Part shown: positions 1-63,826 of the stretch, one piece after another
How the letters are laid out: every line of letters starts with the position of its first letter
Position numbering within the stretch: position 1 is the first letter of the stretch
Sequence record: SRR20825010_708
DNA: 63,826 bases
Reading direction: 5' to 3' (one strand)
Translations under genes and position numbers: made by a program
The notes under the pieces: generated by a model
Database searches by the model: none
What the model saw: the letters and a program-made list of their open reading frames with translations, nothing else
What the model was told of the DNA's origin: nothing

Positions 1-16
1 GGGATTTGTAACCGTT

Positions 17-1390
17 GTGAGTAGACGACTGCTAATCGTAGAAGATGATCCGGGTTTACAAAGCCAGATGCGCTGGTGTTTCAGCGAAGATCTGGAAGTA
101 AGCGTTGCGGCTGACCGGGAGTCAGCCCTGACCGCACTGCGTCGAAGCGAACCCGATGTCATTACTCTGGATCTGGGTCTGCCTCCGGATCCAGGCGGTG
201 CAAAAGAAGGCTTTCTACTGCTTGAAGAAGTTCTTCGGTTGTCGCCCATGACCAAGATCATTGTGGTCACCGGACGGGAAGACAAGGAGAACGCCGTCAA
301 GGCCATCGGTATGGGGGCCAGTGACTTCTACCAGAAGCCGCTGGACGCGGACATTCTGACCTTCGTGGTGAACCGTGCCTTGCGATTGGCCGAACTGGAA
401 CGTGACAACCGGGAGCTGGCCCGTCAGCGTAATGGCACCAACATCAAAGGTATCGTCGCGGCCAGCCCACAGATGCTTGGCATCTGTCGCACCCTCGAAA
501 AAGTGGCCCCCACCGACGTCACTACCCTGATTACCGGTGAAACCGGCACGGGCAAGGAGCTGCTAGCAAGGGCGCTTCATGATTTGAGCCACCGCTTCGA
601 TAAACCTTTTGCGGCCATTAACTGTGCCGCTATTCCTGAGAACCTCCTTGAAAGCGAACTCTTTGGCTTTGAGAAGGGCTCGTTCACCGGCGCCACCCAG
701 AGCAAGAAAGGCAAAATCGAAAGCGCCAATGGCGGCACCCTATTCCTGGACGAGATTGGCGACATGCCCATGCCCCTCCAGGCAAAGCTGCTCCGTTTTC
801 TCCAGGAGCGCGTGGTCGATCGGGTGGGCTCGGTCAACCCGGTTCCTGTCGATGTCCGCGTGGTGTGCGCAACTCACCGGGACGTACAGCAGTTGATCGA
901 TCAGGAGACTTTCCGCGAGGACCTTTATTACCGGATCAGTGAAATTACTCTCGACGTTCCCGCACTTCGCGAGCGCGAAGGCGACGCCCTCGTTGTTGCG
1001 CAGTCGCTGTTGCAGTCATTGGGCAAACAAATGGATCGGCCCAACCTGGCCTTTACCGAAGACGCCATCAAGGCCATCAAGACACACCCATGGCCCGGCA
1101 ACGTGCGTGAAATGATCAACAAGGTGAAACGGGCCACAATCATGGCCGACGGCAAACGTGTTACCGCCGCCGACCTTGAGCTAAACTGCGACCTTGAAGG
1201 CCCCGAAAGCCAACTGAATCTCAGGCAGGTCAGGGAAAATGCGGAACGTGCCGCCATTGTGCAGGCACTGCAGTCCTGTAGCTTCAATATGGCGCAGGCC
1301 TCACGCCTGCTCGGCGTAACCCGACCAACGCTGTATAACCTGACTGATAAATATCGGATTGAAACATCCCCCGAATCGTCAGGCGCCTGA
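17..1390 (+). CDS. prsR: PEP-CTERM-box response regulator, sigma54-dependent enhancer-binding protein (REC-AAA+-Fis HTH)
   Basis: Receiver domain (LIVEDD, TLDLGLPP), Walker A GETGTGKE, ESELFGFEKGSFTGA, LFLDEIG, WPGNVRE, C-terminal HTH (ASRLLGVTRPTLY). Lies directly upstream of a TPR lipoprotein and exosortase. Confidence 0.93.
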   Translation: MSRRLLIVEDDPGLQSQMRWCFSEDLEVSVAADRESALTALRRSEPDVITLDLGLPPDPGGAKEGFLLLEEVLRLSPMTKIIVVTGREDKENAVKAIGMGASDFYQKPLDADILTFVVNRALRLAELERDNRELARQRNGTNIKGIVAASPQMLGICRTLEKVAPTDVTTLITGETGTGKELLARALHDLSHRFDKPFAAINCAAIPENLLESELFGFEKGSFTGATQSKKGKIESANGGTLFLDEIGDMPMPLQAKLLRFLQERVVDRVGSVNPVPVDVRVVCATHRDVQQLIDQETFREDLYYRISEITLDVPALREREGDALVVAQSLLQSLGKQMDRPNLAFTEDAIKAIKTHPWPGNVREMINKVKRATIMADGKRVTAADLELNCDLEGPESQLNLRQVRENAERAAIVQALQSCSFNMAQASRLLGVTRPTLYNLTDKYRIETSPESSGA

Positions 1391-1442
1391 ATAGCAGGCA
1401 AGGAATCCAGAACAAGACCCGATAAGGAAAAGGACCAGGGCC

Positions 1443-4139
1443 ATGAAGCCAGTTTCAGCAGTACGTGCCACCCTCCTCTCAGTCGCAATCTCATTCGCTC
1501 TCGCCGGCTGTGGCGACAGCAATGAGATGAGCCAGGACGACATCCAGTACCTGAGTCATATTGACCAGTCACGTTTTTTCCAGCGTCAGGGTGAACTCAA
1601 GGCGAGCACACTGGAAGCCAGGAGCGCGATCGAGCTTCAACCGGAAAAGATCGAACCGTATTTCCTGATCGTCAACAATCTCCTCAAGGCAGGCGATGCG
1701 GCCAATGCCGAACGGCACCTTAACCAGATCCTGGAGCGCCTCCCTGCAGAGCAGATCGATGCAAAGGTTCGGAACCGCGCCAGCCTGATCCTCGCAGAAG
1801 CCAATCTGCTTCAGGAAGATTTTGAAGACGCCCTGGCGGCTCTCGATGACATCACCTCCCCGGACCGACCGGTGGAAACCCAGGCGGCACTGCTGGAAGG
1901 CCAGATTTACCTGGCATCCAATGAACTTGAAAAAGCCCGCACTGCGTTCAACAGAGCACGGGAAATAGACTCCGGGGAAGTTGAATCGGTGATAGGACTC
2001 TCGAAAACAGCGTTCGCCGGCGGCGACGTATCGAAGGCCCGAAAACTGGTCACCGAGGCGGAAGAGGTCGATGAGGCGAATGGTGAATTATGGCTCTGGA
2101 AGGCCGAGCTCGCCGCTTCTCAGGAAGAGTGGCAAAAAGCGGAAGATGCCTATATCCGGGCCCTCGAAGACATCGGTCAGTACGATGTAATGACCCAGCG
2201 CAAATACGCCACTATTTCGTCCCTTATTCGCGTCCTTAGAGCCCAGGGGAAGCAGTCAGAAGCTTTCGTATACGAAGAAATACTGGCCAAGTCCGCCCCC
2301 GGTACGATCAAGAGCAACCTGATGGCCGCCCAGGCGGCAGTGGAACAGGGTGACCTCGATGAGGCCGCGCGCTATCTGGAGGAAGTTCTGGCGCAAGCTC
2401 CCAACCATGAGCAGACATCGTTGATGCTCGGCCTTGTCCGGTTCAGGCAAGGCCGGGTAGAGGATGCTGAAAAGCTGCTGGCACCCATCGCAGAAGCGGG
2501 AAATTCAGAAACCGCCAGCAAATTACTGGCCGCCGCACGGCTGCAAATGCGAAATCCAGAAGGCGCCCAGGCCATACTCTCGAATCTGGAGGACAAAGAC
2601 TCCGATCCGGAAACGCTTGCCATGGTGGCCATTGCCACGCTTGCCAGCGGCGACCTGAAAACGGGCGAAACGCTTATGGACAAGGCCCTGGCAAGCAACC
2701 CCGACAACCACCAGCTGAGGCTACGGTATGCGACCTACCTCAACCAGCGGGGTGAACATGACCGAGCGATCGCCGAGGCAACCCGGGTTCTTGAAAGCGC
2801 CCCTGAGTTGGAGCAGGCACGCAGCGTCATCGTTGAAGCTCAGGCTCGCTCTGGCAACATGGACGAGGCTGTAAAATCCGCCTCTCAGTGGATTAAAGAA
2901 GCTCCTGACAGTATCAATGCCCTGATGACCAGGGGAAGCCTTGCAGCCACCGCAGGCAATGTGGACGCGGCTAAAACAGACTTCAACAAGGCCAGGGAGA
3001 AAGCGCCAGAATCACCAGCACCGCTGATCGCTCTTGGTAGACTGGCGCTGACTCAGAACGATCAAGCGGAAGCGCAGAAGCAGTTCCGGGCAGCAGTCAG
3101 GCTCGCCCCGGATAGCCGCCAGGCGCTTCAAGGGCTGGCGACCGTTCTGGATCGCGAAGAAACCACAGGTTTCATGCGGGAGATTCTCAAAGAGAATCCG
3201 GAAGCGACCGGCCCTCGCCTGATTCTGCTTGAGGTTGCCCTCATGGATAACAATCAGCAGGAAGCGGACGATTTAACCGCCTCCCTGCTGGAGCGAAACG
3301 AGCAATCGACCCCATCACCCGCAACGCCCTTCGTTGCAGGCATCTATAGCAGCGCAGCAACCGCATTTCAGAGCTCGGGAGAAACAGCCCGGGCGGCCGC
3401 TCTCCTTGACCGGGCACGCGCACTGTTCCCGGACAACCAGGACATCGCTCTTCAAGCCGCTCAACAAGCCTTCAATGAAGGCGAGGAAGACGAAGCGCGG
3501 AGAATTATTCAGGAAACCAAACAGCAACACCCGGAATCCTCTGCGCCCTACGTGACGGAAGCCGCTTACTTCGAACGGCAAAAAGAGTATCAGCAAGCGG
3601 CTGAACTCTACCAACTCGCCCTCGACAAGCGCCCCAGCGCCGATCTCGCAAATGGATACGCGACAAACCTGCAACGATCCGGCAAGGCACAGGAAGCACT
3701 CTCTTTCCTTGAGTCCGCCCGCAAAACGTATCCCGGCAGCAACCAGCTGCTTCTTACGCTGGCGCTGCTGCAGCAATCTGAGGGCCAGTATGAAAGCGCC
3801 AAGTCGAATTATGAAACCCTGCTTGAAAGCGCACCCGGCAACGTTGTGGTGCTAAATAACCTGGCCTGGATCTATCACGAAAATGGGGACAAGCGGGCAA
3901 TCGATCTGGCGAAGCAAGCCTACGAGCTTAGCCCTGGCAACGCGGCAGTCGCGGACACCTACGGATGGATCATGCTCAAGGCCGGTAATCACGAAGCCAG
4001 TGTACCCATTCTCGAAAAGGCCCATGAACTACAACCGGAGTCGGAAGAAATCGCACTGCATCTGGCAGAGGCGTATCGAAGCGTAGGCAAAAATTCTGCA
4101 GCAAGGAAAGTGCTGGAAAAATTTGGTGGCCAGGGATAA
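1443..4139 (+). CDS. prsT: PEP-CTERM system TPR-repeat lipoprotein
   Basis: Lipobox LAGC, ~900 aa of TPR-like repeats, C-terminal LNNLAW...DTYGWI motif typical of PrsT; between prsR and exosortase. Confidence 0.88.
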   Translation: MKPVSAVRATLLSVAISFALAGCGDSNEMSQDDIQYLSHIDQSRFFQRQGELKASTLEARSAIELQPEKIEPYFLIVNNLLKAGDAANAERHLNQILERLPAEQIDAKVRNRASLILAEANLLQEDFEDALAALDDITSPDRPVETQAALLEGQIYLASNELEKARTAFNRAREIDSGEVESVIGLSKTAFAGGDVSKARKLVTEAEEVDEANGELWLWKAELAASQEEWQKAEDAYIRALEDIGQYDVMTQRKYATISSLIRVLRAQGKQSEAFVYEEILAKSAPGTIKSNLMAAQAAVEQGDLDEAARYLEEVLAQAPNHEQTSLMLGLVRFRQGRVEDAEKLLAPIAEAGNSETASKLLAAARLQMRNPEGAQAILSNLEDKDSDPETLAMVAIATLASGDLKTGETLMDKALASNPDNHQLRLRYATYLNQRGEHDRAIAEATRVLESAPELEQARSVIVEAQARSGNMDEAVKSASQWIKEAPDSINALMTRGSLAATAGNVDAAKTDFNKAREKAPESPAPLIALGRLALTQNDQAEAQKQFRAAVRLAPDSRQALQGLATVLDREETTGFMREILKENPEATGPRLILLEVALMDNNQQEADDLTASLLERNEQSTPSPATPFVAGIYSSAATAFQSSGETARAAALLDRARALFPDNQDIALQAAQQAFNEGEEDEARRIIQETKQQHPESSAPYVTEAAYFERQKEYQQAAELYQLALDKRPSADLANGYATNLQRSGKAQEALSFLESARKTYPGSNQLLLTLALLQQSEGQYESAKSNYETLLESAPGNVVVLNNLAWIYHENGDKRAIDLAKQAYELSPGNAAVADTYGWIMLKAGNHEASVPILEKAHELQPESEEIALHLAEAYRSVGKNSAARKVLEKFGGQG

Positions 4140-4148
4140 AAGGAACTT

Positions 4149-5648
4149 ATGCACACGGTTACAGGATATTCCCGGCAGTACCTGTGGTTGCTAACGGTGC
4201 CTTTGCTCGTCTTTGGGCTTTGGGCTGAATGGCAGACCTTCTTTAGCCTCTGGTACGACTCCATCATCTACAACCATGGATTCCTGGTGCTGGCCGGCAC
4301 CCTGTTTCTGCTTTACCTGAGAAGGGAGTCTCTGGCTAAGCTGCGCATCAATGCCTCTCCACTGCCCTTATTCCTGCTGGCCGGTGCCAGTGTCGTCCTG
4401 CTGCTGTCTCAGGCAGCGGACATCCGGGTGTTTCGGCTGCTGTTGGTTCCCGTGCTTGTTATTTTCTGGGGTTGGTCCATTTGGGGAAAGGGATTCCTGA
4501 AAGCCGCCGGCGGCCCGATTATGCTGCTCATATTCGCGGTACCGGTTTGGGATGACCTGTCTCCCCTGCTCCAGCACATCACCGTTTTCTTCAACAATAT
4601 CTTCCTTCAGTTGGCCGGGATACAGGCCACCATTAAGGAATTCTACATCATGCTGGAAGTGGGCACCTTCCTGGTCGAGGACGGATGCAGCGGTGTGCGA
4701 TACCTTATGGTTGCGCTCTTTCTCGCCAGTTTCTACGGGCAGCTCCACTACCGCTCATATATGGCCACGGTCCAGCTTGTCCTCATCTCCGCCTTACTGT
4801 CGATGCTGGCCAACTGGATTCGGGTCTTTGGCATTATTGCGGCCGGCCATTACACCAACATGGAAACCTCGCTGGTTGAAGACCATGAACTCTTCGGCTG
4901 GGTGGTGTTTGTTATCTTTACCCTGGTCCCCCTCTTCTATATTTCAGCGAGGCTGGACAAACCATCTGAAGATACTGTCGATACGCCAGCCGTAGCAGAA
5001 ACGTCTGAACACCCACGGTCATCCATCGCCTGGCCGGTCATTGCTTCGGTGCTTATTGTCTGGCCTTCCCTGGTACCGCTCGCCGTTCACGCGAAAACCG
5101 AAAGAGTGGCCGCGGAGTGGAACCCCATCCTGCCGGAATCAGTACCGGAATGGCGAGGCCCGCTCAGGCACGCAAACATCTGGCAACCAGACTATCAAAA
5201 ACCGGACATAGACCTGGGTGGTGTTTACGTATCCGATGACCTACAGCAGGTGCAGCTGCAGATCACCGGCTATCGACTCCAGACTCAGAACAAAGAGCTG
5301 ATTTATTTCCGCAATCGGCTTTTCGATAGCGATGACTGGACTCTCGTATCCCAAACCACGGAAGAACTGGATATTGATTCTTATCCCAGCCTGAACCGTG
5401 TGAACGAAACCATCATCAAGCGCCAGTCAAGCGAAGAACAGATCATCATCTGGTCATGGTATGACATAGGCGACACTCTTACAGACTCGCGTATCGAAGC
5501 CAAGATCACCGGTGCCTTCAAAAAGATCACCGGCGACAGCCGCGGCGCGCTATGGGCCCTGGCAGGGCGCTGTGAGGGTAACGAAATTGCTGATTGCGAC
5601 CAACAACGGGAAGCGTTTGGCCGGTTTCTTGAAAACTCGCGACGTTAA
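4149..5648 (+). CDS. xrtA: Exosortase A with C-terminal EpsI-like domain
   Basis: Multi-TM N-terminal half with YNHG and catalytic Cys (GCSGVRYL), Arg (ANWIRV) and His (DHELFGW); soluble C-terminal domain with QxQNKELI and WY motifs of EpsI. Confidence 0.92.
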   Translation: MHTVTGYSRQYLWLLTVPLLVFGLWAEWQTFFSLWYDSIIYNHGFLVLAGTLFLLYLRRESLAKLRINASPLPLFLLAGASVVLLLSQAADIRVFRLLLVPVLVIFWGWSIWGKGFLKAAGGPIMLLIFAVPVWDDLSPLLQHITVFFNNIFLQLAGIQATIKEFYIMLEVGTFLVEDGCSGVRYLMVALFLASFYGQLHYRSYMATVQLVLISALLSMLANWIRVFGIIAAGHYTNMETSLVEDHELFGWVVFVIFTLVPLFYISARLDKPSEDTVDTPAVAETSEHPRSSIAWPVIASVLIVWPSLVPLAVHAKTERVAAEWNPILPESVPEWRGPLRHANIWQPDYQKPDIDLGGVYVSDDLQQVQLQITGYRLQTQNKELIYFRNRLFDSDDWTLVSQTTEELDIDSYPSLNRVNETIIKRQSSEEQIIIWSWYDIGDTLTDSRIEAKITGAFKKITGDSRGALWALAGRCEGNEIADCDQQREAFGRFLENSRR

Positions 5649-5653
5649 TTGAC

Positions 5654-6541
5654 TTAACTCGTTTCCTTTGGAGTACTGAACTCGTTGATGAGCGCCCCCT
5701 TCACCTTCTGGTCACGCTCGATCTGATTGGTCAGATAATCCGTAATCGCGCCTGTTTCAATCTGGCGCCAGGTGGTGCGCTTGGCCGCGACATGGAACAT
5801 ATTGTGAAGGTAAAGATCCCCCTTCGATTCAAGCTTGGTTCTCGGGCATCGGGACTGCTCGATATCCGAGACCGCACGCACCATCATTTGCACTCCGAGG
5901 CGGACCACTTTTTCATATAGGCTGTTAGGGTGATCACCTTCTTCGATGTGTGGCCGGCCCTGGTATACCACATCGCCATCATCAACCCCCTCAGATACAA
6001 AATGCACAGTGGCCCCAACACACTCCGGCTCGCGATTGTGTATCGCCCAGTCTGTCGTAAACAGACCACGGTAGAACTGGGAGAGCCCCCCATGCAGGTT
6101 GAGGACGCCATATTTCGGAATCGCAAGCAGATCCGCCCTTAAAATTGAGGCACCACAAACGGCAATCACATCAGGCCGCCGGTCTCGAATCCAGGCCAGG
6201 TATTCAGGGTTATTAATCGCATTCACCCCTTGGGTGCGGAGTATTTCGACACCCTCTCCCACCTTCAGAACACGTTCCTCTTCGCCAAAGTCCAGTGAAT
6301 TCGCTGGATCGTTGTAGGGCTGGCGCGGCTCAATAAACCGCCCGTCCATAACCTCCAGAACCTTGCGAAAGAACTGACCGGGCGTAGACAGGTACTTTAT
6401 GGCTTTGGTAGCCAGCGAAGAGCGATCTTTCTCCGGTGTCTGATTTTCAACAACAACACCCACTACGTTCAGGGCCTTGGCCAGCTGATTGGCAAAATAG
6501 ATATCCGACTTGTCAGGACTGACAATCACCAGCGTCCTCAT
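5654..6541 (-). CDS. Stand-alone formyltransferase (Fmt/PurN N-terminal-like fold)
   Basis: LNLHGG (N-x-H) and GATVHFVSEGVDDGDVV motifs of 10-formyl-THF-dependent formyltransferases. Confidence 0.85.
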   Translation of the reverse strand: MRTLVIVSPDKSDIYFANQLAKALNVVGVVVENQTPEKDRSSLATKAIKYLSTPGQFFRKVLEVMDGRFIEPRQPYNDPANSLDFGEEERVLKVGEGVEILRTQGVNAINNPEYLAWIRDRRPDVIAVCGASILRADLLAIPKYGVLNLHGGLSQFYRGLFTTDWAIHNREPECVGATVHFVSEGVDDGDVVYQGRPHIEEGDHPNSLYEKVVRLGVQMMVRAVSDIEQSRCPRTKLESKGDLYLHNMFHVAAKRTTWRQIETGAITDYLTNQIERDQKVKGALINEFSTPKETS

Positions 6542-6545
6542 TGAT

Positions 6546-7682
6546 TCACTCTCCTTTCAGTCCGTCGGGACGGCGGCGTTGTTTGGCGCGTTTCCCCAGA
6601 AAACGCTTTAATACGGGTATGAGTCGGTATTCGAGCAGGTACAACAGATGAAGTTTTGGGCTACTTCCAAAAAGCTCAACGGTGCAATATGACTGGTACT
6701 CTGATGTCCAGTTACTCAGATACCAGTAGTCGTCCGCACAGGTGTAGTACTCTTTTACCAACCCGTTCTCAAATAGTCTCTTCAGTGCCGTGTACTCAAG
6801 AACAGAGCCCGGTGAATAGGCTTTATAAGACTCGTCAAAATCAGCACGTATGGGATAAACAATGTCGTCGTACTTGAGGTGAACTTCGAACGCCACCGGG
6901 CGCTCTCCATCGCGAATGATCCAGGCCGACAACAAACCGGTAGGCCCAAACGATTCGATCAGATTGTGCAGAAACCGGCGACTTCGTTCATTCGAGCGCA
7001 AATCATTGCCAACAGTCGCCTTCCAGCTGTTGGCGGAGATCTCTACCAACTCACGGACGGTGTCCTGATCGGGGCTTGAAATAGTCTCTTCATGGATGGA
7101 AAAGGCGGCATTCTTTCCAAACCGGTTCAGTTTATGGTTGAGGCTTTTCTTCAACTTCCTCGGCCGGGACCGGTAAAAGGCCTCCCACGGTTGGTCAATG
7201 CGAATAACAGGCGTGTAAAGGCTGGGTTTTTCACCGACCCGATTGTGCCCGGGTATCGAGCGGTCCTGCAGAAAGCGCTTCAGGTCACCGCTCTGGTGTA
7301 TCTTGAAGAAGAGGCCGATTTCGTCACAACCTACCTTTGTCAGCAACCCCAACACTGCGTCCCTTTCCCGACCAATCACCGCTGAATCAACGACGATGGA
7401 CGAATAGGGGGTGTGACCGTTGGCCGCAAGCTTCAGGAGTGTTACCGGAACTCCCCGATAACGCTCACGAACCCGAAAAAGTGGCGCAACCCCGACCAAG
7501 GCTCCCTCGATATAGACACACCGGAACTCCAACTGCATATTGATCGAAAAGGCGCGCCACCAAGCCTGCAGCCAAGCATGAGTCAATGGTAGAGGAATAG
7601 GGTCCAGAGTCGACAGCAACTCGTCCCATTGTGGTCTGATCTGGTTGAATGCCTCCTCCGTTCTGATAACTCTTAGTTCCAC
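6546..7682 (-). CDS. GNAT family acyltransferase, CelD/BcsL-like
   Basis: WDELL...WLQAWW N-terminus, LVGVAPL, FDESYKAYSPGSVL motif. Confidence 0.8.
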   Translation of the reverse strand: MELRVIRTEEAFNQIRPQWDELLSTLDPIPLPLTHAWLQAWWRAFSINMQLEFRCVYIEGALVGVAPLFRVRERYRGVPVTLLKLAANGHTPYSSIVVDSAVIGRERDAVLGLLTKVGCDEIGLFFKIHQSGDLKRFLQDRSIPGHNRVGEKPSLYTPVIRIDQPWEAFYRSRPRKLKKSLNHKLNRFGKNAAFSIHEETISSPDQDTVRELVEISANSWKATVGNDLRSNERSRRFLHNLIESFGPTGLLSAWIIRDGERPVAFEVHLKYDDIVYPIRADFDESYKAYSPGSVLEYTALKRLFENGLVKEYYTCADDYWYLSNWTSEYQSYCTVELFGSSPKLHLLYLLEYRLIPVLKRFLGKRAKQRRRPDGLKGE

Positions 7683-7696
7683 AGTATTCGTGTTTC

Positions 7697-8554
7697 CTAA
7701 GCGGCTGCAGACAACTTGTGTTTAACCTTGCGAAGCTGGTCCAGCACATCAATGGCGCGCCGTTTCAGCCAGAAATCAAGCAGTGGTTGTTGTAACCAGT
7801 GCCTGACACGGTTCTGCAGCCAAAAGTAGTTGACCGACACGTTGCGACCTTCCGCTTCAATGAAATGCCAGGTGCCGGCGGGAATAAAAAGTGCCTGCCC
7901 TTCTTCCAGCCAGCCGGTAATGCCCTTTGCATTGCCCAATTTCGGGAATGCCTCCAGGTCCAGCTTCTGGCAGTCGATCTTGCTGTCCACCACCCGATTC
8001 TCCAACAATGCCCGCAAACTGAATGGGCTGTATGGATACATGCAATCGCTTTGATCCGGCGCAAAGAGAATGAATCGTTTGCGCCCTTCCAACATCATCA
8101 GAAGGCTGTGGGTTTCGTCATAGTGCAACAGCGATTTATTTTTCCCGGGCCCAATGTACAGATTCGAGACCCGAAAACGGGATTCAGGCACGAACGCCGG
8201 CAACGTGACCGCAACACTGTTTGGCAGGTCCTCGGAAACACCGCGACCTTTCAGCGGCTCAAGCGCATAGCCATTCCCGGTTGTGCGCATCACCTCATCA
8301 AAATCCGCCATGGGGATGCGCTCGAAGCCCAGATAATGGTAGATGCCGTCTTCTGACTGTCGCTGTATCCGAATGGATTTAAGCGATTCTCTGAAAAAAT
8401 CGTAGTTCCAGTCCCGGATGAACGGCAAAGACTCCTCGATGCCACTCAACAACAAAGGCTGACGACGACGGATATAAGGAAGCAATCCGTCCTGTTCAGT
8501 GGGAAAGGGAATGGTTTTTATGGATTCCGGCCCGGAAAGATCAAATAAACTCAT
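7697..8554 (-). CDS. JmjC/cupin-like Fe(II)/2-oxoglutarate oxygenase
   Basis: SLLHYD...GRKRFILF...LFIPAGTWH (H-x-D...H triad), NVSVNYFW. Start moved from 8698 to ATG 8554 (RBS CAGGAA). Confidence 0.85.
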   Translation of the reverse strand: MSLFDLSGPESIKTIPFPTEQDGLLPYIRRRQPLLLSGIEESLPFIRDWNYDFFRESLKSIRIQRQSEDGIYHYLGFERIPMADFDEVMRTTGNGYALEPLKGRGVSEDLPNSVAVTLPAFVPESRFRVSNLYIGPGKNKSLLHYDETHSLLMMLEGRKRFILFAPDQSDCMYPYSPFSLRALLENRVVDSKIDCQKLDLEAFPKLGNAKGITGWLEEGQALFIPAGTWHFIEAEGRNVSVNYFWLQNRVRHWLQQPLLDFWLKRRAIDVLDQLRKVKHKLSAAA

Positions 8555-8731
8555 CGCGACTTCCTGTTTCAACAATCCACAACGCCCCGCATGAATCGCG
8601 CTAGTTAAGGTGGACCCTGCTTCTACTAATTCCCTGATTACAAAATTACCATATTCCATGGGCAATAAAGCTGCAAGCACTACCATGTGCACTGTCAACA
8701 GACTGGTCCAACCTGATCGATTGCGGGAGAA

Positions 8732-9373
8732 CTAACGTCCTACGTGATCAAACCAGGGCTGTGCCCTACTCACTCTCCACCCCTTGAACGCAACACTGAA
8801 CAATCCCAAACCAAGCGTTCGGACACTGATGTAGGTAAATCCGAACCGGAAGCCCGCCTTGCCCAGAGCCTTCCTGGATGCGCCGTTGTGAGTATCAACC
8901 GCCACGAGTGCCAGGGTCGAGGTAGAGCGATGCACGCTCAAGATCCCATCAAGCAACATCTGGAAGTACCCTAGGCCACGACACTCGGGAATGGTAGCGC
9001 AGTCCCAAATGTAGAACGCCCTATCGGGAACGGTCAGATAAAGGTCGTGTAAAATGCCAATGCAGGTGCCCGGCCCAGCTACCCAGCCCCAGGAAACCAG
9101 TTGGTTATCAACATGCATCTGGAAAAGTCGATTACCCTGGCGGGTGCGACGCAGAAACTCCTGATCAGACACCGGCAACCCGGGTTCTGTTCCGTCAGCC
9201 TCAACAATGCGGGCCGGCGCGATAGAGCTTGCATTCCTCGATAACGCCCCATCGACAACGTGCTGCGAGAGAAAGATACCGGACTTTATCTCAATCAAGC
9301 GGAGAATCCATTGCTTCAGAGGTCGTAAACAACGTTTTTTAACGATGTTTGGAAACAAGGTGTCCTTACTCAT
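8732..9373 (-). CDS. GNAT family N-acetyltransferase
   Basis: YIWDCATIPECRGLGYF acetyl-CoA-binding motif A; N-x-ASRKALGKAGF. Confidence 0.75.
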   Translation of the reverse strand: MSKDTLFPNIVKKRCLRPLKQWILRLIEIKSGIFLSQHVVDGALSRNASSIAPARIVEADGTEPGLPVSDQEFLRRTRQGNRLFQMHVDNQLVSWGWVAGPGTCIGILHDLYLTVPDRAFYIWDCATIPECRGLGYFQMLLDGILSVHRSTSTLALVAVDTHNGASRKALGKAGFRFGFTYISVRTLGLGLFSVAFKGWRVSRAQPWFDHVGR

Positions 9374-9582
9374 ACATTTCCACCGGCATCAGGGTTAACT
9401 AGAAACTGAAAGCTGTTTCAAATTCCATTTCAATCGAAAAGAAAGACTGTTATATTTTTTTAATGATGAAGGATAGCAAAGCCTAAAAGCCATCGACATT
9501 TATGTCCAAGGGTTTTAAAAAAAAGCTGCAGCGCCACTTCATTGGATCTTATAGGTACGATTGTCAAACAGGACGTTTTGTC

Positions 9583-12500
9583 ATGACCGCCAGCAGTAGC
9601 CAACAAACCGTCATCGCCCGTTTTATTGAAGTCGCTCAGCACCACCCCGGTCGCACCGCCGTAGCGTGGCGAGACAATCAGACCTGGAAGAAACTCACCT
9701 ATACCGAATTATTCGACAAAGCCCGGAGGATTGCCAGCGAGTTGGCAAGAGCAGGTGTAGAAGAAGGCTCTTCGGTCATACTTCCGTCAGAAAGACACCC
9801 CGACTTATGCGCCAACTTATTGGGTATACTTTTTTGTGGCGCTCATTACGTATTTATTGACGCTAATTACCCAAAAGAACGTCAACATTTCATCACTGAA
9901 GCTGTATCTGCAAAGTTTGGAATTAATGCTCCTGGATCTGATTTACTTAATCACCTTGATATTTCATGGATAAATACCCGTAATTCCCCGCAAAGTAACG
10001 TGGAAATACCGGATATCCCTGAAAACAGCGAGCGGCCAGCCTATGTCATGTTTACCTCCGGCTCGACCGGAGAGCCTAAGGGTGTGGTGGTACCCGACCG
10101 CGCAATACTTCGGCTGGTCACCAGCACCGATTTCATATCATTTTCACCAGAGCAGACGTTCCTTCAGTTATCAGCCCTGAGTTTCGATGCTTCCACGTTG
10201 GAACTCTGGGGCCCCCTGCTCAATGGTGGCACCTGCGTACTACACCCAGAGACCGGCGTACTGACACCCAACTGCATCCGGGACGTTATCCTGGAGCGTG
10301 ATGTCAGCACTCTATGGCTTACTGCCTCGCTGTTTAACACGTTCATCGCCGAATACCCTGACTACCTCAAGCCTGTTAAACAGTTATTGACAGGAGGCGA
10401 AGCGCTTTCAGTGCCACATGTGAGGAAAGCACTCGAACACCTGCCCAACACTGCCCTGTTCAACGGCTATGGGCCCACCGAGAATACAACGTTTACCACC
10501 GTATTCCCGATACCCAGGCCGCTGCCGGAAGATATCAAGCGAATTCCTATTGGGTTTCCCATTCCCGGTACCCAATGTGCTCTTGTCGATTCAGAGCTGA
10601 ACATTCTAGAGGGTCCAGATCAGACCGGTGAACTCATTGCCTTCGGCGATGGCCTCGCACTGGGTTACCTCAACAGGCCGGAATTGACCGCTGAGAAGTT
10701 CATTCAGGTGAAAGCCAAAGACGGCCGGTCGCGAACCGGCTACAGGACAGGCGATCTGGCGCAACTCAACGACGATGGTAGCTACGATTATTTAGGCAGA
10801 ATAGATAAGCAGGTTAAAATCGACGGGCACCGCATCGAGCCAGGTGAAATCGAGTACCAATTGAACAACCTTGAGTTCGTCACAGAGGCTCGGGTCATTG
10901 TTCGAATTGGACCACAAGGACAGAAACGACTCGCCGCCTACCTGGTGTCGGAATCGGGCTTCAGCACACAATCCGTCCGCCAGGCGTTGGCTGAGGTTGT
11001 CCCGGCCTACATGATTCCACACTTTATTGTCCAGGTGTCCGAATTGCCGAAGAACAAGAACGGCAAACTGGATGAAGCCCGCCTTCCGGACCCATACGCT
11101 ACGGCGCCAAAAGACGCCCCACAGGCCTCCAGAGTCACCAAGGACCGCATCCAGGAAAGCTGGAACACCATACTGAACCGCCCGGTCGAAGATACCGACA
11201 ACTTCATGGATGCCGGCGGCACCTCACTAGAAGCCCTGAAACTGGCAACCCTGCTGGAACGCACCTTTGAGGTTGAGCTCAGTGCCACGTTTGTGTTCGA
11301 GCACCCGACGATCCAGCAGCAAGCGAATTTCTTTGCAACCCGTTCCAATGCTGACGACACTGAAGCATCGGCGCGGCGCGGCGACAGGAACAACAACGAG
11401 TTTGCCATCATTGGCATGGCCTGCCGCTTTCCCGGCGCCAACAATCTGGATGAATACTGGCAGAACCTACTTGCGGGCAAGGAAACCGTCAGTTTCTTTA
11501 CCGATGACGAACTGAGCCCCGACGTCAGTGCAGAAGAACGTTCCAATCCCGCGTATGTAAAAGCCAAGGGTATTGTCGAGGGTTACGACCGCTTTGACGC
11601 CAAGTTCTTTGGTATCTCACCGATAGAAGCCCGGGTGATGGATCCGCAGCAGCGTATTCTCCTGGAACTGAGCTGGCACGCCCTTGAGGACGCCGGCATT
11701 CCTCCGGGCGATGCCCAATACCGCACCGGCGTGTTCGCTGGTATGAACTGGGCTCGTTATTACCAGCAGTATGTTCTGCCAAATAAGGAGATTATTGATA
11801 GCTACGGTGTTCTCAACTGTGGCCTCGCCAACGAGCCCGACCTGCTGAGCACCCGCATCTCCTATAAGTTGAACCTGAAGGGCCCAAGCATCAATGTCTT
11901 TACGGCGTGTTCCACGGGACTCGTCGCAGTGGCACAGGCCTGTGAAGCGATCGACAACGGCCAATGTGAGCAAGCCATCGCCGCAGGTGTGTCCATCTCA
12001 ACGCCAGTGAAGCGCGGGTACGCCTACCAGGAAGGCAGCATGCTCTCGAAAGACGGCCATTGCAGGCCTTTCGACCAGGACGCCACGGGAACCACGTTCA
12101 ACGACGGTGCCGGCGCCATCGTCCTGAAACGTCGAGACCTGGCGGAACGGGATGGCGACACTATCTACGCCGTCATCAAAGGCTATGCAGTAAATAACGA
12201 CGGCGAACAGAAGGCCAGCTTCACCGCACCCAGTGTGGCCGGCCAAGTGGCTGTTTATAAGGATGCCCTTGCCCGCGCTGCCATCGAACCTTCCTCCGTG
12301 GGTTTCATAGAAACCCACGGCACTGCGACGCCCCTGGGCGACCCCATTGAAGTGTTGTCACTGAGGCGCTGTTATTCCTCAGAGAATACCCGGGAGAAAA
12401 CCTGCGCGATCGGTTCTGTTAAATCCAACATCGGGCACGCCATCCATGCCGCCGGCCTGGCTAGCCTGATTAAATCCACTCTGGCCGTCCGTGACAACAA

Positions 12501-15500
12501 GATACCGCCCACATTGTTTTTCCAGACCGCAAACCCGAAGCTGGAGCTGGAGAAGTCCCATTTCTATGTCAATACGGCAGTGGAGGCCTGGAAGTTGCCC
12601 TCCCCCCGCCGGGCGGCGGTTACCTCTCTTGGTGTGGGCGGTACCAATGCCCACGTCATCCTGGAGGAATACGTTCCCGGACAGGCGCCCGAGCTGCCTA
12701 AAGAGATCACTCCAGAGCGCCGTTTCCCGATACTGCTATCGGCCAAGAGCAAGCCCTCACTGGAGCGACAAATCGCCCGGTATTGCGACTACTTCAGCAA
12801 CCGGAAGGATGCCCTGCTGCCGAATGTGTCCCATACCTCGATCCACGGTCGCAAGCACTTCGATCATCGGGCGATCGTGTTCGGCGGTGACCTGCCCTCC
12901 GCCATGGAGAATCTCGGCCAGGGTGTATCCTTCGCCAAGGGCCAGGCTGGTAACAACCCCAACCAGAGTGTCGGTTTTATGTTCTCTGGCCAGGGTACCC
13001 AGGCCAGACATATGGGCAAGTGGCTGTATGAGAACGCCAGCTCTTATCGGGAGACCTTTGATCGCGGTTGCAAGATCGTACTGAAAACCAGTGGGGTGGA
13101 CATACGCGGCATCCTGTTCGCCGAAGGCGACCAGAACGCCGATGACAATCTGGTCAACCAGACTTCCTTCGTGCAACCGGCCCTGTTCCTGCTCGAATTC
13201 GGACTGGCAAACTACCTGAAAGAGCATGGCGTTGCGCCCTCGTTTCTGATCGGGCACAGCATTGGCGAATTCGCCGCCGCTGCCCTTGCAGGCATCTTCA
13301 GTTTTGAGGACGCCGTGGCTCTGGTTGCCACCCGGGGCGCCCTCATGCAAAGCATGCCGGCCGGAAAAATGCTCATTGTGCGGTCAAACCCGGATGACAT
13401 CGAAGAACTCGTTGGCCAGCGGGCTGAGGTGGCTGCGGTGAATGCGCCTGGCCTTATGGTGCTCTCGGGTGAGCAGGAGGCCATCAAGGCGATCTCCGCC
13501 GAATTGTCCGAGCGGAAGATCGCCAGCACTATCCTGCAGACCAGCCATGCGTTCCACTCGTCGATGATGGACCCCATTGTTCCCGAGTTCGAAGCATTCG
13601 TATCCACGATTCAACGGCAGGCGCCCTCCATCCCTATCTATTCAACCATGACGGGCGCACTGCTGACGGATGAGGAGGCGATGTCGCCCCGGTACTGGTC
13701 GCAACAGCTCAGGAACCCGGTGCTGTTTTCCAGCGCGTTGCAGGCTCTCAGCCTTCGTCATGAAAACGATGGCGAACGAATCAGTCTCCTGGAAGTCGGG
13801 CCCGGCAACACCCTGGTCAACCTGGCGAATAGCCACCGGGAGCTTGAAGGTATTCACGCCTATCCCGCTCTCACCAACAAGGGCACCGACGAGAACGCGG
13901 AAGATGACATTTACCGCAGTATTGGCCAGCTCTGGGTCGATGGGCACGCCCTGGACTGGAACCGTTACTTTGAGGGGCTGTGGGTTTGCAAGGAACGGCT
14001 CCCGGGCTACGCGTTCTCGGACGACTCGTTCTGGCTCGGCCCGGTCAACAACGACCCCGCAAACATGACCAACAGCGTCGCCCCTTCAACGGCGGCAGCT
14101 TCGCAACTGTCTCATCTGGCTAATCCGGCAACCCCGGTTACACAGGACGTTAAAATGGACTCAAAACAGCATTCCGAAAAAATCCGCGCCGATGTCATGG
14201 CCATCATTGAAGACGTGTCGGGGTATGAACTGGGCGACGCAGACCCGGCCTCACACTTCAGTGAGGTTGGTCTGGATTCGTTGTTGCTTACCCAGGTCGC
14301 GACTGCATTGGAGCGGCAGTTTAAACTCGGGATCACATTCAGACATCTTGTGGAAGAATACACCTCCCTGGAATTGATCTCGGAGTTCATTGCCTCCCAG
14401 GTTGAGCCCGAGGTCGTCACCCAGGCCGCACCACCGTCTCAGGAGGCAGCTGGTCAGCCTCAGCCTGCTGATGGCAGCCAAATGTCCATGCCCTCCGGTG
14501 TTGATTTCAGCACTGCAATGCCCACTTCCGGTGGCCTTATACAGGATATCGTGAATGCGCAGTTGCAGATTATGCAGATGCAACTTCAGGCCCTTGGGCG
14601 ACAGGGGGCTTCAACGGCGCAGAGTGTTCCGCAAACCCAACAGGCAGCCGCATCCACGCCAGCGCCCGCTGCTGCTGCAAACAAGGAACGGGCAAGCGCC
14701 AACGAGAGCGCCGACGACACACCCAGTAAACCGGCCCACACCCCTGGCACTCGTATCACACGGGAGAAAACCAATACCGAAGTCACCTCCGCACAGCGGG
14801 AATGGATTGACCGGTTGATGACGAAATACCAGGAAAAATACGCAGGGTCCAAGAGCTACACGCAGAAGCACAGGAAACACCTGGCCGATCCGAGAAGTGT
14901 TTCCGGCTTCAATCCGGGCTGGAAAGAAGTCATTTTCCCGATTGTCACAGTGGAGTCGAAAGGATCGAAACTCTGGGATATCGACGGCAACGAGCTTATT
15001 GATACCTCCAACGGCTTCGGCCCGATTCTGTTCGGGCATTCACCGGACTTCATTTCCAACGCTGCTAAGGCCCAGATTGACCGCGGCGTGGAAACCGGTC
15101 CGCAATCCCCATTGGCGGGAGAAGTCGCTGAACTCTTCTGTGAACTTACAGGTAATGAGCGATGCACCTTTGCCTGTACAGGCTCTGAGGCAAACGTGGG
15201 CGCTCTCCGGGTTGCCCGCACGGTCACCGGGCGCACCAAGGTCGTGGCGTTCGAAGGCTCCTACCACGGCATTCACGATGAAGTGGTCATGCGGGTCGGT
15301 AAAGACCACAAGGCTCTTCCCGCCGCACCAGGAGTGCCCAGGGAAGCAACCTCAAACATGATACTCCTGCCCTGGGGCGAGCAGAGCAGCCTGGATGAGA
15401 TCCGAAAACTGGGTGACGAGATCGCCGCTGTACTGGTGGAACCGGTGCAAAGCAGGAAGCCCCAGTTCCACAGCAAGGAATACATCCAGGAAATCCGCAG

Positions 15501-16272
15501 GATTACGAAAGAAAACGGCGTCGCGCTGATCCTCGATGAGGTAGTGACCGGCTTCCGCGTTGGCCCCGGCGGTATTCGCAAACGCTTCGATGTTGATGCC
15601 GACATGATGACCTACGGCAAGGTCGTCGGCGGCGGCTATCCCATCGGCATTATCGCCGGCAAAGCCAAGTACCTGGACGCGATGGACGGGGGCTATTGGG
15701 AGTTTGGCGATGATTCCATCCCCGAGCAGGGTGTGACCTTCTTCGCCGGAACCTTTGTGCGGCACCCGCTGGCCCTGGCAGTTGCCAAAGCGGTACTTAC
15801 CAAGATCAAGGAAGACGGCGATTCGATTTACCCGGCGCTGGAAGAAAAAACCACCGCCATGGCGAGGGAAGCCAAGGCCTTCATCGAGCAACTGAAGTCC
15901 AATGTCAGCTTCGAGGAGTTTGCCTCGCTGTTCTACATTTCCATTCCCCCGACGTCTCATTGGGGGCACCTGTTGTTCCTGTCGATGACGCTCGACGGCA
16001 TCCACATCCAGCAGTACCGTCCAAACTTCCTGACAACCCAGCACTCCACCGAAGATGTGAAGAAAATACTGCAGGCGTTCAAGTCGGCCCTGGCGAACCT
16101 CATCGTCAACGGCCTGCTCGAGGGCGACCAAGTGGCGGCCAAGAAGTATCTGAGTGGCAACAGCAGCATTCCCGCAGGTGCCAGGCTGGGAAAAAATGAG
16201 AAAGGAGAGCCCGCTTACTTCATTGAAGACCCTGACAATAAAGGCGCATATGTGGAGGTGGGCCGCCCATGA
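9583..16272 (+). CDS. Hybrid NRPS-PKS: A-T-KS-AT-ACP-class III aminotransferase
   Basis: A: YVMFTSGSTGEPKG, NGYGPTE, YRTGD, LPKNKNGK. T: AGGTSL. KS: TACSTG, HGTATPLGDPIE, SNIGH. AT: GHSIGE, HAFHS. ACP: GLDSL. Aminotransferase: LILDEVVTGFR, TYGKVVGGG. Start placed at ATG 9583 (RBS AGGA) rather than 9502. Confidence 0.95.
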   Translation: MTASSSQQTVIARFIEVAQHHPGRTAVAWRDNQTWKKLTYTELFDKARRIASELARAGVEEGSSVILPSERHPDLCANLLGILFCGAHYVFIDANYPKERQHFITEAVSAKFGINAPGSDLLNHLDISWINTRNSPQSNVEIPDIPENSERPAYVMFTSGSTGEPKGVVVPDRAILRLVTSTDFISFSPEQTFLQLSALSFDASTLELWGPLLNGGTCVLHPETGVLTPNCIRDVILERDVSTLWLTASLFNTFIAEYPDYLKPVKQLLTGGEALSVPHVRKALEHLPNTALFNGYGPTENTTFTTVFPIPRPLPEDIKRIPIGFPIPGTQCALVDSELNILEGPDQTGELIAFGDGLALGYLNRPELTAEKFIQVKAKDGRSRTGYRTGDLAQLNDDGSYDYLGRIDKQVKIDGHRIEPGEIEYQLNNLEFVTEARVIVRIGPQGQKRLAAYLVSESGFSTQSVRQALAEVVPAYMIPHFIVQVSELPKNKNGKLDEARLPDPYATAPKDAPQASRVTKDRIQESWNTILNRPVEDTDNFMDAGGTSLEALKLATLLERTFEVELSATFVFEHPTIQQQANFFATRSNADDTEASARRGDRNNNEFAIIGMACRFPGANNLDEYWQNLLAGKETVSFFTDDELSPDVSAEERSNPAYVKAKGIVEGYDRFDAKFFGISPIEARVMDPQQRILLELSWHALEDAGIPPGDAQYRTGVFAGMNWARYYQQYVLPNKEIIDSYGVLNCGLANEPDLLSTRISYKLNLKGPSINVFTACSTGLVAVAQACEAIDNGQCEQAIAAGVSISTPVKRGYAYQEGSMLSKDGHCRPFDQDATGTTFNDGAGAIVLKRRDLAERDGDTIYAVIKGYAVNNDGEQKASFTAPSVAGQVAVYKDALARAAIEPSSVGFIETHGTATPLGDPIEVLSLRRCYSSENTREKTCAIGSVKSNIGHAIHAAGLASLIKSTLAVRDNKIPPTLFFQTANPKLELEKSHFYVNTAVEAWKLPSPRRAAVTSLGVGGTNAHVILEEYVPGQAPELPKEITPERRFPILLSAKSKPSLERQIARYCDYFSNRKDALLPNVSHTSIHGRKHFDHRAIVFGGDLPSAMENLGQGVSFAKGQAGNNPNQSVGFMFSGQGTQARHMGKWLYENASSYRETFDRGCKIVLKTSGVDIRGILFAEGDQNADDNLVNQTSFVQPALFLLEFGLANYLKEHGVAPSFLIGHSIGEFAAAALAGIFSFEDAVALVATRGALMQSMPAGKMLIVRSNPDDIEELVGQRAEVAAVNAPGLMVLSGEQEAIKAISAELSERKIASTILQTSHAFHSSMMDPIVPEFEAFVSTIQRQAPSIPIYSTMTGALLTDEEAMSPRYWSQQLRNPVLFSSALQALSLRHENDGERISLLEVGPGNTLVNLANSHRELEGIHAYPALTNKGTDENAEDDIYRSIGQLWVDGHALDWNRYFEGLWVCKERLPGYAFSDDSFWLGPVNNDPANMTNSVAPSTAAASQLSHLANPATPVTQDVKMDSKQHSEKIRADVMAIIEDVSGYELGDADPASHFSEVGLDSLLLTQVATALERQFKLGITFRHLVEEYTSLELISEFIASQVEPEVVTQAAPPSQEAAGQPQPADGSQMSMPSGVDFSTAMPTSGGLIQDIVNAQLQIMQMQLQALGRQGASTAQSVPQTQQAAASTPAPAAAANKERASANESADDTPSKPAHTPGTRITREKTNTEVTSAQREWIDRLMTKYQEKYAGSKSYTQKHRKHLADPRSVSGFNPGWKEVIFPIVTVESKGSKLWDIDGNELIDTSNGFGPILFGHSPDFISNAAKAQIDRGVETGPQSPLAGEVAELFCELTGNERCTFACTGSEANVGALRVARTVTGRTKVVAFEGSYHGIHDEVVMRVGKDHKALPAAPGVPREATSNMILLPWGEQSSLDEIRKLGDEIAAVLVEPVQSRKPQFHSKEYIQEIRRITKENGVALILDEVVTGFRVGPGGIRKRFDVDADMMTYGKVVGGGYPIGIIAGKAKYLDAMDGGYWEFGDDSIPEQGVTFFAGTFVRHPLALAVAKAVLTKIKEDGDSIYPALEEKTTAMAREAKAFIEQLKSNVSFEEFASLFYISIPPTSHWGHLLFLSMTLDGIHIQQYRPNFLTTQHSTEDVKKILQAFKSALANLIVNGLLEGDQVAAKKYLSGNSSIPAGARLGKNEKGEPAYFIEDPDNKGAYVEVGRP

Positions 16273-19200
16273 GTTCCGCCAGCTTCAATCCGTTCGCCGG
16301 TGGTGAACTGTTGCGGGTTGCTCCCGCAACAGGGCCGCAAAGGGAAATCATCGCCTCTGCCCAGCTTAGCGACGTTGCCAACACCGCCTTTAACGAGGCC
16401 GTATCCGTTAAGCTTTCCGGCAACCTTGATGTCAATCTGCTCCGCCAGTGTTTTGATGACCTTATCGCAAAGCACGATATTCTGAGGGCAACGTTTTCCA
16501 GGAACGGCACGGAAATCTGCCTGCACGACACCTCCACATTCCAACTGGAGGTGGAAGACCTCAATGGCGGCACTCCGAGCGAACAGGAAGCTGCCATTAG
16601 AGATCTCTGGAAGAACATCGCCATCTCCCCCATGAATCTGGAGGAAGGCCCTCTCCTGTTCGCATGGCTGATGAAGCTCGACAGCAACACCCACGAACTG
16701 GTTCTGGCCGCCCATCATATTGTCTGTGACGGCTGGTCAATCGGACTGATGCTGACCGAACTGGCCGAATCCTATGGCAGTCAACGCGCTCAATCGGACG
16801 ACAGCGGAGCGGATATCTCCTTCTTCGATTACGCGGAAATGGTGGATTCCAAAGAAATCAGCAACATCGACAACGACTACTGGATCGATCGTTTTGCCGA
16901 AGTGCCGCCAAACCTGGACCTGCCCCTGGATTACCCGCGGCCCCATTTTCGAACCTTTGAGGCGACGCGGCTGGATTACCGGATAGACCCGGAGCTTGCC
17001 AAACGCCTGCCCAAGGCAGCCGCCGCTATGAAAGTCAGCATGGTGAACATGGTGTTGGCGAGCTATTTTGTGCTGCTGCATCGCCTGACATCCAGCGACG
17101 ACATCGTGGTGGGGCTCCCCGTTGCAGGCCAGGCCACACAGAACCGACTGAAGCAAGTTGGCCACATGGTTCACCTGCTGCCAATCCGGGCCCAACTGAC
17201 CCCGGACACGCGGTTTTCTGAGCTGTGCAAACAGGTCAAGTCCGAAGTGCTCAATGCCTCCGAGCATTCAAACTTCACGTTCGGCAAGCTCATAGAAGCG
17301 ATCAACGTCGACCGCACCCGTGTTCCGCTGATCAATACCATTTTCAACATCGATCAGCCCCTGGAGTCCATCCAGTTCGGCGATATAGAAGGCAAAGTCC
17401 GGACCGTGCCCCGCGCAGCGGAGAACTTCGAGATGTTCCTGAACATCCTGCCGTCGTCCGACAGCCTCACCATCGAAGCCACTTACTCCACGGCATTGTT
17501 CAGCGAGGCCACCATCGTGTCCTGGCTTGAGGCCCTGGAAAGGATACTGGCGACCGCCACGGCGGATGTTGAGATTGCCGTGGGTAGCATTGCCCTCGCG
17601 GAACAGGAACCGAACGTGGTTCAGCGCGCCAACGACACCCAGCGCGACATGCCCCATGGAACGGTCATCGACGCCCTGCAGCACCATGTCTCAGCCACGC
17701 CCGATGCCTTCGCATGCGCGTTCGGTGACCGTAGCTGGACCTACCAGCAGCTCGATGAACGCAGTAATGCCGTGGCCGCCAGCCTTGCCAACCAAGGTAT
17801 TGCGGCCGGCAACACGGTGGCGGTCTGTGTCGAGCGCTCGGACGCTGCCCTGGCCGCTATTGTCGGCATCCTCAAGCTGGGTGCGATTTACCTGCCCCTG
17901 GACCCGGACTTTCCGGAGGCTCGATTGCAGTACATGATTGAGGACTCGGAAGCTTCCGCTGTCATCGTCGACTCACAGACGCCTGCGGCCATCGCCGGCG
18001 TGAACCTCCTCAAAGTCGATATCAATGAGGCAATTGAACCGGCGTCAGCCGAAGCGTCCCCCGTGCCACCGGTAAGAATCGACCCGGAGCAAACGGCCTA
18101 TATTATCTACACCTCCGGCTCCACCGGAAAACCCAAGGGCGTGCTGGTTCCTCACCGGGCTCTGATTAACTTTCTTGAGAGCATGTCGGACAAACCCGGT
18201 TGCACAGCCAATGACCGGCTTCTGGCGGTCACCACCTTCTCCTTCGACATCTCCTTCCTGGAGCTTTTGTTACCCCTGACTCAGGGCGCCACAACCGTGA
18301 TCGCCGACAAGGACAGCGTAAAGGACGGTGAAAAACTGCGCCGGCTGATTCTCGATCACCAGATATCAATCATGCAGGCAACCCCGGCAACCTGGCGCAT
18401 GCTGCTGGATACCGACTGGCGGCAGGATGGGGTCAGGATGAAGGGGCTCTGTGGCGGGGAACCACTGCCCCAGGATCTGGTGCGGGATCTGCTCGGGTGC
18501 CTGGACGAACTGTGGAATATGTATGGTCCGACGGAAACCACCGTCTGGTCCACTTGCCACCCATTGCGCCTGACCGACAAACTGATCTCCATCGGCAAAC
18601 CTATCCACAATACCCAGGTGCACATTCTTGACCGGGAACGCAATCCGGTGCCCCTGTCCTGCCCTGGCGAGCTGTACATCGGCGGCCTTGGGCTGGCAAC
18701 GGGCTACCACAATCGGCCCGATCTCACCTCAGAGAAGTACATTGACCATCCCCTCCACGGAAGGCTGTATGCCACCGGAGATCTGGCGAAATGGACTCCC
18801 GATGGCAACCTTCAGCATCTGGGCCGCATGGACGATCAGGTGAAGGTTCGCGGCTACCGCATTGAATTGGGTGATATTGAGTCCGCCCTCGCCGCCTGCG
18901 CTGACATTAAATCCGCCTGCGCGTATGTCTGGGAACTGGCACCGGGCGACGCACGCATCGTTGGCTGTGTGGTTTCGGAATCCGGAGACGTGCCCAATGT
19001 GGTGAGCATCCGCAAGGAACTTCGAAAACTGCTACCAGCGTACATGATCCCTCAATACATCATTGCCATCGATAGCATACCCCTGAGCCCTAGCGGCAAG
19101 ATGGACCGGCGGCGCCTGCCCAAACCGGAACTTCGAGAGTCCAGTATTCTCAAGGCCTCCGCCTTGGCAAACCAGACCGAAGAGATGATTGCCGATGTCT

Positions 19201-20774
19201 GGTCCGACGTACTCAATTCCAAGTCCCGGATTGTACGCGAGGACAACTTCTTCAGCCTGGGCGGGCACTCATTGCTCGCGCTGCAGGCCATCCGCAGGAT
19301 AGAGAGCCAGACCGGCATCAAACTGACCCCGGAAGACATCGTCGGGCTCAGCCTGAGTGAAATCGCCGAGAAAGTCTCCCACAGCACGCCGGCCTCCGCC
19401 GGGCACGAAGACTCACCGGCGGATCTGCCCACGGCCCAGCGGCGCTTGCTGAGCCATGAACAGACCCGGCTGCTGCTGCGGCAGCTGTCCTACCCGGACA
19501 ACGTGTGTAACAACCTGCCCGCGTCCTGGTTCCTCGAAGGCAACCTTGATATTGATACGTTCACCCGTAGCCTGATCAAGGTTTTCGAGCGCCAGACCGC
19601 GCTGCGAACGGTCATTACCCAGGTGGATAGCCGCTACCAGCAAGGCATCCTGCCAGTGAAGCAGGTCCCCGTACTCGATGTTGTGGACCTAACCGGCGAG
19701 GATAACCCCGAGCAAACGGCGCTGAAACGCTCACGGGACCTGGCGTTCAAACCCTTCAAGGTGCTCGACCGGCCGCTGTTCCGCTCCACGCTGTTTGTGC
19801 TGGGCGATGCCCGCTACCACTACGTGTTCGTGCCACATCAACTGGTCTTCGATGGCTGGTCGTTTGATATCTTCCTCAAGGAACTGGAGGACGCCTATCT
19901 GGTACAAAGCAATACGGAACGGGAAAAAGCCAACAAACTGGCGTTCGAGTTCCGGGATTACGCTGAGTGGTCAATTGAAAAAGGTGCGTCGACAGAGGAT
20001 GTCGATTACCACAGGGCCAAGATTGCCGGCGTCCTGGAATCCGAGGCCCGCGAGAACGAGAACTACGGCAAACCCAACCAATGTGCCCGGGAGACCCTGA
20101 ACTTCCCGGAAGCAAGCCTGGCGATGGTGGAAAAGGTGGGTAATGAACTCGGGCTCAAACTTCACGAGATCCTGTTCTGCCTGTTCGCGGAGACCATCTC
20201 CCGGTCGCACAAAGACAACCGTATTGTGCTTGGCGTGCCCACGTCCGGCCGTCAACGCGCCGACGTGATCAACCTGATTGGTAGCTTTGTGACCACCATT
20301 CCCTGTTTGCTTCAGGCGCCATCGTCCAGCTTCCGGGAGCGCATTGCCAGCCTGAGCGACCAACTCAGGGAAACACTGGACCATCAGACGGTGACCTACG
20401 CTGATATCGTCCGTAACACGCCTGCCGAGAGGGAGCTGTTTCCGGAGTTTGTCCAGGCCAGCTTTGCTTTTCAGGACATCCGCAACCGGCCAACCTCCAT
20501 TGCCGACCTGGCGCTCAGGCAACTGGACCTGCCCCGGCTGAACACCGAATACCCGGTGGAGTACTGGGTGCGGATCCAGCCTGGTGGTTTCATTGGCGTG
20601 TTTGACTACAACGAGGCTTCTGTTGATTCAGAGACGGTACAGTCGCTCAAGGAGACCTTTGCCGGACTTGTTGCGGACCTTGAAAGACTTATCAATGAGG
20701 TGCCCTCAGAACCAAGCCAGTCAAAAACACCGGTCGCCAAGAAGCCGTTCTGGAGGAAGCTGTTTCAGTCATGA
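16269..20774 (+). CDS. NRPS: C-A-T-C (terminal C with variant active site), no thioesterase
   Basis: C1 HHIVCDGWS; A: YIIYTSGSTGKPKG, NMYGPTE, YATGD; T: LGGHSL; C2 HQLVFDGWS. ATGA overlap with the upstream gene. Confidence 0.95.
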   Translation: MSSASFNPFAGGELLRVAPATGPQREIIASAQLSDVANTAFNEAVSVKLSGNLDVNLLRQCFDDLIAKHDILRATFSRNGTEICLHDTSTFQLEVEDLNGGTPSEQEAAIRDLWKNIAISPMNLEEGPLLFAWLMKLDSNTHELVLAAHHIVCDGWSIGLMLTELAESYGSQRAQSDDSGADISFFDYAEMVDSKEISNIDNDYWIDRFAEVPPNLDLPLDYPRPHFRTFEATRLDYRIDPELAKRLPKAAAAMKVSMVNMVLASYFVLLHRLTSSDDIVVGLPVAGQATQNRLKQVGHMVHLLPIRAQLTPDTRFSELCKQVKSEVLNASEHSNFTFGKLIEAINVDRTRVPLINTIFNIDQPLESIQFGDIEGKVRTVPRAAENFEMFLNILPSSDSLTIEATYSTALFSEATIVSWLEALERILATATADVEIAVGSIALAEQEPNVVQRANDTQRDMPHGTVIDALQHHVSATPDAFACAFGDRSWTYQQLDERSNAVAASLANQGIAAGNTVAVCVERSDAALAAIVGILKLGAIYLPLDPDFPEARLQYMIEDSEASAVIVDSQTPAAIAGVNLLKVDINEAIEPASAEASPVPPVRIDPEQTAYIIYTSGSTGKPKGVLVPHRALINFLESMSDKPGCTANDRLLAVTTFSFDISFLELLLPLTQGATTVIADKDSVKDGEKLRRLILDHQISIMQATPATWRMLLDTDWRQDGVRMKGLCGGEPLPQDLVRDLLGCLDELWNMYGPTETTVWSTCHPLRLTDKLISIGKPIHNTQVHILDRERNPVPLSCPGELYIGGLGLATGYHNRPDLTSEKYIDHPLHGRLYATGDLAKWTPDGNLQHLGRMDDQVKVRGYRIELGDIESALAACADIKSACAYVWELAPGDARIVGCVVSESGDVPNVVSIRKELRKLLPAYMIPQYIIAIDSIPLSPSGKMDRRRLPKPELRESSILKASALANQTEEMIADVWSDVLNSKSRIVREDNFFSLGGHSLLALQAIRRIESQTGIKLTPEDIVGLSLSEIAEKVSHSTPASAGHEDSPADLPTAQRRLLSHEQTRLLLRQLSYPDNVCNNLPASWFLEGNLDIDTFTRSLIKVFERQTALRTVITQVDSRYQQGILPVKQVPVLDVVDLTGEDNPEQTALKRSRDLAFKPFKVLDRPLFRSTLFVLGDARYHYVFVPHQLVFDGWSFDIFLKELEDAYLVQSNTEREKANKLAFEFRDYAEWSIEKGASTEDVDYHRAKIAGVLESEARENENYGKPNQCARETLNFPEASLAMVEKVGNELGLKLHEILFCLFAETISRSHKDNRIVLGVPTSGRQRADVINLIGSFVTTIPCLLQAPSSSFRERIASLSDQLRETLDHQTVTYADIVRNTPAERELFPEFVQASFAFQDIRNRPTSIADLALRQLDLPRLNTEYPVEYWVRIQPGGFIGVFDYNEASVDSETVQSLKETFAGLVADLERLINEVPSEPSQSKTPVAKKPFWRKLFQS

Positions 20775-20790
20775 CGGGAAGTAACGGGCA

Positions 20791-21534
20791 ATGATAGAAC
20801 CTTTTTTCTTTGATAACAGCCGCCTGTTCGGCTGCTATTCGTCTGCGACGGACCCCAATGCAGAAAAAGTCGTGGTTGTGTGCCCACCGCTTTTTGACGA
20901 GTACCGGCGCACTTACCGGGCCTTGTCGGAATTGTCCGTGGCCATTTCCGAGCGCGGGAATCATGCGTTTCGCTTCGACTACTACGGAACAGCAGAATCC
21001 CAGGGACTGTTGTCGGAGGCAACCATAGAAGTCTGGTTGTCCGATATCCAAAAAGCGATTGATGAAGCCATCGCTGTCTCCGGTGCCAACCATGTGGTGT
21101 TATTGGGCGTGCGGTTTGGTGCAACACTGGCGGCACAAATTAACCATGCATCCGTAAAGGAATTCCTTTTCTGGGATCCAGTGCTGTCCGGAGAACGCTA
21201 CGTTGAGTGGCTGAATGAGATCGATGCCATCCTGCGCAAGCGGCATCAGTCAGCGGCACGCGAGAACAATGTTCCCTTCGAAAACATAGAGTACAGGAAC
21301 TTCGACCTTCCCTCAGGGCTGGTAACCGGCATACGCGAACTGGCTATTCCCGAGAGTACCCTGAACAACCCCGACCTGTGCTTCACCGTCTCAACCGATC
21401 CGGAATTCTGCAAAAGCTCAGGACTAAGCAACTGCGCCTATCCCGGCCTCAGCTACGATTGGCCGTATTACCACGACGGCGTAATCACCCAGAAACCGGT
21501 ACTCGAAGCATTACTGGACAGGGTATTCGCATGA
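20791..21534 (+). CDS. Alpha/beta hydrolase-fold protein resembling exosortase A system-associated hydrolase 2
   Basis: RFDYYGTAES, elbow LLGVRFGATLA (G-x-R-x-G, no Ser), LFWDPV. Confidence 0.75.
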   Translation: MIEPFFFDNSRLFGCYSSATDPNAEKVVVVCPPLFDEYRRTYRALSELSVAISERGNHAFRFDYYGTAESQGLLSEATIEVWLSDIQKAIDEAIAVSGANHVVLLGVRFGATLAAQINHASVKEFLFWDPVLSGERYVEWLNEIDAILRKRHQSAARENNVPFENIEYRNFDLPSGLVTGIRELAIPESTLNNPDLCFTVSTDPEFCKSSGLSNCAYPGLSYDWPYYHDGVITQKPVLEALLDRVFA

Positions 21535-22379
21535 TCAAGGAACGGATATTCACCTATGGGGAACACCAGCACGGCATTGGCGTTCTCTCCGAGCCTGAAG
21601 ACACCTTCAACAGCCCCATTGTGGTGCTGCTGAACGCCGGCCTGTCCCACCGGGCGGAGCCCTATCGGCTGAATGTACTGCTCGGCCGCCAACTCGCGGA
21701 ACTGGGTTATATCGCGTTGCGGGTGGACCTGTCTGGCAAGGGGGACTCCCCAGCCCACGAAACCATGACCAACCGGGAATCAGTGGCCCTCGACTGGTCA
21801 TTCATGAAGAAATCCCTCGAAAAGCTCTATGGCTCCAGGCCCCTGCTGATCTTCGGTTTGTGTTCAGGTGCCGACAACGGCATCAAACTCTGCGCCCAGG
21901 ACCCATCCATCAAGGGGCTTATCCTTCTGGACCCGGTGTCCCGGCAGGACGAAGGTTTCGCGAAGCGAGAACTGCTCCGGAAGCTGACAAACCCTAACAA
22001 GTGGTTGAATATCCATAAAATTGTCTCCCGCAGGCTGAAACAGAACACCAGCGGTGAACACTCGCTGCTTAGCTCCCCCATGGACTTGCGGGATGAGCCC
22101 AATGAAGACGATATGGACCGTTGCTTCGAGAGCCTGGTGGAAAAAGATGGCCGGGTGTTCGCCGTGTTTACCAGCCAAACCCTCTACCACTACAACAAGC
22201 TTGGCCAGTTCGCCTCTGCCATGGACATCAAAGGCCTTGAACCCATTATCGAGGAAGTCTTCTGGCCCAATGCCAAGCACATCTTCTCCATCGAAGTGCA
22301 CCGACAACGCCTGATCGGCACCATTACAGACTGGGCCAATAAACAACTGGATCACTTGAAGACCCTGAAACCGGAATGA
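21531..22379 (+). CDS. Alpha/beta hydrolase-fold protein resembling exosortase A system-associated hydrolase 1
   Basis: LRVDLSGKGDS, elbow FGLCSGAD, late His (AKHIF). True start at ATG 21531 overlapping the upstream stop (ATGA). Confidence 0.75.
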   Translation: MIKERIFTYGEHQHGIGVLSEPEDTFNSPIVVLLNAGLSHRAEPYRLNVLLGRQLAELGYIALRVDLSGKGDSPAHETMTNRESVALDWSFMKKSLEKLYGSRPLLIFGLCSGADNGIKLCAQDPSIKGLILLDPVSRQDEGFAKRELLRKLTNPNKWLNIHKIVSRRLKQNTSGEHSLLSSPMDLRDEPNEDDMDRCFESLVEKDGRVFAVFTSQTLYHYNKLGQFASAMDIKGLEPIIEEVFWPNAKHIFSIEVHRQRLIGTITDWANKQLDHLKTLKPE

Positions 22380-24190
22380 AATTCGTCCTGATCACCAGTT
22401 CGCTGATCCTGATCGCCATCCTTGCCGTGCTCGGCTATCGCGCAGACGACGTAAAGCTGTGGCTGGGCGATGTCACCATGCCCATGCGCGAAAACATGCA
22501 ACGGGCCCGCAATGTCATGGTTCCCATGCGCGACGGTGTGAAGCTTGCAACAGACGTATACCGGCCGCTTGGAAACAAACGCCATCCGGTTATATACATT
22601 CGCACCACCTATGGCGGCATCGAATTCAGCACCGTCCGGCACTTCGTCAGGCACAACTACGCCGTGATCGTACAACATGTCCGTGGCCGATTTTACTCAG
22701 AGGGTCGTTACAAGAGCCCCTACTTGACTGCAAAGCAAGACGGCTACGACACCATCGAATGGTTGGTTGAACAGCCCTGGTCAACCGGCAAAATCGGAAC
22801 ATTTGGATGCTCCTACCTGGGTGAAAGCCAGATCATACTTGCCGCGGCCAACCACCCGAATCACATCGCCATGATTGCGTCCGGCGCCGGCGGTGCCGCC
22901 GGCAAGGTCAAGGACACGTTTGGCTATTTTGGCGTGTTCGAAAACGGCGTGTTGAACCTGGCTTCTTCATTAGGGTGGTTCACCGCTGAGGGCGCAAAGG
23001 ATTTCAAGGTAACGCCACGCCCCGACGATTACGAAGAGCGAATGCGTACCTATATGACCCACCTGCCCGTTTCCGGGATTGCAGACAAGATCGTTCCCTA
23101 CGAAACTGGCTTCGATGACATTATTCGCCACCCCTTAACGGACAACTGGTGGGACGAAGAAGGCTACACCCACCCGGACGACGAGTTCTCGGTGGCCACA
23201 CTGCATATCAACGACTGGTTCGACCAAACGGCCCATAACACCTTCAAGCTGGCCGAACACATGGCAGAGAACGCCCGCCATCCCCGAGCGAAGTCCCAGC
23301 CTGTACTGATCGCACCAGGCGTGCATTGCGGCGCCGGAAAACTGAAGCCCGGGGAAGTCACCATTGGTGAGATGTCGTTTGATTACGCCGGCAAAGATTT
23401 CCGGCAAACCTACATCGACTGGTTTGATTATTGGCTGAAAGACGAACCAACGGACCTGCCACCCGATTTCGAGTATTACTCGATCCATTCCGGGGAATGG
23501 AATACCTCTGAGCAGTGGCCGCCTGCCGATGCCAGCGACCAACGCCACTATTTCATGCCGGGCAATCGCCTGGTAAAGGAGGCGGACCTAAACAGCGCCC
23601 CTGAGCAAAGTGGCCCGTTGTATGAACAGTTTACCTACGACCCTTTAGATCCCGTCCCCACCCTCGGCGGGCCAATCTGCTGTACTTACAGGCCGGAAGA
23701 TAAACCCGGGCCGCTCGACCAGAGGCCACTGAAATCACGTCAGGATGTGTTGGTTCACGCAAGTGACCCACTGGAGCAGGACATGGAATTGGTTGGCAAT
23801 GCCAACGTTGTCCTCTACGTGTCGACCAACGCCCAGGATACGGATTTTACCGTCAAGATGGTCGACCAGTACCCGGATGGCAGGGCCTTTAACCTCCAGG
23901 ATGGCGTCGTCCGCCTGCGTTACCGGAACGGTATCGACAACCCAAGCCCCGTCGAACCGGGCCGCATCTATCGGGTTGAACTGGAAATGAGGCCCATTGC
24001 CTATCGCTTCCGGAAAGGACACCGGCTCGAGTTCCACATTTCAAGCAGCAACTTTCCACGCCTGGCGCGGAACCTCAACACCGGAAAAGACGAATACAGC
24101 GATTCGGATACGTTTGTCGCCACCAACAGGGTTTACTTTGGTGGAGACACCCCGTCCTCCGTGGCATTGCCCATAAAAACATCGGAATAG
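22376..24190 (+). CDS. CocE/NonD (peptidase S15-like) serine hydrolase/acyltransferase with N-terminal signal or anchor
   Basis: VPMRDGVKLATDVYRP, RGRFYSEG, GCSYLG nucleophile, C-terminal FRKGHRL...SSSNFPR; hydrophobic N-terminus. Confidence 0.9.
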   Translation: MKFVLITSSLILIAILAVLGYRADDVKLWLGDVTMPMRENMQRARNVMVPMRDGVKLATDVYRPLGNKRHPVIYIRTTYGGIEFSTVRHFVRHNYAVIVQHVRGRFYSEGRYKSPYLTAKQDGYDTIEWLVEQPWSTGKIGTFGCSYLGESQIILAAANHPNHIAMIASGAGGAAGKVKDTFGYFGVFENGVLNLASSLGWFTAEGAKDFKVTPRPDDYEERMRTYMTHLPVSGIADKIVPYETGFDDIIRHPLTDNWWDEEGYTHPDDEFSVATLHINDWFDQTAHNTFKLAEHMAENARHPRAKSQPVLIAPGVHCGAGKLKPGEVTIGEMSFDYAGKDFRQTYIDWFDYWLKDEPTDLPPDFEYYSIHSGEWNTSEQWPPADASDQRHYFMPGNRLVKEADLNSAPEQSGPLYEQFTYDPLDPVPTLGGPICCTYRPEDKPGPLDQRPLKSRQDVLVHASDPLEQDMELVGNANVVLYVSTNAQDTDFTVKMVDQYPDGRAFNLQDGVVRLRYRNGIDNPSPVEPGRIYRVELEMRPIAYRFRKGHRLEFHISSSNFPRLARNLNTGKDEYSDSDTFVATNRVYFGGDTPSSVALPIKTSE

Positions 24191-24227
24191 ACTCACTGGC
24201 GCAATCCGTTGCGTAAAGGAGACAACA

Positions 24228-25049
24228 GTGAATAAAGCCTTGAAGAACCGGATCATCAATAGCATCGAACTGCTGCCCTATGGTCACGACCTCTACCTCC
24301 ACATGGCCAGGAAGCGGCTGGGCATTACCTACCGGGGCATTTACGATTCCTTCCACGAAGCCCAGCAGCAGGCCATCAGCCAGTTGGCCAACGAGTACGA
24401 CGTCATCAACCAAAACAAGGGGGAACATCTGGAGCAGGAGCTGCCAGTACTGGACAAACGGGTGCTGGATATCGATTACCCGTTGTTATTCTGGCTCTCC
24501 CGGCTGATGCAGCCTTCCCAACGGCTACTGGAACTGGGCGGCAGTATCGGCCAGGGGTTCTACAGTTTCGAAAATTTCTTCTCGTACCCCGACGGACTCC
24601 AATGGGTGATCGCAGAGTTGCCGGCGGCCGTCGAAGCCGGGCGTAAAATCGCCAGCCAGAAAGACGAAATACGGCTCGCATTCATCGACAGTAACGACAT
24701 GGGCGAGGAAGACGCCGCAGACATCTTCATGACGGCAGGCACACTGCAATACATGGACACCAACATTGCCGACACCGTGAGCCAGCTCCAGCGGCTTCCC
24801 AAGCATGTGTTGGTCCACAACCTGCCCGCCCACCCGACGGAAGACTTCTGGACACTGCAATACCTGGAAGTCTGCGAAGTGCCCTATCACATCAGCTCGC
24901 AAGCCAACCTGGTGAGTGACATGGAAAAGGCAGGGTACCGATTGGTGGACCGGTGGAAAAACCCGCGCCGGATAGAAATCCCCTACCATCTGGAGAAAAC
25001 CGTAGAGCACTACCACGGGTTTTATTTCACGGTTAATGATCCGAAGTGA
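24228..25049 (+). CDS. Putative SAM-dependent methyltransferase (LIC12133-like family)
   Basis: DYPLLFWL, LELGGSIG (motif I variant), AGTLQY. Confidence 0.7.
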   Translation: MNKALKNRIINSIELLPYGHDLYLHMARKRLGITYRGIYDSFHEAQQQAISQLANEYDVINQNKGEHLEQELPVLDKRVLDIDYPLLFWLSRLMQPSQRLLELGGSIGQGFYSFENFFSYPDGLQWVIAELPAAVEAGRKIASQKDEIRLAFIDSNDMGEEDAADIFMTAGTLQYMDTNIADTVSQLQRLPKHVLVHNLPAHPTEDFWTLQYLEVCEVPYHISSQANLVSDMEKAGYRLVDRWKNPRRIEIPYHLEKTVEHYHGFYFTVNDPK

Positions 25050-25140
25050 GTAACCCTTCGGTCCGCGTTCCGTCCAATTGACGGCTTTCTGCGGTCTACC
25101 TATAATTTTTTTACGCCATCCCGAGTAGGAGCAGGCGAGC

Positions 25141-26109
25141 ATGGATACAGCTGAACAGATAGCCGTTCCCGAAACGGCAAACCAAGTGAAAAACGATCAG
25201 CCTGCAGCACCCACGGGCAGGTTCAAGGTCTGGGTTGAAGACGAAACGGACTTTTCCCTGAACAGCATCTCGCTCCTTGGGCACAACTTCTATGAACACC
25301 CTCTGCTCCAGCTTGATCAACTGGAAGCATTGGCTCACCGCCTGCTGCCCTCAAAACAATGCCGCTTTATCGCCCCTGGTGCCAAGCAGAGTTCCAAGTT
25401 CATTCATCACGCCGAAAGCCCGGACGGGCGCGATCTTTCCGACGTCTTTGCAAACATCTCGGAACCCGGCTCCTGGGTGGCTTTGTACAATGCAGAAACC
25501 GACCCGCAGTATGCCGGTCTCGTCAACGAGGCTATCTCATCCGTCGAGCACCTGGTTGATCGGGAGCAGCCTGGCATTTTCAGCCCGCAGGCGTTCATTT
25601 TCATCTCCGCGCCTCCGTCAGTAACGCCCTTTCACATCGACCGGGAGAACAACTTTTGGCTGCAGATACACGGCCGTAAAATCATGAACGTCTGGGATTC
25701 CCACGACAGAGGCATCATCCCCGCCTATACCGTGGAAAGCTTCATCATCGACGGCTCCCTTCACGACGTCATCCTGAAGGACGAGTTCATGGACGCTCGC
25801 CACGAGTGGGACCTTGGCCCCGGAGAAGGTGTCTATTTCCCCAGCACCTCGCCCCACTCAACACGTACCGAGAATACCTGGGTAACCCCGGATAACGGCG
25901 TAACGGTTTCTATTGGCATTGTCTTCTATACCAAAACCACCCGCAGGCAGGCCTATATCCATTCGCTGAATCGACTGTTACGGCGGTTTGGTGTGTCTCC
26001 GAGGTTTCCTGGTGAGTCGCCTTTTGATGGCATTAAATTCGGTCTGGGGAGATTGCTCGTGGGTTTGAAGAAGCGGCTCAGGGGATACAAGCCGCCCACT
26101 GGTTTCTAG
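25141..26109 (+). CDS. JmjC/cupin-like oxygenase
   Basis: TPFHIDRENNFWLQIHGRK...YFPSTSPH (H-x-D...H). Confidence 0.8.
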   Translation: MDTAEQIAVPETANQVKNDQPAAPTGRFKVWVEDETDFSLNSISLLGHNFYEHPLLQLDQLEALAHRLLPSKQCRFIAPGAKQSSKFIHHAESPDGRDLSDVFANISEPGSWVALYNAETDPQYAGLVNEAISSVEHLVDREQPGIFSPQAFIFISAPPSVTPFHIDRENNFWLQIHGRKIMNVWDSHDRGIIPAYTVESFIIDGSLHDVILKDEFMDARHEWDLGPGEGVYFPSTSPHSTRTENTWVTPDNGVTVSIGIVFYTKTTRRQAYIHSLNRLLRRFGVSPRFPGESPFDGIKFGLGRLLVGLKKRLRGYKPPTGF

Positions 26110-26283
26110 GTACAAACCTCCTCCGGCAATGCGCTCGGTCTGGACCAAGGCTTATCTATACTATCCCTTACTCTTCCGACTTATAGGACACTTATACGTT
26201 AAGTGCATATACCTCGATTTAACATTCAAAAACGATTGAAGTAAGCATTAGAAAATACCGTAACCACCAACAATACTTGTAAT

Positions 26284-26308
26284 TGTCCGAACACAAAATT
26301 TTCGGACA
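26284..26308. promoter_or_regulatory. Inverted repeat TGTCCGAA-N9-TTCGGACA, candidate transcription-factor operator
   Basis: Perfect 8-bp palindromic arms in an AT-rich intergenic region, with an extra TTTCGGAC half-site at 26316-26323. Confidence 0.45.
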
Positions 26309-26450
26309 TAGGTTCTTTCGGACGACTCACCCAGTAAAACGAAGATACAAAACAAAAAGAATCCGCGTTCAAAGACATTCGTCGGCGTCTCAGTACACGC
26401 TTGAACCTAGAAGTCCGTATCTTTAAACCCAGTCGCCAGAGGACGCTCCC

Positions 26451-28001
26451 ATGGCCAGAAATAAGACGATTTTAGTTCTGTCTATCACGAGCTCGCTATT
26501 TGCAGGTTGTGCCATCCAACCCCAATCGCCTGTTGACGATCTCCCACCGCCCGCCGCCGGAGGCCCAGCCGATCATATTATCGACAGCGACAGCATTGGC
26601 TTTTACACCGAGGGCAACTGGACTCGCTCTACATCCGTTTCTGGCTACCAAGGCGACCACTACCTGCAATCTGCGCCCGGATCGGGCAATAATGTTGCCA
26701 CCTGGAACCTGAACATCATCAGAACCTTTGACGTGTATGCAAAGTGGACCTCCTCAGGGCTGAGGGGCTCCAACGTTAAATACGTCGTTCACTACCTTGA
26801 TGATCGGGACAACCTTGTTACGGAGACGGTCACCGTCGATCAGAGACAAAACAGTGGTGAATGGGTGAAGCTCGGCACCTACCGAATGTCCACCCTTACA
26901 GGGCGCGTAACCGTCAGCGATGACGCCGACGGTTACGTGGTTGCCGATGCGGTGATGTTCCGTGAGATTGGAATTGGTGACGATCAGGATGATGACGTTC
27001 CAGCTACCGGTGACAGCGACGGCGATGGCATTGACGACGAATGGGAGCGGCAATATGGGCTTAACCCAGACGACCCGTCTGATGCCGGTCAGGACCTGGA
27101 TGGCGATGGGCTCTCCAACAAAGACGAGTTTGTTTTCCTCACGGATCCAACGATTGGCGATACTGACGCCGACGGTATCCCGGACGGCTTCGAAGTGGCC
27201 TACGGCCTGGATCCCACCGTTGATGACTCGGGGCTGGACTCTGACGCAGACGGCCTGACGAATTTTCAGGAATACCTGGCTGATACAGACCCCAACGACG
27301 ATACCAGCGGCCTCGCCAGCAACTCTGTATTGCTGACCTGGGAGGCTCCTACCGAGAGAGTCGATGGCAGCGCTCTCAGCCAAAGCGATATTGCCGAGTA
27401 CGAACTGTCGTACCAGCGAGCATCTTCGTCGGCGGACATGACCATCGATAACACAGACTCCGAGTTCGTCTCTTATGGCGGCGGCCGCGAATCCACAGGC
27501 TATGGCGGATTCATTGGCGACAACTATTTCATTATGAATCCCGGCTCTGGCGAAGTCAGTGCGCAGTGGCAGGTTTACGAGCTTAGCTCAGGGACGGAGT
27601 ACGAGCTTTATGGGCATTGGGTATCCACTCCATTGCGCGCGCCCGATGCGGAGTACAGGTACACCTATACGTCTTCGAACGGCTCACAAACTACCGAAGC
27701 TGTAACGGTTGATCAGCGGGAAAACGGGGGCTCCTGGCAACTGCTCGGAACCTTTGTCAGCGGAGGTTCCCAAGCGGTGGTGGAAATAGACAATGATTCA
27801 GACGGCTACGTGATCGCGGATGCCATAAGGCTAACCGGTTCGTCAGCAACGGAGAATACCGTATCAATCGAACCAGGACGCCACAACAGCCACATCCTCA
27901 AGGATCTGGAGAGCGGCGAGTGGCAATTCAAGATCCGGGCGGTTGACTCCAATGGCCTGACAAGTGAGTACTCGGAGATTGCAACACGCACGATTGAATA
28001 G
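26451..28001 (+). CDS. Lipoprotein with two Golvesin/xanthan-lyase-CBD-like modules, DxDxDG Ca-binding repeats and an FN3-like domain
   Basis: Lipobox FAGC; two repeats ending TVDQRxNxGxWxxLGT...DGYVxADA; four DxDxDG repeats; LTWEAP...IAEYELSY and LKDLESGEWQFKIRAVDSNGLTSEYS (FN3). Confidence 0.75.
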   Translation: MARNKTILVLSITSSLFAGCAIQPQSPVDDLPPPAAGGPADHIIDSDSIGFYTEGNWTRSTSVSGYQGDHYLQSAPGSGNNVATWNLNIIRTFDVYAKWTSSGLRGSNVKYVVHYLDDRDNLVTETVTVDQRQNSGEWVKLGTYRMSTLTGRVTVSDDADGYVVADAVMFREIGIGDDQDDDVPATGDSDGDGIDDEWERQYGLNPDDPSDAGQDLDGDGLSNKDEFVFLTDPTIGDTDADGIPDGFEVAYGLDPTVDDSGLDSDADGLTNFQEYLADTDPNDDTSGLASNSVLLTWEAPTERVDGSALSQSDIAEYELSYQRASSSADMTIDNTDSEFVSYGGGRESTGYGGFIGDNYFIMNPGSGEVSAQWQVYELSSGTEYELYGHWVSTPLRAPDAEYRYTYTSSNGSQTTEAVTVDQRENGGSWQLLGTFVSGGSQAVVEIDNDSDGYVIADAIRLTGSSATENTVSIEPGRHNSHILKDLESGEWQFKIRAVDSNGLTSEYSEIATRTIE

Positions 28002-28008
28002 GGCGTGA

Positions 28009-29172
28009 CTAAAACTCCTTCAGACTCAAAAGGATACGACCTATGAGCGTAACGTCTGCGGACGTTACGTTTTCATGGGTAGGCAGCGTCAGTAAACGCG
28101 ATGCAAAATCACTGGCCACCGGGTAATCCCTACCCTCAACTTCCGCTTCGACACCGTCTATCTGCGGTAGTGTTCGCTCATAAAAAGCGCTTGCTCCAAT
28201 GCCTGCCGAATTCAGAGCCGCTATCGCCCGATCACGCATGTCTTTGCTGGGCGCCAGAACGGGATAACGGAGCAAAGGAACCGGCTGCTGCAGATCGTTA
28301 CGGGACATTTCCGACCTATCGCTGGTCAGGCATTTCCATCCCCGAGCTTCAAGCCCTGCCAACTCAGTGTCATAACGTTGATGGATCAATGGTCGTAACT
28401 GAAAATCACGCAGGCCAGCCTGTAGGACGCTCTCTGGAAGATCAAGACGGGAAATGGTGACCAGTCTGTGAAATTTGGTCTCGCCAATGCCCAGGAAAGG
28501 CAGCCGCTCCAGCACGTAGTAAGGTAATCGCCTCATCAGAAGGTTAAACACGAAACGCTTGATCAACCATGCCATCCCAACCTTCAACACCGACACAGGG
28601 TGCTGGGCAACAGACTCTTCCGCTTGGCCAGCAAGGTCTGTACGAACCAGCAAAGCGCCCCCTCCCATCAGGTTGATGGGCTTTCCTCGCCCAAAACTCA
28701 GCACAACAAGATCCGCATGCGGTTTAAAGGCGCTTGCAGGCGGGAAACACTGAGCTGAGTCTTCGATAAGAAACAGATTGTGCTCCCGGCAGATGCCCGA
28801 GAGCTCTTCCAGACGCTCCGGAATGCCAAGGAAACCCACCCCTACCACGGCAACCGTCGAAGCTGTTATTGCCTCCCGAATCCAGGTATCGCTCATATAT
28901 GCGCAATCCGGAAGCAAATCCACCAAAACCGGCCTGGCACCCTGGGCAACAATTGCCGACACCAGATCCGGGCAACCGTAGGCGGGAATAATCACCTCGG
29001 GTGTAGAAACCTGAGAATGGCGACGAATGGCAATCGCAACCGCCAGTGACAGCGCTTCAGTACCGGAGCCCATGAACTCAGTATGGTAAGGCGCTGCCCA
29101 AGGCAACTCCTGGCGCTCACGAATACGGGGAAACGGGACAGGGCTTCCGACCGGGCGCAACTTACCCTTCAT
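28009..29172 (-). CDS. DegT/DnrJ/EryC1/StrS family PLP aminotransferase (amino-sugar synthesis)
   Basis: SGTEAL, VIIPAYGC, LIEDSAQ, SFGRGKP (PLP Lys), LLTLPTH. Confidence 0.85.
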   Translation of the reverse strand: MKGKLRPVGSPVPFPRIRERQELPWAAPYHTEFMGSGTEALSLAVAIAIRRHSQVSTPEVIIPAYGCPDLVSAIVAQGARPVLVDLLPDCAYMSDTWIREAITASTVAVVGVGFLGIPERLEELSGICREHNLFLIEDSAQCFPPASAFKPHADLVVLSFGRGKPINLMGGGALLVRTDLAGQAEESVAQHPVSVLKVGMAWLIKRFVFNLLMRRLPYYVLERLPFLGIGETKFHRLVTISRLDLPESVLQAGLRDFQLRPLIHQRYDTELAGLEARGWKCLTSDRSEMSRNDLQQPVPLLRYPVLAPSKDMRDRAIAALNSAGIGASAFYERTLPQIDGVEAEVEGRDYPVASDFASRLLTLPTHENVTSADVTLIGRILLSLKEF

Positions 29173-29193
29173 TGAACAGACCTCGATTGGCCA

Positions 29194-30330
29194 TCAACGC
29201 TTTGAGGGTGTCCATACCGTCATCCTGCGCCCGGCAAAAAAGCTCACGGTTGCGTGGGCAACCGCCAGATTGACCTGAACAAAGAAATAGGGAATCTTCA
29301 CCAGGGTGTGCTTACGCAACTCCGGCGCGAAATGCCCCGCCAGAACACACCCATAAAAAGCCAGCTGTAGCATCAATGCCAGAACGTAGATACCACCCTT
29401 CCCCACGACGGCAAACGAGACCAAAAGCAACAACGCCTGAAACCACGGAACGGCCCACCGCATCAGCTTGTGACCGAAAACCTGGAACGCAAAACGGCCA
29501 AACCTGAACGGATTGAGCACCTCGGGATGCCGGCTCAACGCCGTCAGCCCCCGGATGATGGTGCGCACCTTACGCTGATATTCCTTCGAGGCGTCCGCCA
29601 CATCCTGATAGAACCCAAGGACGTCCGGCGCCGTTACAGCCACCAGCCCCCTTCGGGCACTGTTTAAGGCAGTATTGAAATCACTGGGGGAATAGATATC
29701 CCAGTTTTCCTGGCACACTTCCTTGCGGGCAGCAAAGAAGGAGCCGCTCAGCCCTACAAGCCCTGCCCGTTTTGATTCCAGGCCCCGCAGCCACATCTCG
29801 TAACGCACGTAGGCACCTTCACCCACCACACTGCCATCCCGGCTGATGAAGCGATCCTCGCTGGACACAGCGCCCACAGTGGGGTCATTAAAATAAGCCA
29901 CCATGCGGCCAATCGCGTCTTCGGGAATCGACGTTGCAACGTCTGAAAAGATCAGGATATCGCCGGTTGCGGTATTGATCGCCTGCAGTTGAGCGTGCTC
30001 CTTTCCCTTCCGCTCCTCGGCACGGGCCAACTTCACACCGCGATTAGAGTACTCGCCCACGATCTGGTCGGTTTCGTCGCTGGAGGCATCCGAAGCAACA
30101 ATGATTTCCAGGCCCTGGTAGTCCAAAGCTAGGCAGTTCTCGATTTTGTCACGGATTCGGTGGGCTTCATTATGAGCCGTCACGATGAGGGAAACGGCCG
30201 GTGGAGTACCGGACTGGGAATGCTCGCGCTCCGCTTCCGGACGACGGGGCATAAAGCGAAGAATCAATGGATAAATAAAGTAGCTGAAAAGCGCTCCAAT
30301 TGCCGCAAACCAGAATAGAATAACCAGCAT
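29194..30330 (-). CDS. Glycosyltransferase family 2, membrane-associated
   Basis: SLIVTAHNE, ASDASSD, FSDV, EYQRKVR, flanking TM helices. Start placed at ATG 30330. Confidence 0.9.
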   Translation of the reverse strand: MLVILFWFAAIGALFSYFIYPLILRFMPRRPEAEREHSQSGTPPAVSLIVTAHNEAHRIRDKIENCLALDYQGLEIIVASDASSDETDQIVGEYSNRGVKLARAEERKGKEHAQLQAINTATGDILIFSDVATSIPEDAIGRMVAYFNDPTVGAVSSEDRFISRDGSVVGEGAYVRYEMWLRGLESKRAGLVGLSGSFFAARKEVCQENWDIYSPSDFNTALNSARRGLVAVTAPDVLGFYQDVADASKEYQRKVRTIIRGLTALSRHPEVLNPFRFGRFAFQVFGHKLMRWAVPWFQALLLLVSFAVVGKGGIYVLALMLQLAFYGCVLAGHFAPELRKHTLVKIPYFFVQVNLAVAHATVSFFAGRRMTVWTPSKR

Positions 30331-30457
30331 CGCTCCCAATCCCTGTGAACCCTTGTGGATGACATCTCTGCACACTACTGGCAGAATCGCTATGGCGATA
30401 AACTATACATGGACGAACAAGCCAAAACCATTGGCGAAGCCGACGGAGGCCCAAGGC

Positions 30458-31489
30458 GTGGCATTCTTCAGATCCCTTGTTAAATCAGGTGCGCTTTCCA
30501 TACTGGCGTGCTACGGCTGGCTGCGCGTCCGTCTCTCAAAAAAGCCAACGCTCCTGATCCTCACTTACCACCGAATTCTCCCGGCGGATGCACCCGAGCG
30601 TGCCGTTGAGCAACCGGGTATGGTCACCAGCCCGCAGTCACTCGAAAACCATATCAGGTTTGCCCGTAAACTTGGGGCGGAACCCGTCCACCTTTCCGAC
30701 TGGCTTGACCGTAACAGGCAAGGCAAGTCGCTTCCAAAGCTAGCGGTTGCCTTCACCTTTGACGATGGCTGGCAAGACAACTACCAGTACGCCTATCCAA
30801 CTCTCAAAGCACAGAACGCCCCGGCAACGATCTTCCTGGTCACTCAAATGATCGACACCGGCAACACCTTCTGGCCGGAACAGGTGCTCAGCCTACTGAC
30901 CACACAGACCATTCCCGAGAATGACTCATCCTTCGACTGGCTGCGACCTCACCTGCCTAGTGGGCCAACCCCTGGTGCAAATCGCCCTCTTTCCCTTATG
31001 GAAGCGGACGAAGTGATCGCGCGACTGAAGTCACTCGAAGATGTGGCGATCCTTGAGGCTCTTGAACAGGTTTACACATCGCATCCGGATATCGCCCCCA
31101 CGGAAACCTCCAGATCCATTCTCAGCGGCTCGGAACTGGCTGAAATGGCGCAAAACGGTCTTGTGATGTATGGCGCGCACACCAGGCACCATTACCGCCT
31201 GAACCGCCTGAAAGATGAAAAATCGCTAAAAGAAGAAATCGTGGACTGCCTTAAGGACCTCAAACCCCTGGGCGATGCCGCCATACCAGTGTTCTGTTAT
31301 CCCAATGGCGACATAACCGGCAAAGGTGAAGACCTGGTCTCCGATACCTACAAGGCAGCATGCACAACCAAAACCGGCTGGAATGTTGCCGGGTGCAATC
31401 CTTATGATCTTCACCGCTTTAACCTCCATGACGGCAACAGCCACAGTACACGTACCTTACTGGCGACAATCGGACGCGGTCTTTTATGA
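30458..31489 (+). CDS. Polysaccharide deacetylase (CE4/NodB)
   Basis: LTYHRI, FTFDDGW, GAHTRHH, FCYPNG. Start at GTG 30458 after GGAGG. Confidence 0.88.
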   Translation: MAFFRSLVKSGALSILACYGWLRVRLSKKPTLLILTYHRILPADAPERAVEQPGMVTSPQSLENHIRFARKLGAEPVHLSDWLDRNRQGKSLPKLAVAFTFDDGWQDNYQYAYPTLKAQNAPATIFLVTQMIDTGNTFWPEQVLSLLTTQTIPENDSSFDWLRPHLPSGPTPGANRPLSLMEADEVIARLKSLEDVAILEALEQVYTSHPDIAPTETSRSILSGSELAEMAQNGLVMYGAHTRHHYRLNRLKDEKSLKEEIVDCLKDLKPLGDAAIPVFCYPNGDITGKGEDLVSDTYKAACTTKTGWNVAGCNPYDLHRFNLHDGNSHSTRTLLATIGRGLL

Positions 31490-32598
31490 CGCAGAGTGAG
31501 GCCAGACGGGTTGTAACGCATGTGGTGTCCGGCGATTTATGGGCAGGTGCCGAGGTACAGGTATATAACCTTTGCCGGGCACTACAGGCCACGGATCAGA
31601 TTTCACCGACAGCGGTAGTCTTCAACACCGGCATCCTGCACGATAAACTGCGCGAACTGGACATCCCCGTCACCCTGGCGGATGAGACAAAACTTGGTCC
31701 GATAGCCATTGCCCGTAGCATCGCTTCTCATTGTAGAGAACACGAAACCGGGATCGTGCACACCCACGGTTTCAAGGAAAACGTGCTCGGCATTCTCGGA
31801 AAGGAGCTGGCGCGGGTGCCGGCCTCCGTTCGCACTGTGCATGGCAACCCGGAAACCGCCTTTACCCTGAAACGCCCTCACAAATGGTTGGTTCAGAAAC
31901 TGGACATTGTCCTGGGTAGATTACGGCAACAGGCGATTATTGCGGTGTCTACCCAACTGGAGGTAAGACTGGGGAGACTGTTTCCCGGAAAAGTCCATAA
32001 AATCTATAACTTTATTGACGTGGACAACACCCGTCACGAATGGAAGATACCGACCGAAACAAATAGCAAAACGCCCCGTATTGGCATTGTTGGGCGCCTG
32101 GTGCCCGTCAAACGGGTTGATATCTTTATCAGAACCATGGCCTTGTTAAATCAGCAGGGACAGGCGTGCCAGGGCATCATCATCGGAAGCGGCCCTCTCG
32201 AGCCAGAATTGCGACAACTCGCCATCGACCTGGGCATCTCAGACCGGATAGTTTTCACGGGGTTTGTAAGCCCTGCAGCCGCCGAAATGACGAAGCTTGA
32301 TGTGCTGCTAATGACGTCCGACCATGAGGGCCTGCCGATGACACTCCTAGAGGCCCTGGCACTGGAGATCCCCGTTGTAGCGCACCACGTTGGCGGCATT
32401 CCGGAAGTCTTGGACAATGGGCGTTGCGGGTGGCTGGTTAAGGACCATTCTCCCGAAGGCTATACCCGGACACTAACGCAGATCTTCACCGAAGGCACCG
32501 GGCGTAGGCATAAAACCGATAGTGGCCTGATACACGTTCGCCAACTTTTTGGGGTTGAGGCCAATACGGTTAAGTACACGGACGTTTACAATACATAA
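31486..32598 (+). CDS. Glycosyltransferase family 4
   Basis: WAGAE, VHTHG, VGRLVPVKR, SDHEGLPMTLLEA. Confidence 0.92.
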   Translation: MTQSEARRVVTHVVSGDLWAGAEVQVYNLCRALQATDQISPTAVVFNTGILHDKLRELDIPVTLADETKLGPIAIARSIASHCREHETGIVHTHGFKENVLGILGKELARVPASVRTVHGNPETAFTLKRPHKWLVQKLDIVLGRLRQQAIIAVSTQLEVRLGRLFPGKVHKIYNFIDVDNTRHEWKIPTETNSKTPRIGIVGRLVPVKRVDIFIRTMALLNQQGQACQGIIIGSGPLEPELRQLAIDLGISDRIVFTGFVSPAAAEMTKLDVLLMTSDHEGLPMTLLEALALEIPVVAHHVGGIPEVLDNGRCGWLVKDHSPEGYTRTLTQIFTEGTGRRHKTDSGLIHVRQLFGVEANTVKYTDVYNT

Positions 32599-32673
32599 GC
32601 ACCACAGCATTTGTGATGCCTTTTTCATCATTAAGCCGATCTTTCGCTTAATACACACAGAGTAGACAGGAAC

Positions 32674-33870
32674 ATGCCGAAAATTCTCATGCTGTCGGAT
32701 GTAACCGGACTGGGCCCCGACTACCATGTTGGTGACGAAGCCATGGCGGAAGTCGCTATCGACCGCCTCAGCCAGCTCGTAGGCAAGGATAACCTCATAC
32801 TGGGGTGCGCAAACCCGACGAAGGTTCCGGAAACCTATGGAATCAAGGCATTTGAGTTCTATCACACCCCAGACGATGTATTCCGGGAAATGCGGTGGAA
32901 AAAGCCCCTATCCTACCTGAAGGCGCTCGCGACCAACCTCTATCAGGTACTCAAGTGCGACAAAGTGGTGGTCTGCGGCGGAGGCAACATGACCAGTGTT
33001 TGGACCGGCGTTCTGGAAGCCCGCCTACGCCTGCTTAGAGTGGCGAACTTCTTCAACAAAGACATTTACCTGGTCAGCCAGACCATTGGCCCCTACAACG
33101 ACAGCCATCGCAAACGTGTCGATTCGGTACTGAAAGATGCCAAGTGGATTGGAGTAAGGGATCTCAATTTTTCCCACACCCAAATCAGCAGACCTGTGGA
33201 ATTCGCCCTTGATGATGCCTGCTTTCTGGAGCAACGCCACAACGACTACACACGTAGCATCAGTGAAAAGAACGAGCCCTTCGCCTGCGTCTCAATGCGA
33301 AAATTCGGCGAAATGGACGACGACGCCGTGTTGCGCGTTGCTACCGCCATAGAAAAGGCGATGTCCTCCAATAACGTTAATACGGTTTTCATCCCTCATC
33401 ATGCGCCGCGTGGAACAGAAGGCGACATCAAACTGGCCCATAATATTGAGCATTTATGGCCAACCACTCGATTCCACCTGGTTGATCCAATCCCCCTCGC
33501 CTCTTCCCTCAAAGCGTTGACGGTAGACAGTCAGTTCGTGGTATCCATGCGTTACCATCAACTGATATTTGCGCTGTCCACGGGTGTACCCGCAGTGGGA
33601 ATCTACGTGAATGAGTATACAGAGGCAAAGCTGCGTGGATCGTTTGAAGCCCTCGGACTTAAGCCGCTGGTAACATCCATTGACGACGTGCAACAGAACC
33701 TTGAACCACTGGTAAGGGAGGCTCTTGAGTCGCGGGCTTCATTCGAAGCCGCAGCCCTGAAGGTTCAAGGCAACGCCCAAGCCATCAGTGAGCGCCCCTA
33801 TCGATTGTTGGCCGATGTTAGCGAAGACGCCCAACCCGTCGCATCGGCGAAGGAGGACATCAAGTCGTGA
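32674..33870 (+). CDS. Polysaccharide pyruvyl transferase family protein
   Basis: HVGDEAM, CGGGN, QTIGP, IGVRD, SMRYHQLI. Confidence 0.85.
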   Translation: MPKILMLSDVTGLGPDYHVGDEAMAEVAIDRLSQLVGKDNLILGCANPTKVPETYGIKAFEFYHTPDDVFREMRWKKPLSYLKALATNLYQVLKCDKVVVCGGGNMTSVWTGVLEARLRLLRVANFFNKDIYLVSQTIGPYNDSHRKRVDSVLKDAKWIGVRDLNFSHTQISRPVEFALDDACFLEQRHNDYTRSISEKNEPFACVSMRKFGEMDDDAVLRVATAIEKAMSSNNVNTVFIPHHAPRGTEGDIKLAHNIEHLWPTTRFHLVDPIPLASSLKALTVDSQFVVSMRYHQLIFALSTGVPAVGIYVNEYTEAKLRGSFEALGLKPLVTSIDDVQQNLEPLVREALESRASFEAAALKVQGNAQAISERPYRLLADVSEDAQPVASAKEDIKS

Positions 33871-35027
33871 CAGGGATGATGGTGCTGTTCCATTGCGAGT
33901 CAAACCCAGGGTACGCGGCGTCCAGCCACGAACACACGTTTCTGGAGGTCGCAAAGCATTTTACTACCGATATGGCGGACATTCATTACGCCTACGCCAA
34001 CCTTGATGGCGGGATGACCCCCTCCTTGCCCAAAGAACTAACAAACATACTCCACCTGGACACACGCTGGTCAGCGCCGGAACAGCTTCGTGCCGTAGAA
34101 CGATATATAAAAGAACACAAGATTACCCGGCTGTTGGGTTTCGACCAACCTGTTTCCCGACCAATTTACAAGGCTCTCCGAAACGGAGGTATAAGCACCT
34201 TCGTTTCTTATTGGGGCGCACCAATGAGCTCCCTCAATACGGGATTGAAACTGTTTATAAAAAGGCTCGAGGTGTCCGCGAAACGCCATGGCCCCGACCA
34301 TTATGTGTTTCAGTCGACAGGTATGCGTAATACCGCCGTTGATGGACGCGGAATACCGTTGTCCAAGACGTCCATCGTTAAAACCGGAATTGATACCGCC
34401 AAGTACGCCCCCAACGATACCAAAAAGTACTATGCCCACGAGCAATTGGGCATCCCCAAGGATCGAGAGATTATCGTATTTACTGGGCACATGGAGCGCA
34501 GGAAAGGCGTTCACGTAATACTCCAGGCTGCCAAAGTCCTTACCCAAAACTTGGGTTACAAAAAGGTCCAGTTCCTTATCCTTGGCAACCGCCCCGGCGA
34601 GAAAGAGCACTTTGAGGAATACCTGCAAAACCCCGACGTAAACGATCATCTTACTTTTGGCGGCTACCGAAATGACGTCCCTGATATCCTGAAAAGCTGC
34701 GCCATGGGTATGATTGCGTCGACGGAGTGGGACTCCTTCCCCATGTCCTCACTCGAAATGGCGGCCACGGGGCTCCCCCTATTGGTATCCGCACTGCCTG
34801 GGCTAGACGAGGCAGTAACACCTGAAACAGGCAAAACGTTCCCGGTCGGTAATTACAGTGTCGCAGCTCAGACCTTAAAGGACATGTTAAGTAACCAGGT
34901 GATGAGACTGGCCATGGGCACAGCATCCCGGGAGCGAGTCATAAAACATTACTCAAGAGCCTCCCAGGCAAAGGGCCTGATTAATATCTTTGAAGCACTG
35001 GAAAAAACAACGGAGCATTCGCTGTGA
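33867..35027 (+). CDS. Glycosyltransferase family 4
   Basis: TGID, GHMERRKG, DSFPMSSLE (E-x7-E variant). Confidence 0.88.
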   Translation: MTGMMVLFHCESNPGYAASSHEHTFLEVAKHFTTDMADIHYAYANLDGGMTPSLPKELTNILHLDTRWSAPEQLRAVERYIKEHKITRLLGFDQPVSRPIYKALRNGGISTFVSYWGAPMSSLNTGLKLFIKRLEVSAKRHGPDHYVFQSTGMRNTAVDGRGIPLSKTSIVKTGIDTAKYAPNDTKKYYAHEQLGIPKDREIIVFTGHMERRKGVHVILQAAKVLTQNLGYKKVQFLILGNRPGEKEHFEEYLQNPDVNDHLTFGGYRNDVPDILKSCAMGMIASTEWDSFPMSSLEMAATGLPLLVSALPGLDEAVTPETGKTFPVGNYSVAAQTLKDMLSNQVMRLAMGTASRERVIKHYSRASQAKGLINIFEALEKTTEHSL

Positions 35028-36472
35028 GTCAAGCACAGCAGATGGTTAAACACTCAACCATTTACGCAGTTGGCAACATCTCTCGACAATTGGTCGGCTT
35101 CATTATGTTGCCGATCTATACCCATTATTTAACGCCGGCTGACTACGGGGTTATAGGCCTCCTTGTTTTCCTTGTCAGTCTGTTCGAGGTAGTTCTGGGC
35201 GGGCATATGTTTCAGGCCGTTCCCAAGTTCTACCACCAGGAAGAAACCAAGCTGCTGAAAAATTCAGTGGTATCAACCGCACTTCTGGTGACATCATTCT
35301 TCAGTGGTGTGGCCAGTATTCTAATGGCCAGTTTTTCGGCCCCCCTAGCTGAGGTGGTTTTTGGGAAGGAAGAATATGGCATCTACATCATCATATTCTC
35401 CGCTCTGATAGTTACTCATGCGCTGGAACAATATGGACTGACCTATTTACGGATTGTTAAAAAACCATGGACTTACTTTAACTTCAACATGATAAAACTG
35501 GGCTTACAGCTTGGATTAAACATATTGACGATAGTGGTTCTCGACTGGGGACTTATGGGCCTGGCATTGAGCAGCCTGATATCCTCTGTAATTATAGCGT
35601 TAGCATTGTTGATTTATACGATTTATAAAACAGGCTTTCTTGTCAGAAAGTCCGTCGCTCTATACATCCTGAAATTCAGCTGGCCTCTCTGGATATCAGG
35701 GTTAATAGGCTTGTATATCGGTTCCTCCAATCGCTATTTTATCAGGATTTTTTCATCCCTCGACGAAGTTGGTCTTTTTGAGCTTGCAGCAAAATTCGGT
35801 TCAATTGTATCCATACTGATCTGGCTACCTTTTTCTCAATACTGGCAGACTGAGCGCTTCGAAATTGCGAAGTTGCAGAACCCTTACCCGGACTATTCTA
35901 TGGCATTTCGAATGATTACGGCATTGCTAGTAATTGCGGGTGTCGGTGTGAGCATATTCTCAGGCGTAATAATCAACATCATGTCCGATGAGCTGTTTCA
36001 CACATCGGCTAACGCCATACCCTATCTAGTTATTGCCGGTATTTTTCAGTGCCTAACAATATTTAATAACTTTAGTTTTATGTTAACAGATAGAACTTTA
36101 GAGATTACGAAGAACAATGCAGTAACGGCTGTCGCCATCTCGACATTCTACTTCATATTAATACCATTCTATGGCTTCGTAGGTGCATCAATAGCTTTTG
36201 CTTTGGGATCGATAGTGCAATACACATACGCACTGTACAATGGCAACAAGTTATATCCATTGAAAATTCGACAAACCCCTATGGCCATCTCTATATCTAT
36301 ACTACTAATAGCGACAGTGATCGACCGGAGCCTGACAAACTCTGACTTTACACTTGAAACAATAACTTTAAAGTCTGTTATATTTATTGCGGCGTTTCTT
36401 TCAACTCTGTACTGTTTAAGTAGCAAACCGGAGCGCAAACAACTAGCGACAAAAATATCTAAAAGCCTATAA
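35024..36472 (+). CDS. wzx: Oligosaccharide flippase
   Basis: About 12-14 TM helices, N-terminal FIMLPIYTHYLTPADYG, EVGLFELA, YGFVGASIA. Confidence 0.85.
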   Translation: MSQAQQMVKHSTIYAVGNISRQLVGFIMLPIYTHYLTPADYGVIGLLVFLVSLFEVVLGGHMFQAVPKFYHQEETKLLKNSVVSTALLVTSFFSGVASILMASFSAPLAEVVFGKEEYGIYIIIFSALIVTHALEQYGLTYLRIVKKPWTYFNFNMIKLGLQLGLNILTIVVLDWGLMGLALSSLISSVIIALALLIYTIYKTGFLVRKSVALYILKFSWPLWISGLIGLYIGSSNRYFIRIFSSLDEVGLFELAAKFGSIVSILIWLPFSQYWQTERFEIAKLQNPYPDYSMAFRMITALLVIAGVGVSIFSGVIINIMSDELFHTSANAIPYLVIAGIFQCLTIFNNFSFMLTDRTLEITKNNAVTAVAISTFYFILIPFYGFVGASIAFALGSIVQYTYALYNGNKLYPLKIRQTPMAISISILLIATVIDRSLTNSDFTLETITLKSVIFIAAFLSTLYCLSSKPERKQLATKISKSL

Positions 36473-36833
36473 AATTAGATTAAGGTTATCGGGACTCCAG
36501 CCCTGATAGGATCTAAAGATGGATAAGAAGGGAATGCTGATTGCTAAACCTCCGTCAATTTTAACTTTTTTCGGGCGTCCCTTTCTGCCCCTTGCCAACG
36601 CCCATACGCTTGCGCTTTGACGTGTCGAGAGCTTGACGAACCGCCGGGACAATGCACCGAAGGAGCAACTGTCCCGAGGCTGAAGTTCGAGTAAACACCA
36701 GCCCTCGGTTGCTACCGAAATTTGCCAGAGACATCAAAAAGGCGTTGATGAATTCCTGGTGGATTATTACAGCCGACAAATACTGTCCGGGATTCGTTGA
36801 GCACTGTACTGATCTGAAACGCTGACTCCAAAC

Positions 36834-37454
36834 TTAAGCTGTCGGACTCACAGGTCGATAACGTTGATTACGCGAGCAATACAGTAGAGTAACCAGAATC
36901 AACCCAACGCCTAATAATGTGAAGCTGCTGGGTTCTGGTACAGATCTAGATATTAGGTGGGCGCGTAAGGGTCTAGCGTTACCAGCATCGTCTATATGTC
37001 CATGAAAGGAATCTCCAACCTGCCAGTTTTCTACCCTATATCGATCAAAATAGCCCTCAATGTCATCAATCTGCAGGGAAAACCCGACATCTGGTAAGCT
37101 CATCCTCGCATAGGCATAACTAAAATCCATAGTTAAGCTTTTAGTGAAATAGTTAGAGCTTTCACCGTTTGTTACTAGCAGAGAGTCCCAGATGGCGGAA
37201 ACCGAATATGAGGTTTCATAGGTGACCCAACCGCGGTTCACGTTTCCTGGATCGGAAGTGATTTGGTCAGAAGTAGGCAACGGAAAGTCGACATCAAACG
37301 TAGTGGTAAGAGACCTCGTACTGACTCCCTCAGCCCCAGAATAAACTTCAACTCTGAAGTCGTATGTAACTGGGATCGCATAAGCTTGGCTCGAAAAAAT
37401 CAAGCACAGGACCCCTAAGAGCCACGGGCACAACAAACCTGACTTCATAACCAC
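36834..37454 (-). CDS. PEP-CTERM sorting-domain protein
   Basis: Signal peptide ending AYA-IP; C-terminal VPEPSSFTLLGVGL, TM segment and basic tail. Confidence 0.85.
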   Translation of the reverse strand: MVMKSGLLCPWLLGVLCLIFSSQAYAIPVTYDFRVEVYSGAEGVSTRSLTTTFDVDFPLPTSDQITSDPGNVNRGWVTYETSYSVSAIWDSLLVTNGESSNYFTKSLTMDFSYAYARMSLPDVGFSLQIDDIEGYFDRYRVENWQVGDSFHGHIDDAGNARPLRAHLISRSVPEPSSFTLLGVGLILVTLLYCSRNQRYRPVSPTA

Positions 37455-37529
37455 CTTCCTTTTTGGTAGTAGACATTTTGGTAGCCAACATTGAATTTAA
37501 CAACTAATAACCAATGTAGTAAACCATGC

Positions 37530-37545
37530 TGCACATTTTGGGCCA
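37530..37545 (-). promoter_or_regulatory. sigma54 -24/-12 promoter (TGGCCCAAAATGTGCA)
   Basis: GG-N10-GC spacing upstream of the PEP-CTERM gene. Confidence 0.6.
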
Positions 37546-37610
37546 CGCATCCTGACATAGCCAATTTAAAGATCGAGGAGTCGATGGATCACCGTCACGC
37601 GCGAGGACAG

Positions 37611-37627
37611 TGTAAAAGAAACTGTCA
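37611..37627 (-). promoter_or_regulatory. Candidate PrsR enhancer box (+ strand TGTAAAAGAAACTGTCA)
   Basis: Matches the 17-bp boxes at 57960 and 58840, in the same orientation relative to the sigma54 site. Confidence 0.55.
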
Positions 37628-37848
37628 CCGGCGGTAAATTGGCACGAATGCCCCCATGCCGCTTTACCAACTCTATGATGCCCGCTAGAAGCCCCTAAGC
37701 ACACTGCTGAGCGGTTCGCGGCAGGGTCCAGGACTGTCACAAAACCGGTAGGATTACAAAATTGTACGAATTCTGCACAATATTCGGCATCACAATGGCC
37801 CGTTTTGTTGTAAAATAAGGTTAAATACGGCTTCTCTTTGGAGTAAAC

Positions 37849-38835
37849 ATGAACCTGCGCCCTCTTCTCCTAGTAGCACTCACCGTTGCAATTCCCGCCC
37901 TCGGCTACTCCAAGGTGTTGTTTGAAAGTGGTGTATCGGGGGGTGACTCTCCCATGTATCTCGGTGCCTCCTCAGCTCATCCTGGTGGAGGATACATCTC
38001 ATTCCTCGGTGGCGAGCTGGTTAATGGATACAATCCAGGGGATGGCACTCAGGACTACACCTCTTACACTAACGTAGTTGTCGATACTTCTAACGCTGCA
38101 AAAAACCCTCTCACTGGTACTGACTGGTCCTTCAAGACGCAGTATAGAGCTGGATACGAACGAAGTTACCAGTTAAACACTACCATTATTAAGTTCCCTG
38201 AGACTGACGTACTTTACGTGCGCTGGTATCAAAAGTGGTCGAAAGACTGGATCTGGCCTTCAGATCAACAGAAGCTCCTCAAGATAAAGGGGGATGGAAT
38301 CAGCCAGAACTTTAAGGTGTCGTTTTCGAACAATTTCATAAACCTGACTCATCTGTCTCCGGAGCCTTATAGCCATCTCAACGAGACTTATGTTTTCTCG
38401 GACTATGACGGGCAGAAAACAGAATTTCGCCAGGAAGACTCTTTTAATAATAAGCTCGGGCCGAACGGTGAAGATATCAACTATCCATTGGACCGGGAAC
38501 AATGGTACTGCATTGAGACGTACGTTAAGGCTAATGACCAAGGAAAAAACAATGCAGAATACCGCTATTGGATTGATGACAAGTTAGCTTTCGAACTTAC
38601 AAACACCAGAGCTCGGACCAATGCGAGCGCTAAAATGAGACTGATAGAGCTCCAGCATGTACTCCAGGGTGCAGGCAATCCGATCGACACACCAACGTGG
38701 ATGAGTGACATCGTATTGTCTACTGAGCGAATCGGCTGTGGGGAAGTCAGTGGGGACGGGAATGGTAGCGGGGGTGATACGTCGCCGACAGGCTCACAAC
38801 CCAATCCACCGACCAACTTTACAATAGGACAATAG
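37849..38835 (+). CDS. Secreted protein, polysaccharide-lyase/ConA-like jelly-roll fold (putative)
   Basis: Signal peptide; LYVRWYQKW, QKLLKI, WYCIETYVK, YWIDD and DIVLSTERIGC patterns; Gly-rich linker and PNPPTNF tail. Confidence 0.6.
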   Translation: MNLRPLLLVALTVAIPALGYSKVLFESGVSGGDSPMYLGASSAHPGGGYISFLGGELVNGYNPGDGTQDYTSYTNVVVDTSNAAKNPLTGTDWSFKTQYRAGYERSYQLNTTIIKFPETDVLYVRWYQKWSKDWIWPSDQQKLLKIKGDGISQNFKVSFSNNFINLTHLSPEPYSHLNETYVFSDYDGQKTEFRQEDSFNNKLGPNGEDINYPLDREQWYCIETYVKANDQGKNNAEYRYWIDDKLAFELTNTRARTNASAKMRLIELQHVLQGAGNPIDTPTWMSDIVLSTERIGCGEVSGDGNGSGGDTSPTGSQPNPPTNFTIGQ

Positions 38836-38922
38836 GTTTGTTTTCCCTGATGATAAGTGCTGTGAATCAAAGCGATAGATAGGCAGAGCTTCTCTTAGTT
38901 TATGTAAAGACTTTTATAACAA

Positions 38923-38954
38923 ATACGGCGTTCCAAGGAACCCGAACGCCGTAT
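38923..38954 (-). terminator. Intrinsic terminator hairpin between convergent genes
   Basis: ATACGGCGTTC-N10-GAACGCCGTAT 11-bp stem followed by T-rich sequence on the minus strand. Confidence 0.7.
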
Positions 38955-38966
38955 CACTTCCCCCTG

Positions 38967-40286
38967 TCAGTCCAGCATGCTCTTTACCACTCGCATTTTA
39001 CCTGACTTCTCCCGTGACAAACTTTCAACCAGATTCACTTCAAATCTAAACTCTGCTCCAATAGCTTCAACGAGCTGGCTTTTTAAGGCAACGTCGAACG
39101 AATCATCCCACGATACATTTGGCACGATATTGACTGATATGGCGTCGATATCAGTTTGTATGGCCTGAAACTGCTTAAAGACTGGCATTTTTTCCTGAAT
39201 CCCTTCGAATATGTAAATCACAGCTTCCGGATGAATCCTTGTACCGCTAGGAGACCGAATAATATCGTACGCCCTCCCATGTATTTTATTGATAGTCGGC
39301 AGTTCACGGCCGCACCGACAAGTGCCTTCGCCCATTGTGGCGAAATCCCCTAGCCTATACCTCACCAGAGGGGTAACTTGGTTAAAATAGTCCGTAACGA
39401 TAATCTCCCCAGGTTGCCCCGGTTCCGAGTCGATCTCGACGTGCAAATTATCAGCCATAACATGCATACTTCCATACTCACATTCGTGAGCAATGGAACC
39501 GACCTCACCGCATCCATATTCATTGAAGACCTTGCGCTGAAAGGCATTTTCTATGAGCGCCCTGGATGAATCCGACAGTACTTCCGAAGTTGTAATGAGC
39601 GACACCAGACTGCTCGGAGGCTGCAATTGCTTCGATTGGATGAACCTCGCAAACTCTTCAATGACACTTACGTATCCATATAGGTATTGAGGCTGAAAAC
39701 TACATAGGTCGTTGTAATACTTATACAAATTATCGTCGTTAATCGAAAAAGCCGATATTCTTTTCCTGTTTGCAATCAAATCAATGAGTCTCGCAGTCAG
39801 TCTTCCACTCCGACTATGTGGAACACCCCAAAACCTGACCTGGCGATCAGCGACGCTAACCCCTGCCCACTCATACGATCTCCAGGTGGCGCAGCGTTCG
39901 CGGGCCAAAGCCGACCCGTTTTTGAAAATCTTGACCGGCTCTCCCGTGGAACCACCAGTGGTCTTCGCCGAACTAAAAAGACCGGCGTTTTTGGCGCGAA
40001 TATGGTCAAGATTATCAATCAGTTGGGCTTTCGACAAAGTAGGTAAGTCTGGGCTTGGTATAATACTATTATCAGTAATGAAGCTCGAAAGGCATTTTTG
40101 ATAATAACTACTGTTTTCAACCGCATACCTTACGATTCTATCAAAATGTTCATCCCGGAATGCTTCGAGCTCTCTGGCTGACCACCACTGTCTTTCTTCA
40201 TATCCCCTGCGATAAAAGGCAATTAACTCTCCTTTTGCTAAAGTCACAGGATAGTAAAATAGGTACTTAGATAACAGCTTATTCAT
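38967..40286 (-). CDS. Phenylacetate-CoA ligase-like / CapK-family adenylate-forming enzyme
   Basis: TTGGSTGEP, NEYGCGE, PLVRYRLGD, SGKMR. Start at ATG 40286. Confidence 0.88.
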   Translation of the reverse strand: MNKLLSKYLFYYPVTLAKGELIAFYRRGYEERQWWSARELEAFRDEHFDRIVRYAVENSSYYQKCLSSFITDNSIIPSPDLPTLSKAQLIDNLDHIRAKNAGLFSSAKTTGGSTGEPVKIFKNGSALARERCATWRSYEWAGVSVADRQVRFWGVPHSRSGRLTARLIDLIANRKRISAFSINDDNLYKYYNDLCSFQPQYLYGYVSVIEEFARFIQSKQLQPPSSLVSLITTSEVLSDSSRALIENAFQRKVFNEYGCGEVGSIAHECEYGSMHVMADNLHVEIDSEPGQPGEIIVTDYFNQVTPLVRYRLGDFATMGEGTCRCGRELPTINKIHGRAYDIIRSPSGTRIHPEAVIYIFEGIQEKMPVFKQFQAIQTDIDAISVNIVPNVSWDDSFDVALKSQLVEAIGAEFRFEVNLVESLSREKSGKMRVVKSMLD

Positions 40287-41268
40287 TTCTATTCCTTTCC
40301 AATATTGGATATATAACTGAACAGATTCTTCCAAATAAATAAATGTATGCAACCATAATATTGCAGGAAAAGACTTTTATATTTTTAAATCTGAACTTCG
40401 CATATACAAACATTGCCAAGATCAGCCACGTAAGAAACACAAAAATCTGGACAACAGTAACAGAGCCCGTTAACACCCCAATCAGGATACCAATTTGTAT
40501 CAGAGCAAAAATTGCAGCTAGCATAGCAACCTTTGATCGAACGAAATAATAGAAGCTCGAGAAGTCTGAGGCGCCATGCCAACATTCGCGGACAATAAAC
40601 TCCCAAACTGTATCGGGATACCCTAAATGTCTTGCTACTAGTTCGCTGTCAGCCTGCACCGATGCACCTACCTGCAGGGCTCTCTGACACAGGTCATAAT
40701 CTTCACCGGATTTCAACGAATCATCAAATCCCCCAATTTCATCAAAGAGGCTACGAGATATAATCAAGTGACCCGATCCGAGATGAGTATTACGGTCATC
40801 ATCTTCAATTGACTTGTACCAGGTAAAGAAGGGTTGTCTTATATTTTCTGGTACAACACAGTGGGATCCTGTAATTAACTTAGAGTCGGAGATCGCTTTA
40901 AATTTAGATAAAAGCACATCGTACCAAGTGCAATCTATCTCTACGTCTGCATCAATAAAAGCAATAAGCCTTCCGCGGGAAACCTTTACACCGTCGTTTC
41001 TGACACCAGAAACAGTTTTAGAGCTGCTTTCAACAACTAGAGCCCCACACCTCTCCGCAATTATTGCGCTTTTGTCGATAGAGCCATTATCGACCAATAT
41101 TATTTCATAAGTATCGCAACATCTTTTAAGACTTTCTTTTATTGAATCTATAACGACTTCAATAAAACTTTCACCATTGTAGCAAGGAATAATAAACGAT
41201 AATTCAAAATCATATGACTCACAGTAATGATCCAATTTATGCCAACCTCCTTCAATACGGTGACTCAT
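40279..41268 (-). CDS. Glycosyltransferase family 2
   Basis: SFIIPCYN, VDNGSID, FIDAD, GGFD...GEDYD; C-terminal TM helices. Confidence 0.9.
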   Translation of the reverse strand: MSHRIEGGWHKLDHYCESYDFELSFIIPCYNGESFIEVVIDSIKESLKRCCDTYEIILVDNGSIDKSAIIAERCGALVVESSSKTVSGVRNDGVKVSRGRLIAFIDADVEIDCTWYDVLLSKFKAISDSKLITGSHCVVPENIRQPFFTWYKSIEDDDRNTHLGSGHLIISRSLFDEIGGFDDSLKSGEDYDLCQRALQVGASVQADSELVARHLGYPDTVWEFIVRECWHGASDFSSFYYFVRSKVAMLAAIFALIQIGILIGVLTGSVTVVQIFVFLTWLILAMFVYAKFRFKNIKVFSCNIMVAYIYLFGRICSVIYPILERNRNE

Positions 41269-42562
41269 TATAGGCTTTCATTTCGCCAGCCTTAATAGGC
41301 GACTTCTGGTTACTGCTAAAACTATTCGACAACGATACGATCAAAGCTAAGTGAATCCACAAAAACGGATAATAGGCCACAGTGACAAATTGACCAGCAA
41401 CTATAAATCCGAGCAATGAAATATTTGCGCATCGCCCTATCACCCCGTCTTCCCTAGCACAAAGATTTGTTCGAAACCGCTTGCCCAGTCGATAAGCAAC
41501 CAACAATAAACCGAGGAAAAAAGAGAGTCCTAATAGGCCAGTGTCAGTACCTATTTGAATAAATATATTATGAGGTAGCTCAGCCCTTCCTAGCAGAACA
41601 TCACCCGGATAATATTTCTCGAAATAAGATGCAAAGTTGAAATAACCGACCCCCAGAACCGGATTATCTTGAATCATCTCGATACCGTTTTCCCAGTAGA
41701 GCAGCCGCTGTCTGGACGTGCCGTCCTCACCCATTGTCTCAAATCTCTGTATTTGCTCTTCGGGCAAAAAATTCCATATCAGTACCATTGAGATCAGAAT
41801 CGACACCAGAACCCGAGGCCGAAAAACGAATCTGTAATTCATAACAAGCAACTGGCAGACCAATGCGAGCTGCGCACCTCGCGAGCTCGCGCCAAGAATA
41901 ACCATAATAGCCGTTACGGGCATCAACAGCAGTACCAGGTACAATTTTCTTGATATATAAGGCTTCAGAGCATGGGTGAAAGCCCAGGCTATAGGCCAGA
42001 AAACAAGCATCTGAATAGCAAGCTCACCGGAGTTCTGAAAAAATCCCTTTGGCCCCATTAATCCCCAATCAGTGAAAGAGAAGCCACGTCCAGCCCAGAC
42101 AATTGAAAGAGATAGAGACAGCTTGAAGGACGCTAAAAGAAATATACATATGAATATAAAAAAGCGACGAGGCGTATTAACTACATTTATAATTATGAAG
42201 TATATGACTACCCATAAATAATACTTGTCAAGACTGGAAAAGGAAACGCTGGGAAAATAAGCAAGATAACTCGACAATAAAATAACAAAGAAAAATATAA
42301 TAAGCAGAGAGTTTATCGGCGATGATACCCAGCGTACCGTTTTGTCTGTAAAGCATCCTAGTATGGCTCCGATCACTACTAGCTGTGTCCACGGTAGAAA
42401 ATCGATAGCTGGATAGATTGTTTGTGGGCGAACATACTCAAAAAAAAGATATGCACAAACCATCCAAAATGCAAAACTTTCTCCCTTAAAGTAGCGCCAC
42501 ATCGGACCTATTTTAAGGGCGTAGAAATCTTCATTCGTTATTTCTTTGCGCTTTTTAAGCAC
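41252..42562 (-). CDS. O-antigen ligase / Wzy-like polymerase (exosortase A-associated O-glycosylation ligase-like)
   Basis: Multi-TM; SSRGA, RLLYW, PVLGVGYFNF, PHNIFIQ. Confidence 0.85.
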   Translation of the reverse strand: MLKKRKEITNEDFYALKIGPMWRYFKGESFAFWMVCAYLFFEYVRPQTIYPAIDFLPWTQLVVIGAILGCFTDKTVRWVSSPINSLLIIFFFVILLSSYLAYFPSVSFSSLDKYYLWVVIYFIIINVVNTPRRFFIFICIFLLASFKLSLSLSIVWAGRGFSFTDWGLMGPKGFFQNSGELAIQMLVFWPIAWAFTHALKPYISRKLYLVLLLMPVTAIMVILGASSRGAQLALVCQLLVMNYRFVFRPRVLVSILISMVLIWNFLPEEQIQRFETMGEDGTSRQRLLYWENGIEMIQDNPVLGVGYFNFASYFEKYYPGDVLLGRAELPHNIFIQIGTDTGLLGLSFFLGLLLVAYRLGKRFRTNLCAREDGVIGRCANISLLGFIVAGQFVTVAYYPFLWIHLALIVSLSNSFSSNQKSPIKAGEMKAYNESPY

Positions 42563-43091
42563 ATATCCCCCTGACGGACTCCATTACACTCTTCTCGCAG
42601 TATGCAAAGAACTCATCGCTACAGTTGAACGGATCATGGATATAGGGGACGGGAATTCCGCAGTATGTTCCGGCAAGGGCTAATGTGTAGTCCGCACCAA
42701 TCTTCTTCTGGAATTCGTTAATCTGGGCTGGCTCCATAACCACGATAAGGTCGTCACTATGGAATTTGAAGTCCTTTACATTTACAGTCTTGTGGCTATC
42801 CAACGACAAACCGTGGCTTGCTGCAAACTCCCGGGCTCGCGGATCAGCCGGAAAACCATCGCCACAATTCAAACCACAGGAAGCGGCCTCCCGGCCAAGG
42901 CTCCGCGCGTACGCTTCTGCGAGAGGGCTACGACAGATGTTGCCGCTGCATACAAATACCAATCTCCGGCAATTTACAGAGTCGACACGCGAGAAAGCAC
43001 TGTACGCACCAAGCCTGGCAAGGGCCCAGTGATAGCAGAATCGTAAAAGTCCTTTTTTTGAGCCAAACCGCTCATAGACCAACCGGTTCAA
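42555..43091 (-). CDS. Low-molecular-weight protein tyrosine phosphatase-like protein
   Basis: FVCSGNICRSPLAE (C-x5-R) and IHDP. Confidence 0.88.
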   Translation of the reverse strand: MNRLVYERFGSKKGLLRFCYHWALARLGAYSAFSRVDSVNCRRLVFVCSGNICRSPLAEAYARSLGREAASCGLNCGDGFPADPRAREFAASHGLSLDSHKTVNVKDFKFHSDDLIVVMEPAQINEFQKKIGADYTLALAGTYCGIPVPYIHDPFNCSDEFFAYCEKSVMESVRGICA

Positions 43092-43291
43092 CGTGCAATC
43101 TCCCTGTTCTGGTCCAGAAAAACCCAGTGTTTCCTAGCTCTGGGTATCATGCCACAAGTTACGTTACCATCGGGAAACATTGATGCTTTTTGATGGCATA
43201 GATCGCTCCGCACGATAGAATTTGTGAGCCACATACCGGATAATCGGGCTCCGACTTTTACTGTTGGTACAAACAAAGGACGTTTATACCC

Positions 43292-44467
43292 ATGGAACCC
43301 AGAATACTCGTACTTGACGGAAATCAGCGTGCCTCCCTGGCCGCTGTGCGTTCTCTGGGGTCGAGGGGGCTCTGGGTCGCCGTGGGTGAAGCGGCACCGG
43401 AGTCGCTCGCTGGTTGTTCCCGTTACTGCCACCAGCGGGTGACCTATTCAAATCCCTTCCTGTCGCCTCGCCTTTTTTTCGACGATATTTTGCATCAAGT
43501 CGAATCGCTCGGCATTTCATTTTTGTTGCCAATCACAGAGGCCACAACGTACGTCCTGCTGCGGTACCGTGATGAGCTGCCAGATCATATTGTACTCCCC
43601 TTCTCCACCACGGAGGCAGTGGAACAACTGGCAAATAAGAACGATCTGTTTCAGTTGGCCCAGGAGAAAAATATCCCCGTTCCGGATACCGTCTTTTGCA
43701 ATGATGCCGAGGAAGGCTTGAGGGCACTCAACGACTTGGAGCGCTTTCCGGTCGTTTTAAAACCTTACAAGTCCAAAGTGTTGACTGAAGGGGGCATCGA
43801 GTCCACTCAGGTTATTGTTGCCAATACCAGGCAGGAGGCGCGAACGGCTATCACCTCCAATGGATTTTTTCGCTTTCCCTTCTCGATTCAATCCTTTATC
43901 AACGGTACTGGCCAGGGCGTTTTTGCGTTGTTTGATCATGGTGATCCGGTGTGCTATTTCGCCCATCGCCGGCTTAGGGAGAAACCTCCCGGTGGCGGCG
44001 TAAGCGTACTATGCGAGTCCGCTCCCATTAATGAGCAACTTCGTGTATCCGCAGAAACGTTACTTCGTTCCGCAAAATGGCATGGCGTAGCCATGGTGGA
44101 GTTCCGGGTGGCTGAGGACGGTACCGGGTACCTTATGGAAGTTAACCCCAGATTCTGGGGGTCTTTACAGCTGGCAATCGACTCCGGTATTGACTTCCCA
44201 TGGTTGCTATACCTTGTGAGTACCGGTCAAGCCGTACCCCAGCCGGTATGGGAGTATCGACGTGTACGCTGGTTGCTGGGTGATCTGGATAGGCTTTACC
44301 TCGTTTTAAAGGCACCTTTGAGCCGTTACTCACTTAGCTGGAAATTGCGGGAAATCTTCAATTTTGTTATGCCGAACCTGCGAACCCGCCATGAAGTCAA
44401 TCGGTGGAAAGATCTTCGTCCGTTCTGGTTCGAGCTGAAACATTACCTACGCGCACTAAAGAACTGA
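43292..44467 (+). CDS. ATP-grasp carboxylate-amine ligase
   Basis: FPVVLKP, AMVEFR, LMEVNPRFWGSL. Confidence 0.88.
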   Translation: MEPRILVLDGNQRASLAAVRSLGSRGLWVAVGEAAPESLAGCSRYCHQRVTYSNPFLSPRLFFDDILHQVESLGISFLLPITEATTYVLLRYRDELPDHIVLPFSTTEAVEQLANKNDLFQLAQEKNIPVPDTVFCNDAEEGLRALNDLERFPVVLKPYKSKVLTEGGIESTQVIVANTRQEARTAITSNGFFRFPFSIQSFINGTGQGVFALFDHGDPVCYFAHRRLREKPPGGGVSVLCESAPINEQLRVSAETLLRSAKWHGVAMVEFRVAEDGTGYLMEVNPRFWGSLQLAIDSGIDFPWLLYLVSTGQAVPQPVWEYRRVRWLLGDLDRLYLVLKAPLSRYSLSWKLREIFNFVMPNLRTRHEVNRWKDLRPFWFELKHYLRALKN

Positions 44468-44469
44468 CA

Positions 44470-45645
44470 ATGCCTGACAAGAAACCCTACGTTATTATCC
44501 TTGCTAACGGACTTAACGGCCTCGGTGCTGTGCGCTCAGCCGCTCACGCGGGCCTGAAGACCTATACGCTCCTCACTAATCACTCGGACCTGTGTACCTA
44601 CAGCCGGTTTGGCCAGTATCGCTTCCTGTTGCCGCCCAATCCCACCGCTGACGATCTTCGGCCTGTTCTCGACCAGCTGCATGACAATGAAGGCGGGCCA
44701 GGGGTTTTGCTTGCATGCTCGGATTTGGCAGCGGAGTTACTCGGGCAACTGAAATGTGAAGGTTATGCCAAACAGCATCTTGTTGTTCCTAGCACTGAAA
44801 CCACGAACGTCCTTAACGACAAGAAGCTGGAATGCCTGTATATGGAAAAGGGCGGCATTACCCTTCCAAAAACCTATTGCCAGCTGTCGGATGACGAACC
44901 GGATGCCTTCCCAATCATCATCAAGCCACGAACTTTCAGGGAATACGGTGTGCTGGGCGCGAAAAACGTTATTCTGCACTCCCCCGCTGAACTGAACGAT
45001 TTCCGGCAACGCTTCAAGGGCTACCTTGACCGATTCATCGGACAGAAAGTGGTCCAAGGGGGTGACGATAATCTATGGGTCTGCAATGTAACGTTTGACC
45101 ACCAGCAGCAGCTCAGTGCCTGTTTTGTGTTCAAACGCATGGGAACCATGCCCTCACACTATGGCGTGACGTCCATGGCGATCAGCCAGGAGAATCAGAA
45201 GCTCCGGGAAGAGTGCGAAAAGATTGGTAAGGCCCTGAACTACACTGGCCCGGCGATGATCGAGTTCAAGAAGGACCAAAATTCAGACACTTACTACTAT
45301 ATTGAAACCAACCCCCGCCTCGGCATGTGTAACTGGTTTGATACTCGTTGCGGAGTCAACAATATCCTGGCGTGCACCCACGCGGCCTACGGTCAGAAGA
45401 GTGCATTGGCACCCCAGAAGAACAATTGGGTTTACTGGAACTTTTTTGGTGACCTGATCGCACGACTTGAAAACAGAGAGAACCTGTTGTCGATACTCTT
45501 TCGCTACCTGAGGGTACTCCGCCGGCGGCGTATCGGCGCATTGCTCTACTGGAAAGACCCTCAGCCCGCCTTTCGATATGCCCGGTCTTCCATCCGGGAT
45601 ATGGCTCAACGGGTAGGCAGGAAGCTGCGTGAGAAAGTTGGCTGA
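44470..45645 (+). CDS. ATP-grasp carboxylate-amine ligase (D-aspartate-ligase-like)
   Basis: NGLGAVRS, FPIIIKP, AMIEFKKD, IETNPR. Start at ATG 44470. Confidence 0.85.
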   Translation: MPDKKPYVIILANGLNGLGAVRSAAHAGLKTYTLLTNHSDLCTYSRFGQYRFLLPPNPTADDLRPVLDQLHDNEGGPGVLLACSDLAAELLGQLKCEGYAKQHLVVPSTETTNVLNDKKLECLYMEKGGITLPKTYCQLSDDEPDAFPIIIKPRTFREYGVLGAKNVILHSPAELNDFRQRFKGYLDRFIGQKVVQGGDDNLWVCNVTFDHQQQLSACFVFKRMGTMPSHYGVTSMAISQENQKLREECEKIGKALNYTGPAMIEFKKDQNSDTYYYIETNPRLGMCNWFDTRCGVNNILACTHAAYGQKSALAPQKNNWVYWNFFGDLIARLENRENLLSILFRYLRVLRRRRIGALLYWKDPQPAFRYARSSIRDMAQRVGRKLREKVG

Positions 45646-46646
45646 TTAGGCAGTTTTTCTTTCATGGCCTCAAACCGGTTTACGATTTGAATAAAATCGG
45701 CGACAGCCCCAGGCACTGAAAATCGTGGGAGTTCAAAGTGACTACAACCCTGGCTGACATAATCCGGAACAGTGTTGAACGCCATCTTGAATCCCGCCCG
45801 TTTCAGTTCTTCTATATCAGCCGAATCGTAATCTGAACGGCGTCCAGTCGGGTAGGCAAAGACTTCCGGCGTATATTGCAGCTCCTGCTCAACCCTTTTG
45901 CGGGCTTCGTTGATTTCCCGGTGCTTTTCCTCCGGCGACAGCGCCGAGAGAATGCGGTGCGAACAGGTGTGCGGATACACTCCATGCCCTCTTTCACGCA
46001 ACGATCTTGCATCGTTCCAGGACATTGGCCGGTATTCCGGAGGAATATTGCCAGGAAACTCAACCTTGAGTTTATGGTAGAGTTCTTCATCCAGCCAGCG
46101 GTAGATATGCGCCTGTTTGTCTTTTTTCAGCGCGTTCCGAATCTCGCGAGCCGTTTGCCTGATACTCTTCACCGAAAGATCTACGGAGCACCCGCCACCT
46201 GATGGGAGCTGGAGGCTAACCTGTCGCAGGTCTGTCCGATTCAGTGCATAAGCGATCTGGTCGTCCCACGGCCACAGGTGCTTATCCAGCAAACCAGTGA
46301 TCACGAAGAAGTTGAGGGGAAAGCCGAACTCATCAAAAACCCTCGCCGCCACGTCGTGGTGGTCGAAGAAGCCATCATCAATGGTAAACATGACCGTTTT
46401 TGACGGAATTGGCTCGCCTTTCTCGAGAACTTTCCATAGTTGCTCCATGGACAGCACTTTGTACCCCCGCCTGGAAAGGTAACGAAGGTAGCTGCGAAGC
46501 TTGTCCGCGGTCATATCACCAGGTATATCGTCGTTGCCATCGGTAACACGGTGCAGCATAAAAACCGGGATACGCCCGGGGCACAACAGGCGATACAGCC
46601 CGGTCTCGCCAACAAAGTTTACGAAGTTCAAGACAACTGATTTCAA
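45606..46646 (-). CDS. Polysaccharide deacetylase (CE4/NodB)
   Basis: FMLHRV, FTIDDGF, PHTCSH, FAYPTG. Start at TTG 46646 after CAGGAGG. Confidence 0.85.
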   Translation of the reverse strand: MKSVVLNFVNFVGETGLYRLLCPGRIPVFMLHRVTDGNDDIPGDMTADKLRSYLRYLSRRGYKVLSMEQLWKVLEKGEPIPSKTVMFTIDDGFFDHHDVAARVFDEFGFPLNFFVITGLLDKHLWPWDDQIAYALNRTDLRQVSLQLPSGGGCSVDLSVKSIRQTAREIRNALKKDKQAHIYRWLDEELYHKLKVEFPGNIPPEYRPMSWNDARSLRERGHGVYPHTCSHRILSALSPEEKHREINEARKRVEQELQYTPEVFAYPTGRRSDYDSADIEELKRAGFKMAFNTVPDYVSQGCSHFELPRFSVPGAVADFIQIVNRFEAMKEKLPNQPTFSRSFLPTR

Positions 46647-46698
46647 GCCTGCGCCTCCTGCGTTAAATCCACACGACTCCGGTCCTTCGGCCGGCGCC

Positions 46699-47805
46699 TT
46701 AGCGCCGAATAAACCTTTCATACAACCCGCGGTACGCCTCCAACATACTTCCAAGGCTGAATCGCTCGAGCGCGTTTTGTCGGGCTTTTTCGATAACCTT
46801 GCTACGCAACGTCGGGTCTTTCAGGCGCTCGACCGCACCAACGATGGCGTCCGGGTCTTTGATGGGTATCAGGAGCCCGGTTTCGCCATCGGAGAGTATT
46901 TCCTCCGGACCGCCACTTCGTGTCGCGATAATGGGCACTCCAGCCATCATAGCTTCAACGGTGGATATTGAGAATCCCTCGGAGACCGAGGGCAACAGAA
47001 AAATATCTGCCTGCCGTAAAATGCCTGCTACATCCGACCTGAAGCCGAGCCAGTGGATTCTGGGAGGCTCTTCAGCCCGGGCGATTTGAGCCTCGAGCTG
47101 TTTAAACAGGGACTCTCTCTGGTGCCCCACAACGACAAAGTGAACACTGGGGTCCAGTTTGGCCATTTTGATGGCCGCATCCACCAGATGTTCGTAACCT
47201 TTGGCGGGCCGAATATTACCGATAGAGGCCACAACAGTGGCTTCCGGCGGCAACCCCAGCTCCCCTCTCAGGCCCGATGCAGGCGCTTCGCAAAACATAT
47301 CCGGGTCAACACCGTTGTAAATCAGGTTGATCTTCCGCGCCGGTAAGGAACTGCGGGCCGCCAGTTCTTCCTGCAACCGCTTGGAGACACAGACAATTGC
47401 AGACGCCCCACACCCGATGATGGAAAACTTGGCTTTCAGAAATCTCTCTCCAGCGGCCACATCGACGGCTCCATGAAAAGTCGCGATCATGGGCTTGCGG
47501 CAGATAAGTGCCAGTAAGGCGCCATATACGTTTGAACCCAGCAGGTGAGCGTGAATCAGGTCCACGCTCTCTTGGATCACCAGTTGCCTCAATACTTTGA
47601 TATATCCGAGGTTAAAACTGCCCTTGGAGTCTATGAACTTAGGGGTAATACCAACGCTGCGGACCTGGTCTGCTACCCAACCTTCACCCCGCAGCACCAC
47701 CACATTACGGAACTCTGTGTGCTGTAGTTCTTTGAGAAGATTAATGAAAACGGTTTCGGCGCCGCCAGGGCCCGTTGTATCAATAAGATGCAGAATGGTC
47801 TTCAT
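46699..47805 (-). CDS. Glycosyltransferase family 4
   Basis: GPGGAE, IYNGVD, GNIRPAKG, SEGFSISTVEAM. Confidence 0.92.
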   Translation of the reverse strand: MKTILHLIDTTGPGGAETVFINLLKELQHTEFRNVVVLRGEGWVADQVRSVGITPKFIDSKGSFNLGYIKVLRQLVIQESVDLIHAHLLGSNVYGALLALICRKPMIATFHGAVDVAAGERFLKAKFSIIGCGASAIVCVSKRLQEELAARSSLPARKINLIYNGVDPDMFCEAPASGLRGELGLPPEATVVASIGNIRPAKGYEHLVDAAIKMAKLDPSVHFVVVGHQRESLFKQLEAQIARAEEPPRIHWLGFRSDVAGILRQADIFLLPSVSEGFSISTVEAMMAGVPIIATRSGGPEEILSDGETGLLIPIKDPDAIVGAVERLKDPTLRSKVIEKARQNALERFSLGSMLEAYRGLYERFIRR

Positions 47806-47823
47806 ACAGTCCCTGCCATGGCC

Positions 47824-48801
47824 TTACAATCCTCTCATCCAATAGAGGGCCCGGAACAACGCGCTTTTCACAAGCATTACGGATACAAACTGATAGGTAT
47901 CTGTTGCCAGTCGCGCTTTATAGTCCTCTTTCTTGCCTTTTCCCGCTAGCAGATCAAACCGGTGAGTATCTGATTGCTTGAACGCGTCCTCGATGGCATA
48001 TCCGAGATGGAGAGTGCCAAGAGATAGCTTTTTATGGAAGTTCTCCTCAAATCCTGCCTGTATGTTGTATACCACTCCCCTGTACCAGACATTATATAGA
48101 ACGGACACCACTGTATTGTCACACAACAATGCCGATAAAAAAGGGCGACCGCCCTCATCTTCTATCCGGGAGAGGAAAGCCCGGTGGAAAGCCAGACTTT
48201 TATCAGTCACACAATCTTTTTTCCACCTGGCTTGATGAAAGCGGTTTAACGCCTGGAAAAAGCCTTCCGGACTGGTTGGCCACAGGTTTTCTTGCCGCAC
48301 CTCCCCTAGCGACTCAAATGTGGTCCGCCGGTTATAGAGTCTCAGACGACTGTTGGCACCCAGGGCTCCGAGGTAATCTTCGAAGTCGCCGGAAGTCTTG
48401 ACGGCGTATCCGTCATCAGCCGCAATGATACGAAAAGCCCAACGTTGGGTGGCAGCAAGAGTGACCAGAGCAGATAGCTCTTCGGAGCCAGTGCGCAAGT
48501 CACTGAAAACCGCTTCGCTCCAGTGGCTGTTTTCCAGTTGGTGCTCCAAACCACGGATCAGTGGTTGGCCACCCATGTCTGTAAAAAAGCGGTTATGTTC
48601 CGTTCTTGGGGTTCTCAGCTCACGGGAGCTAGTGCCTACGAACTGGAGCGATCGTATAGGCAGTACCCCTTTCAGCCTGTACCTGGACTCATACAGCCCG
48701 GACACTTCTCCGTCCCAGGGCCGGACAAGGCGGAAGCTTTTCTGGTGCCCCCAGGTGTCCCACCAGGCGCTTTGCCACGCCTTTGTCTGGAACAGGCTCA
48801 T
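47824..48801 (-). CDS. GNAT family acyltransferase, CelD/BcsL-like
   Basis: FQTKAWQSAWW, QAGF...SLGTLHL, FDLLAG...YK. Start at ATG 48801 overlapping the upstream TAA. Confidence 0.82.
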   Translation of the reverse strand: MSLFQTKAWQSAWWDTWGHQKSFRLVRPWDGEVSGLYESRYRLKGVLPIRSLQFVGTSSRELRTPRTEHNRFFTDMGGQPLIRGLEHQLENSHWSEAVFSDLRTGSEELSALVTLAATQRWAFRIIAADDGYAVKTSGDFEDYLGALGANSRLRLYNRRTTFESLGEVRQENLWPTSPEGFFQALNRFHQARWKKDCVTDKSLAFHRAFLSRIEDEGGRPFLSALLCDNTVVSVLYNVWYRGVVYNIQAGFEENFHKKLSLGTLHLGYAIEDAFKQSDTHRFDLLAGKGKKEDYKARLATDTYQFVSVMLVKSALFRALYWMRGL

Positions 48802-50114
48802 TACGGCAGGGCCTTGACGATATGAGGGCCAAGCAGCGTGGTCACCCAAACCGGAAGTCGCTGCCATACGGCGATCAACAGCCTGAACTTCGGGTTGTTC
48901 GGGTTGAGTGCGGGTAGCGCCTCTCCCTCCGGCAGCAAGTAGTCCCAATGCAATGTCAGAGGCTGGGCACCCCACTGTTGCTTGAAACGATAGGTGCCGG
49001 CATCGTGACTGCAACGGCCGAAGTCAAAAACCTCGAAACCCTGCTGTACCGCGAACTCCAGGGCTTTCCAGTACATGATCATATTGATGCTGGTGTGGTT
49101 GTACTTGCGCAGTGTAGACGCCCAGGGAATCTCCATGCGGCCCTTGTAACCGGTCAAAAAAGCGCAGCCAACCGCTTGCCCGTCAATACGGGCAACTACC
49201 AGCCACGCCTGCCCGCCTAGAGTGTCCAGCAAGTTTCGGAAAAACTCTTTACCGTAGACGGGCGTTCCGAGGTCACGCATGTTGATGGCAAAAACCCGAT
49301 AGAACTCGTCCAGCAAGTCGGCGCCACCGATAGCGAACCCGTTCATTTCCCGCTCGCCCCGGCGGATTTGCGCACGCAGTTTGGGCTGGAAGCTGTCCCA
49401 CAGGTCTTTGGCCTTACTCGGCAGTGGTAACCAGAAGGTGACTTTGTCCGTGCGTTGCGGTAAGCCAAGTTTATTATCCTGGCAAAACCGCATTTCCAGG
49501 TGACCTGCTCCCAACTGCTGTCGCCACTTTTCGCCCTCGCCGATGAGTTTTTGGGCAATGTCGGGATGGTCCGCCAAAACCCCGCCATAATTAAAATAGG
49601 GCATTGAAACCAGGAAATTACCAAAAAGCCGGCTATTGAGTTGTACCAGGGGAAGCACACCGACAATGCCCCCTACGTCATCGTAGGCGCAGAGATATCG
49701 AGTGTTGTGGCCGTAGGTTTTACTGATGAACGATGAAATACAAGGCCTATGCCAAACTGACGCTGCAGGATGACGGGCTACGTAGGCTTCTGCGTGATGG
49801 ATGTCGGAATCTGCACAGGGCTCTACGGCGATGGCTTGTGCCATCGTGGTATTTCCAACAGCAGGAGGAATAGTGATCGGCTTTGGGGTCCACTTATTCT
49901 GTGCCTGAGCCCCATTGAGTTGCTGCTTAACCTGCTTCTGGAGCTGTTTTATCTCGCTGGATACCTGTTGGAGCTCGGCAATCAGTTCATCCGCATTGGT
50001 TCCGCTTTTGCGGGCTTCGCCCACCAGGCGACTGAGACGGCCTTTGTCACTCTTCAACTCGTCCAGCCGCGCCTTTGAAGCCTCCAGACCGGGGATAGGT
50101 GTCTCCATTCCCAT
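48801..50114 (-). CDS. FemAB-family XrtA/PEP-CTERM-associated protein with N-terminal coiled-coil extension
   Basis: LVSMPYFNYGG, KLRAQIR, NMRDLGTP, FDFGR...GTYRFKQQWG, LNPNNPKF...WQRLP. Start placed at ATG 50114 (RBS AAGGA). Confidence 0.88.
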   Translation of the reverse strand: MGMETPIPGLEASKARLDELKSDKGRLSRLVGEARKSGTNADELIAELQQVSSEIKQLQKQVKQQLNGAQAQNKWTPKPITIPPAVGNTTMAQAIAVEPCADSDIHHAEAYVARHPAASVWHRPCISSFISKTYGHNTRYLCAYDDVGGIVGVLPLVQLNSRLFGNFLVSMPYFNYGGVLADHPDIAQKLIGEGEKWRQQLGAGHLEMRFCQDNKLGLPQRTDKVTFWLPLPSKAKDLWDSFQPKLRAQIRRGEREMNGFAIGGADLLDEFYRVFAINMRDLGTPVYGKEFFRNLLDTLGGQAWLVVARIDGQAVGCAFLTGYKGRMEIPWASTLRKYNHTSINMIMYWKALEFAVQQGFEVFDFGRCSHDAGTYRFKQQWGAQPLTLHWDYLLPEGEALPALNPNNPKFRLLIAVWQRLPVWVTTLLGPHIVKALP

Positions 50115-50147
50115 TACGCTATCCTTAAAGAATTCCCTAAACAACGA

Positions 50148-51008
50148 TCAGACAGCGACAGCCCTAGTGGGTATGTCCATACCGGACAGCACGTCCGATA
50201 CCGAGCCAAAACGGAAATCGCCGAGCAGCCGTTCAAGCCGATGCATGCACTTATCCAGGTTGTTGTAGTGTCGGAAGCGGGAAAATGCCTTGACGTTCAG
50301 CCTTGGTTGCCCGGTATCGATTTCCCAGGGGTGCAGGTAGAAAATAAACGGTTGCCCTGCCCGGTTAATCTTGCCCAGGCCCCAATGGCTGAGCCAGTAA
50401 GGGAACAATCGGAAGTAGCCCCCCCCTGCGATGGGCAACCGGTATCTACCAATCGGGCAGGTCGACAGCGGAAACTCCGTGAGGGTTTTGCCATTGGGCG
50501 CCTGCAATAGATAGGGCTCGTGAGGCGTGCCTGGCATGCCATAGCGATCATGGTGAACCGGGAATATCGATGAATCCCAGGTGAACCCCTCATCGCAAAG
50601 GATATCCAGAGCCCAACGGGACTGTGCCGTAATTGAATAGCTCGCAGCCCTGTAGCCGGTTATAGGCTCACCGGTAATGTCTTCGAGTATGCGCTTGGAC
50701 TTGCGGGTTTCTTCCTTGAAAACCTCCGGTGTCTGGGTGTAGACCAACTGGTGGCTGTATCCATGACTGGCGATCTCGTGCCCCGCTTGCTGGATCTTTT
50801 TCACCAGCCCGGGGGAGCGCTCGGCAACCCAGCCCAAGGTAAAGAAGGTCGCCTTCACATCACGCTCGGAAAACAGTTCCAGCAACCGTTCTGTGTTGGC
50901 TTCAACCCGGTATTCCATGGTTGGCCAGTCGTCACGATGGACGGCCTCGGCAAGTGCCGCTACCTGAAAATAATCTTCGACATCGATTGTCAGGGCGTTC
51001 TGTTTCAC
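50148..51008 (-). CDS. XrtA-system polysaccharide deacetylase
   Basis: NALTIDVEDYFQV, TFFTLGWVAE, ASHGYSH, GGGYFRL, FYLHPWEID. Confidence 0.92.
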   Translation of the reverse strand: MKQNALTIDVEDYFQVAALAEAVHRDDWPTMEYRVEANTERLLELFSERDVKATFFTLGWVAERSPGLVKKIQQAGHEIASHGYSHQLVYTQTPEVFKEETRKSKRILEDITGEPITGYRAASYSITAQSRWALDILCDEGFTWDSSIFPVHHDRYGMPGTPHEPYLLQAPNGKTLTEFPLSTCPIGRYRLPIAGGGYFRLFPYWLSHWGLGKINRAGQPFIFYLHPWEIDTGQPRLNVKAFSRFRHYNNLDKCMHRLERLLGDFRFGSVSDVLSGMDIPTRAVAV

Positions 51009-51053
51009 GTCCTTAGTACTCCGACTTTGATAGCGGTATTCAGATAAAAACCA

Positions 51054-52343
51054 TCATAAGAAACGATAGTCCAGCCCAACCAGCACCCAGTTTTCTTCAT
51101 ATTCGCTGGGGTTGAAATCACTGGACCTGGACGTGTGACCAATCCTGCCCGTGATGCCGAGGTCACGTGTTATCTCGTAGGTCAGCCCCACATCCAGACT
51201 CGCGGTCTCTTCATCAACATTGTCTTCCTCGAATGTTTCATACTGGTATCGAACATTGGACTGAAACGTTAACAGCGGAATGACAGGCCGGCGATAGCCT
51301 ATTACCAGCCCCAAGCGGTCTTCGGTTTCATTCGTTCGAATATAGTCAGCACGATTGGCAAATGCGTTGACGTTAAGCTGTGCCCCATCACTGAACTGCC
51401 TTCTGATTCCAGTATCAACAGCCGTGACTTCGATTTCACTGATCTCGCGCAGATCAAACACAAACTCCCCGAAGCGAATATCGAAATCCGAGGTTTGGTC
51501 CGTAAGTTCGCGGCTGGCGTCGAGATAGAAGGTGGTGACTGGATTGATATCCCGCTCCAGCGAGACATTCCCAACAACACCGTCACTCGATTGGGTAGTA
51601 CCACCAAAACGGCTCTCGATCTCACTGACACCAAGGCTTCCCGACAAACGGGTTGTTGCCCAGGTTTGAGAGAAATCCAAGGTAATTACATCTGTATCTA
51701 TCTCGGCGCCGGTATCGAACTCAGCCCGATTGGCGGTAACAGTGATACCACCAGATAACGACTGATTGAACAGATGATTCCAGGCCAGCGAACCAATATA
51801 CCGATCACTGTCAGTTTCATCCGTTTCACTAAACTCGGTTTGTTCATACTGCGCGGAGAAACGAAGCTGGTCGACTTTGCCAAGTGGCAAAACGTAAGTC
51901 GGTCCCGTGCGAAATATATTCTTGCTCGTTGTGTTATCTGGAGTTTCCGTGCCACGAGAGTCCTGTTCGACGTCCCTTAGGTTATCGGCCACCTCCCAGC
52001 TGAATCCCTGAAAAAGCTCACAGTTGCCCAAAAAATCGAGTGTTGTGTAGGTCTCCGGATCATAGGTCTTGTCATGCCAGATGCCGTAGCCGATGTCTGC
52101 GAACGTATCGGTTTGGCATTGGCCCGGGTCGCTTTGATGGGACAGTCTGAGGTTGACTCGGGTTTCCGTATCACTGATTTCGTTGTCGGCATCCCGGGTG
52201 GTGTTGTCGCTAAAACGGTTTGTCAGCCCCCCGGACAGGCTCACAGGCTCCGCTGTGGCCAACTGGCTAACCACCAAACAACCAACCAACATTGCAGGAG
52301 CAGATAATGGCGAGCGCTTCCATGGCCCGATTGAGTTAGCCAT
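51054..52343 (-). CDS. PEP-CTERM/EPS-associated outer-membrane beta-barrel protein
   Basis: Signal peptide, SDN motif, alternating beta-strand pattern, C-terminal YEEN...LDYRF. Confidence 0.78.
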   Translation of the reverse strand: MANSIGPWKRSPLSAPAMLVGCLVVSQLATAEPVSLSGGLTNRFSDNTTRDADNEISDTETRVNLRLSHQSDPGQCQTDTFADIGYGIWHDKTYDPETYTTLDFLGNCELFQGFSWEVADNLRDVEQDSRGTETPDNTTSKNIFRTGPTYVLPLGKVDQLRFSAQYEQTEFSETDETDSDRYIGSLAWNHLFNQSLSGGITVTANRAEFDTGAEIDTDVITLDFSQTWATTRLSGSLGVSEIESRFGGTTQSSDGVVGNVSLERDINPVTTFYLDASRELTDQTSDFDIRFGEFVFDLREISEIEVTAVDTGIRRQFSDGAQLNVNAFANRADYIRTNETEDRLGLVIGYRRPVIPLLTFQSNVRYQYETFEEDNVDEETASLDVGLTYEITRDLGITGRIGHTSRSSDFNPSEYEENWVLVGLDYRFL

Positions 52344-53265
52344 TAATCACCGCTCCGACAAACTTCTCTGCATTGAAGGCCCCGGCCGCCTGCTCTATAC
52401 CATCAGCGGTCATCCCAGCGTGCGGAATAACGAGCATTGCGTAGTCACAGAGTTCGGTCAGGATGCGCGCGTCTGGTGACTCGGTAATGGGAGCGGTATC
52501 CAATACGATAAAGCGATCGGGGTAACGACGGCGTACCGCCTGAAGGAACTGTTTCATACGGAATGAAGTGAAAAATTCACTGGGAGTTTCACGACGGCTT
52601 CCGGCAGGGATCAAGCGCAGCCGGGGAATCCCGGTGGGATACAGAATACGGCCAATGTCATAGTCGGGGTCGTCGAGAAAGTCCGTCAACCCCGAGTCTG
52701 GAACGATATCCAACGTTGAATGAAGAGCGGGTTCCCTCAAGTTGCAGTCGATAATTAGCGCTGTTTTTGCTTCGTCAAAGGCGAACGCTGCAGCCAGGTT
52801 GAGAGCGACAAACGACGAGCCAGACCCTGCCCTTGCGCCGCTGACCACAAGCGTAAAGTTATTGCCTCCGGATTTTTCCAGCAGCTTCGTTCGCAGGTTC
52901 CGGAAATGGTTGACCAGTTTCCTATTAGGGGACTCCGGATAGACAATTCGTCGCTCTTCCAAATCATCCGGCGTCAGACGACGTGGTTCCTGCATCCGAA
53001 CGATCTGTTTACTGATGACGTACTTGTCGACGCTGCCAGATCCGAGTTCCAACGAGCTGGGTACGAGCATTCTCGAGTCGTCCCATTCGGAGAAACGATC
53101 TTCCCCACGAGTGACAATTTCAGGGTTATTACCCGCAGAAGCAGATCCACTGCTATTCTCCGTCTCCCTGTTCATTTTTTCTGATTTCCATTTTTCGAAA
53201 TCAGAAAGAACGCTTCCCTCGGCAGGGGTATCTTTTCCCTGGTCTGCTCTGGAATCAGCCATCAA
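52336..53265 (-). CDS. CpsD/CapB-like polysaccharide co-polymerase kinase domain, degenerate
   Basis: FRNLRTKL, P-loop region SGARAGSGSS (no Lys), IIDCNLREP, IVLDTAP. Confidence 0.82.
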   Translation of the reverse strand: MMADSRADQGKDTPAEGSVLSDFEKWKSEKMNRETENSSGSASAGNNPEIVTRGEDRFSEWDDSRMLVPSSLELGSGSVDKYVISKQIVRMQEPRRLTPDDLEERRIVYPESPNRKLVNHFRNLRTKLLEKSGGNNFTLVVSGARAGSGSSFVALNLAAAFAFDEAKTALIIDCNLREPALHSTLDIVPDSGLTDFLDDPDYDIGRILYPTGIPRLRLIPAGSRRETPSEFFTSFRMKQFLQAVRRRYPDRFIVLDTAPITESPDARILTELCDYAMLVIPHAGMTADGIEQAAGAFNAEKFVGAVING

Positions 53266-54788
53266 ATCACTCCAAACACAGAAGCCAGCGCTACTGCGAC
53301 GTAGGCGGCGGCAACCAGTACCGCCATTACAACCACGGCCACGGTGACCTTTCGATCCCGCCGCTTTTCAAAAGGCGTCCGAATTTCCGGCAAATGCTCC
53401 AACACCCGGATGTCGAGAACGTCTTGCAGTTGGTCACGAGACCGAATTCGGGGGTCGACCTGAAGCAGCCCGGCAACGGCACCGAAAGGCGCCACAGCAC
53501 CTAGTAAAAGACCTGCCATGGCGAACATTGAGAACTTTGGCCCTGTAGGGCTCGTGGGATACTGCGCTGTCTCGGTAATCTTGTAACTAAGGCCCTGCCC
53601 TTCTATGTCCAGGTGCATCGAGACACGGGCTTTTTCTCGGCGTTGTAAGAGATCGTTATAGATTTCTTTGTTTACTTCCATGTCGCGGGTCAGTTCAGAA
53701 TACTGCGCTTTGTTTTCCTGGATGCGCTCCATACGGCGCTTCTGTTCGCCCACCAGGCGCTTAATAGAACTGATTCTTGTCTCAACCGTTTCTATATCTG
53801 TATTCGTGGTGACCAGTTTGGACCGGATCTCCTGATACACAGGATTGGGGATACTTTCATCGCCGCCTGCGCCGCTCGACACCTCTTGATCGTCGAGAGC
53901 TCTTGCTCTTTGCCTGCGCAGCTCTTCAAGCTGCTCACGCAAAATAACAATATCCGGATAAGTATCGTGGTAGCGCAGCCTTAGTGAATCCAACTGCTCC
54001 TCCATGGAATTGATACGCTCCTGATAGGCATCAACGGTGCGGCCTTGCCGAAGTGTCCTGCTGACGCCGTTGAGTTCACGCTCGAGCGACTGGGCTCGGG
54101 TTTCAAGCTCTTCTTTTTCCAGTTGGGCCAGTTCCAGGCGACTTTGCAGATTCGACAGACGGGCGTTCGCGTCCGATTCCGTGCCATCCACGTTCTCGGA
54201 TAGGAACTGTTTAAGGCGTTCTTCCACCTGGCCAATCTGTTGCTCGTAACTTTTAACCTGCTTGTCAATAAAATCGTAGGCGGAACGGCTTTCTTCTCGC
54301 TTGCGCCTGGCGTTTTCTTCAATAAATGCCTGGCCGAGCTTTTGTGCCACACGGAAGGTCTTCAGAGCGGAGGAGGACGAGTAGCCAATACTGAAATAAT
54401 TATCGCCCCGCTGCGCTATGGACATGCTGTATTTCAATCCGTTGATTCGCTCTTCTAGCTGTTCGGGGGGCAAGTTGGCGGCGTTGTCACCGAAAATTTC
54501 CGTGTCTGTGGCGATACCTTCCAGCACACTCCTGGTTCCCAGCAGCTCTCTGGCCGCAGACACTTTTTCGCTTACTTCGGTGGCAACAGCCCTGCCTTCC
54601 ATGAGCGGCTGGATGATATTTCTGTCGTCGACAAAAATAACAACTTCCGACTGATATTTATAAGGCCAGACGAAACCGGCAGCCAATACCGAGAAACTGA
54701 CGACTGCAAACAACAACAGTGCCAGCCATTTACGAGACCGTACTTCCCGTACGATCTCTTTCGGTAACTGGTTTAAAGGAAGTGCCAT
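53262..54788 (-). CDS. XrtA-system polysaccharide chain-length determinant (Wzz/GumC-like)
   Basis: N-terminal TM, IIQPLMEG, long coiled coil, YHDTYPDI, NPVYQ, second TM. Confidence 0.9.
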   Translation of the reverse strand: MALPLNQLPKEIVREVRSRKWLALLLFAVVSFSVLAAGFVWPYKYQSEVVIFVDDRNIIQPLMEGRAVATEVSEKVSAARELLGTRSVLEGIATDTEIFGDNAANLPPEQLEERINGLKYSMSIAQRGDNYFSIGYSSSSALKTFRVAQKLGQAFIEENARRKREESRSAYDFIDKQVKSYEQQIGQVEERLKQFLSENVDGTESDANARLSNLQSRLELAQLEKEELETRAQSLERELNGVSRTLRQGRTVDAYQERINSMEEQLDSLRLRYHDTYPDIVILREQLEELRRQRARALDDQEVSSGAGGDESIPNPVYQEIRSKLVTTNTDIETVETRISSIKRLVGEQKRRMERIQENKAQYSELTRDMEVNKEIYNDLLQRREKARVSMHLDIEGQGLSYKITETAQYPTSPTGPKFSMFAMAGLLLGAVAPFGAVAGLLQVDPRIRSRDQLQDVLDIRVLEHLPEIRTPFEKRRDRKVTVAVVVMAVLVAAAYVAVALASVFGVI

Positions 54789-54847
54789 AGCAATAGTCCG
54801 TTATTCAAAAAGCCCATCCGGGATCAACCATCTTACCCGGTGCCGGG

Positions 54848-55492
54848 TTATAAGCTTCTCTCAGGTATGGTCAGGATATCTCCCGGCCGTAGTTTGTAGT
54901 TTGTCGATATATCGCCGCGAGAGAGGATTTCGTCCAGCTTGACTGGAATAGCAACCACCTCGCCCTCAACGGCCCGGTAGAGTACGGAGTTATTCGGGGA
55001 CGCAAATGGTGTAACGCCGCCTGAGGTGAGAACCATATCAAGCACCGTCATGCCGGCGCGGTGAGGAACCGATGTCGGCTGCTGTACCGCACCCGTTACA
55101 CGTACTCGGTCTGAGTATTCATGGCTCCCCATGCTGGTGACAACGATACTGACCTGAGGTTCCCGGATATAGGCCGAGAGCTTGGTCTCTATGTCGTTTG
55201 CCAGGGCATCAGGTGTTCGGCCGGAGGCCTGCACGTCGCCCACAAGCGGTACTGAGATTTTTCCATCGGGCCGAATAGGCACGGAAATGCTCAGGTCCTC
55301 ATTGCGCCACACAGAGACACGCACCACGTCAGTGGCACCGAGGATATATTCATCAACGCTATTGACCGTGTCGACGGCCAAGGCACGTTGAATCTGTTCC
55401 GGTGATGAGGTTTTCGGGCCAGCGCAACCCGAAACAAGAATGACTGCGGTCAGGGATAAAACCAATCCCAGGAGCGAATACTTGGATGACAT
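54848..55492 (-). CDS. wza: Polysaccharide export lipoprotein (short Wza/OPX type)
   Basis: Lipobox VSGC, PES motif IRPDGKISVPLVGDV, SLBB domain, LRPGDILTIPE. Confidence 0.9.
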   Translation of the reverse strand: MSSKYSLLGLVLSLTAVILVSGCAGPKTSSPEQIQRALAVDTVNSVDEYILGATDVVRVSVWRNEDLSISVPIRPDGKISVPLVGDVQASGRTPDALANDIETKLSAYIREPQVSIVVTSMGSHEYSDRVRVTGAVQQPTSVPHRAGMTVLDMVLTSGGVTPFASPNNSVLYRAVEGEVVAIPVKLDEILSRGDISTNYKLRPGDILTIPERSL

Positions 55493-55552
55493 TGTTCGTC
55501 CTCTCTACAATTCCTTGCCTGTTTCCATGTCTCGGAAATGTGGGTCCCGAAA

Positions 55553-56965
55553 CTACCGTGATCCTTTCTTAAACAATACCACTTCTACTGTCTGAATTAT
55601 AATCAACAAATCCAGTAATAAACTCTGATTTTTGATGTAATAAAGGTCGTAACGAAGTTTTTCCCGTGTATCTTCTTCATTATCAGCATAAGCAAAACAA
55701 AGCTGGGCCCAACCCGTCAAACCCGGCTTTACCCGGTGGCGCTCGCTGTAGAATGGAATCTTCTCCGACAATTGCTCAACAAAGACAGGCCTTTCAGGGC
55801 GAGGGCCCACAAATGCCATCGTGCCGTTGATAACGTTAAAGATCTGGGGCAATTCATCCACGCGGATTTTACGAATAATATCACCCACTTTCGTGACCCG
55901 TGCGTCATTCTGACTGGCCCATACTGCACCGTTTTTCTCTGCATCGGTGATCATTGAACGGAATTTGTGAACCTTAAAGACACTGCCGTTAAGGCCTACT
56001 CTCTCCTGGCTGTAAAACACGGGCGCCTTTATCCCGTCTTCAATCTTGATGGCAATTGCCGTGAGAATCATCAGTGGCAGGCCTGCCAGTAACAACACAC
56101 CCGCCGCAAGGATGTCCAGCAAGCGCTTGCCAAACCCATATACAGACGACACTTTGAAGCCGTCCGAGAATACCAGCCAACCGTGGGTTACCATCTCCAG
56201 TGCGACTTTCCGTGACTCTCTCTCGTAGAAACTAGCCCCATCCACGATGCGGACACCCAGCATTTTGCATTCCAAAAGATCTTCCATCGGCAACCCCTTA
56301 CGGCGATCGTCGACAGCAACCACGATCTCCTTTGCTGGGTGCTTGAGGATGTATTGATGCAATGTGGTCGGGATCTGGAGAAGGTTTTCATCACTGACCT
56401 GAATCGGCTCATCGGGAATCGGCACAAACCCTGTCAGGATAAAACCCTTACGATTAAACGGCGTTGTAAGGTCTTCCAGAAGCTGCCGGGCCCTGAAACC
56501 CGCTCCGAGTACGAGAACTTTTCGCTTGAACGCGTCCTTACCTGCCATTGCGAAGAAGACCCAACGGCATATTCCCAGCAGGAAGAATCCAAAGACCGAG
56601 GCCGATGTGAGGAGATCCGTGAAGCCGAGATACCAGAGCCAGTCGTTGCCGATGATAAATAGAACACTCACCGCCGGAACGCCGATAATGAGCGAAAAAA
56701 TGGTCCTCAGCATCATCCCGGACATGCCTTCTTCCAGGCGGGACTGATGAACACCCAGGGCAATCATGACTACCAGGTTGACGAGACTGAAAACAACAGC
56801 GGAAGGCAGCAGGAATACATAGCTGTCGAGAAAGAAGGACACTTCGCCGAAGTGGCGAAAAAATGCGGCAAGCGAGAAACTTACGGCCAGGACAACAAAA
56901 TCAATTAAGCCCAGAATAACGAAAGGGACATGAATGTAGTGCCTGAACAATCTGACGTGGGCCAC
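55553..56965 (-). CDS. Initiating undecaprenyl-phosphate sugar phosphotransferase, PEP-CTERM system type
   Basis: KRLLD, KFRSM, DARVTKVG, DELPQ, GPRPERP, KPGLTGWAQ, YDLYYIKN. Confidence 0.94.
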   Translation of the reverse strand: MAHVRLFRHYIHVPFVILGLIDFVVLAVSFSLAAFFRHFGEVSFFLDSYVFLLPSAVVFSLVNLVVMIALGVHQSRLEEGMSGMMLRTIFSLIIGVPAVSVLFIIGNDWLWYLGFTDLLTSASVFGFFLLGICRWVFFAMAGKDAFKRKVLVLGAGFRARQLLEDLTTPFNRKGFILTGFVPIPDEPIQVSDENLLQIPTTLHQYILKHPAKEIVVAVDDRRKGLPMEDLLECKMLGVRIVDGASFYERESRKVALEMVTHGWLVFSDGFKVSSVYGFGKRLLDILAAGVLLLAGLPLMILTAIAIKIEDGIKAPVFYSQERVGLNGSVFKVHKFRSMITDAEKNGAVWASQNDARVTKVGDIIRKIRVDELPQIFNVINGTMAFVGPRPERPVFVEQLSEKIPFYSERHRVKPGLTGWAQLCFAYADNEEDTREKLRYDLYYIKNQSLLLDLLIIIQTVEVVLFKKGSR

Positions 56966-57107
56966 GCCAACTCCTTTTGCTGTTCACTGGAAATGCGTCT
57001 GCGCATCCCATGCTGCAGATCTAACGATGAACAGAGTTTACTGTATTTTAATGATACTGCAATCAGGGACAGTAGAAGGACAGCACCCAACGGGACGCCA
57101 GAAACGC

Positions 57108-57143
57108 AAAACACCCTGCCCCAGAGATCGAGGCAGGGTGTTT
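57108..57143 (-). terminator. Intrinsic terminator after PEP-CTERM gene
   Basis: AAACACCCTGCC...GGCAGGGTGTTT stem with a T run on the minus strand. Confidence 0.75.
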
Positions 57144-57158
57144 CATGGCTTACTTAGC

Positions 57159-57842
57159 TCAGGCTGACTTGCGACGGCGAGTCATACCGAGGCCCAGCAG
57201 GCCAAGACCAAACAGAGCGAGCGTTCCTGGCTCAGGCACTGCTTGCACGTCTGAAATACCAACGATCAGATCGTTGTAATCAAAGTCACCATCAATCAGG
57301 TCTTCGAAGGCCACAATCAGTGAGCTGCCAAAGAAGCTGCTGTTCTGGCTGCCAGTCACGTCAAAGATCCGTGTCATGTCAACGCCGCCGTTCAGGCTGG
57401 CATCTGAATAGAACGTGGTGTTGCCGCGCTGCAGATAGAAGCCGAACGTAGAGCCAATATTGGCTGTTCCGAAGTGAGTGGAAGCCGTTCCAGCGTCCAG
57501 GTCAAATTCTACCTGGCGACCGCCAGAGCCTTCCGACCCTGAAAACACCTGAAGTGTTTCGTTGGTGTCGTTCAGGTTATAGATACCGAAGTTGTTGATG
57601 TTCGCAAAACCTGCAAATTCAAACAGCAGGAAGGCACCGGCTGAATCCTGGTTACCATCAACATCGTTCAGTTTCGCAAAAGAGGCTCCGTTGTCGTAGA
57701 ACGCGCCTTCACCGAGGGAATCGGTAAACACGTCCGCGCCACCGTCTGTTTTCAGGTCGAAAACGTCCATTGGAGCGGCCTGAGCTACCGAGAACGTTCC
57801 CACCAGCATCGCCGCTGCAATCAGCTTTGAAGTCATTTTCAT
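57159..57842 (-). CDS. PEP-CTERM protein with DUF4114-like domain
   Basis: Signal peptide (AQA-AP), AFEDLIDGDFDYNDL, VPEPGTLALFGLGLLGLGMTRRRK. Confidence 0.92.
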   Translation of the reverse strand: MKMTSKLIAAAMLVGTFSVAQAAPMDVFDLKTDGGADVFTDSLGEGAFYDNGASFAKLNDVDGNQDSAGAFLLFEFAGFANINNFGIYNLNDTNETLQVFSGSEGSGGRQVEFDLDAGTASTHFGTANIGSTFGFYLQRGNTTFYSDASLNGGVDMTRIFDVTGSQNSSFFGSSLIVAFEDLIDGDFDYNDLIVGISDVQAVPEPGTLALFGLGLLGLGMTRRRKSA

Positions 57843-57893
57843 TTTACTGCTCCTTGTCTACATCTTATGATTCTCATCAACCGCCCAAACCAA

Positions 57894-57909
57894 TGCAGTT
57901 GTCGTGCCA
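57894..57909 (-). promoter_or_regulatory. sigma54 -24/-12 promoter (TGGCACGACAACTGCA)
   Basis: Near-consensus TGGCACG-N4-(T/C)TGCA; IHF-like AAACAATAACTTA at 57927-57939. Confidence 0.85.
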
Positions 57910-57959
57910 ATTATTTATTCATTATTAAACAATAACTTACATTGGCAATATTTGGGTTG

Positions 57960-57976
57960 CGTAAAATATACTGACA
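57960..57976 (-). promoter_or_regulatory. Candidate PrsR enhancer box (+ strand CGTAAAATATACTGACA)
   Basis: 17-bp imperfect palindrome ~50 bp upstream of the sigma54 site; recurs before other PEP-CTERM genes. Confidence 0.7.
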
Positions 57977-57991
57977 CACCGCCATTGATCC

Positions 57992-58720
57992 TCAGCGATT
58001 GCGCTTTGACTTCCGCGAAAGCGAAAGTCCAATCCCTAGCAGTCCCAGCGCGAACAAAGCCAGCGTACCCGGCTCTGTGACATTGGCGACTGTTATGTTG
58101 TCGATGCCGTACCCATCATCGGGGTTGTTGGAAAAAATACTGACATCCCCCAAACCCGCTGCGTCATAGAGGCTGACATAAAAAACTCTGCCGTTGCCCA
58201 GAGCGGACCCAAATATGTCGTTGAAGCTGAAATCGAACCCGCCAATCGAGAGGCGTCCGCCAGCATCGTTGGGGTCTGTCATATAGAAACCCATGGCGTT
58301 AAAACCAGTCGCTGGAGAAATAACCATCTGGCGTGCATCCATACTGTCCAACCAGTTATCCCCGGATACGGAATAGCGCCCGCTAAAGGGACTGGCGCCG
58401 GCGTTCAATACGGCAAGACCGCCATTGCAGTTATAGGGACCGCTATCGCACAACCCGCCTGAACCTGGCACCGCACTGGTAAAGGCCCCAACACCCACTG
58501 AGGAGGTGATAGTGCCAGCCTGGCTTCCAACGGTGTAAAAAGAATTATCATCGAACGTTTCGGTGAGATAACCGGAATGCGCTGCGTCCAGGAAGTCCTG
58601 TTCCGCGGAGGCGGCCGCTGTAGCGCCCTGGCTACTAATACTGAGAATGGGCGCAGCGCTGGCCCAGTTGCAGGCGCCAAGGAGAACCCCAATGGCGCCG
58701 ACTGTTTGTAGTGTGTTCAT
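57992..58720 (-). CDS. PEP-CTERM protein with variant VTEP motif
   Basis: Signal peptide (ASA-AP); C-terminal VTEPGTLALFALGLLGIGLSLSRKSKRNR. Confidence 0.88.
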   Translation of the reverse strand: MNTLQTVGAIGVLLGACNWASAAPILSISSQGATAAASAEQDFLDAAHSGYLTETFDDNSFYTVGSQAGTITSSVGVGAFTSAVPGSGGLCDSGPYNCNGGLAVLNAGASPFSGRYSVSGDNWLDSMDARQMVISPATGFNAMGFYMTDPNDAGGRLSIGGFDFSFNDIFGSALGNGRVFYVSLYDAAGLGDVSIFSNNPDDGYGIDNITVANVTEPGTLALFALGLLGIGLSLSRKSKRNR

Positions 58721-58771
58721 ATCAGTACTCCATATAAGCTGACAGAATCGTCTTCGATAGGGAGTAACTGC

Positions 58772-58787
58772 TGCATAAGACGTGCCA
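58772..58787 (-). promoter_or_regulatory. sigma54 -24/-12 promoter (TGGCACGTCTTATGCA)
   Basis: TGGCACG-N4-ATGCA; IHF-like TTTCAGTCAGTTA at 58806-58818. Confidence 0.85.
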
Positions 58788-58839
58788 CGGCTTCAACTGG
58801 TTCATTTTCAGTCAGTTAGAAGCCCGCACATTTTCTCAA

Positions 58840-58856
58840 TGTAAAGTTTTTCGACA
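58840..58856 (-). promoter_or_regulatory. Candidate PrsR enhancer box (+ strand TGTAAAGTTTTTCGACA)
   Basis: TGT-N11-ACA ~52 bp upstream of the sigma54 site. Confidence 0.75.
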
Positions 58857-58895
58857 ACCCCTCGCTACGCCCGGAGAGCAGGCGCTCCAATCAGT

Positions 58896-60380
58896 TCAGA
58901 TAACAAACAGGTCAATAAATTCGTGTGCGGGGGTCGACTCCAATAGCGCTTGATCTTTACACAGGTTAAAGATCTTCTCGCAGCGCTGACCAGGAAACCG
59001 GGTCGCCAGGTTATGGCGGAACTTATCCTCAAGCAGGGGAATCCCCTCCTTTCGGCGACGGCGATGGCCAATGGGATACTCAACTGCCACCTTATCCGTG
59101 CTGGTGCCGTCGGCGAAGAACACCTGAATCGCATTGGCAATTGAGCGCTTATCTGCTTCCAGATACTCACGCGTATATCGCTCATCTTCCACCACGTCCA
59201 TCTTGTCTCGGAGTTGGTCGATCATCGGGTTGGCCTCATGGAAGCTGTCTTCATAATGCTCCGCTGTCAGCCCCCCAAAAATCAACGGTACAGCAGCCAT
59301 GTATTGAAGGCAGTGATCCCGGTCGGCCGCGTTTGCCAATGTGCCCTGTTTCGAGATGATACGGATGGCAGATTCGTGGGTGGTGATAACGATTCGTTCG
59401 ATGTCATCCAGGCGGTCTTTTACCTCGGGATGAAGTATGACCGCTGCTTCCGCCGCTGTTTGAGCATGGAACTCGGCCGGGAAGGAAATCTTGAACAGAA
59501 TGTTTTCCATCACGTAGGCGCCAAAAGCCTGGGGTAAAGTAAACTGACGCTTGTCCTCCGGTTTCAGCTTCTGATCTTTATTGGTTTTGCTGAACAGAAT
59601 GTCGTAGAAGCCCCATTGGGGTGCCGTGAGCACCCCCGGGATGCCCATCTCTCCCCGCATTGCAATATCGGCCAGCCGCACGGCACGGGACGTTGCATCT
59701 CCCGCCGCCCAGGATTTTCGGGAGCCAGCGTTCGGCGCATGACGGTAGGTTCGCAGCGCCTGGCCGTCCACCCAGGCATGGGACAAGGCCGACAGCATTT
59801 GATCGCGACTGGCACCCATCAGTTTTGCGACAACAGCGGTTGAGGCCACCTTGACGAGCACAACGTGATCCAGCCCCACCCGGTTAAACGAGTTTTCGAG
59901 TGCAAGCACCCCCTGGATTTCATGGGCCATGATCATAGCCTCCAGGACATCCCGCATGGTCAGGGGCGCCTTGCCCTCCGCCACCCGCTTCTGGGACAGA
60001 TGATCCGCCACGGCCAGTATGCCCCCCAGGTTATCCGAGGGGTGGCCCCACTCCGCCGCCAGCCAGGTATCGTTGTAGTCCAGCCAGCGCACGATACAGC
60101 CAATATCCCAGGCCGCCTTTACCGGATCGAGTCTGTAAGGCGTGCCCGGAACACGGGCGCCATGGGGTACAACGGTGCCGTCAACCAGCGGCCCAAGGTG
60201 CTTGGTGCATTCAGGGAAACGCAGGGCCAGAAGGCCACAACCGAGGGTATCTATCAGGCAGTTTCTCGCGGTATTCCAAGCCTCTTTGCTTTTTATCCGA
60301 TAGCCGAGAGCGTAGTCGGCGATTGCCTGCAGGACGTCGTCATAGTCGGGGCGAATGTTCTGATCAGCGTTGGAGCTCAT
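58896..60380 (-). CDS. prpD: 2-methylcitrate dehydratase
   Basis: [64 protein letters not shown]. Confidence 0.97.
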
Positions 60381-60492
60381 GGCGAATCCCTTATTGGTTT
60401 TGGATCTCAGTGAGAGACTAAGAACGAAAAACAGTCATGCCAAACAGGTTAGTACATCGGCCCGGCCGGGATACAGCCATCCAGATCTTAAG

Positions 60493-60509
60493 CGTTGACT
60501 TTTTATACA
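60493..60509 (+). promoter_or_regulatory. Candidate PrsR enhancer box (CGTTGACTTTTTATACA)
   Basis: 17-bp (C/T)GT-N11-ACA resembling the other boxes, ~75 bp upstream of the sigma54 site. Confidence 0.45.
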
Positions 60510-60584
60510 CTTTTCAATGCCTCACCGGTGACCAGAGCATTCAGAAAATGGCAACCGGCTGTTTTAACCGAAAAATATCCAAGC

Positions 60585-60600
60585 TGGCTTTTTTCTTGCT
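60585..60600 (+). promoter_or_regulatory. sigma54 -24/-12 promoter (TGGCTTTTTTCTTGCT)
   Basis: TGGC...TTGCT with exact GG-N10-GC spacing upstream of a PEP-CTERM gene. Confidence 0.7.
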
Positions 60601-60679
60601 GAGAACGCAGTCCGGAGACCACTCTGCAGGAAACGCGGGGTGAATATGGATATCTGTAAAAACGCAAGGAGAATGAAGT

Positions 60680-61399
60680 ATGAAAGGATTTGACCACAAA
60701 ATAGTGATCGGCCTGGGATTGGCCGCTGCAATGGCTGGGAACGCTTACGCAGCCCCCATCGTAAACGTCGTCAACTCTGACGGCGACCTCTACAACACCG
60801 AAATGCTGACCGGGTATTCAACCGACGGCTCGCTGATGGACGGCATGGAAGTCACTACTTGCTTTGCCAGCGCGGCCTGTGAAACCGTGGCATTTGACGG
60901 TACGGTCGGCAGCTCTTCCTACGGCGAAGCCATCGGTAGTGGCTGGAGCTTGTCTATCAATGGAGACACCTACAGCTCCCCGTTTACCTTCAATTCCGTT
61001 CAAGACGTCACCAGCATCGTATTGAACGGGCGTCCGGGAAACACGATCTTTGACATTGTTGGTAGCGACTCCCGCTCACCAGATTCAGCCCTGGGCAAGC
61101 CTTTTCGACTGTCCAATTCCGGCGATCTGACGGATAGCACAACCGTGAACGTTGAATACTCCGACAAGCTTTCCCTCGATGGTGTATTTTACGACGACCT
61201 GTTTACAACCATGGCTATCGATTTCGATGGCAGCCTGTTCTCAGGCATGTTCAGCTTCCTGAGCGATACTGACAACAACGATTTCGACGCCGGTAGCCCG
61301 ATTACTCCGACCAACCCGGTTCCGGAGCCCAGCACCCTGGCCCTGCTGGGGCTTGGCGCCCTGGGCTTTGGACTGCGTCGCCGTAGTCGCAAGGCGTAA
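60680..61399 (+). CDS. PEP-CTERM protein
   Basis: Signal peptide (AYA-AP), Ser/Thr/Asp-rich body, VPEPSTLALLGLGALGFGLRRRSRK. Confidence 0.92.
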   Translation: MKGFDHKIVIGLGLAAAMAGNAYAAPIVNVVNSDGDLYNTEMLTGYSTDGSLMDGMEVTTCFASAACETVAFDGTVGSSSYGEAIGSGWSLSINGDTYSSPFTFNSVQDVTSIVLNGRPGNTIFDIVGSDSRSPDSALGKPFRLSNSGDLTDSTTVNVEYSDKLSLDGVFYDDLFTTMAIDFDGSLFSGMFSFLSDTDNNDFDAGSPITPTNPVPEPSTLALLGLGALGFGLRRRSRKA

Positions 61400-61410
61400 G
61401 TAGAGCGCTT

Positions 61411-61446
61411 CGGCTCCGCAAGCTCGACAGGTGTTTTGCGGAGCCG
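61411..61446. terminator. Stem-loop between convergent genes
   Basis: CGGCTCCGCAA...TTGCGGAGCCG 11-bp stem; no clear U tract. Confidence 0.5.
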
Positions 61447-61503
61447 GAACGTGGGCCTCCAGGCTCAAGCTGGTGAGGCTTTTAGCTTTCCAACCATTAC
61501 CCT

Positions 61504-63117
61504 TCAGTTTATTGCCCGCAGATCCGAGGTGATGAAACTCAATGTCCCTCTCTCTAGCTCCAGCTCTTCTATCGCGAACCCATCCTCACAGAAAGACACG
61601 ACGCTGAGGTGACTGTTAATCGCATAAAGAGAGTCCATAGAGTAACAATTGTAAGGCAGCGTCATTACCTTGCTTGTTATGTTCCCGGTGGTTTCATTGA
61701 CGGCCCATATGTCGGGGTTGAGCAATCCCGCGGGGCTGAGCACATCCCTCTCGATGGAAGAGCTCATCGCCAGCACTTTTGCTCGGTCTCCGCCACGAGT
61801 CAGGTTCATCGACGTTGCATAGTAGGTTTCCGCGTTAGGCACAACCGGGCCACCGGGCCGGCCTACAATCAGGGTTCTGTTACGACCTGAGAAATCCAGG
61901 AAATTGACGAAAAGCAGTGATTCCGTTCGAGAAGCAACAAACGTAGATTCCACCGCCAGAAGCAAATCGACCTCACCCGAACTCAGATCGACGGTATAGA
62001 CTTCACCGAGAGGGTCTGAGCGATCAGCACCCTGAAAAGTCGTCCATAAAGCGATGGCTTTGTCGCCCATAACGACAACATCGTCGAGCGCCCAACCATC
62101 CGCAAACTTATCTGAGAAATCAGCAAACAAAGAGGCAGATCGATTGATTTCATCGACCTTGTGCAACACGCCACGGTCCGCGATGATTGTGTACTTGTCG
62201 TCCTCGATCAAAGAGAGTGACGCCAACCTGGCAGACTCAGAAAGTCCCGACAGCACAGGTTGTGCGCCTGCAAGACCGGAGTCCAACAGCATTGCAACTG
62301 ATGTAATCAAAAACTCGCCGTCACTGAGCACACCCACAAACGTCTCATCCCGTGTGGGGCCGGGTTCTGCCATGGGGTAGACTCTCGGCACCCAAGTGCT
62401 TCCCGCCACCCGCTTCAGCTCAGCGCCTGACTCTCCATACAGGATGATCGTCCTTTCGGCATAGTTATTGGCGACCACAAAATCGATATCGCCGTCGCCG
62501 TTGAAGAATACATCCGTGTAGGATGACACCCCATCCGCTTCCCAGACCTCGAGCGTATTGGCTCCCAATGTCCACCAGTAATGCGTGTCGTCGGAATCAA
62601 CCGAGAGATCGCATGTCAGATTACCGCCGGACATCGCCAGATTGACAAGTCCTGTCGACAGGTCGCTGTTCACGAAACCCTTAACGGAACAAGGTTCCTG
62701 CCCGCCACCAATATTCGACAGTTTGACACTTGTTCCATCAACGCGGCTGTGAATCGACACGCTGGTTGAGCTTGCGGTTACGGCGGCTGGAGCGAACAGA
62801 TTGTCGGTAAAGACACCCCCGGCAAATACCTGCCCACCCACCTTATCCCCTGCCTGCACATAAGCCAGCGAGTGAGATTCAAGATTACGACGATAAACCC
62901 GTGGGTTCTCGTTCGTGCCTCGTAAGGAATAGTCGTGCTCAATATAGCCATCCAGTTCAGGCAGGGATTTCGCCGTCACTCCGGGACCAGCGTTGTCTTG
63001 CCCAGCTTGCGAAGAATTCGATGATGAGGAGGATCCACCGTCACCACATCCAACCAATGCCAAGGCGATTGAACAAACAAGAAGAGGAAGGCCAGACGGA
63101 CCGAATGGTTGCGACAT
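61504..63117 (-). CDS. Hypothetical lipoprotein (possibly beta-propeller)
   Basis: Lipobox LVGC followed by a Gly/Ser linker; 537-aa beta-rich ORF with no recognised motif. Confidence 0.65.
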   Translation of the reverse strand: MSQPFGPSGLPLLVCSIALALVGCGDGGSSSSSNSSQAGQDNAGPGVTAKSLPELDGYIEHDYSLRGTNENPRVYRRNLESHSLAYVQAGDKVGGQVFAGGVFTDNLFAPAAVTASSTSVSIHSRVDGTSVKLSNIGGGQEPCSVKGFVNSDLSTGLVNLAMSGGNLTCDLSVDSDDTHYWWTLGANTLEVWEADGVSSYTDVFFNGDGDIDFVVANNYAERTIILYGESGAELKRVAGSTWVPRVYPMAEPGPTRDETFVGVLSDGEFLITSVAMLLDSGLAGAQPVLSGLSESARLASLSLIEDDKYTIIADRGVLHKVDEINRSASLFADFSDKFADGWALDDVVVMGDKAIALWTTFQGADRSDPLGEVYTVDLSSGEVDLLLAVESTFVASRTESLLFVNFLDFSGRNRTLIVGRPGGPVVPNAETYYATSMNLTRGGDRAKVLAMSSSIERDVLSPAGLLNPDIWAVNETTGNITSKVMTLPYNCYSMDSLYAINSHLSVVSFCEDGFAIEELELERGTLSFITSDLRAIN

Positions 63118-63219
63118 TTTTCACATTCCGTTGAAATTTAAGCGTTTATCTCTTTTATCCAAAGAGCTTACAAGCGCTGAATTCTGGAATCGTGAAACCT
63201 GTCGCAACCAGCGTCACAA

Positions 63220-63826
63220 TTATATCAAGGGCACCCTCACCCAACCTTCCATAAGCACTCGCGCGCTGCGGCTCATGATGGCTTTGGTGGCTGTCCACTG
63301 GCCGTTGACCAGACTGGCTTCCGCACCAACCTGCAAGGTGCCTGATGGGTGGCCGAAGGTCACGGAGGTTCTGTCACCGCCGCCAGCGGCCAGGTTAACC
63401 AGAGTTCCCGGTACGGCAGCTGCGGTAGCAATAGCAACGGCGGCTGTTCCCATCATCGCGTGGTGGAGCTTACCCATGGAAAGGGCCCGCACCAGCACGT
63501 CCACATCCCCTGCCCCAATGGCTTTGCCACTGGAAGACACATAGTCAGAGGGCTTTGCCACGAACGCCACCTTGGGCGTGTGCTGGCGGCTGGAGGCCTC
63601 TTCTACGGACTGAATCAGTCCCATTTTGACAGCACCGTGGGCGCGGATGGTTTCAAACATCGCCAGGGCCTCGGGATTGCTGTTGATATCGTCCTGCAGT
63701 TCCGTGCCCTTGTAGCCAATGTCTTCTGCATTCAGGAAGATGGTGGGAATGCCGGCATTGATCATAGTGGCCTTGAGGGTGCCAACACCGGGTACTTCCA
63801 GGTCGTCCACCAGGTTGCCGGTGGGG
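63220..63826 (-). CDS. prpF: 2-methylaconitate cis-trans isomerase (5' part outside window)
   Basis: INAGIPTIF, RQHTPKVAFV, SMGKLHHAMMGT, FGHPSGTL, MSRSARVLMEGWV. Confidence 0.95.
   Translation of the reverse strand, partial: PTGNLVDDLEVPGVGTLKATMINAGIPTIFLNAEDIGYKGTELQDDINSNPEALAMFETIRAHGAVKMGLIQSVEEASSRQHTPKVAFVAKPSDYVSSSGKAIGAGDVDVLVRALSMGKLHHAMMGTAAVAIATAAAVPGTLVNLAAGGGDRTSVTFGHPSGTLQVGAEASLVNGQWTATKAIMSRSARVLMEGWVRVPLI

Follow-up and report, generated by a model that had tools for sequence, protein, structure and literature searches.

An NRPS-PKS assembly line and its accompanying genes form a swappable insert in the exosortase A (XrtA) surface-polysaccharide locus of Marinobacter. In the stretch of DNA that we analysed (63,826 nucleotides from record SRR20825010_708; hereafter the window), this block occupies positions 5654–26109, between xrtA and the XrtA-type exopolysaccharide (EPS) genes. 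New here are the polymorphism of the slot, the hydr2-hydr1 gene pair with which the lines end, and the recurrence of such lines among EPS/XrtA genes beyond Marinobacter. We tentatively favour a reading in which the block is an optional module of the Marinobacter XrtA/PEP-CTERM EPS system, whose product would decorate the exopolysaccharide by way of hydr2/hydr1.

The 47 likely genes of the window, chosen from 119 ORFs of 100 aa or longer, were scanned with Pfam and NCBIfam profiles (Table 1). The fused xrtA-epsI gene is the left boundary of the slot. The right boundary, outside the insert, is a Golvesin_C/TSP3 gene that stays beside xrtA in loci with an empty slot. EPS genes extend to ~57 kb of the window and include five XrtA-system equivalogs over cut-off (TIGR03006, 03007, 03013, 03019 and 03027); FemAB-family genes and sugar deacetylases are usual components of the XrtA locus in the NCBIfam scan. 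The original prediction of export through Wzx and Wza only was correct: the 47 ORFs contain Wzx-type (Polysacc_synt) and Wza-type (Poly_export) genes and no ABC_tran, MFS or RND exporter. It had also described the line as lacking a thioesterase (TE). This holds in that none of the 47 ORFs has a thioesterase (PF00975) or reductase domain, but the description overlooked the linked Cys-His protein hydr1 and its partner hydr2.

Table 1. Features of the slot and its boundaries (bit scores, with profile cut-offs where given).
Feature	Position	Strand	Basis
PrsR, PEP-CTERM-box sigma-54 response regulator, 5' end cut by window	2..1390	+	TIGR02915 669.6, cut-off 502.6
PrsT, XrtA/PEP-CTERM TPR lipoprotein	1443..4139	+	TIGR02917 433.6, cut-off 312.2
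XrtA-EpsI (exosortase A fused to EpsI)	4149..5648	+	TIGR03109 229.7, cut-off 208; TIGR02914 89, cut-off 43
Stand-alone formyltransferase, N-terminal domain type (Formyl_trans_N)	5654..6541	-	PF00551 62
FemAB-like GNAT (Acetyltransf_6)	6546..7682	-	PF13480 83.7
JmjC/Cupin_8 oxygenase-like protein, upstream copy	7697..8698	-	PF13621 98.5
Small GNAT (Acetyltransf_1), weak call	8732..9373	-	PF00583 21.3, cut-off 20.7
P1, hybrid NRPS-PKS, A(Val-like)-T-KS-AT(malonyl-type)-ACP-AMT	9502..16272	+	Pfam domain order
P2 module, C(HHIVCDG)-A(Gly-like)-T	16269..19385	+	Pfam and motifs
C*, terminal condensation-like domain with HQxxxDG	19386..20774	+	Motif alignment
hydr2, alpha/beta-fold, Arg at nucleophile position	20791..21534	+	Best match TIGR03101, 80, cut-off 203
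hydr1, alpha/beta hydrolase, Cys nucleophile and conserved His	21531..22379	+	Best match TIGR03100, 66, cut-off 168
CocE/NonD-family serine hydrolase	22376..24190	+	TIGR00976 331.9, cut-off 66.3
TIGR04325-family methyltransferase	24228..25049	+	229.5, cut-off 80
JmjC-like oxygenase (JmjC_2), downstream copy, right end of insert	25141..26109	+	PF08007 26, cut-off 22
Golvesin_C/TSP3 lipoprotein	26451..28001	+	PF25275 150.7

The line consists of two proteins (3,757 aa in total), and the order proposed for it, A-T-KS-AT-ACP-AMT // C-A-T-C* between xrtA and the EPS genes, was borne out by Pfam/NCBIfam domains and by motifs. P1 contains AMP-binding, PP-binding, KS, AT, PP-binding and Aminotran_3 domains in sequence, and P2 (16269–20774) contains Condensation (two stretches), AMP-binding and PP-binding domains. 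The adenylation domain of P1 scored 345 bits against TIGR01733 (cut-off 317) and has a Val-like signature (DALWLGGTF), while that of P2 is Gly-like (DILQLGMVW). The KS of P1 carries TACSTG, HGTATPLGD and NIGH, its AT carries GHSIG and HAFH, and its ACP carries DSL. HHxxxDGW is found in the C domain of P2 in 67/68 family members. In C* the active-site motif of the window reads HQLVFDG, with Gln in place of the second His, opposite which it aligns in the C domain of bacitracin synthase; HQxxxDGWS is present in 63 of the 68 family members and in all 10 rows of alignment A1. C* ends in KKPFWRKLFQS, a conserved tail rich in basic and aromatic residues, and W[RK][RK][LM]F occurs in 67/68. By coordinates, 4-base overlaps (ATGA) join P1 to P2, hydr2 to hydr1, and hydr1 to the CocE/NonD gene.

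Thirty genomes had an XrtA of 60% identity or more, and the slot was readable in 28 of them; it held the window's line (type 1) in 4, a second, divergent NRPS-PKS (type 2) in 15, an NRPS only in 2, and was empty in 7, counts that are not independent events since the genomes are of related species. An NRPS(-PKS) line was thus present in the xrtA-adjacent slot in 21/28 readable orthologous Marinobacter-family loci, where it started 0.2–4 kb from xrtA; in one (G213), line and xrtA are 227 bases apart on the same strand. In the seven related genomes with empty slots, the Golvesin/TSP3 gene follows xrtA after 0.1–3.4 kb, with none of the block genes between them, and the EPS genes come next. The type-1 block is all-or-nothing and is carried by 5/263 family genomes. 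Type-2 lines finish in a T domain, without C*. Wherever downstream DNA was read, hydr2-hydr1 was terminal in both type-2 (7/7) and NRPS-only (2/2) loci.

Both proteins of this pair are Hydrolase_4-like in Pfam and are distantly related to hydrolase 2 and hydrolase 1 of XrtA systems. The start codon of hydr1 is most likely at 21531, judging by comparison with locus L001. The G-x-R-x-G elbow of hydr2 was invariant in 15/15 sequences, canonical XrtA ones included, and an invariant His is absent; with Arg at the nucleophile position, hydr2 is probably non-catalytic. In hydr1, G-L-C and His250 were invariant in 15/15 sequences, including two canonical XrtA hydr1 proteins, which makes it a candidate release or transfer enzyme. 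Its predicted model (pLDDT 84) has a generic alpha/beta-hydrolase fold of the esterase/lipase kind, and its matches include the curacin TE domain. The two proteins are predicted to bind each other: their complex scored 0.91, compared with 0.60 for the best control (the mark for such scores was attained by 51/78 solved complexes versus 2/108 mismatched pairs), with at least 92% contact agreement between runs and partner pLDDT of at least 89. Fusions of hydr2 to hydr1 made up 32 of the 33 long representatives among the best 150 hydr1 relatives. The pair probably hands on the product of the line, possibly to a sugar polymer.

The two groups of genes flanking the line were also as originally described: a divergent GNAT-JmjC-GNAT-formyltransferase operon upstream on the minus strand (5654–9373; Pfam, one GNAT weak), and hydrolases, a methyltransferase and a JmjC downstream in the direction of the line (plus strand, 20791–26109). 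The top NCBIfam matches of the formyltransferase were formyltransferase and ArnA-type models, every one under cut-off; its gene accompanies type-1 lines (3/4 genomes) and type-2 lines and is missing from empty slots. Neither GNAT matched an NCBIfam model at E 0.01, the small one not even the exosortase-linked N-acyl amino acid synthase type. The CocE/NonD protein has a GCSYLG motif and an N-terminal hydrophobic stretch (anchor or signal). It accompanies the type-1 lines of Marinobacter, is found in L066, L067, L068 and L070, and is missing from G409, G299, G576 and G289. Most type-1 lines come with homologues of the methyltransferase and of the downstream JmjC; type-2 lines are followed by a JmjC homologue of 26% identity.

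The core of P1, P2, hydr2 and hydr1 was intact in 9/9 further genomes, and among the 17 metagenome loci whose downstream sequence was long enough, hydr2 was found in 17/17 and hydr2-hydr1 in 16/17. The EPS/XrtA setting recurs outside Marinobacter, though not in all lineages. G409 has, on one strand, XrtA, deacetylase, Wzx, Wzy, GT4, Acyl_transf_3, P1, P2, hydr2, hydr1, JmjC and methyltransferase. In G299 EPS genes surround a type-1 line whose contig also carries XrtA, and in L066 the genes after the line are GT4, GNAT and Wzx. Acyl_transf_3 adjoins the line in G409, G299 and G576. The type-1 line of G576, however, is megabases from XrtA, with a type II thioesterase 8.5 kb upstream, and that of G289 is on a different contig from XrtA; the visible flanks of the lines in these two and in L067, L065/L073 and L071 contain no XrtA or EPS genes. 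An MFS gene adjoins the line in L070, and in G478, which has a line, XrtA was not found in the genome. In an order sample, XrtA-like genes were present in 6/7 line-positive versus 130/394 other genomes (Fisher p = 0.007, relatedness uncorrected). The proposed tie to EPS/XrtA genes stands for the 21/28 Marinobacter-family loci, G409, G299 and L066, and is not seen in the visible flanks of G576, G289, L067, L065/L073 and L071. Homologous clusters do not mostly lack EPS genes, and the linkage of the line to the XrtA/EPS locus is real rather than a chance placement. This linkage was observed directly, as were the architecture and motifs of the line and the polymorphism of its slot.

How does the block compare with known systems? 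In two canonical XrtA cassettes, a free-standing carrier protein (83/84 aa), hydr2 and hydr1 follow one another on one strand; an acyl-CoA ligase (TIGR03098) and a PLP decarboxylase (TIGR03099) are close by. The T(-C*)-hydr2-hydr1 order seen here is the same, as are the G-x-C-x-G/A elbow and conserved His of hydr1, the G-x-R-x-G elbow of hydr2 and the position inside an XrtA/EPS locus. In contrast, the place of the lone ligase and carrier is taken by a 3,757-aa NRPS-PKS that has KS, AT, AMT and C domains, the window's line has no decarboxylase, and its hydrolases are only 21–31% identical to the canonical ones and below the curated cut-offs. Hybrid modules that form beta-amino units are known from MycA/ItuA (iturin family) and McyE (microcystin). 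These share the arrangement of KS-AT-ACP-AMT followed by a C domain, by which a beta-keto thioester would be transaminated ahead of peptide bond formation. They differ in that the starter here is an amino-acid A domain (TIGR01733 over cut-off, Asp at the amine-binding position) rather than a fatty-acyl ligase or polyketide-chain starter, and the window's line has two modules only and no TE.

Carrier-protein-dependent modification of surface polymers is carried out by DltABCD, which D-alanylates teichoic acids, and by AlmEFG, which adds glycine to Vibrio lipid A. The proposed likeness is that the aminoacyl unit supplied by an adenylating enzyme and a carrier goes to a surface polymer and not into a free product; in related type-1 loci, moreover, the membrane acyltransferase Acyl_transf_3 adjoins P1. 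However, the Marinobacter window lacks membrane acyltransferases of the AT3 and MBOAT types as well as an LPLAT transferase, the unit would be a peptide-polyketide, and transfer would fall to a Cys hydrolase whose partner is dead. The PEP-CTERM-linked synthases of N-acyl amino acids (Craig et al. 2011, as cited in an excerpt of PMC7293339) likewise place a small-molecule enzyme recurrently beside exosortase/EPS genes, but they are single GNAT-fold enzymes yielding free N-acyl amino acids, and the window's GNATs lack NCBIfam matches. In the Bep EPS cluster of Burkholderia cenocepacia, Bcam1333 (Acyl_transf_3) adjoins the TIGR03100-like Bcam1334, a hydr1-type protein beside a membrane acyltransferase as in G409, G299 and G576. 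Its authors guessed at a glycan-trimming role, and the excerpted account reports no NRPS/PKS, hydr2 or exosortase there (PMC3584217).

We infer a scheme that covers substrates, release chemistry and acceptor. P1 would load a Val-like amino acid and extend it with malonate, its AMT would convert the beta-keto group to an amine by transamination, and P2 would join the chain to Gly, giving a short, amine-rich acyl-dipeptide bound as a thioester. The JmjC, methyltransferase, formyltransferase and GNAT enzymes may tailor it further. Most likely the chain would then move onto the hydr1 cysteine through the hydr2/hydr1 pair, which most likely would deliver it to an acceptor of the polysaccharide pathway, the leading candidate being a free sugar amine, or a hydroxyl of the lipid-linked repeat unit. 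Since no signal peptides were found in the line enzymes of the window, CocE/NonD excepted, any acceptor must be accessible from the cytoplasm. Counted against the scheme are hydr1 and hydr2 scores under the TIGR03100/TIGR03101 curated cut-offs and the lack of a sigma-54 site 5' of P1, sites that the PEP-CTERM genes of the window do carry. The missing membrane acyltransferase and the lines found away from XrtA/EPS elsewhere also count against EPS decoration.

A less likely, though serious, alternative is that the product is a small molecule free to diffuse, namely a short diamino-acyl-glycine that may carry formyl, methyl or hydroxyl groups, with hydr1/hydr2 acting as a trans thioesterase and the EPS siting reflecting only co-regulation or co-inheritance, an explanation already put forward for the N-acyl amino acid synthases of PEP-CTERM loci. 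The NRPS-PKS architecture is ordinary, the hydr1 fold is that of generic esterases, curacin TE included, and the lines outside EPS genes, the MFS gene of L070 and the type II thioesterase near the G576 line would all fit, as would the precedent of small-molecule synthases linked to PEP-CTERM loci (excerpt of PMC7293339). Yet the window lacks an exporter, one xrtA-adjacent slot takes three line types with hydr2/hydr1 in every one read, EPS embedding recurs in the unrelated contexts of G409, G299 and L066, and a Cys nucleophile with a dead partner is odd for a plain hydrolytic TE.

It is improbable that the amine-rich product, alone or on a lipid or sugar, serves as the nucleophile to which exosortase A attaches PEP-CTERM proteins once it has cut off their sorting signal, in the manner of sortase and its Fem-built cross-bridge. 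Proximity to xrtA would suit this idea, as would the primary amine introduced by the AMT domain, a Val amine that may remain free, the FemAB-family genes and sugar deacetylases standard in the locus, and the amino-acid-type adenylating enzyme and amine-forming decarboxylase of the canonical cassette. But the type-1 line of G576 is megabases away from XrtA, that of G289 sits on a different contig and that of G478 is in a genome where XrtA was not found, the neighbouring formyltransferase and GNATs would cap amines, and seven XrtA loci manage without a line, so its product cannot be a general exosortase acceptor. A hitch-hiking genomic island with no functional connection to the locus is very improbable: the block is there whole or not at all, type 1 is rare and P1 lacks a sigma-54 site, but three line types share the slot in 21/28 loci, the hydr2/hydr1 pair is common to canonical XrtA cassettes, EPS embedding is repeated in other orders, and in a genome of 4 Mb the chance that a gene falls no more than 30 kb from xrtA is ~1.5%.

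The earlier interpretation, that the product is transferred onto a glycan, is thus partly supported, as the line is truly tied to the EPS locus and the transfer is plausible. If decoration by way of hydr2/hydr1 is true, the Marinobacter exopolysaccharide would bear a peptide-polyketide decoration that varies between strains.

The window proved to be Marinobacter DNA. P2, the second of the two assembly-line proteins, shares 98% identity with a Marinobacter sp. DS40M6 NRPS, and P1, the first, shares 91% with its counterpart in M. algicola DG893 (locus L001), where the gene order is the same. Exosortase A systems are found widely among environmental bacteria. Pfam and NCBIfam searches with 47 ORFs, chosen among 119 of at least 100 aa, identified positions 1 to 57 kb as a genuine exosortase A locus. 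The XrtA-EpsI protein exceeded the NCBIfam cut-offs (TIGR03109, 229.7 against 208; TIGR02914, 89 against 43), as did PrsR (TIGR02915, 670 against 503) and PrsT (TIGR02917, 434 against 312). A gene for the PrsK sensor kinase would be expected upstream of PrsR, past the left edge of the window. On the right side, a deacetylase (TIGR03006), a chain-length determinant (TIGR03007), a priming transferase (TIGR03013), a FemAB-family protein (TIGR03019) and an export protein (TIGR03027) were also above their cut-offs.

The same searches bore out the predicted architecture of the block between xrtA and the first exopolysaccharide (EPS) genes. A divergent operon on the minus strand encodes a formyltransferase, an Acetyltransf_6 GNAT, a Cupin_8/JmjC protein and a weak GNAT. 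P1 (A-T-KS-AT-ACP-AMT) and P2 (C-A-T-C*, where C* is a terminal condensation-like domain) are followed by two alpha/beta-fold ORFs, hydr2 and hydr1, then by a CocE/NonD hydrolase, a TIGR04325 methyltransferase and a second JmjC protein. By ORF coordinates, P1/P2, hydr2/hydr1 and hydr1/CocE each overlap by four bases. The CocE/NonD protein has a hydrophobic anchor or signal at its N-terminus and, given this, could act on an exported product. The window had also been said to lack a small-molecule exporter, and no ABC, MFS or RND domain was found in the 47 ORFs scanned.

Features of the block, its surroundings and related loci (window positions unless a contig is named)
Feature	Position	Strand	Remark
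Block under study	5654-26109		
GNAT	6546-7682		
GNAT	8732-9373		
P1	9502-16272		
P2	16269-20774		
P2 C-terminal tail	20742-20774		
hydr2	20791-21534		
hydr1	21531-22379		
Sigma-70-like promoter match	25078-25106	+	11/12
Membrane GT2 and deacetylase genes	29194-31489		PgaC/IcaA-like; PgaB-like
PEP-CTERM domain ORF	36834-37454		Pfam/NCBIfam
Sigma-54-type site	37530-37545	-	
Adenylate-forming enzyme	38967-40352	-	PaaK/F390-synthetase-like
Two ATP-grasp ligases	43292-45645	+	
PEP-CTERM domain ORF	57159-57842		Pfam/NCBIfam
Sigma-54-type site	57894-57909	-	
PEP-CTERM domain ORF	57992-58720		Pfam/NCBIfam
Sigma-54-type site	58772-58787	-	
PrpD	58896-60380	-	Methylcitrate-pathway type
Sigma-54-type site	60585-60600	+	
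PEP-CTERM domain ORF	60680-61399		Pfam/NCBIfam
PrpF	63220-63825	-	Methylcitrate-pathway type
Type-2 line of genome G176	L077:10819-20000 + L078:1-7514		
hydr1 of genome G227	L040:765-1603		
Remnant of downstream JmjC, genome G213	L038:12829-12921		31 aa
Two hydrolase pairs and NRPS, metagenome contig	L071:6692-14904		

The strongest new evidence in this analysis is that the site after xrtA is polymorphic. XrtA orthologues at least 60% identical to that of the window were found in 30 of 263 family genomes, and the DNA beside xrtA was read where contigs allowed. The slot between xrtA and a Golvesin/TSP3 lipoprotein gene held a line of the P1+P2 kind (type 1) in 4 genomes, a second, divergent NRPS-PKS (type 2) in 15, and an NRPS without a PKS part in 2; it was empty in 7 and unreadable in 2. 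Empty slots contain no block genes: the Golvesin/TSP3 gene lies 0.1-3.4 kb past xrtA, followed by DegT and GT2 genes. The limits originally predicted for the block coincide exactly with those of the exchangeable insert. The formyltransferase/GNAT/JmjC operon accompanies filled slots and is absent from empty ones.

Type 2, which occupies the same slot in 14 family genomes besides G176, consists in G176 of an Sfp-type phosphopantetheinyl transferase, P1', P2', hydr2' (elbow GLRLG), hydr1' (GLCSG) and a JmjC protein. P1' has the domain order of P1 and is 39-41% identical to it, and P2' is C-A-T-C-A-T, ending in a T domain without C*. In the two NRPS-only genomes (G072, L088/L110; G214, L081/L111), xrtA is followed by an ATP-grasp-like gene and an NRPS without KS, AT or AMT domains. 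A hydr2-hydr1 pair stands at the end of all seven type-2 and both NRPS-only loci whose downstream DNA was read, the NRPS-only pairs being 83-86% identical to the type-2 pair. At two loci of a more distant XrtA lineage within the family (46-47% identical; L106 of G079 and L107 of G148), an NRPS-like gene adjoins a FemAB-family gene inside the EPS locus, and tblastn found neither hydr2 nor hydr1 there.

Beyond the slot, C* orthologues occurred in 5 of the 263 family genomes (62-94% identity), in 6 more of the 401 genomes sampled from the order (37-41%) and at 21 metagenome loci. P1, P2, hydr2 and hydr1 are kept together wherever the DNA extends far enough. The methyltransferase and the downstream JmjC gene are mostly kept with type-1 lines, CocE/NonD is present in some lineages, and the divergent operon accompanies type-1 lines in Marinobacter only and is absent in G213. 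G213 retains a short remnant of the downstream JmjC gene, and in G227 tblastn recovered hydr1 in two pieces that lie in different frames, perhaps because of a frameshift or an assembly error.

Motifs were read directly from the sequences of P1 and P2. The KS of P1 has its Cys and two His, and the AT carries GHSIG and HAFH, the latter presumably malonyl-type. The carrier Ser is kept in both carrier domains of P1 (the ACP motif is DSL) and in the T domain of P2. The AMT domain belongs to the class III aminotransferases (162.8 bits), its PLP lysine would be that of GKVVGGG, and the first C domain of P2 reads HHIVCDG. The catalytic motifs of the KS-AT-ACP-AMT module and of the C domain that follows it are intact. 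We take this module to resemble those of MycA and McyE, with the difference that P1 starts from an amino acid and not from a fatty-acyl or polyketide chain: it loads through an amino-acid A domain (TIGR01733, 345 against 317), with FDAS placing Asp at the amine-binding position.

The A-domain pockets were read by hand at the GrsA positions, and the columns were compared with a linear gramicidin synthase alignment. They gave DALWLGGTF for P1 and DILQLGMVW for P2, which we take to be Val-type and Gly-type; the Val/Gly assignment first proposed agrees with this. LgrA, the best PDB match of the P1 A domain, was discarded as evidence for Gly because its score is the sum of equal Val- and Gly-module matches. 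From the two A-domain types and the module order, the thioester expected before tailoring would therefore be a (3,4-diamino-5-methylhexanoyl)-glycyl unit.

How would such a thioester leave P2? No terminal thioesterase (TE; PF00975) or reductase domain was found in the 47 ORFs scanned. C* is a true condensation-fold domain, with a bacitracin synthase C domain as its closest solved relative. The HHxxxDG motif with the second catalytic His, the criterion for catalytic release by a terminal C domain, was not found in C*: its motif is HQLVFDG, and the Gln aligns with the second, catalytic His of the solved domain. This substitution is conserved, with HQ kept in all ten rows of the C* alignment and HQxxxDGWS present in 63 of 68 P2-family proteins (P0002-P0069). 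The other five comprise one HL variant, three longer proteins in which the motif is absent from the last 480 residues, and P0063 (2,591 aa). In 67 of the 68, the N-terminal C domain has HHxxxDGW. The same number carry W[RK][RK][LM]F at the extreme C-terminus, and the type-2 P2' ends in the similar FKRLF or FRRLF. The hydrolase pair may dock on this tail.

The closest known system to the block is the XrtA-associated ligase/carrier/decarboxylase/hydrolase 1/2 cassette, which is named but uncharacterised. The block resembles an expanded version of it, but its hydrolases fail the curated family cut-offs (hydr2 against TIGR03101, 80.4 for a cut-off of 202.75; hydr1 against TIGR03100, 66.0 for 168.45), although each model was the sole NCBIfam match of its protein. 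Canonical hydr2, scoring above the TIGR03101 cut-off, lies 18-36 kb from xrtA in four of five strong-XrtA genomes. In two canonical loci (L054, L055) a carrier protein (83/84 aa, FDSM motif), hydr2 and hydr1 follow one another on one strand, and near the pair are a TIGR03098 ligase, which also matches the amino-acid adenylation model at 260 bits, and a TIGR03099 decarboxylase. The order T(-C*), hydr2, hydr1 in the window and across related loci is the same as this canonical order.

The two systems also share their elbow pattern. For each hydrolase, 13 line-associated and two canonical sequences were aligned. In hydr1, a G-L-C-x-G/A nucleophile elbow and a C-terminal His were invariant (15/15); in hydr2, the elbow is G-x-R-x-G, with an invariant Arg at the nucleophile position (15/15) and no invariant His. 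On this pattern, hydr1 is a cysteine enzyme and hydr2 is probably its non-catalytic partner. The predicted model of hydr1 (pLDDT 84) has a generic alpha/beta-hydrolase fold, and a fold search with it found no specific solved relative, all matches being generic alpha/beta hydrolases at TM about 0.55. The predicted complex of hydr1 and hydr2 scored 0.91 against 0.60 for the best control; 51 of 78 solved complexes attained this mark, as did 2 of 108 mismatched pairs. Runs agreed in at least 92% of contacts, with partner pLDDT of at least 89, and the modelling supports binding of the two proteins to each other.

The pair extends well beyond these loci. A hydr1 profile retrieved 5,699 representatives at E 1e-10 and 1,248 at E 1e-30. 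Among the best 150 hydr1 relatives, 33 representatives (P0139-P0270) have 480 aa or more, and 32 of these were single-chain hydr2-hydr1 fusions, the N-terminal half having the Arg elbow and the C-terminal half the Cys elbow; most carry both. The 1,248 representatives, the natural fusions and the position of the pair after both free-standing carriers and full NRPS-PKS lines show the pair to be a terminal unit of carrier-protein pathways in general. The description of the line as "TE-less" is therefore right in that it has no TE domain and misleading otherwise, because a dedicated two-protein unit stands where a TE would. On the L071 metagenome contig, the type-1 pair is followed by a convergent second Hydrolase_4 pair and then an NRPS whose loading module comprises a formyltransferase, an A domain with an inserted luciferase-like monooxygenase, and T.

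These observations point to a carrier-protein pathway whose product passes to the hydr2/hydr1 unit. Our preferred reading, which we hold tentatively and with a little less than even confidence, is that the hydr1 cysteine would then transfer this product to an amine or hydroxyl group on a sugar of the lipid-linked repeat unit, giving a strain-variable decoration of the EPS. We favour it because the line recurs in a surface-polysaccharide locus with many enzymes for making or exposing sugar amines, namely a DegT aminotransferase, FemAB-family transferases, ATP-grasp ligases and three polysaccharide deacetylases, one of the cytoplasmic XrtA-system type. Outside Marinobacter, G409 has XrtA, a deacetylase, Wzx, Wzy, GT4, Acyl_transf_3, P1, P2, hydr2, hydr1, JmjC and a methyltransferase on one strand. 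In G299, EPS genes flank the line on both sides and XrtA is on the same contig. At L066, the line is followed by a hexapeptide acyltransferase, GT4, GNAT and Wzx. A membrane transferase that would hand the unit from carrier to polymer, as in Dlt/Alm-type envelope decoration, is absent from the window; an Acyl_transf_3 gene adjoins P1 in G409 and G299 (in G299 immediately upstream of the line) and lies inside the G576 cluster, and where it adjoins, the pair may feed that membrane acyltransferase instead. According to PMC3584217, a TIGR03100-like gene is paired with an Acyl_transf_3 gene in a published EPS cluster.

Among the other genes of the locus, the PaaK/F390-synthetase-like enzyme and the two ATP-grasp ligases, which lie among the EPS genes, are further candidates for acyl or aminoacyl attachment to the glycan. 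The membrane GT2 and PgaB-like deacetylase genes, divergent and beside the DegT gene, form a possible second, synthase-type amino-sugar polymer module and are conserved also in empty-slot loci. PrpD and PrpF are interleaved with PEP-CTERM genes (for exosortase substrates) at the right end. The GNATs of the block gave no NCBIfam match at E 0.01, and the idea that they are PEP-CTERM-linked N-acyl amino acid synthases was set aside on this result.

Release of a free metabolite by hydr1 is the most serious alternative, one that we consider unlikely while giving it real weight. Several lineages have no glycan genes adjacent to the line, which counts against glycan transfer: none was found in the visible flanks of L067, L065/L073 or L071. 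In G289 the line is next to a PMT_2/ArnT-like glycosyltransferase and then cobalamin genes, with XrtA on a different contig, and the contigs of G278 and G478 are too short for the surroundings to be read. An MFS gene downstream at L070, where a giant GT2/GT1 protein lies upstream, and a type II thioesterase 8.5 kb upstream of the line in G576 count in the same direction; G576 also has a Wzx-like neighbour, and its XrtA-like genes lie no closer than 1 Mb. That the line is a mere hitch-hiker in the locus is very improbable. XrtA-like genes (TIGR03109, E up to 1e-40) are present in 136 of the 401 order genomes and in 6 of 7 line-positive ones (Fisher p = 0.007, uncorrected for relatedness).

Regulation also bears on transfer to the glycan. 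Sigma-54-type matches to a -24/-12 consensus across the window were at chance level (38 against 35.5 expected). Four, with one or two mismatches, lie about 50-80 nt upstream of four PEP-CTERM protein genes, which would fit control of these genes by PrsR. Sigma-54 control of P1 found no support, as 9373-9502 holds no match with up to two mismatches; this difference from the PEP-CTERM genes counts against glycan transfer. A promoter and terminator scan of 8600-28500 gave counts at chance level; a strong sigma-70-like match lies in the 91 nt that precede the downstream JmjC gene, in a region where the total of such matches is at chance.

Two further readings involve the exosortase directly. To our knowledge, neither its attachment partner for its substrates nor the role of the associated ligase, carrier, decarboxylase and hydrolase 1/2 genes is established. 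We think it doubtful that the line product is itself an amine acceptor for the exosortase. As a long shot, the diamine-tipped peptide-polyketide would be a handle fixed by hydr2/hydr1 via its Gly carboxyl to the lipid-linked EPS repeat unit, with its free amine serving as the exosortase A nucleophile, so that PEP-CTERM proteins would be covalently joined to the polysaccharide.

Among the papers searched, none dealt with an NRPS or PKS line at an exosortase locus, and nothing was found on a Marinobacter exosortase with a polyketide synthase, on M. algicola NRPS/antiSMASH, on an exosortase-linked acyl-CoA ligase/decarboxylase (PEP-CTERM) or on 8Z0Q. A link between small-molecule enzymes and PEP-CTERM systems has one precedent that we found, reportedly that of Craig et al. 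2011. On this link, PMC5484115, PMC7293339, PMC8776678 and PMC6602434 cite Craig et al. 2011 only.

The data point to an undescribed release or transfer mechanism consisting of a Cys hydrolase and a dead partner, with docking perhaps via the WR(K/R)LF tail, and genome-mining tools keyed to TE domains would miss such a unit. Because one Marinobacter locus exists in natural empty, type-1 and type-2 versions, in a harmless and culturable organism, one can test directly where the product goes and what the hydrolase pair does. If the handle reading were true, Gram-negative bacteria would have their own equivalent of the Fem cross-bridge and sortase system, and the strain-variable handles (type 1, type 2 or none) would act like serotypes.

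Follow-up and report, generated by a model that had tools for sequence, protein, structure and literature searches.

MycA, a mycosubtilin/iturin synthetase subunit of Bacillus (AL-ACP-KS-AT-ACP-AMT-C-A-T), converts a beta-keto to a beta-amino group on the carrier, and the same chemistry would be expected of ORF1, the first of two assembly-line genes described here. The order KS-AT-ACP-AMT-C is common to MycA and ORF1/ORF2, as are a malonyl-type AT, the lack of reductive domains, and a homologous aminotransferase (AMT; 6kfm). MycA has a fatty-acyl-AMP ligase as loader and makes a beta-amino fatty acid, whereas ORF1 has a valine-type amino-acid A domain and is expected to make a beta,gamma-diamino acid. 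The line here also differs in ending after one glycine, without a TE, inside a polysaccharide locus. Statine-type modules (A-T-KS-AT-KR-ACP) likewise combine an amino-acid starter with one malonate extension, but an aminotransferase stands in place of their KR in ORF1, and therefore an amine is expected rather than a statine-type hydroxyl. In biotin synthesis, BioF and BioA lead to 8-amino-7-oxononanoate and on to 7,8-diaminononanoate. There, too, an alpha-amino ketone becomes a vicinal diamine through a class-III (PF00202) aminotransferase, but the substrates are free, a PLP-dependent Claisen enzyme takes the role of the KS, and carrier proteins are not involved.

Two described lines share the A-CP-KS-AT-CP-PLP layout of ORF1. 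C6XWU5 of Pedobacter heparinus is predicted to be 'Nrp-Mal-Gly' (Milano et al. 2013; PMC3870968), and for OA858_07105 of Pseudanabaena galeata, published in 2024, valine, malonyl (GHSI/HAFH), and beta-amination were already inferred in print (PMC11356792). The latter differs in that a C domain stands at its N terminus and that it has additional modules and a TE. The portions of the two papers available to us offer predictions only and mention neither a hydrolase pair nor exosortase loci for these lines (PMC3870968, PMC11356792). The canonical exosortase A set, in turn, consists of a TIGR03098 ligase, an ACP, a TIGR03099 decarboxylase, and hydrolases 1 (TIGR03100) and 2 (TIGR03101). In four of five canonical genomes checked, hydrolase 2 is 2–11 kb from the ligase, with both 31–43 kb from XrtA. 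In that set, as here, a hydrolase 2/1 pair adjoins a carrier-protein-loading enzyme within an XrtA locus. However, a 3700-residue NRPS-PKS replaces the simple ligase here, the pair scores below both curated cut-offs, and no decarboxylase was found in the scanned ORFs.

The window, which is the whole 63,826-nucleotide stretch that was analyzed (sequence record SRR20825010_708), holds a complete XrtA/PEP-CTERM polysaccharide locus from position 17 to about 57842 that encloses the cassette. XrtA itself is at 4149–5648, and XrtA-system genes reach 57842 (table 1). The sequence shows how the domains are ordered, which catalytic residues and specificity codes they carry, how far these are conserved, and which fusions and locus context occur; from this we infer the substrates, on-carrier transamination, free diamine, releasing enzyme, and acceptor. 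We give about an even chance to a colinear, thioesterase-less NRPS-PKS that would use valine, malonate, beta-amination, and glycine, followed by release through hyd1/hyd2, to make a small acyl-glycine with two amines for use by the XrtA system. A1 would load T1 with L-valine, or with a branched-chain amino acid that closely resembles it, and the KS would condense the valyl unit with malonyl-ACP2 to 4-amino-5-methyl-3-oxohexanoyl-ACP. The in-line MycA-type aminotransferase would then convert the 3-ketone to an amine, and C1 would link the 3,4-diamino-5-methylhexanoyl chain with the glycine carried by T3. Finally, the adjacent pair of hyd1, a Cys-nucleophile alpha/beta hydrolase, and hyd2, its Arg-elbow paralogue, would remove the acyl-glycyl thioester.

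Table 1. Features of the cassette and its surroundings, in positions of the window.
Feature	Position	Strand	Basis or remark
PEP-CTERM-box response regulator, PrsT, exosortase A fused to EpsI	17..5648	+	Head of XrtA locus
Formyltransferase-like, FemAB-like (Acetyltransf_6), Cupin_8, and GNAT genes	5654..9373	-	Divergent
ORF1, hybrid NRPS-PKS (A1-T1-KS-AT-ACP2-AMT)	9502..16272	+	Pfam, motif reading
A1 adenylation domain	9628..11067	+	Code DALWLGGTFK (valine type); D229 and K522 present
T1 carrier domain	11143..11331	+	GGTS575L
Ketosynthase	11401..12519	+	C803/H939/H979
Acyltransferase, malonyl type	12976..13755	+	GHSIGE (1251) and HAFHS (1349)
ACP2	14194..14391	+	GLDS1593L; sole domain between AT and AMT
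Class-III PLP aminotransferase domain	14785..16116	+	PLP lysine K2040; MycA AMT homologue
ORF2, NRPS (C1-A2-T3-terminal C)	16269..20774	+	Pfam; start overlaps ORF1 stop by 4 bases
C1 condensation domain	16320..17606	+	HHIVCDG intact (16713)
A2 adenylation domain	17676..19100	+	Code DILQLGMVWK (glycine type)
T3 carrier domain	19188..19352	+	GGHSL
Terminal condensation-fold domain	19446..20678	+	HQLVFDG replacing HHxxxDG; no A domain after
hyd2, alpha/beta-fold protein	20791..21534	+	Arg at nucleophile elbow (GVRFG); weak TIGR03101 match
hyd1, alpha/beta hydrolase	21531..22379	+	Cys at nucleophile elbow (GLCSG); weak TIGR03100 match
CocE/NonD-family (S15) hydrolase	22376..24190	+	
TIGR04325-family methyltransferase	24228..25049	+	Beside 4/8 related cassettes
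JmjC/cupin-type protein	25141..26109	+	Beside 6/8 related cassettes

Counted from 9502, ORF1 is 2256 aa, but M28 is the likelier start (ATG at 9583, with AGGAC just upstream), and ORF1 shows 100% identity to a 2229-aa database protein. Pfam places AMP-binding at 43–522, PP-binding at 548–610, KS at 634–1006, AT at 1159–1418, and Aminotran_3 at 1812–2116 of ORF1, and in ORF2 (1501 aa) finds Condensation, AMP-binding (470–944), PP-binding (974–1028), and a second Condensation stretch. The earlier note had given 10180–18555 as the span of its observation, had read the A-domain codes as those in table 1, and had described a malonyl-type AT (GHSIG/HAFH), an intact Cys-His-His triad in the KS, and a lack of KR and DH. 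All of this holds. The span runs from FDAS of A1 (residue 227) to TVW of A2 (residue 763), although the A2 lysine (19086) falls outside it, as do T3, the last condensation-fold domain, and all downstream genes. Both ten-residue codes were recovered when read again on core-motif anchors. The AT, KS, carrier-serine, and PLP-lysine residues of ORF1 are invariant in an alignment of 15 sequences of 42–77% identity, and ORF1 is scored as lacking KR and DH because scanning the stretch between AT and AMT again at E<=1 yields only the PP-binding domain. The KS is of the elongating type.

The position of the cassette bears on what the product is for. The cassette occupies the slot of the acyl ligase, ACP, decarboxylase, and hydrolase 1/2 set of canonical XrtA loci, and for this reason the product is more likely a small cationic unit for the surface-polymer system than a free antibiotic. 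Among window ORFs of at least 150 aa that were scanned, none matched the TIGR03098 ligase or TIGR03099 decarboxylase above cut-off (the window A domains score 156 and 221 bits against TIGR03098; cut-off of 592). Alternatively, an ordinary secondary-metabolite cluster may have landed in a variable polysaccharide locus and encode a small molecule that is secreted and plays no part in the XrtA system, a possibility that we rate as tentative. XrtA-like genes are present in 21 of 25 genomes with an AMT line versus 142 of all 401 genomes sampled, but the associated statistic (one-sided Fisher p = 3.6e-7) ignores phylogeny, as relatedness is uncorrected, and leaves room for such a cluster. In 6 of the 25 genomes, no more than 45 kb of a single contig separates the AMT line from XrtA, and 4 of the 25 have no XrtA-like match. 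Consistent with an ordinary cluster, the cassette in G323 is >1 Mb from either XrtA-like gene, and cyanobacterial and other relatives are longer lines without the hydrolase pair. Conversely, the cassette in the window has hallmark genes of the XrtA system on either side, its two hydrolase-like proteins are paralogues of the pair by which canonical XrtA loci are defined, and linkage to XrtA recurs in lines of only 45–47% AMT identity (G168, G262, and G036). Linkage of the cassette to the XrtA locus recurs in other genomes, yet is not universal.

We favor a role in the XrtA system, with release by the hydrolase pair. The hyd2 and hyd1 genes occupy the place where a release domain would stand, the ATG of hyd1 overlaps the stop of hyd2, and domain scans found no thioesterase families in ORF1 or ORF2. 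Model matches relate the two to the "exosortase A-associated hydrolase 1/2" families, with scores far below the curated cut-offs (hyd1 against TIGR03100, 66 versus 168.45; hyd2 against TIGR03101, 80.4 versus 202.75). They are distant paralogues (hhalign probability of 98.7%), with the Cys of one aligned to the Arg of the other. C111, S112, D134, and H250 of hyd1 are invariant; its elbow residue is Cys in 26 of the 27 segments aligned and that of hyd2 is Arg in 22 of 23, with one locus counted twice (as L002 and G001) in each set. ORF1 and ORF2 are followed by hyd2 and hyd1 in six of eight related Pseudomonadales genomes, and the pair is present in 14 of 35 loci that show an AMT. Among the best 150 hyd2-family representatives are 11 hyd2–hyd1 fusions and one double fusion. 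In six of seven larger proteins scanned (P0170, P0207, P0222, P0256, P0204, and P0252), a hyd2-like domain is C-terminal, directly after the last NRPS/PKS carrier domain. The chain appears to be unloaded by the hyd1/hyd2 pair. The terminal C domain, rather than the pair, could also be the releasing catalyst. Its HQLVFDG aligns with the HH of bacitracin synthase 3; across seven close homologues, the second position is Q in five (G221, G150, G028, G038, and G323), the motif begins NQ in G001 and HH in G351, and HH is found in seven of seven more distant homologues. Together, the missing TE, HQ-variant terminal C domain, Cys/Arg hydrolase pair, and exosortase/polysaccharide context probably decide the purpose of the unit.

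The earlier note had proposed that valyl plus malonate is transaminated at the beta position and then joined to Gly as a vicinal 3,4-diamine. This order of steps fits the sequence, as the codes, elongating KS, malonyl AT, lack of reductive domains, MycA-type AMT, and intact C1 all agree, while the free diamine would further assume an unmodified Val amine and an uncyclised chain. In P0067 and the Pseudanabaena line, an N-terminal C domain is present, and therefore the amine is predicted to be acylated in some lines. The same core chemistry might yield no free vicinal diamine if the Val amine were capped (formyl, acyl, or aminoacyl) before or after extension, or if one amine attacked the glycyl thioester to form a lactam, for example, a seven-membered diazepanedione; we consider this doubtful. 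The formyltransferase-like, FemAB-like, and GNAT genes divergently upstream are of the kind that capping would use, but the divergent genes are beside none of eight related cassettes examined, their membership in the cassette is uncertain, and domain scans found no starter C or F domain in ORF1. The CocE/NonD-family hydrolase downstream is likewise next to none of the eight. Cys-type release enzymes are known in ring-forming off-loading (ObiF and SulM), so that the Cys rather than Ser at the hyd1 elbow, like the absence of a TE domain, is compatible with cyclisation, although sequence alone cannot tell cyclisation from hydrolysis or transfer. Relatives with a proline-type or threonine-type code in their first A domain also retain glycine, which fits a structural need for an unhindered last residue. 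The glycine assignment itself would follow from DILQLGMVWK, found in seven of eight close genomes, which we take to be of the canonical glycine type. Gly is also the antiSMASH-type prediction printed for architecture relatives in PMC3870968.

The identity of the first residue depends on A1. Stachelhaus positions were anchored on the core motifs FDxS, xLPP, LxTxGE, NxYGPTE, and NGK, for which we assume GrsA numbering, and aligned to solved NRPS chains; the residues are D229, A230, L233, W272, L296, G298, G322, T330, F331, and K522. A1 scores 345.4 bits against the NCBIfam amino-acid adenylation model TIGR01733 (cut-off of 317.4) and is therefore an amino-acid A domain; this score, with the D and K typical of pockets for alpha-amino acids, rules out a fatty-acyl(-AMP) ligase. 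Among 76 homologues of 2100–2320 aa, 62 have DALWLGGTFK and nine have DAFWLGGTFK, with the remaining five divided among DAWQFGLINK (two), DLLWLGGTFK, DALWIGGTFK, and DLLWIGGTFK (one each), a degree of code conservation that exceeds chance on these alignments. Either of the two main codes is in 108 of 121 rows of a wider set, in which the query itself is counted, as are some long fusions that match best through their second A domain. DALWLGGTFK presumably specifies Val. Ten-residue codes separate Val from Ile unreliably, position 239 is L here versus F in the printed Val code, and two JmjC/cupin-type genes are in the neighborhood, all of which would suit isoleucine, allo-isoleucine, 2-aminobutyrate, or hydroxylated valine and a different side chain. 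Such a substrate is nevertheless improbable, because L/F variants swap freely among orthologues of otherwise identical code and 9 of 10 residues equal those of DAFWLGGTFK, which is tabulated as Val in PMC9113097. Neither DALWLGGTFK nor DILQLGMVWK was found as an exact string in the literature searched.

At the level of sequence, the best reading is valine plus malonate, followed by beta-amination and addition of glycine, because the AMT is MycA-like and 71 of the 76 same-length homologues retain the valine-type A1 code. Lactamisation of a free gamma-amino-beta-ketoacyl thioester can give a tetramic acid ahead of amination. We found no biochemical data in the literature for any member of this family, and no experiment on an amino-acid-primed member. 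Even so, it is very improbable that the AMT has some other role and is inactive on the carrier-bound 3-oxo intermediate, leaving a beta-keto product or, through easy spontaneous lactamisation, a 5-isopropyl tetramic acid, given that the AMT matches the solved MycA domain end to end (6kfm; E of 1.6e-118, residues 2–445 of 496), is the best-conserved part of ORF1 (68–72% identity versus 51–56% across the whole protein), retains its PLP lysine together with numerous residues that do not vary in the 15-sequence alignment, and is always followed, in the homologues compared, by a C domain with intact HHxxxDG.

In the middle of one XrtA (exosortase A)/PEP-CTERM locus, a translationally coupled gene pair on the + strand encodes a hybrid NRPS-PKS (ORF1, A1-T1-KS-AT-ACP2-AMT, where AMT is an aminotransferase) and an NRPS (ORF2, C1-A2-T3-terminal C), together referred to as the cassette. 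ORF1 has an ATG at 9583 with AGGAC upstream of it, and this start agrees with that of a 100% identical, 2229-aa database protein whose source is named as Marinobacter salarius. The ORF1 loader scores 345.4 bits against TIGR01733 (cut-off 317.4) and has NRPS A domains as its closest solved structures, which identifies it as an amino-acid adenylation domain. A Pfam rescan (E ≤ 1) between the AT and the aminotransferase gave a carrier domain only, which argues against a concealed KR or DH and agrees with the earlier note, which had reported neither. Its other catalytic readings, an AT with GHSIG/HAFH and an intact Cys-His-His triad in the KS, also stand: GHSIGE and HAFHS of the AT and C803, H939, and H979 of the KS are invariant in 15 homologues of 42–77% identity, as are the carrier serines and the PLP lysine K2040. 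The interval it had assigned, 10180–18555, is correctly placed from the FDAS motif of A1 to the TVW motif of A2 but is too short to take in the A2 lysine, T3, and the terminal C domain.

Features of the locus and of its surroundings in the window
Feature	Position	Strand	Content
XrtA/PEP-CTERM locus	17 to about 57842		One locus
Locus head			PEP-CTERM-box regulator; PrsT; exosortase A fused to EpsI
Sugar transfer			XrtA-system glycosyltransferase families; O-antigen-ligase-like TIGR03097
Modification			FemAB-family TIGR03019; TIGR03006 deacetylase
Export and priming			Tyrosine kinase; chain-length determinant; export protein; priming transferase TIGR03013
FemAB-type gene	6546-7682	-	
ORF1	9502-16272	+	Pfam: AMP-binding, PP-binding, KS, AT, PP-binding, Aminotran_3
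ORF2	16269-20774	+	Pfam: Condensation, AMP-binding, PP-binding, Condensation
hyd2	20791-21534		Overlaps hyd1; GVRFG at nucleophile elbow
hyd1	21531-22379		Overlaps hyd2; GLCSG at nucleophile elbow
Sigma-70-like match	25078-25106	+	Best in region (11/12), scan overall at chance level; just before JmjC-like gene
Low-G+C stretch	34000-44000		G+C 0.41-0.48 versus about 0.55 elsewhere; Wzx-like, glycosyltransferase, and O-antigen-ligase-like genes
PaaK/F390-synthetase-like AMP ligase and two adjacent ATP-grasp-like genes	38967-40352; 43292-45642	-; +	In glycosyltransferase part
FemAB-type gene	48801-50144	-	
PEP-CTERM protein, 227 aa	57159-57842	-	C-terminal VPEPGTLALFGLGLLGLGMTRRRKSA: VPEP, hydrophobic helix, RRRK
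Sigma-54-like match	57895-57909	-	One mismatch, window-wide chance level; just upstream of PEP-CTERM gene
Sigma-54-like match	58773-58787	-	One mismatch, window-wide chance level; just upstream of gene at 57992-58720
prpD and prpF	58896-63810	-	Methylcitrate cycle; end of polysaccharide locus

Stachelhaus positions were anchored on the core motifs of each A domain, for which we assumed the GrsA numbering. Read in this way, A1 and A2 gave the same ten residues as had been reported before, DALWLGGTFK and DILQLGMVWK, which we take to be codes for Val and Gly. A literature search of main texts found neither exact string, so the two assignments are putative. Among the best 120 relatives of ORF1 from a search of 5.8 billion proteins, 76 are 2100–2320 aa long; 62 of these have DALWLGGTFK as the A1 code, nine have DAFWLGGTFK, and the remaining five have other strings. 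DAFWLGGTFK is tabulated as Val in the relevant part of PMC9113097. Conservation of the A1 code persists to about 45–50% A-domain identity. A comparison with eight related genomes from this order gave a valine-type first A code in all seven that are covered and DILQLGMVWK as the second A code in seven of the eight.

The last 496 residues of ORF1 align, over nearly their full length, with the solved amine-transferase domain of the mycosubtilin synthase MycA (6kfm, 6kfu; E = 1.6e-118), and the match to glutamate-1-semialdehyde aminomutases is far weaker (about 1e-50). The aminotransferase is the best-conserved part of ORF1 (68–72% identity where the entire protein shows 51–56%), and the C domain that follows it keeps an intact HHxxxDG. 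Because of these features, the colinear order of Val, malonate, amination, and Gly is the best available reading, in which substrates and on-carrier amination are predicted. A valyl starter would be extended to 4-amino-5-methyl-3-oxohexanoyl, aminated to 3,4-diamino-5-methylhexanoyl, and converted to the glycyl adduct. The earlier note had proposed this same order; its account holds for domains, codes, and aminotransferase but was incomplete on release and purpose. In its mode of working, ORF1 would resemble the MycA beta-amination cassette; since its own loader is an amino-acid A domain, it does not belong to the lipopeptide synthetases.

Similar lines have been described, in the passages of the two sources that concern them: a Pedobacter protein with the layout A-CP-KS-AT-CP-PLP1 and the prediction Nrp-Mal-Gly (Milano et al. 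2013), and, from 2024 genome mining of Pseudanabaena galeata, a relative with putative Val, malonyl (GHSI/HAFH), and then beta-amination by the AMT, a line that starts with a C domain and includes a TE. Our literature search returned no characterised product for such lines, no paper connecting exosortase loci with them, and no natural 3,4-diamino-5-methylhexanoic acid. Nor did it turn up a natural product, or an enzyme that had been tested, for a beta,gamma-diamino acid made from an amino-acid starter and malonate by an in-line transaminase. If correct, the colinear reading would describe a route to beta,gamma-diamino acids that needs an amino-acid starter, one malonate, and an in-line transaminase.

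A Pfam scan detected no thioesterase in ORF1 or ORF2. The last domain of ORF2 has a condensation fold (E = 9.8e-52) with the motif HQLVFDG; in an alignment with bacitracin synthase 3, the Gln falls opposite the second His. Among seven close homologues from genomes of the order, this position is Gln in five (G221, G150, G028, G038, and G323), the motif has NQ in G001 and HH in G351, and all seven more distant homologues have HH. Within ORF2, conservation is lowest in the terminal C domain (33–40% identity versus 46–50% for the whole protein), and its second-best match in the PDB is 8z0q, a "special condensation domain". Three lines (G351 and the related loci L008 and L041) have an extra A-type stretch after the equivalent C domain, with a glycine-type code in G351 and L041. 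The terminal C domain could be what is left of a third module, could serve in docking, or could be a catalyst of release whose chemistry has changed.

Directly after ORF2 are two alpha/beta-fold genes, hyd2 and hyd1, whose products, by position and fusions, would act like a release module. Their products are distant paralogues (hhalign probability 98.7%). Across gathered loci, the elbow residue is Cys in 26 of 27 aligned hyd1 segments and Arg in 22 of 23 aligned hyd2 segments (one locus was entered twice in each count, and the single hyd1 exception comes from a hyd2 gene picked up by cross-matching). Residues C111, S112, D134, and H250 are invariant in hyd1, and hyd2 keeps R108 and has no invariant His. 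The predicted fold of hyd1 is an alpha/beta hydrolase (pLDDT 90.8), and a Foldseek search with this model returned generic lipases and esterases (TM about 0.56), confirming the fold and no specific function. In PDB sequence searches, all matches to hyd2, hyd1, and the JmjC-like protein were either generic or very weak.

Among the best 150 representatives of the hyd2 family are 11 single-chain hyd2-hyd1 fusions and one protein with the pair twice (P0136, P0137, P0148, P0152, P0160, P0166, P0201, P0223, P0225, P0251, P0258, and P0261). In six of the seven larger proteins scanned from this set (P0170, P0204, P0207, P0222, P0252, and P0256), a hyd2-like domain is C-terminal and straight behind the last NRPS/PKS carrier domain, thus occupying the place of a release domain, in layouts that include C-A-T-hyd2, KS-AT-T-hyd2, and KR-ACP-hyd2. 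The pair follows ORF1 and ORF2 in six of eight related genomes and is present in 14 of 35 fetched aminotransferase loci, several of the others being cut by contig ends or belonging to longer cyanobacterial lines. By sequence, the pair is related to the hydrolase families of exosortase A loci yet under their cut-offs, with weak matches of hyd2 to TIGR03101 (hydrolase 2) and of hyd1 to TIGR03100 (hydrolase 1). If the pair does release chains, "hydrolase 1/2" of exosortase A loci, so far without an explanation, would gain a role in unloading carrier-bound acyl chains, as the hyd2-hyd1 fusions and the hyd2-like domains behind terminal carriers suggest. With 3044 representative clusters matched by the hyd2 profile at E ≤ 1e-30, such unloading would be widespread.

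Canonical XrtA loci offer a comparison for the cassette. In four of five canonical-XrtA genomes, the canonical hydrolase 2 and the TIGR03098 ligase share a contig with XrtA, 2–11 kb apart and 31–43 kb away from it, and neither the canonical ligase nor the decarboxylase was found among the scanned ORFs of the window. Taken together, the cassette looks like an elaborated substitute for the canonical ligase/decarboxylase/hydrolase set. If the overall reading is right, small-molecule chemistry would be joined to the PEP-CTERM/exosortase system. N-acyl amino acid synthases have reportedly been linked to PEP-CTERM systems, and we know of no acceptor substrate for the PEP-CTERM/exosortase system. The Cys/Arg pair could place the diamino-acyl-glycine on the polysaccharide of the locus or on a lipid carrier, where its free amines, perhaps extended by FemAB-family enzymes of the locus, would be the exosortase A acceptor for PEP-CTERM proteins, a proposal that we consider very improbable. 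Sortase uses a glycine bridge built by Fem proteins, which the proposed acceptor amines would parallel.

Other genes of the locus also merit mention. The 227-aa PEP-CTERM protein ends in a textbook sorting signal. One of the two FemAB-type genes is the canonical XrtA-associated one, and the second encodes a divergent Acetyltransf_6 protein and adjoins formyltransferase-like, Cupin_8, and GNAT genes. The AMP ligase and ATP-grasp-like genes represent further amide-forming chemistry. The stretch of low G+C may mark a variable section of the polysaccharide locus that is exchanged by horizontal transfer.

Promoter scans gave no regulatory link of ORF1 to the PEP-CTERM regulator. The sigma-54 −24/−12 consensus, allowing up to two mismatches, matched 75 times in the window versus 71.7 expected, and never on the + strand in the intergenic region 9374–9582, upstream of ORF1; matches to sigma-70 promoters and terminators were about as frequent as expected by chance. 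The JmjC-like gene may have its own promoter. Contigs from four cDNA libraries of one study, 95–99% alike to the window, cover most of 9.7–22.9 kb, and single contigs span the ORF1/ORF2 and ORF2/hyd2 junctions; because such libraries can contain DNA and a silent control was lacking, the contigs are not proof of transcription. Cover is missing over most of 22.9–26.5 kb, which is uninformative.

The cassette–XrtA link is frequent and not obligatory. The order was sampled evenly with 401 genomes, of which 25 have an AMT match (E ≤ 1e-80) and 142 have an XrtA-like gene (E ≤ 1e-30). Both occur together in 21 of the 25 (one-sided Fisher p = 3.6e-7, uncorrected for relatedness and from incomplete assemblies). 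The two are on one contig within 45 kb in six genomes (G036, G038, G150, G168, G262, and G351), and PrsT and the regulator are beside the cassette in G001 and G351. That the link is not obligatory follows from G323, in which cassette and XrtA are >1 Mb apart. Near the eight related cassettes, a TIGR04325 methyltransferase occurs in four cases and a JmjC-like gene in six; the CocE/NonD hydrolase and four divergent upstream genes of the window are beside none of the eight. A genome-contig search for related loci found at least two above 50% identity among the matches listed.

In more distant loci, KS-AT-ACP-AMT, C-A(Gly), and the hydrolase pair are all present, and the first A domain varies. Its code is DVQFVAHVVK or a close variant in six loci and DFWNIGMVHK in two, presumably proline and threonine types, respectively. 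In these relatives the starter would change, with Gly and the hydrolase pair retained. In G351 (L101, 7098–19966, −), a second assembly line is directly upstream of the ORF1 homologue, consisting of an A domain that includes a luciferase-like monooxygenase portion, T, a separate KS, and AT-KR-T, followed by two further hyd2/hyd1 pairs.

Follow-up and report, generated by a model that had tools for sequence, protein, structure and literature searches.

Results

The window, that is the whole 63,826-nucleotide stretch of DNA that was analysed, contains a complete XrtA system comprising PrsR, PrsT, XrtA-EpsI (4149-5645), a priming glycosyltransferase, an export protein and a chain-length determinant, together with a tyrosine kinase and PEP-CTERM proteins. 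Matches to the family models TIGR03013, TIGR03027, TIGR03007, TIGR03018 and TIGR03006 are found in it. Within this exosortase A / PEP-CTERM exopolysaccharide locus of Marinobacter, an open reading frame at 48801..50114 on the minus strand (stop codon included) translates to a 437-residue FemAB-family XrtA/PEP-CTERM-associated protein, hereafter P0001. The upstream gene (50148..51008, minus strand) encodes an XrtA-system polysaccharide deacetylase, which scores 410 bits with TIGR03006 against a cut-off of 276. The downstream gene (47824..48810, minus strand) overlaps the stop of the P0001 gene by 10 nt and encodes a second Acetyltransf_6 GNAT protein (Pfam, 59.5 bits). This downstream protein is only distantly related to P0001: BLASTP gave no significant similarity between the two, which rules out a recent duplication of the Fem gene, and a PDB sequence search with it was without match.

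On sequence grounds, the start of P0001 is secure. The ATG at 50114-50112 is preceded, 7 nt away, by a Shine-Dalgarno-like AAGGA (50122..50126, minus strand), and Marinobacter orthologues have the same start position. There is no space for an alternative N-terminus because the upstream deacetylase gene ends with its stop codon at 50150-50148. Where codons 9-73 differ from those of the closest orthologue (L001), a protein 89% identical to P0001, 21 differences are synonymous and 12 non-synonymous, and the base changes at the three codon positions number 9/5/28; to judge by these substitutions, the N-terminal arm described below is translated and under selection. A true start downstream of the arm, which the sequence-only reading had named as a threat to its proposal, does not agree with the ATG and its AAGGA, the gene spacing or the orthologue starts. 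The specific candidate, Met91, would yield a protein without the arm; it is ruled out by the AAGGA, the ATG and the gene spacing, and also by the synonymous excess relative to L001 and by more than 30 loci that retain the arm.

P0001 begins with a long antiparallel two-helix arm. In the AF2 model, residues 10-73 fold with confidence into a helical hairpin, in which helix 1 (residues 10-37; 50004..50087, minus strand) and the antiparallel helix 2 (residues 42-73; 49896..49991, minus strand) both have a pLDDT of ~97. The first helix is also covered by the Pfam Seryl_tRNA_N alignment and the second by the arm-only family alignment A2. Helix 1 contains a conserved block, LSRxxGEARKSG, that aligns in a column comparison with SKSIGxAKxxG of seryl-tRNA synthetase (SerRS). 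It is followed, beyond helix 2, by a Pro-rich linker (residues 74-95; 49830..49895, minus strand) with a pLDDT of 58-59. In alignment A1 the linker is weakly conserved and variable in length, and non-synonymous changes outnumber synonymous ones in five of six comparisons with Marinobacter orthologues. As modelled, it is probably flexible, and at a linker pLDDT of ~58 the model does not fix where the arm lies with respect to the core.

The sequence-only reading had proposed that 49915-50090 on the minus strand (residues 9-67, with the peptide of residues 17-62 cited) resembles the N-terminal arm of SerRS. The Pfam Seryl_tRNA_N profile (PF02403) does match P0001, aligning residues 14-65 with positions 42-93 of 108 at an E of 3.6e-5, yet the score of 24.4 bits is under the gathering threshold of 28.2 bits. 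When the whole protein was compared with PDB sequences, SerRS 2dq3 was the best match (E 0.024) and SerRS made up 4 of the 11 matches at E<=10, all in one register. The arm is a shortened form that covers only profile positions ~36-98, corresponding to the distal hairpin. The short N-terminal helices (profile positions 1 to ~25) that are present in full-arm relatives are absent from P0001, in which the match starts at profile position 42. Nor is P0001 a SerRS, because the class II catalytic core is unmatched: the TIGR00414 model aligns only over positions 42-103 of 418, scoring 12.6 bits where the cut-off is 301.65. A lone sub-threshold Pfam match would not suffice as evidence of homology, because the serS model is also weakly matched (E 2e-4) by an EnvC-like protein of M. 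algicola with coiled coils.

At the level of the family, the similarity is much clearer. Of 73 long-form representatives, 37 match Seryl_tRNA_N at E<=0.001 and 16 exceed the 28.2-bit Pfam threshold; the best scores are 41.3 bits (P0146) and 37.7 bits over profile positions 3-97 (P0137). A precomputed PF02403 tag is attached to 51 of the 120 closest homologues. When the full-length family profile A1 was searched against the PDB, SerRS 2dq3 ranked top (E 8.4e-7), and eight SerRS sequences scored E<1e-3 in a common register, with the first other coiled coil at E 0.0029. With the arm-only profile A2, the top eight matches were all SerRS (E 4.5e-11 to 9.6e-6) and the next was at 1.4e-3. The arm HMM also scored 47.5 bits against a gammaproteobacterial SerRS (HMM 6-100 on SerRS 5-100), and hhalign of A2 against A3, an alignment of the N-domains of five SerRS, gave 97.3% probability and an E of 2.1e-11 over 104 columns. 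The full arm of L021, modelled with AF2, reaches a pLDDT of 97.5, and rows 1-18 of the Foldseek results obtained with this model are all SerRS (TMq 0.66-0.80).

As a control, the family-arm HMM was run against 3400 six-frame ORFs of at least 80 aa from the window and 91 loci. Only the Fem ORFs and five SerRS scored (SerRS 48.2, 42.3, 38.2, 32.7 and 20.9 bits), with the next best ORF at 9.6 bits. This control and the PDB rankings of A1 and A2 rule out a chance or compositional coiled-coil similarity. Because the family-level profiles, hhalign and Foldseek converge on SerRS, the relationship is taken to be real: judged by these comparisons of sequence and fold, the arm of the Fem proteins shares its ancestry with the tRNA-binding domain at the N-terminus of SerRS and is not a chance coiled coil. 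The resemblance first noticed is thus confirmed in a stronger form than was claimed. By profile evidence, and not by its Pfam score, the arm of P0001 is a shortened and diverged member of the PF02403 family.

The arm is not a universal feature of the family, for which 7020 hits were obtained. It is absent from 67 of 150 family representatives, so it is not essential to the family chemistry; arm-bearing forms cluster on the family tree, and the arm is kept in more than 30 species or loci. Among the flanking ORFs of at least 80 aa at 80 loci, none exceeded 9.6 bits as a candidate for an arm split off into a separate small gene. With arm-less relatives about as common as arm-bearing ones, the arm could be imagined to have lost RNA binding and to mediate dimerisation or docking instead, for example toward the tyrosine kinase or the co-polymerase machinery, whether the enzyme itself uses tRNA or not. 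Antiparallel helical hairpins frequently mediate protein contacts, and among the products of the locus are chain-length and kinase proteins rich in coiled coils. We regard this as improbable, however, since the arm HMM is unlike the other coiled-coil proteins of the loci, as the 9.6 bits of the best non-Fem, non-SerRS ORF indicate, and the conserved positions are those of the SerRS tip block, not merely heptad hydrophobics. In addition, Fem enzymes need a tRNA handle, and the arm domain is the one that serves SerRS as such a handle (PMC4666401).

The remainder of P0001 is a Fem-type tandem-GNAT catalytic core (residues 96-437; 48804..49829, minus strand), as recognized by Foldseek and Pfam and modelled by AF2 with a pLDDT of 94. 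TIGR03019 scores 381.4 bits (cut-off 260.35), with residues 109-437 aligned to model positions 4-330 of 330. The top Foldseek matches of the core are FemX (W. viridescens, S. aureus), Sba18/Sbb17, FemA and MprF; for FemX, Sba18/Sbb17 and FemA, E ranges from 2.7e-16 to 2.7e-12. The best of these is W. viridescens FemX (PDB 1ne9, 4ii9), with E 2.7e-16 to 1.5e-15 and a TM of ~0.7 on target. That enzyme has ~15% identity to P0001, is without an arm and acts on UDP-MurNAc-pentapeptide. Its Phe304 and catalytic Lys305 are conserved in P0001 as F377-K378 (codons at 48981..48986, minus strand), according to alignment A1 and to a profile alignment in which the motif 'YrFK' ends at FemX residue 305. The pair is invariant in 65 long-form relatives in A1, and Lys305 of FemX is described as catalytic (PMC12945691). 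As modelled and aligned, the core of P0001 is a Fem-type fold that keeps the catalytic Phe-Lys of FemX.

The Pfam results for the core could be taken to indicate a different chemistry. The strongest match is to Acetyltransf_6 (77.6 bits), compared with 26.7 bits for FemAB (cut-off 24), and tandem GNAT acetyltransferases are also among the fold matches (E ~1e-10). P0001 might then be an ordinary acyl-CoA-dependent GNAT that re-acylates a deacetylated sugar, with the SerRS-like arm as a relic. Against this, the top 11 fold matches are all aminoacyl-tRNA-dependent transferases and the FemX Phe-Lys pair is invariant. Moreover, the arm is not a relic, given its excess of synonymous changes relative to L001 and its conservation across species, and we consider an acyl-CoA-dependent enzyme very improbable.

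Discussion

The column that is invariantly Asn in SerRS (N52, in all five SerRS of A3) is most often occupied in 96 Fem arms by Lys (30), Gly (29), Arg (14), Gln (11) and Ser (6), with no Asn among these five commonest residues. The invariant Asn of SerRS helix 1 touches variable-arm phosphates (PMC4666401), and the human contact residue would correspond to the bacterial column. Kept across the 96 arms is a tip block of S55, K56 (Arg/Lys), I58, G59, A61, K62, G65 and L71. When mapped through the shared invariant Asn, this block would include the counterpart of human S61, a residue described as contacting tRNA (PMC4666401). Another contact of the human enzyme, R9, is supplied by N-terminal helices (PMC4666401) that P0001 does not have. 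In the cited account, the arm of SerRS acts across the dimer, its contacts with tRNA are mostly with the backbone, and the N-domain has a single documented role, to hold tRNA-Ser/Sec by its long variable arm and its elbow (PMC4666401).

The reaction of P0001 is probably tRNA-dependent, and it is likely, if a little less so, that the arm binds tRNA. Seryl-tRNA is only a plausible donor, because the SerRS-invariant Asn is not kept, and we place Ser-tRNA-Ser slightly short of an even chance. tRNA-Leu is a weaker candidate, because SerRS and LeuRS differ in how the tRNA is gripped (PMC4666401). Searches for accessory genes found no tRNA gene and no extra SerRS within the window. Likewise, in five related genomes a single SerRS per genome exceeds the cut-off, the remaining matches being other class II synthetase-like frames. 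The sequence-only reading had held that the enzyme selects a tRNA whose variable arm is long, Ser or Leu, to aminoacylate the glycan. Its structural premises stand, namely a SerRS-type arm, a secure start and a Fem-type core with the FemX catalytic Lys; the selection itself does not follow, as the Asn is replaced and the arm shortened, even though several conserved tip residues are kept.

Staphylococcal FemA and FemB have an internal coiled coil that has been proposed to act as an elbow clamp, and staphylococcal Fem enzymes with coiled-coil arms, FemA included, use Gly-tRNA, which is without a long variable arm. By analogy, the arm of P0001 may bind tRNA as a general elbow clamp without specificity for tRNA-Ser, with another aminoacyl-tRNA, such as that for Ala or Gly, as the donor. 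The replacement of the Asn that contacts variable-arm phosphates, the loss of the N-terminal third of the domain from the short Marinobacter arm and the mostly backbone contacts of SerRS would all suit such a clamp. Known N-aminoacyl sugars, too, carry Ala, Gly, Thr and Asp besides Ser (PMC10609480). We nevertheless think a general clamp unlikely, as the helix 1 tip block is kept in the 96 arms, the position matched to human S61 apparently among them. Furthermore, the likeness to SerRS extends in sequence over ~100 residues, beyond coiled-coil shape, and this suggests that the original surface is still in use.

Our preferred reading, which we hold with fair but not high confidence, is that P0001 works in the cytoplasm as a Fem-type transferase of the XrtA/PEP-CTERM exopolysaccharide pathway, depends on aminoacyl-tRNA and has an acquired SerRS arm. 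The analysis establishes the homology of the arm domain, the fold of the core and the conservation of the Lys, as well as the gene context and how the arm is distributed in the family. As part of the same explanation, and with the same degree of confidence, a mainly gammaproteobacterial branch of the family would have acquired the SerRS N-terminal tRNA-binding domain. The likely function of P0001 is the tRNA-dependent aminoacylation of a de-N-acetylated exopolysaccharide amino sugar. The arm, mounted on the flexible Pro-rich linker, would grip a charged tRNA around its elbow and variable arm, and the acceptor end of this tRNA would enter the tandem-GNAT active site. The F377-K378 pair would then support aminoacyl transfer onto the free amino group of a repeat-unit sugar. 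The XrtA-system deacetylase probably makes a free sugar amine, and the neighbouring enzyme would be its most likely source here; as to the acceptor itself, we judge the chances of a de-N-acetylated amino sugar to be evenly balanced. The full proposal, that serine is moved from Ser-tRNA-Ser to an amine freed by the deacetylase, such that a Gram-negative exopolysaccharide is decorated with a translation substrate, is put forward tentatively. There are precedents for its parts: the Fem-like Orf11 attaches Gly, taken from tRNA, to an amino sugar, the donor for VlmA is Ser-tRNA-Ser (PMC12945691), and GlcN(L-alanyl) and Qui3N(N-acetyl-L-seryl) are N-aminoacyl amino sugars of Gram-negative glycans (PMC10609480).

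The SerRS N-domain (PF02403; PDB 2dq3, 6r1m, 6hdz, 1ser) is homologous to the Fem arm in sequence and fold. In the SerRS domain and the full Fem arm alike, two short helices lead into a long antiparallel hairpin, and they have in common the tip block S-(K/R)-x-I-G-x-A-K-x-x-G. They differ in that the SerRS domain sits on a class II synthetase core and keeps the invariant Asn, whereas the Fem arm sits on a Fem-type transferase and does not; the Marinobacter arm, moreover, represents only the distal two thirds of the SerRS domain. S. aureus FemA (PDB 1lrz) and FemX (6snr) are aminoacyl-tRNA-dependent transferases that have the tandem-GNAT Fem fold in common with P0001 by Foldseek. Both also carry a helical coiled-coil arm, which was reportedly likened to that of SerRS by Benson et al. 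in 2002. In FemA the arm is inserted within the second domain, and we know of no reported sequence homology between it and SerRS; the arm of P0001, in contrast, is N-terminal, flexibly linked and SerRS-derived. The acceptors also differ, being a peptidoglycan precursor for FemA and FemX and, by prediction, an exopolysaccharide for P0001.

ErdS contains a whole AspRS, unlike P0001, which took the tRNA-recognition arm alone without a catalytic synthetase domain. ErdS (PMC13219428) and P0001 are nonetheless alike, together with AcmF-type fusions or mimics, as transferases that borrow synthetase modules to hold aminoacyl-tRNA. Sba18/Sbb17 (PDB 9wqw-9wqy) are fold matches to P0001 (E 7e-14 to 5e-13) and, with the streptothricin-type Orf11, are Fem-like enzymes that aminoacylate an amino-sugar amine from aminoacyl-tRNA (PMC12945691). 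These enzymes are part of secondary metabolism in Gram-positive bacteria, take Gly-tRNA as donor and are without the SerRS arm. In our literature search, no description of a SerRS-arm/Fem fusion was found, and the PEP-CTERM FemAB protein appeared only in a gene table.

The presence of a true SerRS domain turns the vague label 'FemAB-related' into a testable hypothesis with three parts: an aminoacyl-tRNA donor, for which Ser-tRNA-Ser is the first candidate, a de-N-acetylated amino-sugar acceptor and an exopolysaccharide product containing an N-aminoacyl sugar. P0001 provides a clean example of a transferase capturing the tRNA-recognition module of a synthetase, independent of the internal coiled coil of the staphylococcal Fem proteins. 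If the proposal is true, tRNA identity recognition has moved modularly from a synthetase to a non-ribosomal transferase, and exopolysaccharides would be added to the few purposes that charged tRNA serves outside the ribosome. The TIGR03019/TIGR03006 pair, present in thousands of PEP-CTERM loci, would likewise gain a donor, an acceptor and a product. These transferase and deacetylase genes are core genes of widespread XrtA/PEP-CTERM exopolysaccharide and floc-formation systems. Across 78 related loci, the deacetylase gene lies immediately upstream of the Fem gene in 38 and is non-adjacent in 40, and in P0187, P0217 and P0219 the deacetylase is fused with the Fem core.

Gene model and catalytic core

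P0001, the 437-residue Fem-type protein of the window, is encoded on the minus strand by an ORF at 48801-50114. This ORF encloses the segment 49915-50090 (residues 9-67), for which the sequence-only reading had proposed an arm like that of seryl-tRNA synthetase (SerRS); the peptide quoted in that reading corresponds to residues 17-62. The ATG at 50114-50112 sits 7 nt past an AAGGA motif and the TGA of the upstream gene lies at 50150-50148. As a result, the arm falls within the true ORF, a wrong-start artefact is excluded, and no further N-terminal residues are possible. P0001 belongs to TIGR03019, the XrtA/PEP-CTERM-associated FemAB family (381.4 bits against an NCBIfam cut-off of 260.35). Judged by the extent of this model, which spans residues 109-437 only, the family core has been extended at its N-terminus by ~100 residues. 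The host is a Marinobacter; the nearest locus in the species collection is that of M. algicola DG893 (89% identity), and the NCBI protein P0002 is 99% identical to P0001.

Foldseek of P0001 against the PDB placed aminoacyl-tRNA-dependent transferases on top: W. viridescens FemX first (E 2.7e-16 to 1.5e-15) and S. aureus FemX second, followed by Sba18/Sbb17 and S. aureus FemA. MprF and ordinary tandem GNATs ranked after these. Sba18/Sbb17 is described as [quoted passage not shown]. F377-K378 of P0001 are family-invariant and are the counterpart of F304-K305 of FemX. According to a 2026 review, catalysis by FemX depends on Lys305, and DhpH-C has an essential equivalent Lys (PMC12945691).

Homology of the arm to SerRS

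From P0001 alone, the resemblance to SerRS is suggestive but not conclusive. The Pfam profile Seryl_tRNA_N (PF02403) matched residues 14-65 at profile positions 42-93 of 108 (E 3.6e-5), at 24.4 bits and thus below the 28.2-bit cut-off. With phmmer, Aquifex SerRS (2dq3) was the top PDB sequence (E 0.024), and four of the 11 PDB matches at E≤10 were SerRS in a single register. Generic coiled coils can score nearly as high: for example, the long coiled coil of an EnvC-like M23 activator from M. algicola (locus L091, G001:C96, 1287-2423) matched the serS model at positions 19-117 with E 2e-4. The family profiles carry the decision.

When 1.84 billion representatives were searched exhaustively, 7020 relatives emerged at E≤0.001, the best 150 of which fall into two forms. 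Long forms (~430-500 aa) begin to align at query residue 10-20, short forms (~340-365 aa) at about residue 100. Seryl_tRNA_N was matched at E≤0.001 by 37 of 73 long representatives, 16 of which exceeded the Pfam gathering score; P0146 (41.3 bits) and P0137 (37.7 bits, profile 3-97) scored highest. PF02403 is also the precomputed label on 51 of the 120 closest homologues. Many long forms open with a segment such as LDIKAIVQNPQ..., which hhalign aligned with the first residues of five SerRS (MLDxKxxR...).

The alignment of 65 long forms had SerRS 2dq3 as its top PDB match (E 8.4e-7). Eight distinct SerRS sequences scored below 1e-3, aligned at identical positions throughout, and the first unrelated coiled coil appeared at E 0.0029. 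With 33 arm sequences from genomic loci, the top eight PDB matches were all SerRS (E 4.5e-11 to 9.6e-6) and the next stood at 1.4e-3. Five genomes bearing the Fem gene supplied SerRS sequences, on which the arm HMM scored 47.5, 41.0, 37.0, 31.5, and 20.9 bits, with HMM positions 6-100 colinear with SerRS 5-100. Aligning the arms with these five N-domains by hhalign gave 97.3% probability (E 2.1e-11, 104 columns). As a control, the unfiltered arm HMM was run over 3400 six-frame ORFs of at least 80 aa (628,369 residues) drawn from 91 loci and the window, a set abounding in the coiled-coil chain-length proteins typical of such loci. It picked out Fem ORFs and these five SerRS alone; the best remaining ORF reached 9.6 bits.

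Predicted structures agree with the profiles. The AlphaFold2 model of P0001 (mean pLDDT 94) has helices at 10-37 and 42-73 (pLDDT ~97), a low-confidence linker at 74-95 (~58), and then the core. The full-length arm of locus L021 (101 aa, pLDDT 97.5) is predicted to form two short helices and a long hairpin. Foldseek rows 1-18 for this arm model were all SerRS (TMq 0.66-0.80), and identity reached 28% with the E. coli enzyme. The E-values were modest, starting at 1.9e-3, which is usual when a helical domain is this small. Taken together, the profiles and models show that the arm is genuinely homologous to the N-terminal tRNA-binding domain of SerRS, which upholds the original observation.

Distribution and constraint

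The best 150 relatives comprise 63 with an arm, 67 whose core is preceded by no more than 60 residues, 10 with other N-terminal additions, and 10 fragments; the arm count is a classification rather than a test, since the HMM was built from those same long forms. Arm absence is real in arm-less loci, where in most cases the frame upstream of the core runs into a stop codon after fewer than 70 codons. In a quick, unrooted maximum-likelihood tree of 76 complete cores (incomplete ones excluded), arm-bearing rows form two neighbouring groups of 24 (SH-aLRT 95) and nine (93), and 42 arm-less rows form a single group (88). The sole “arm-less” row of the nine-row group, L034, is truncated by a contig end. 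The arm label requires at least three changes against a shuffled mean of 24.7, and the tree is compatible with a single gain. Arm-bearing forms are largely from Gammaproteobacteria (Marinobacter, Hahella/Allohahella, Oleiphilaceae, Thiotrichaceae, Granulosicoccus), together with two Comamonadaceae and one MAG labelled Verrucomicrobiaceae. Arm-less hosts include Nitrospirota, Calditrichota, KSB1, Desulfobacterales, and Steroidobacteraceae, among others.

In arm-bearing loci, the HMM match begins at ~1-7 (full arms), 19-29, or ~32-45 (short arms). P0001 and all Marinobacter orthologues have the short arm, which lacks the N-terminal short helices and proximal helix 1 and retains the distal hairpin. 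Compared with M. algicola, the window gene shows 21 synonymous and 12 non-synonymous differences in codons 9-73 (9/5/28 base changes by codon position), and the linker diverges faster than the arm. This substitution pattern indicates that the Marinobacter arm is translated and constrained. In the MAG locus L003, the Fem gene (5980-7311) is split: ORF 5980-6516 encodes the arm, and a second frame encodes the core from 6520 onwards. This split is a frameshift, stop, or assembly error.

Candidate tRNA partner

The N-terminal coiled coil of SerRS is its tRNA-binding domain, and on the simplest reading the Fem enzyme would use its arm for the same tRNA partner. A column-by-column comparison set the five SerRS against 96 Fem arms, of which 33 came from loci (the window among them) and 63 were representatives; near-duplicates may be present. 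Retained positions are L47 (66/96), S55 (72/96), K56 as Arg/Lys (77/96), I58 as I/F/V (90/95), G59 (67/95), A61 (58/92), K62 as Lys/Arg (78/93), G65 (50/95), and L71 (83/96). The SerRS-invariant N52 is lost (the five commonest residues being K in 30, G in 29, R in 14, Q in 11, and S in six), as are Q48 and R37. In human SerRS, the absolutely conserved N58 is described as bonding to variable-arm phosphates and S61 as lying near U20 (PMC4666401); from the shared invariant Asn, these would correspond to N52 and S55. Replacement of the Asn is a caveat to a Ser-tRNA-Ser donor rather than a refutation, given that human N58/S61 mutants are reported to keep a third to a half of activity. It is a further caveat that SerRS is described as functioning across the dimer (PMC4666401).

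Two more caveats are that the short Marinobacter arm lacks the region supplying human R9 and that staphylococcal Fem coiled-coil arms serve Gly-tRNA. Ser-tRNA-Ser is tentatively put forward as the donor, with somewhat less than even confidence; another tRNA is less likely, and an arm that binds no RNA at all is improbable.

It is established that Fem-type transferases draw on charged tRNA and that the FemA arm looks like that of SerRS. The FemA arm is an internal insertion, whereas that of P0001 is N-terminal, linker-tethered, and demonstrably SerRS-derived, and the enzyme bearing it belongs to an exopolysaccharide pathway of a Gram-negative organism. The literature searched contained no mention of a SerRS-type domain on XrtA FemAB proteins.

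Genomic context and likely acceptor

The window contains a complete exosortase A island: PrsR, PrsT, a 499-residue fusion of exosortase A with an EpsI-family C-terminal domain (4149-5645, plus strand), the priming glycosyltransferase TIGR03013, the export protein TIGR03027, the chain-length determinant TIGR03007, the tyrosine kinase TIGR03018, an outer-membrane protein, and the deacetylase TIGR03006. Three PEP-CTERM proteins are also encoded. The TIGR03006 deacetylase gene is directly upstream of the Fem gene in the window and in 38 of 78 related loci (14/32 with the arm, 24/46 without); where present, the arm occupies 340-450 nt between deacetylase gene and core. In addition, Fem cores are fused to polysaccharide deacetylase or DUF3473 domains (P0187, P0217, P0219) and to GT4 glycosyltransferases (P0198, P0222, P0225, P0258), and these fusions lend Rosetta-stone support to a sugar as the substrate. 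Fem enzymes require an amine acceptor, which the neighbouring sugar de-N-acetylase probably generates here. Orf11 is described as transferring Gly from Gly-tRNA onto the amino sugar streptothrisamine, and VlmA as using Ser-tRNA-Ser (PMC12945691). Likewise, N-aminoacyl amino sugars are reported in Gram-negative surface glycans, such as GlcN(L-alanyl) in Proteus penneri 25 and Qui3N(N-acetyl-L-seryl) in E. coli O114 (PMC10609480). The arm makes the function of a very widespread Fem/deacetylase gene pair directly testable.

A metagenomic relative, P0264 (653 aa), joins N-terminal TIR_2 and TRADD-like N-terminal domains to the Fem core, an architecture reminiscent of defence or signalling proteins and bearing no relation to the arm.

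Other genes of the window

A second Acetyltransf_6 GNAT gene (47824-48810, minus strand) shares 10 nt with the end of the Fem gene, including its stop codon. BLASTP detected no similarity between its product and the Fem protein, and a PDB sequence search gave no match; speculatively, this product could carry out a further modification, such as N-acetylation, of the residue once added. The island also contains a hybrid NRPS-PKS (9502-22376, plus strand) made up of two proteins: one of 2256 residues combines adenylation, ketosynthase, acyltransferase, and aminotransferase-like regions, and the other is a 1501-residue NRPS. Directly after this hybrid system are weak matches to TIGR03101 and TIGR03100 (“exosortase A system-associated” hydrolases 2 and 1). 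TIGR03098, the usual XrtA-associated acyl-CoA ligase, matches adenylation domains only. A PaaK/F390-synthetase-like adenylating enzyme (38970-40352, minus strand) and two ATP-grasp proteins (43292-44464 and 44404-45642, plus strand) are candidate amide- or ester-forming enzymes; they could decorate the polysaccharide with amino acids or acyl groups independently of tRNA. Besides TIGR03006, two polysaccharide deacetylase-family genes with PgaB-like N-terminal matches are located at 45609-46754 (minus strand) and 30353-31486 (plus strand).
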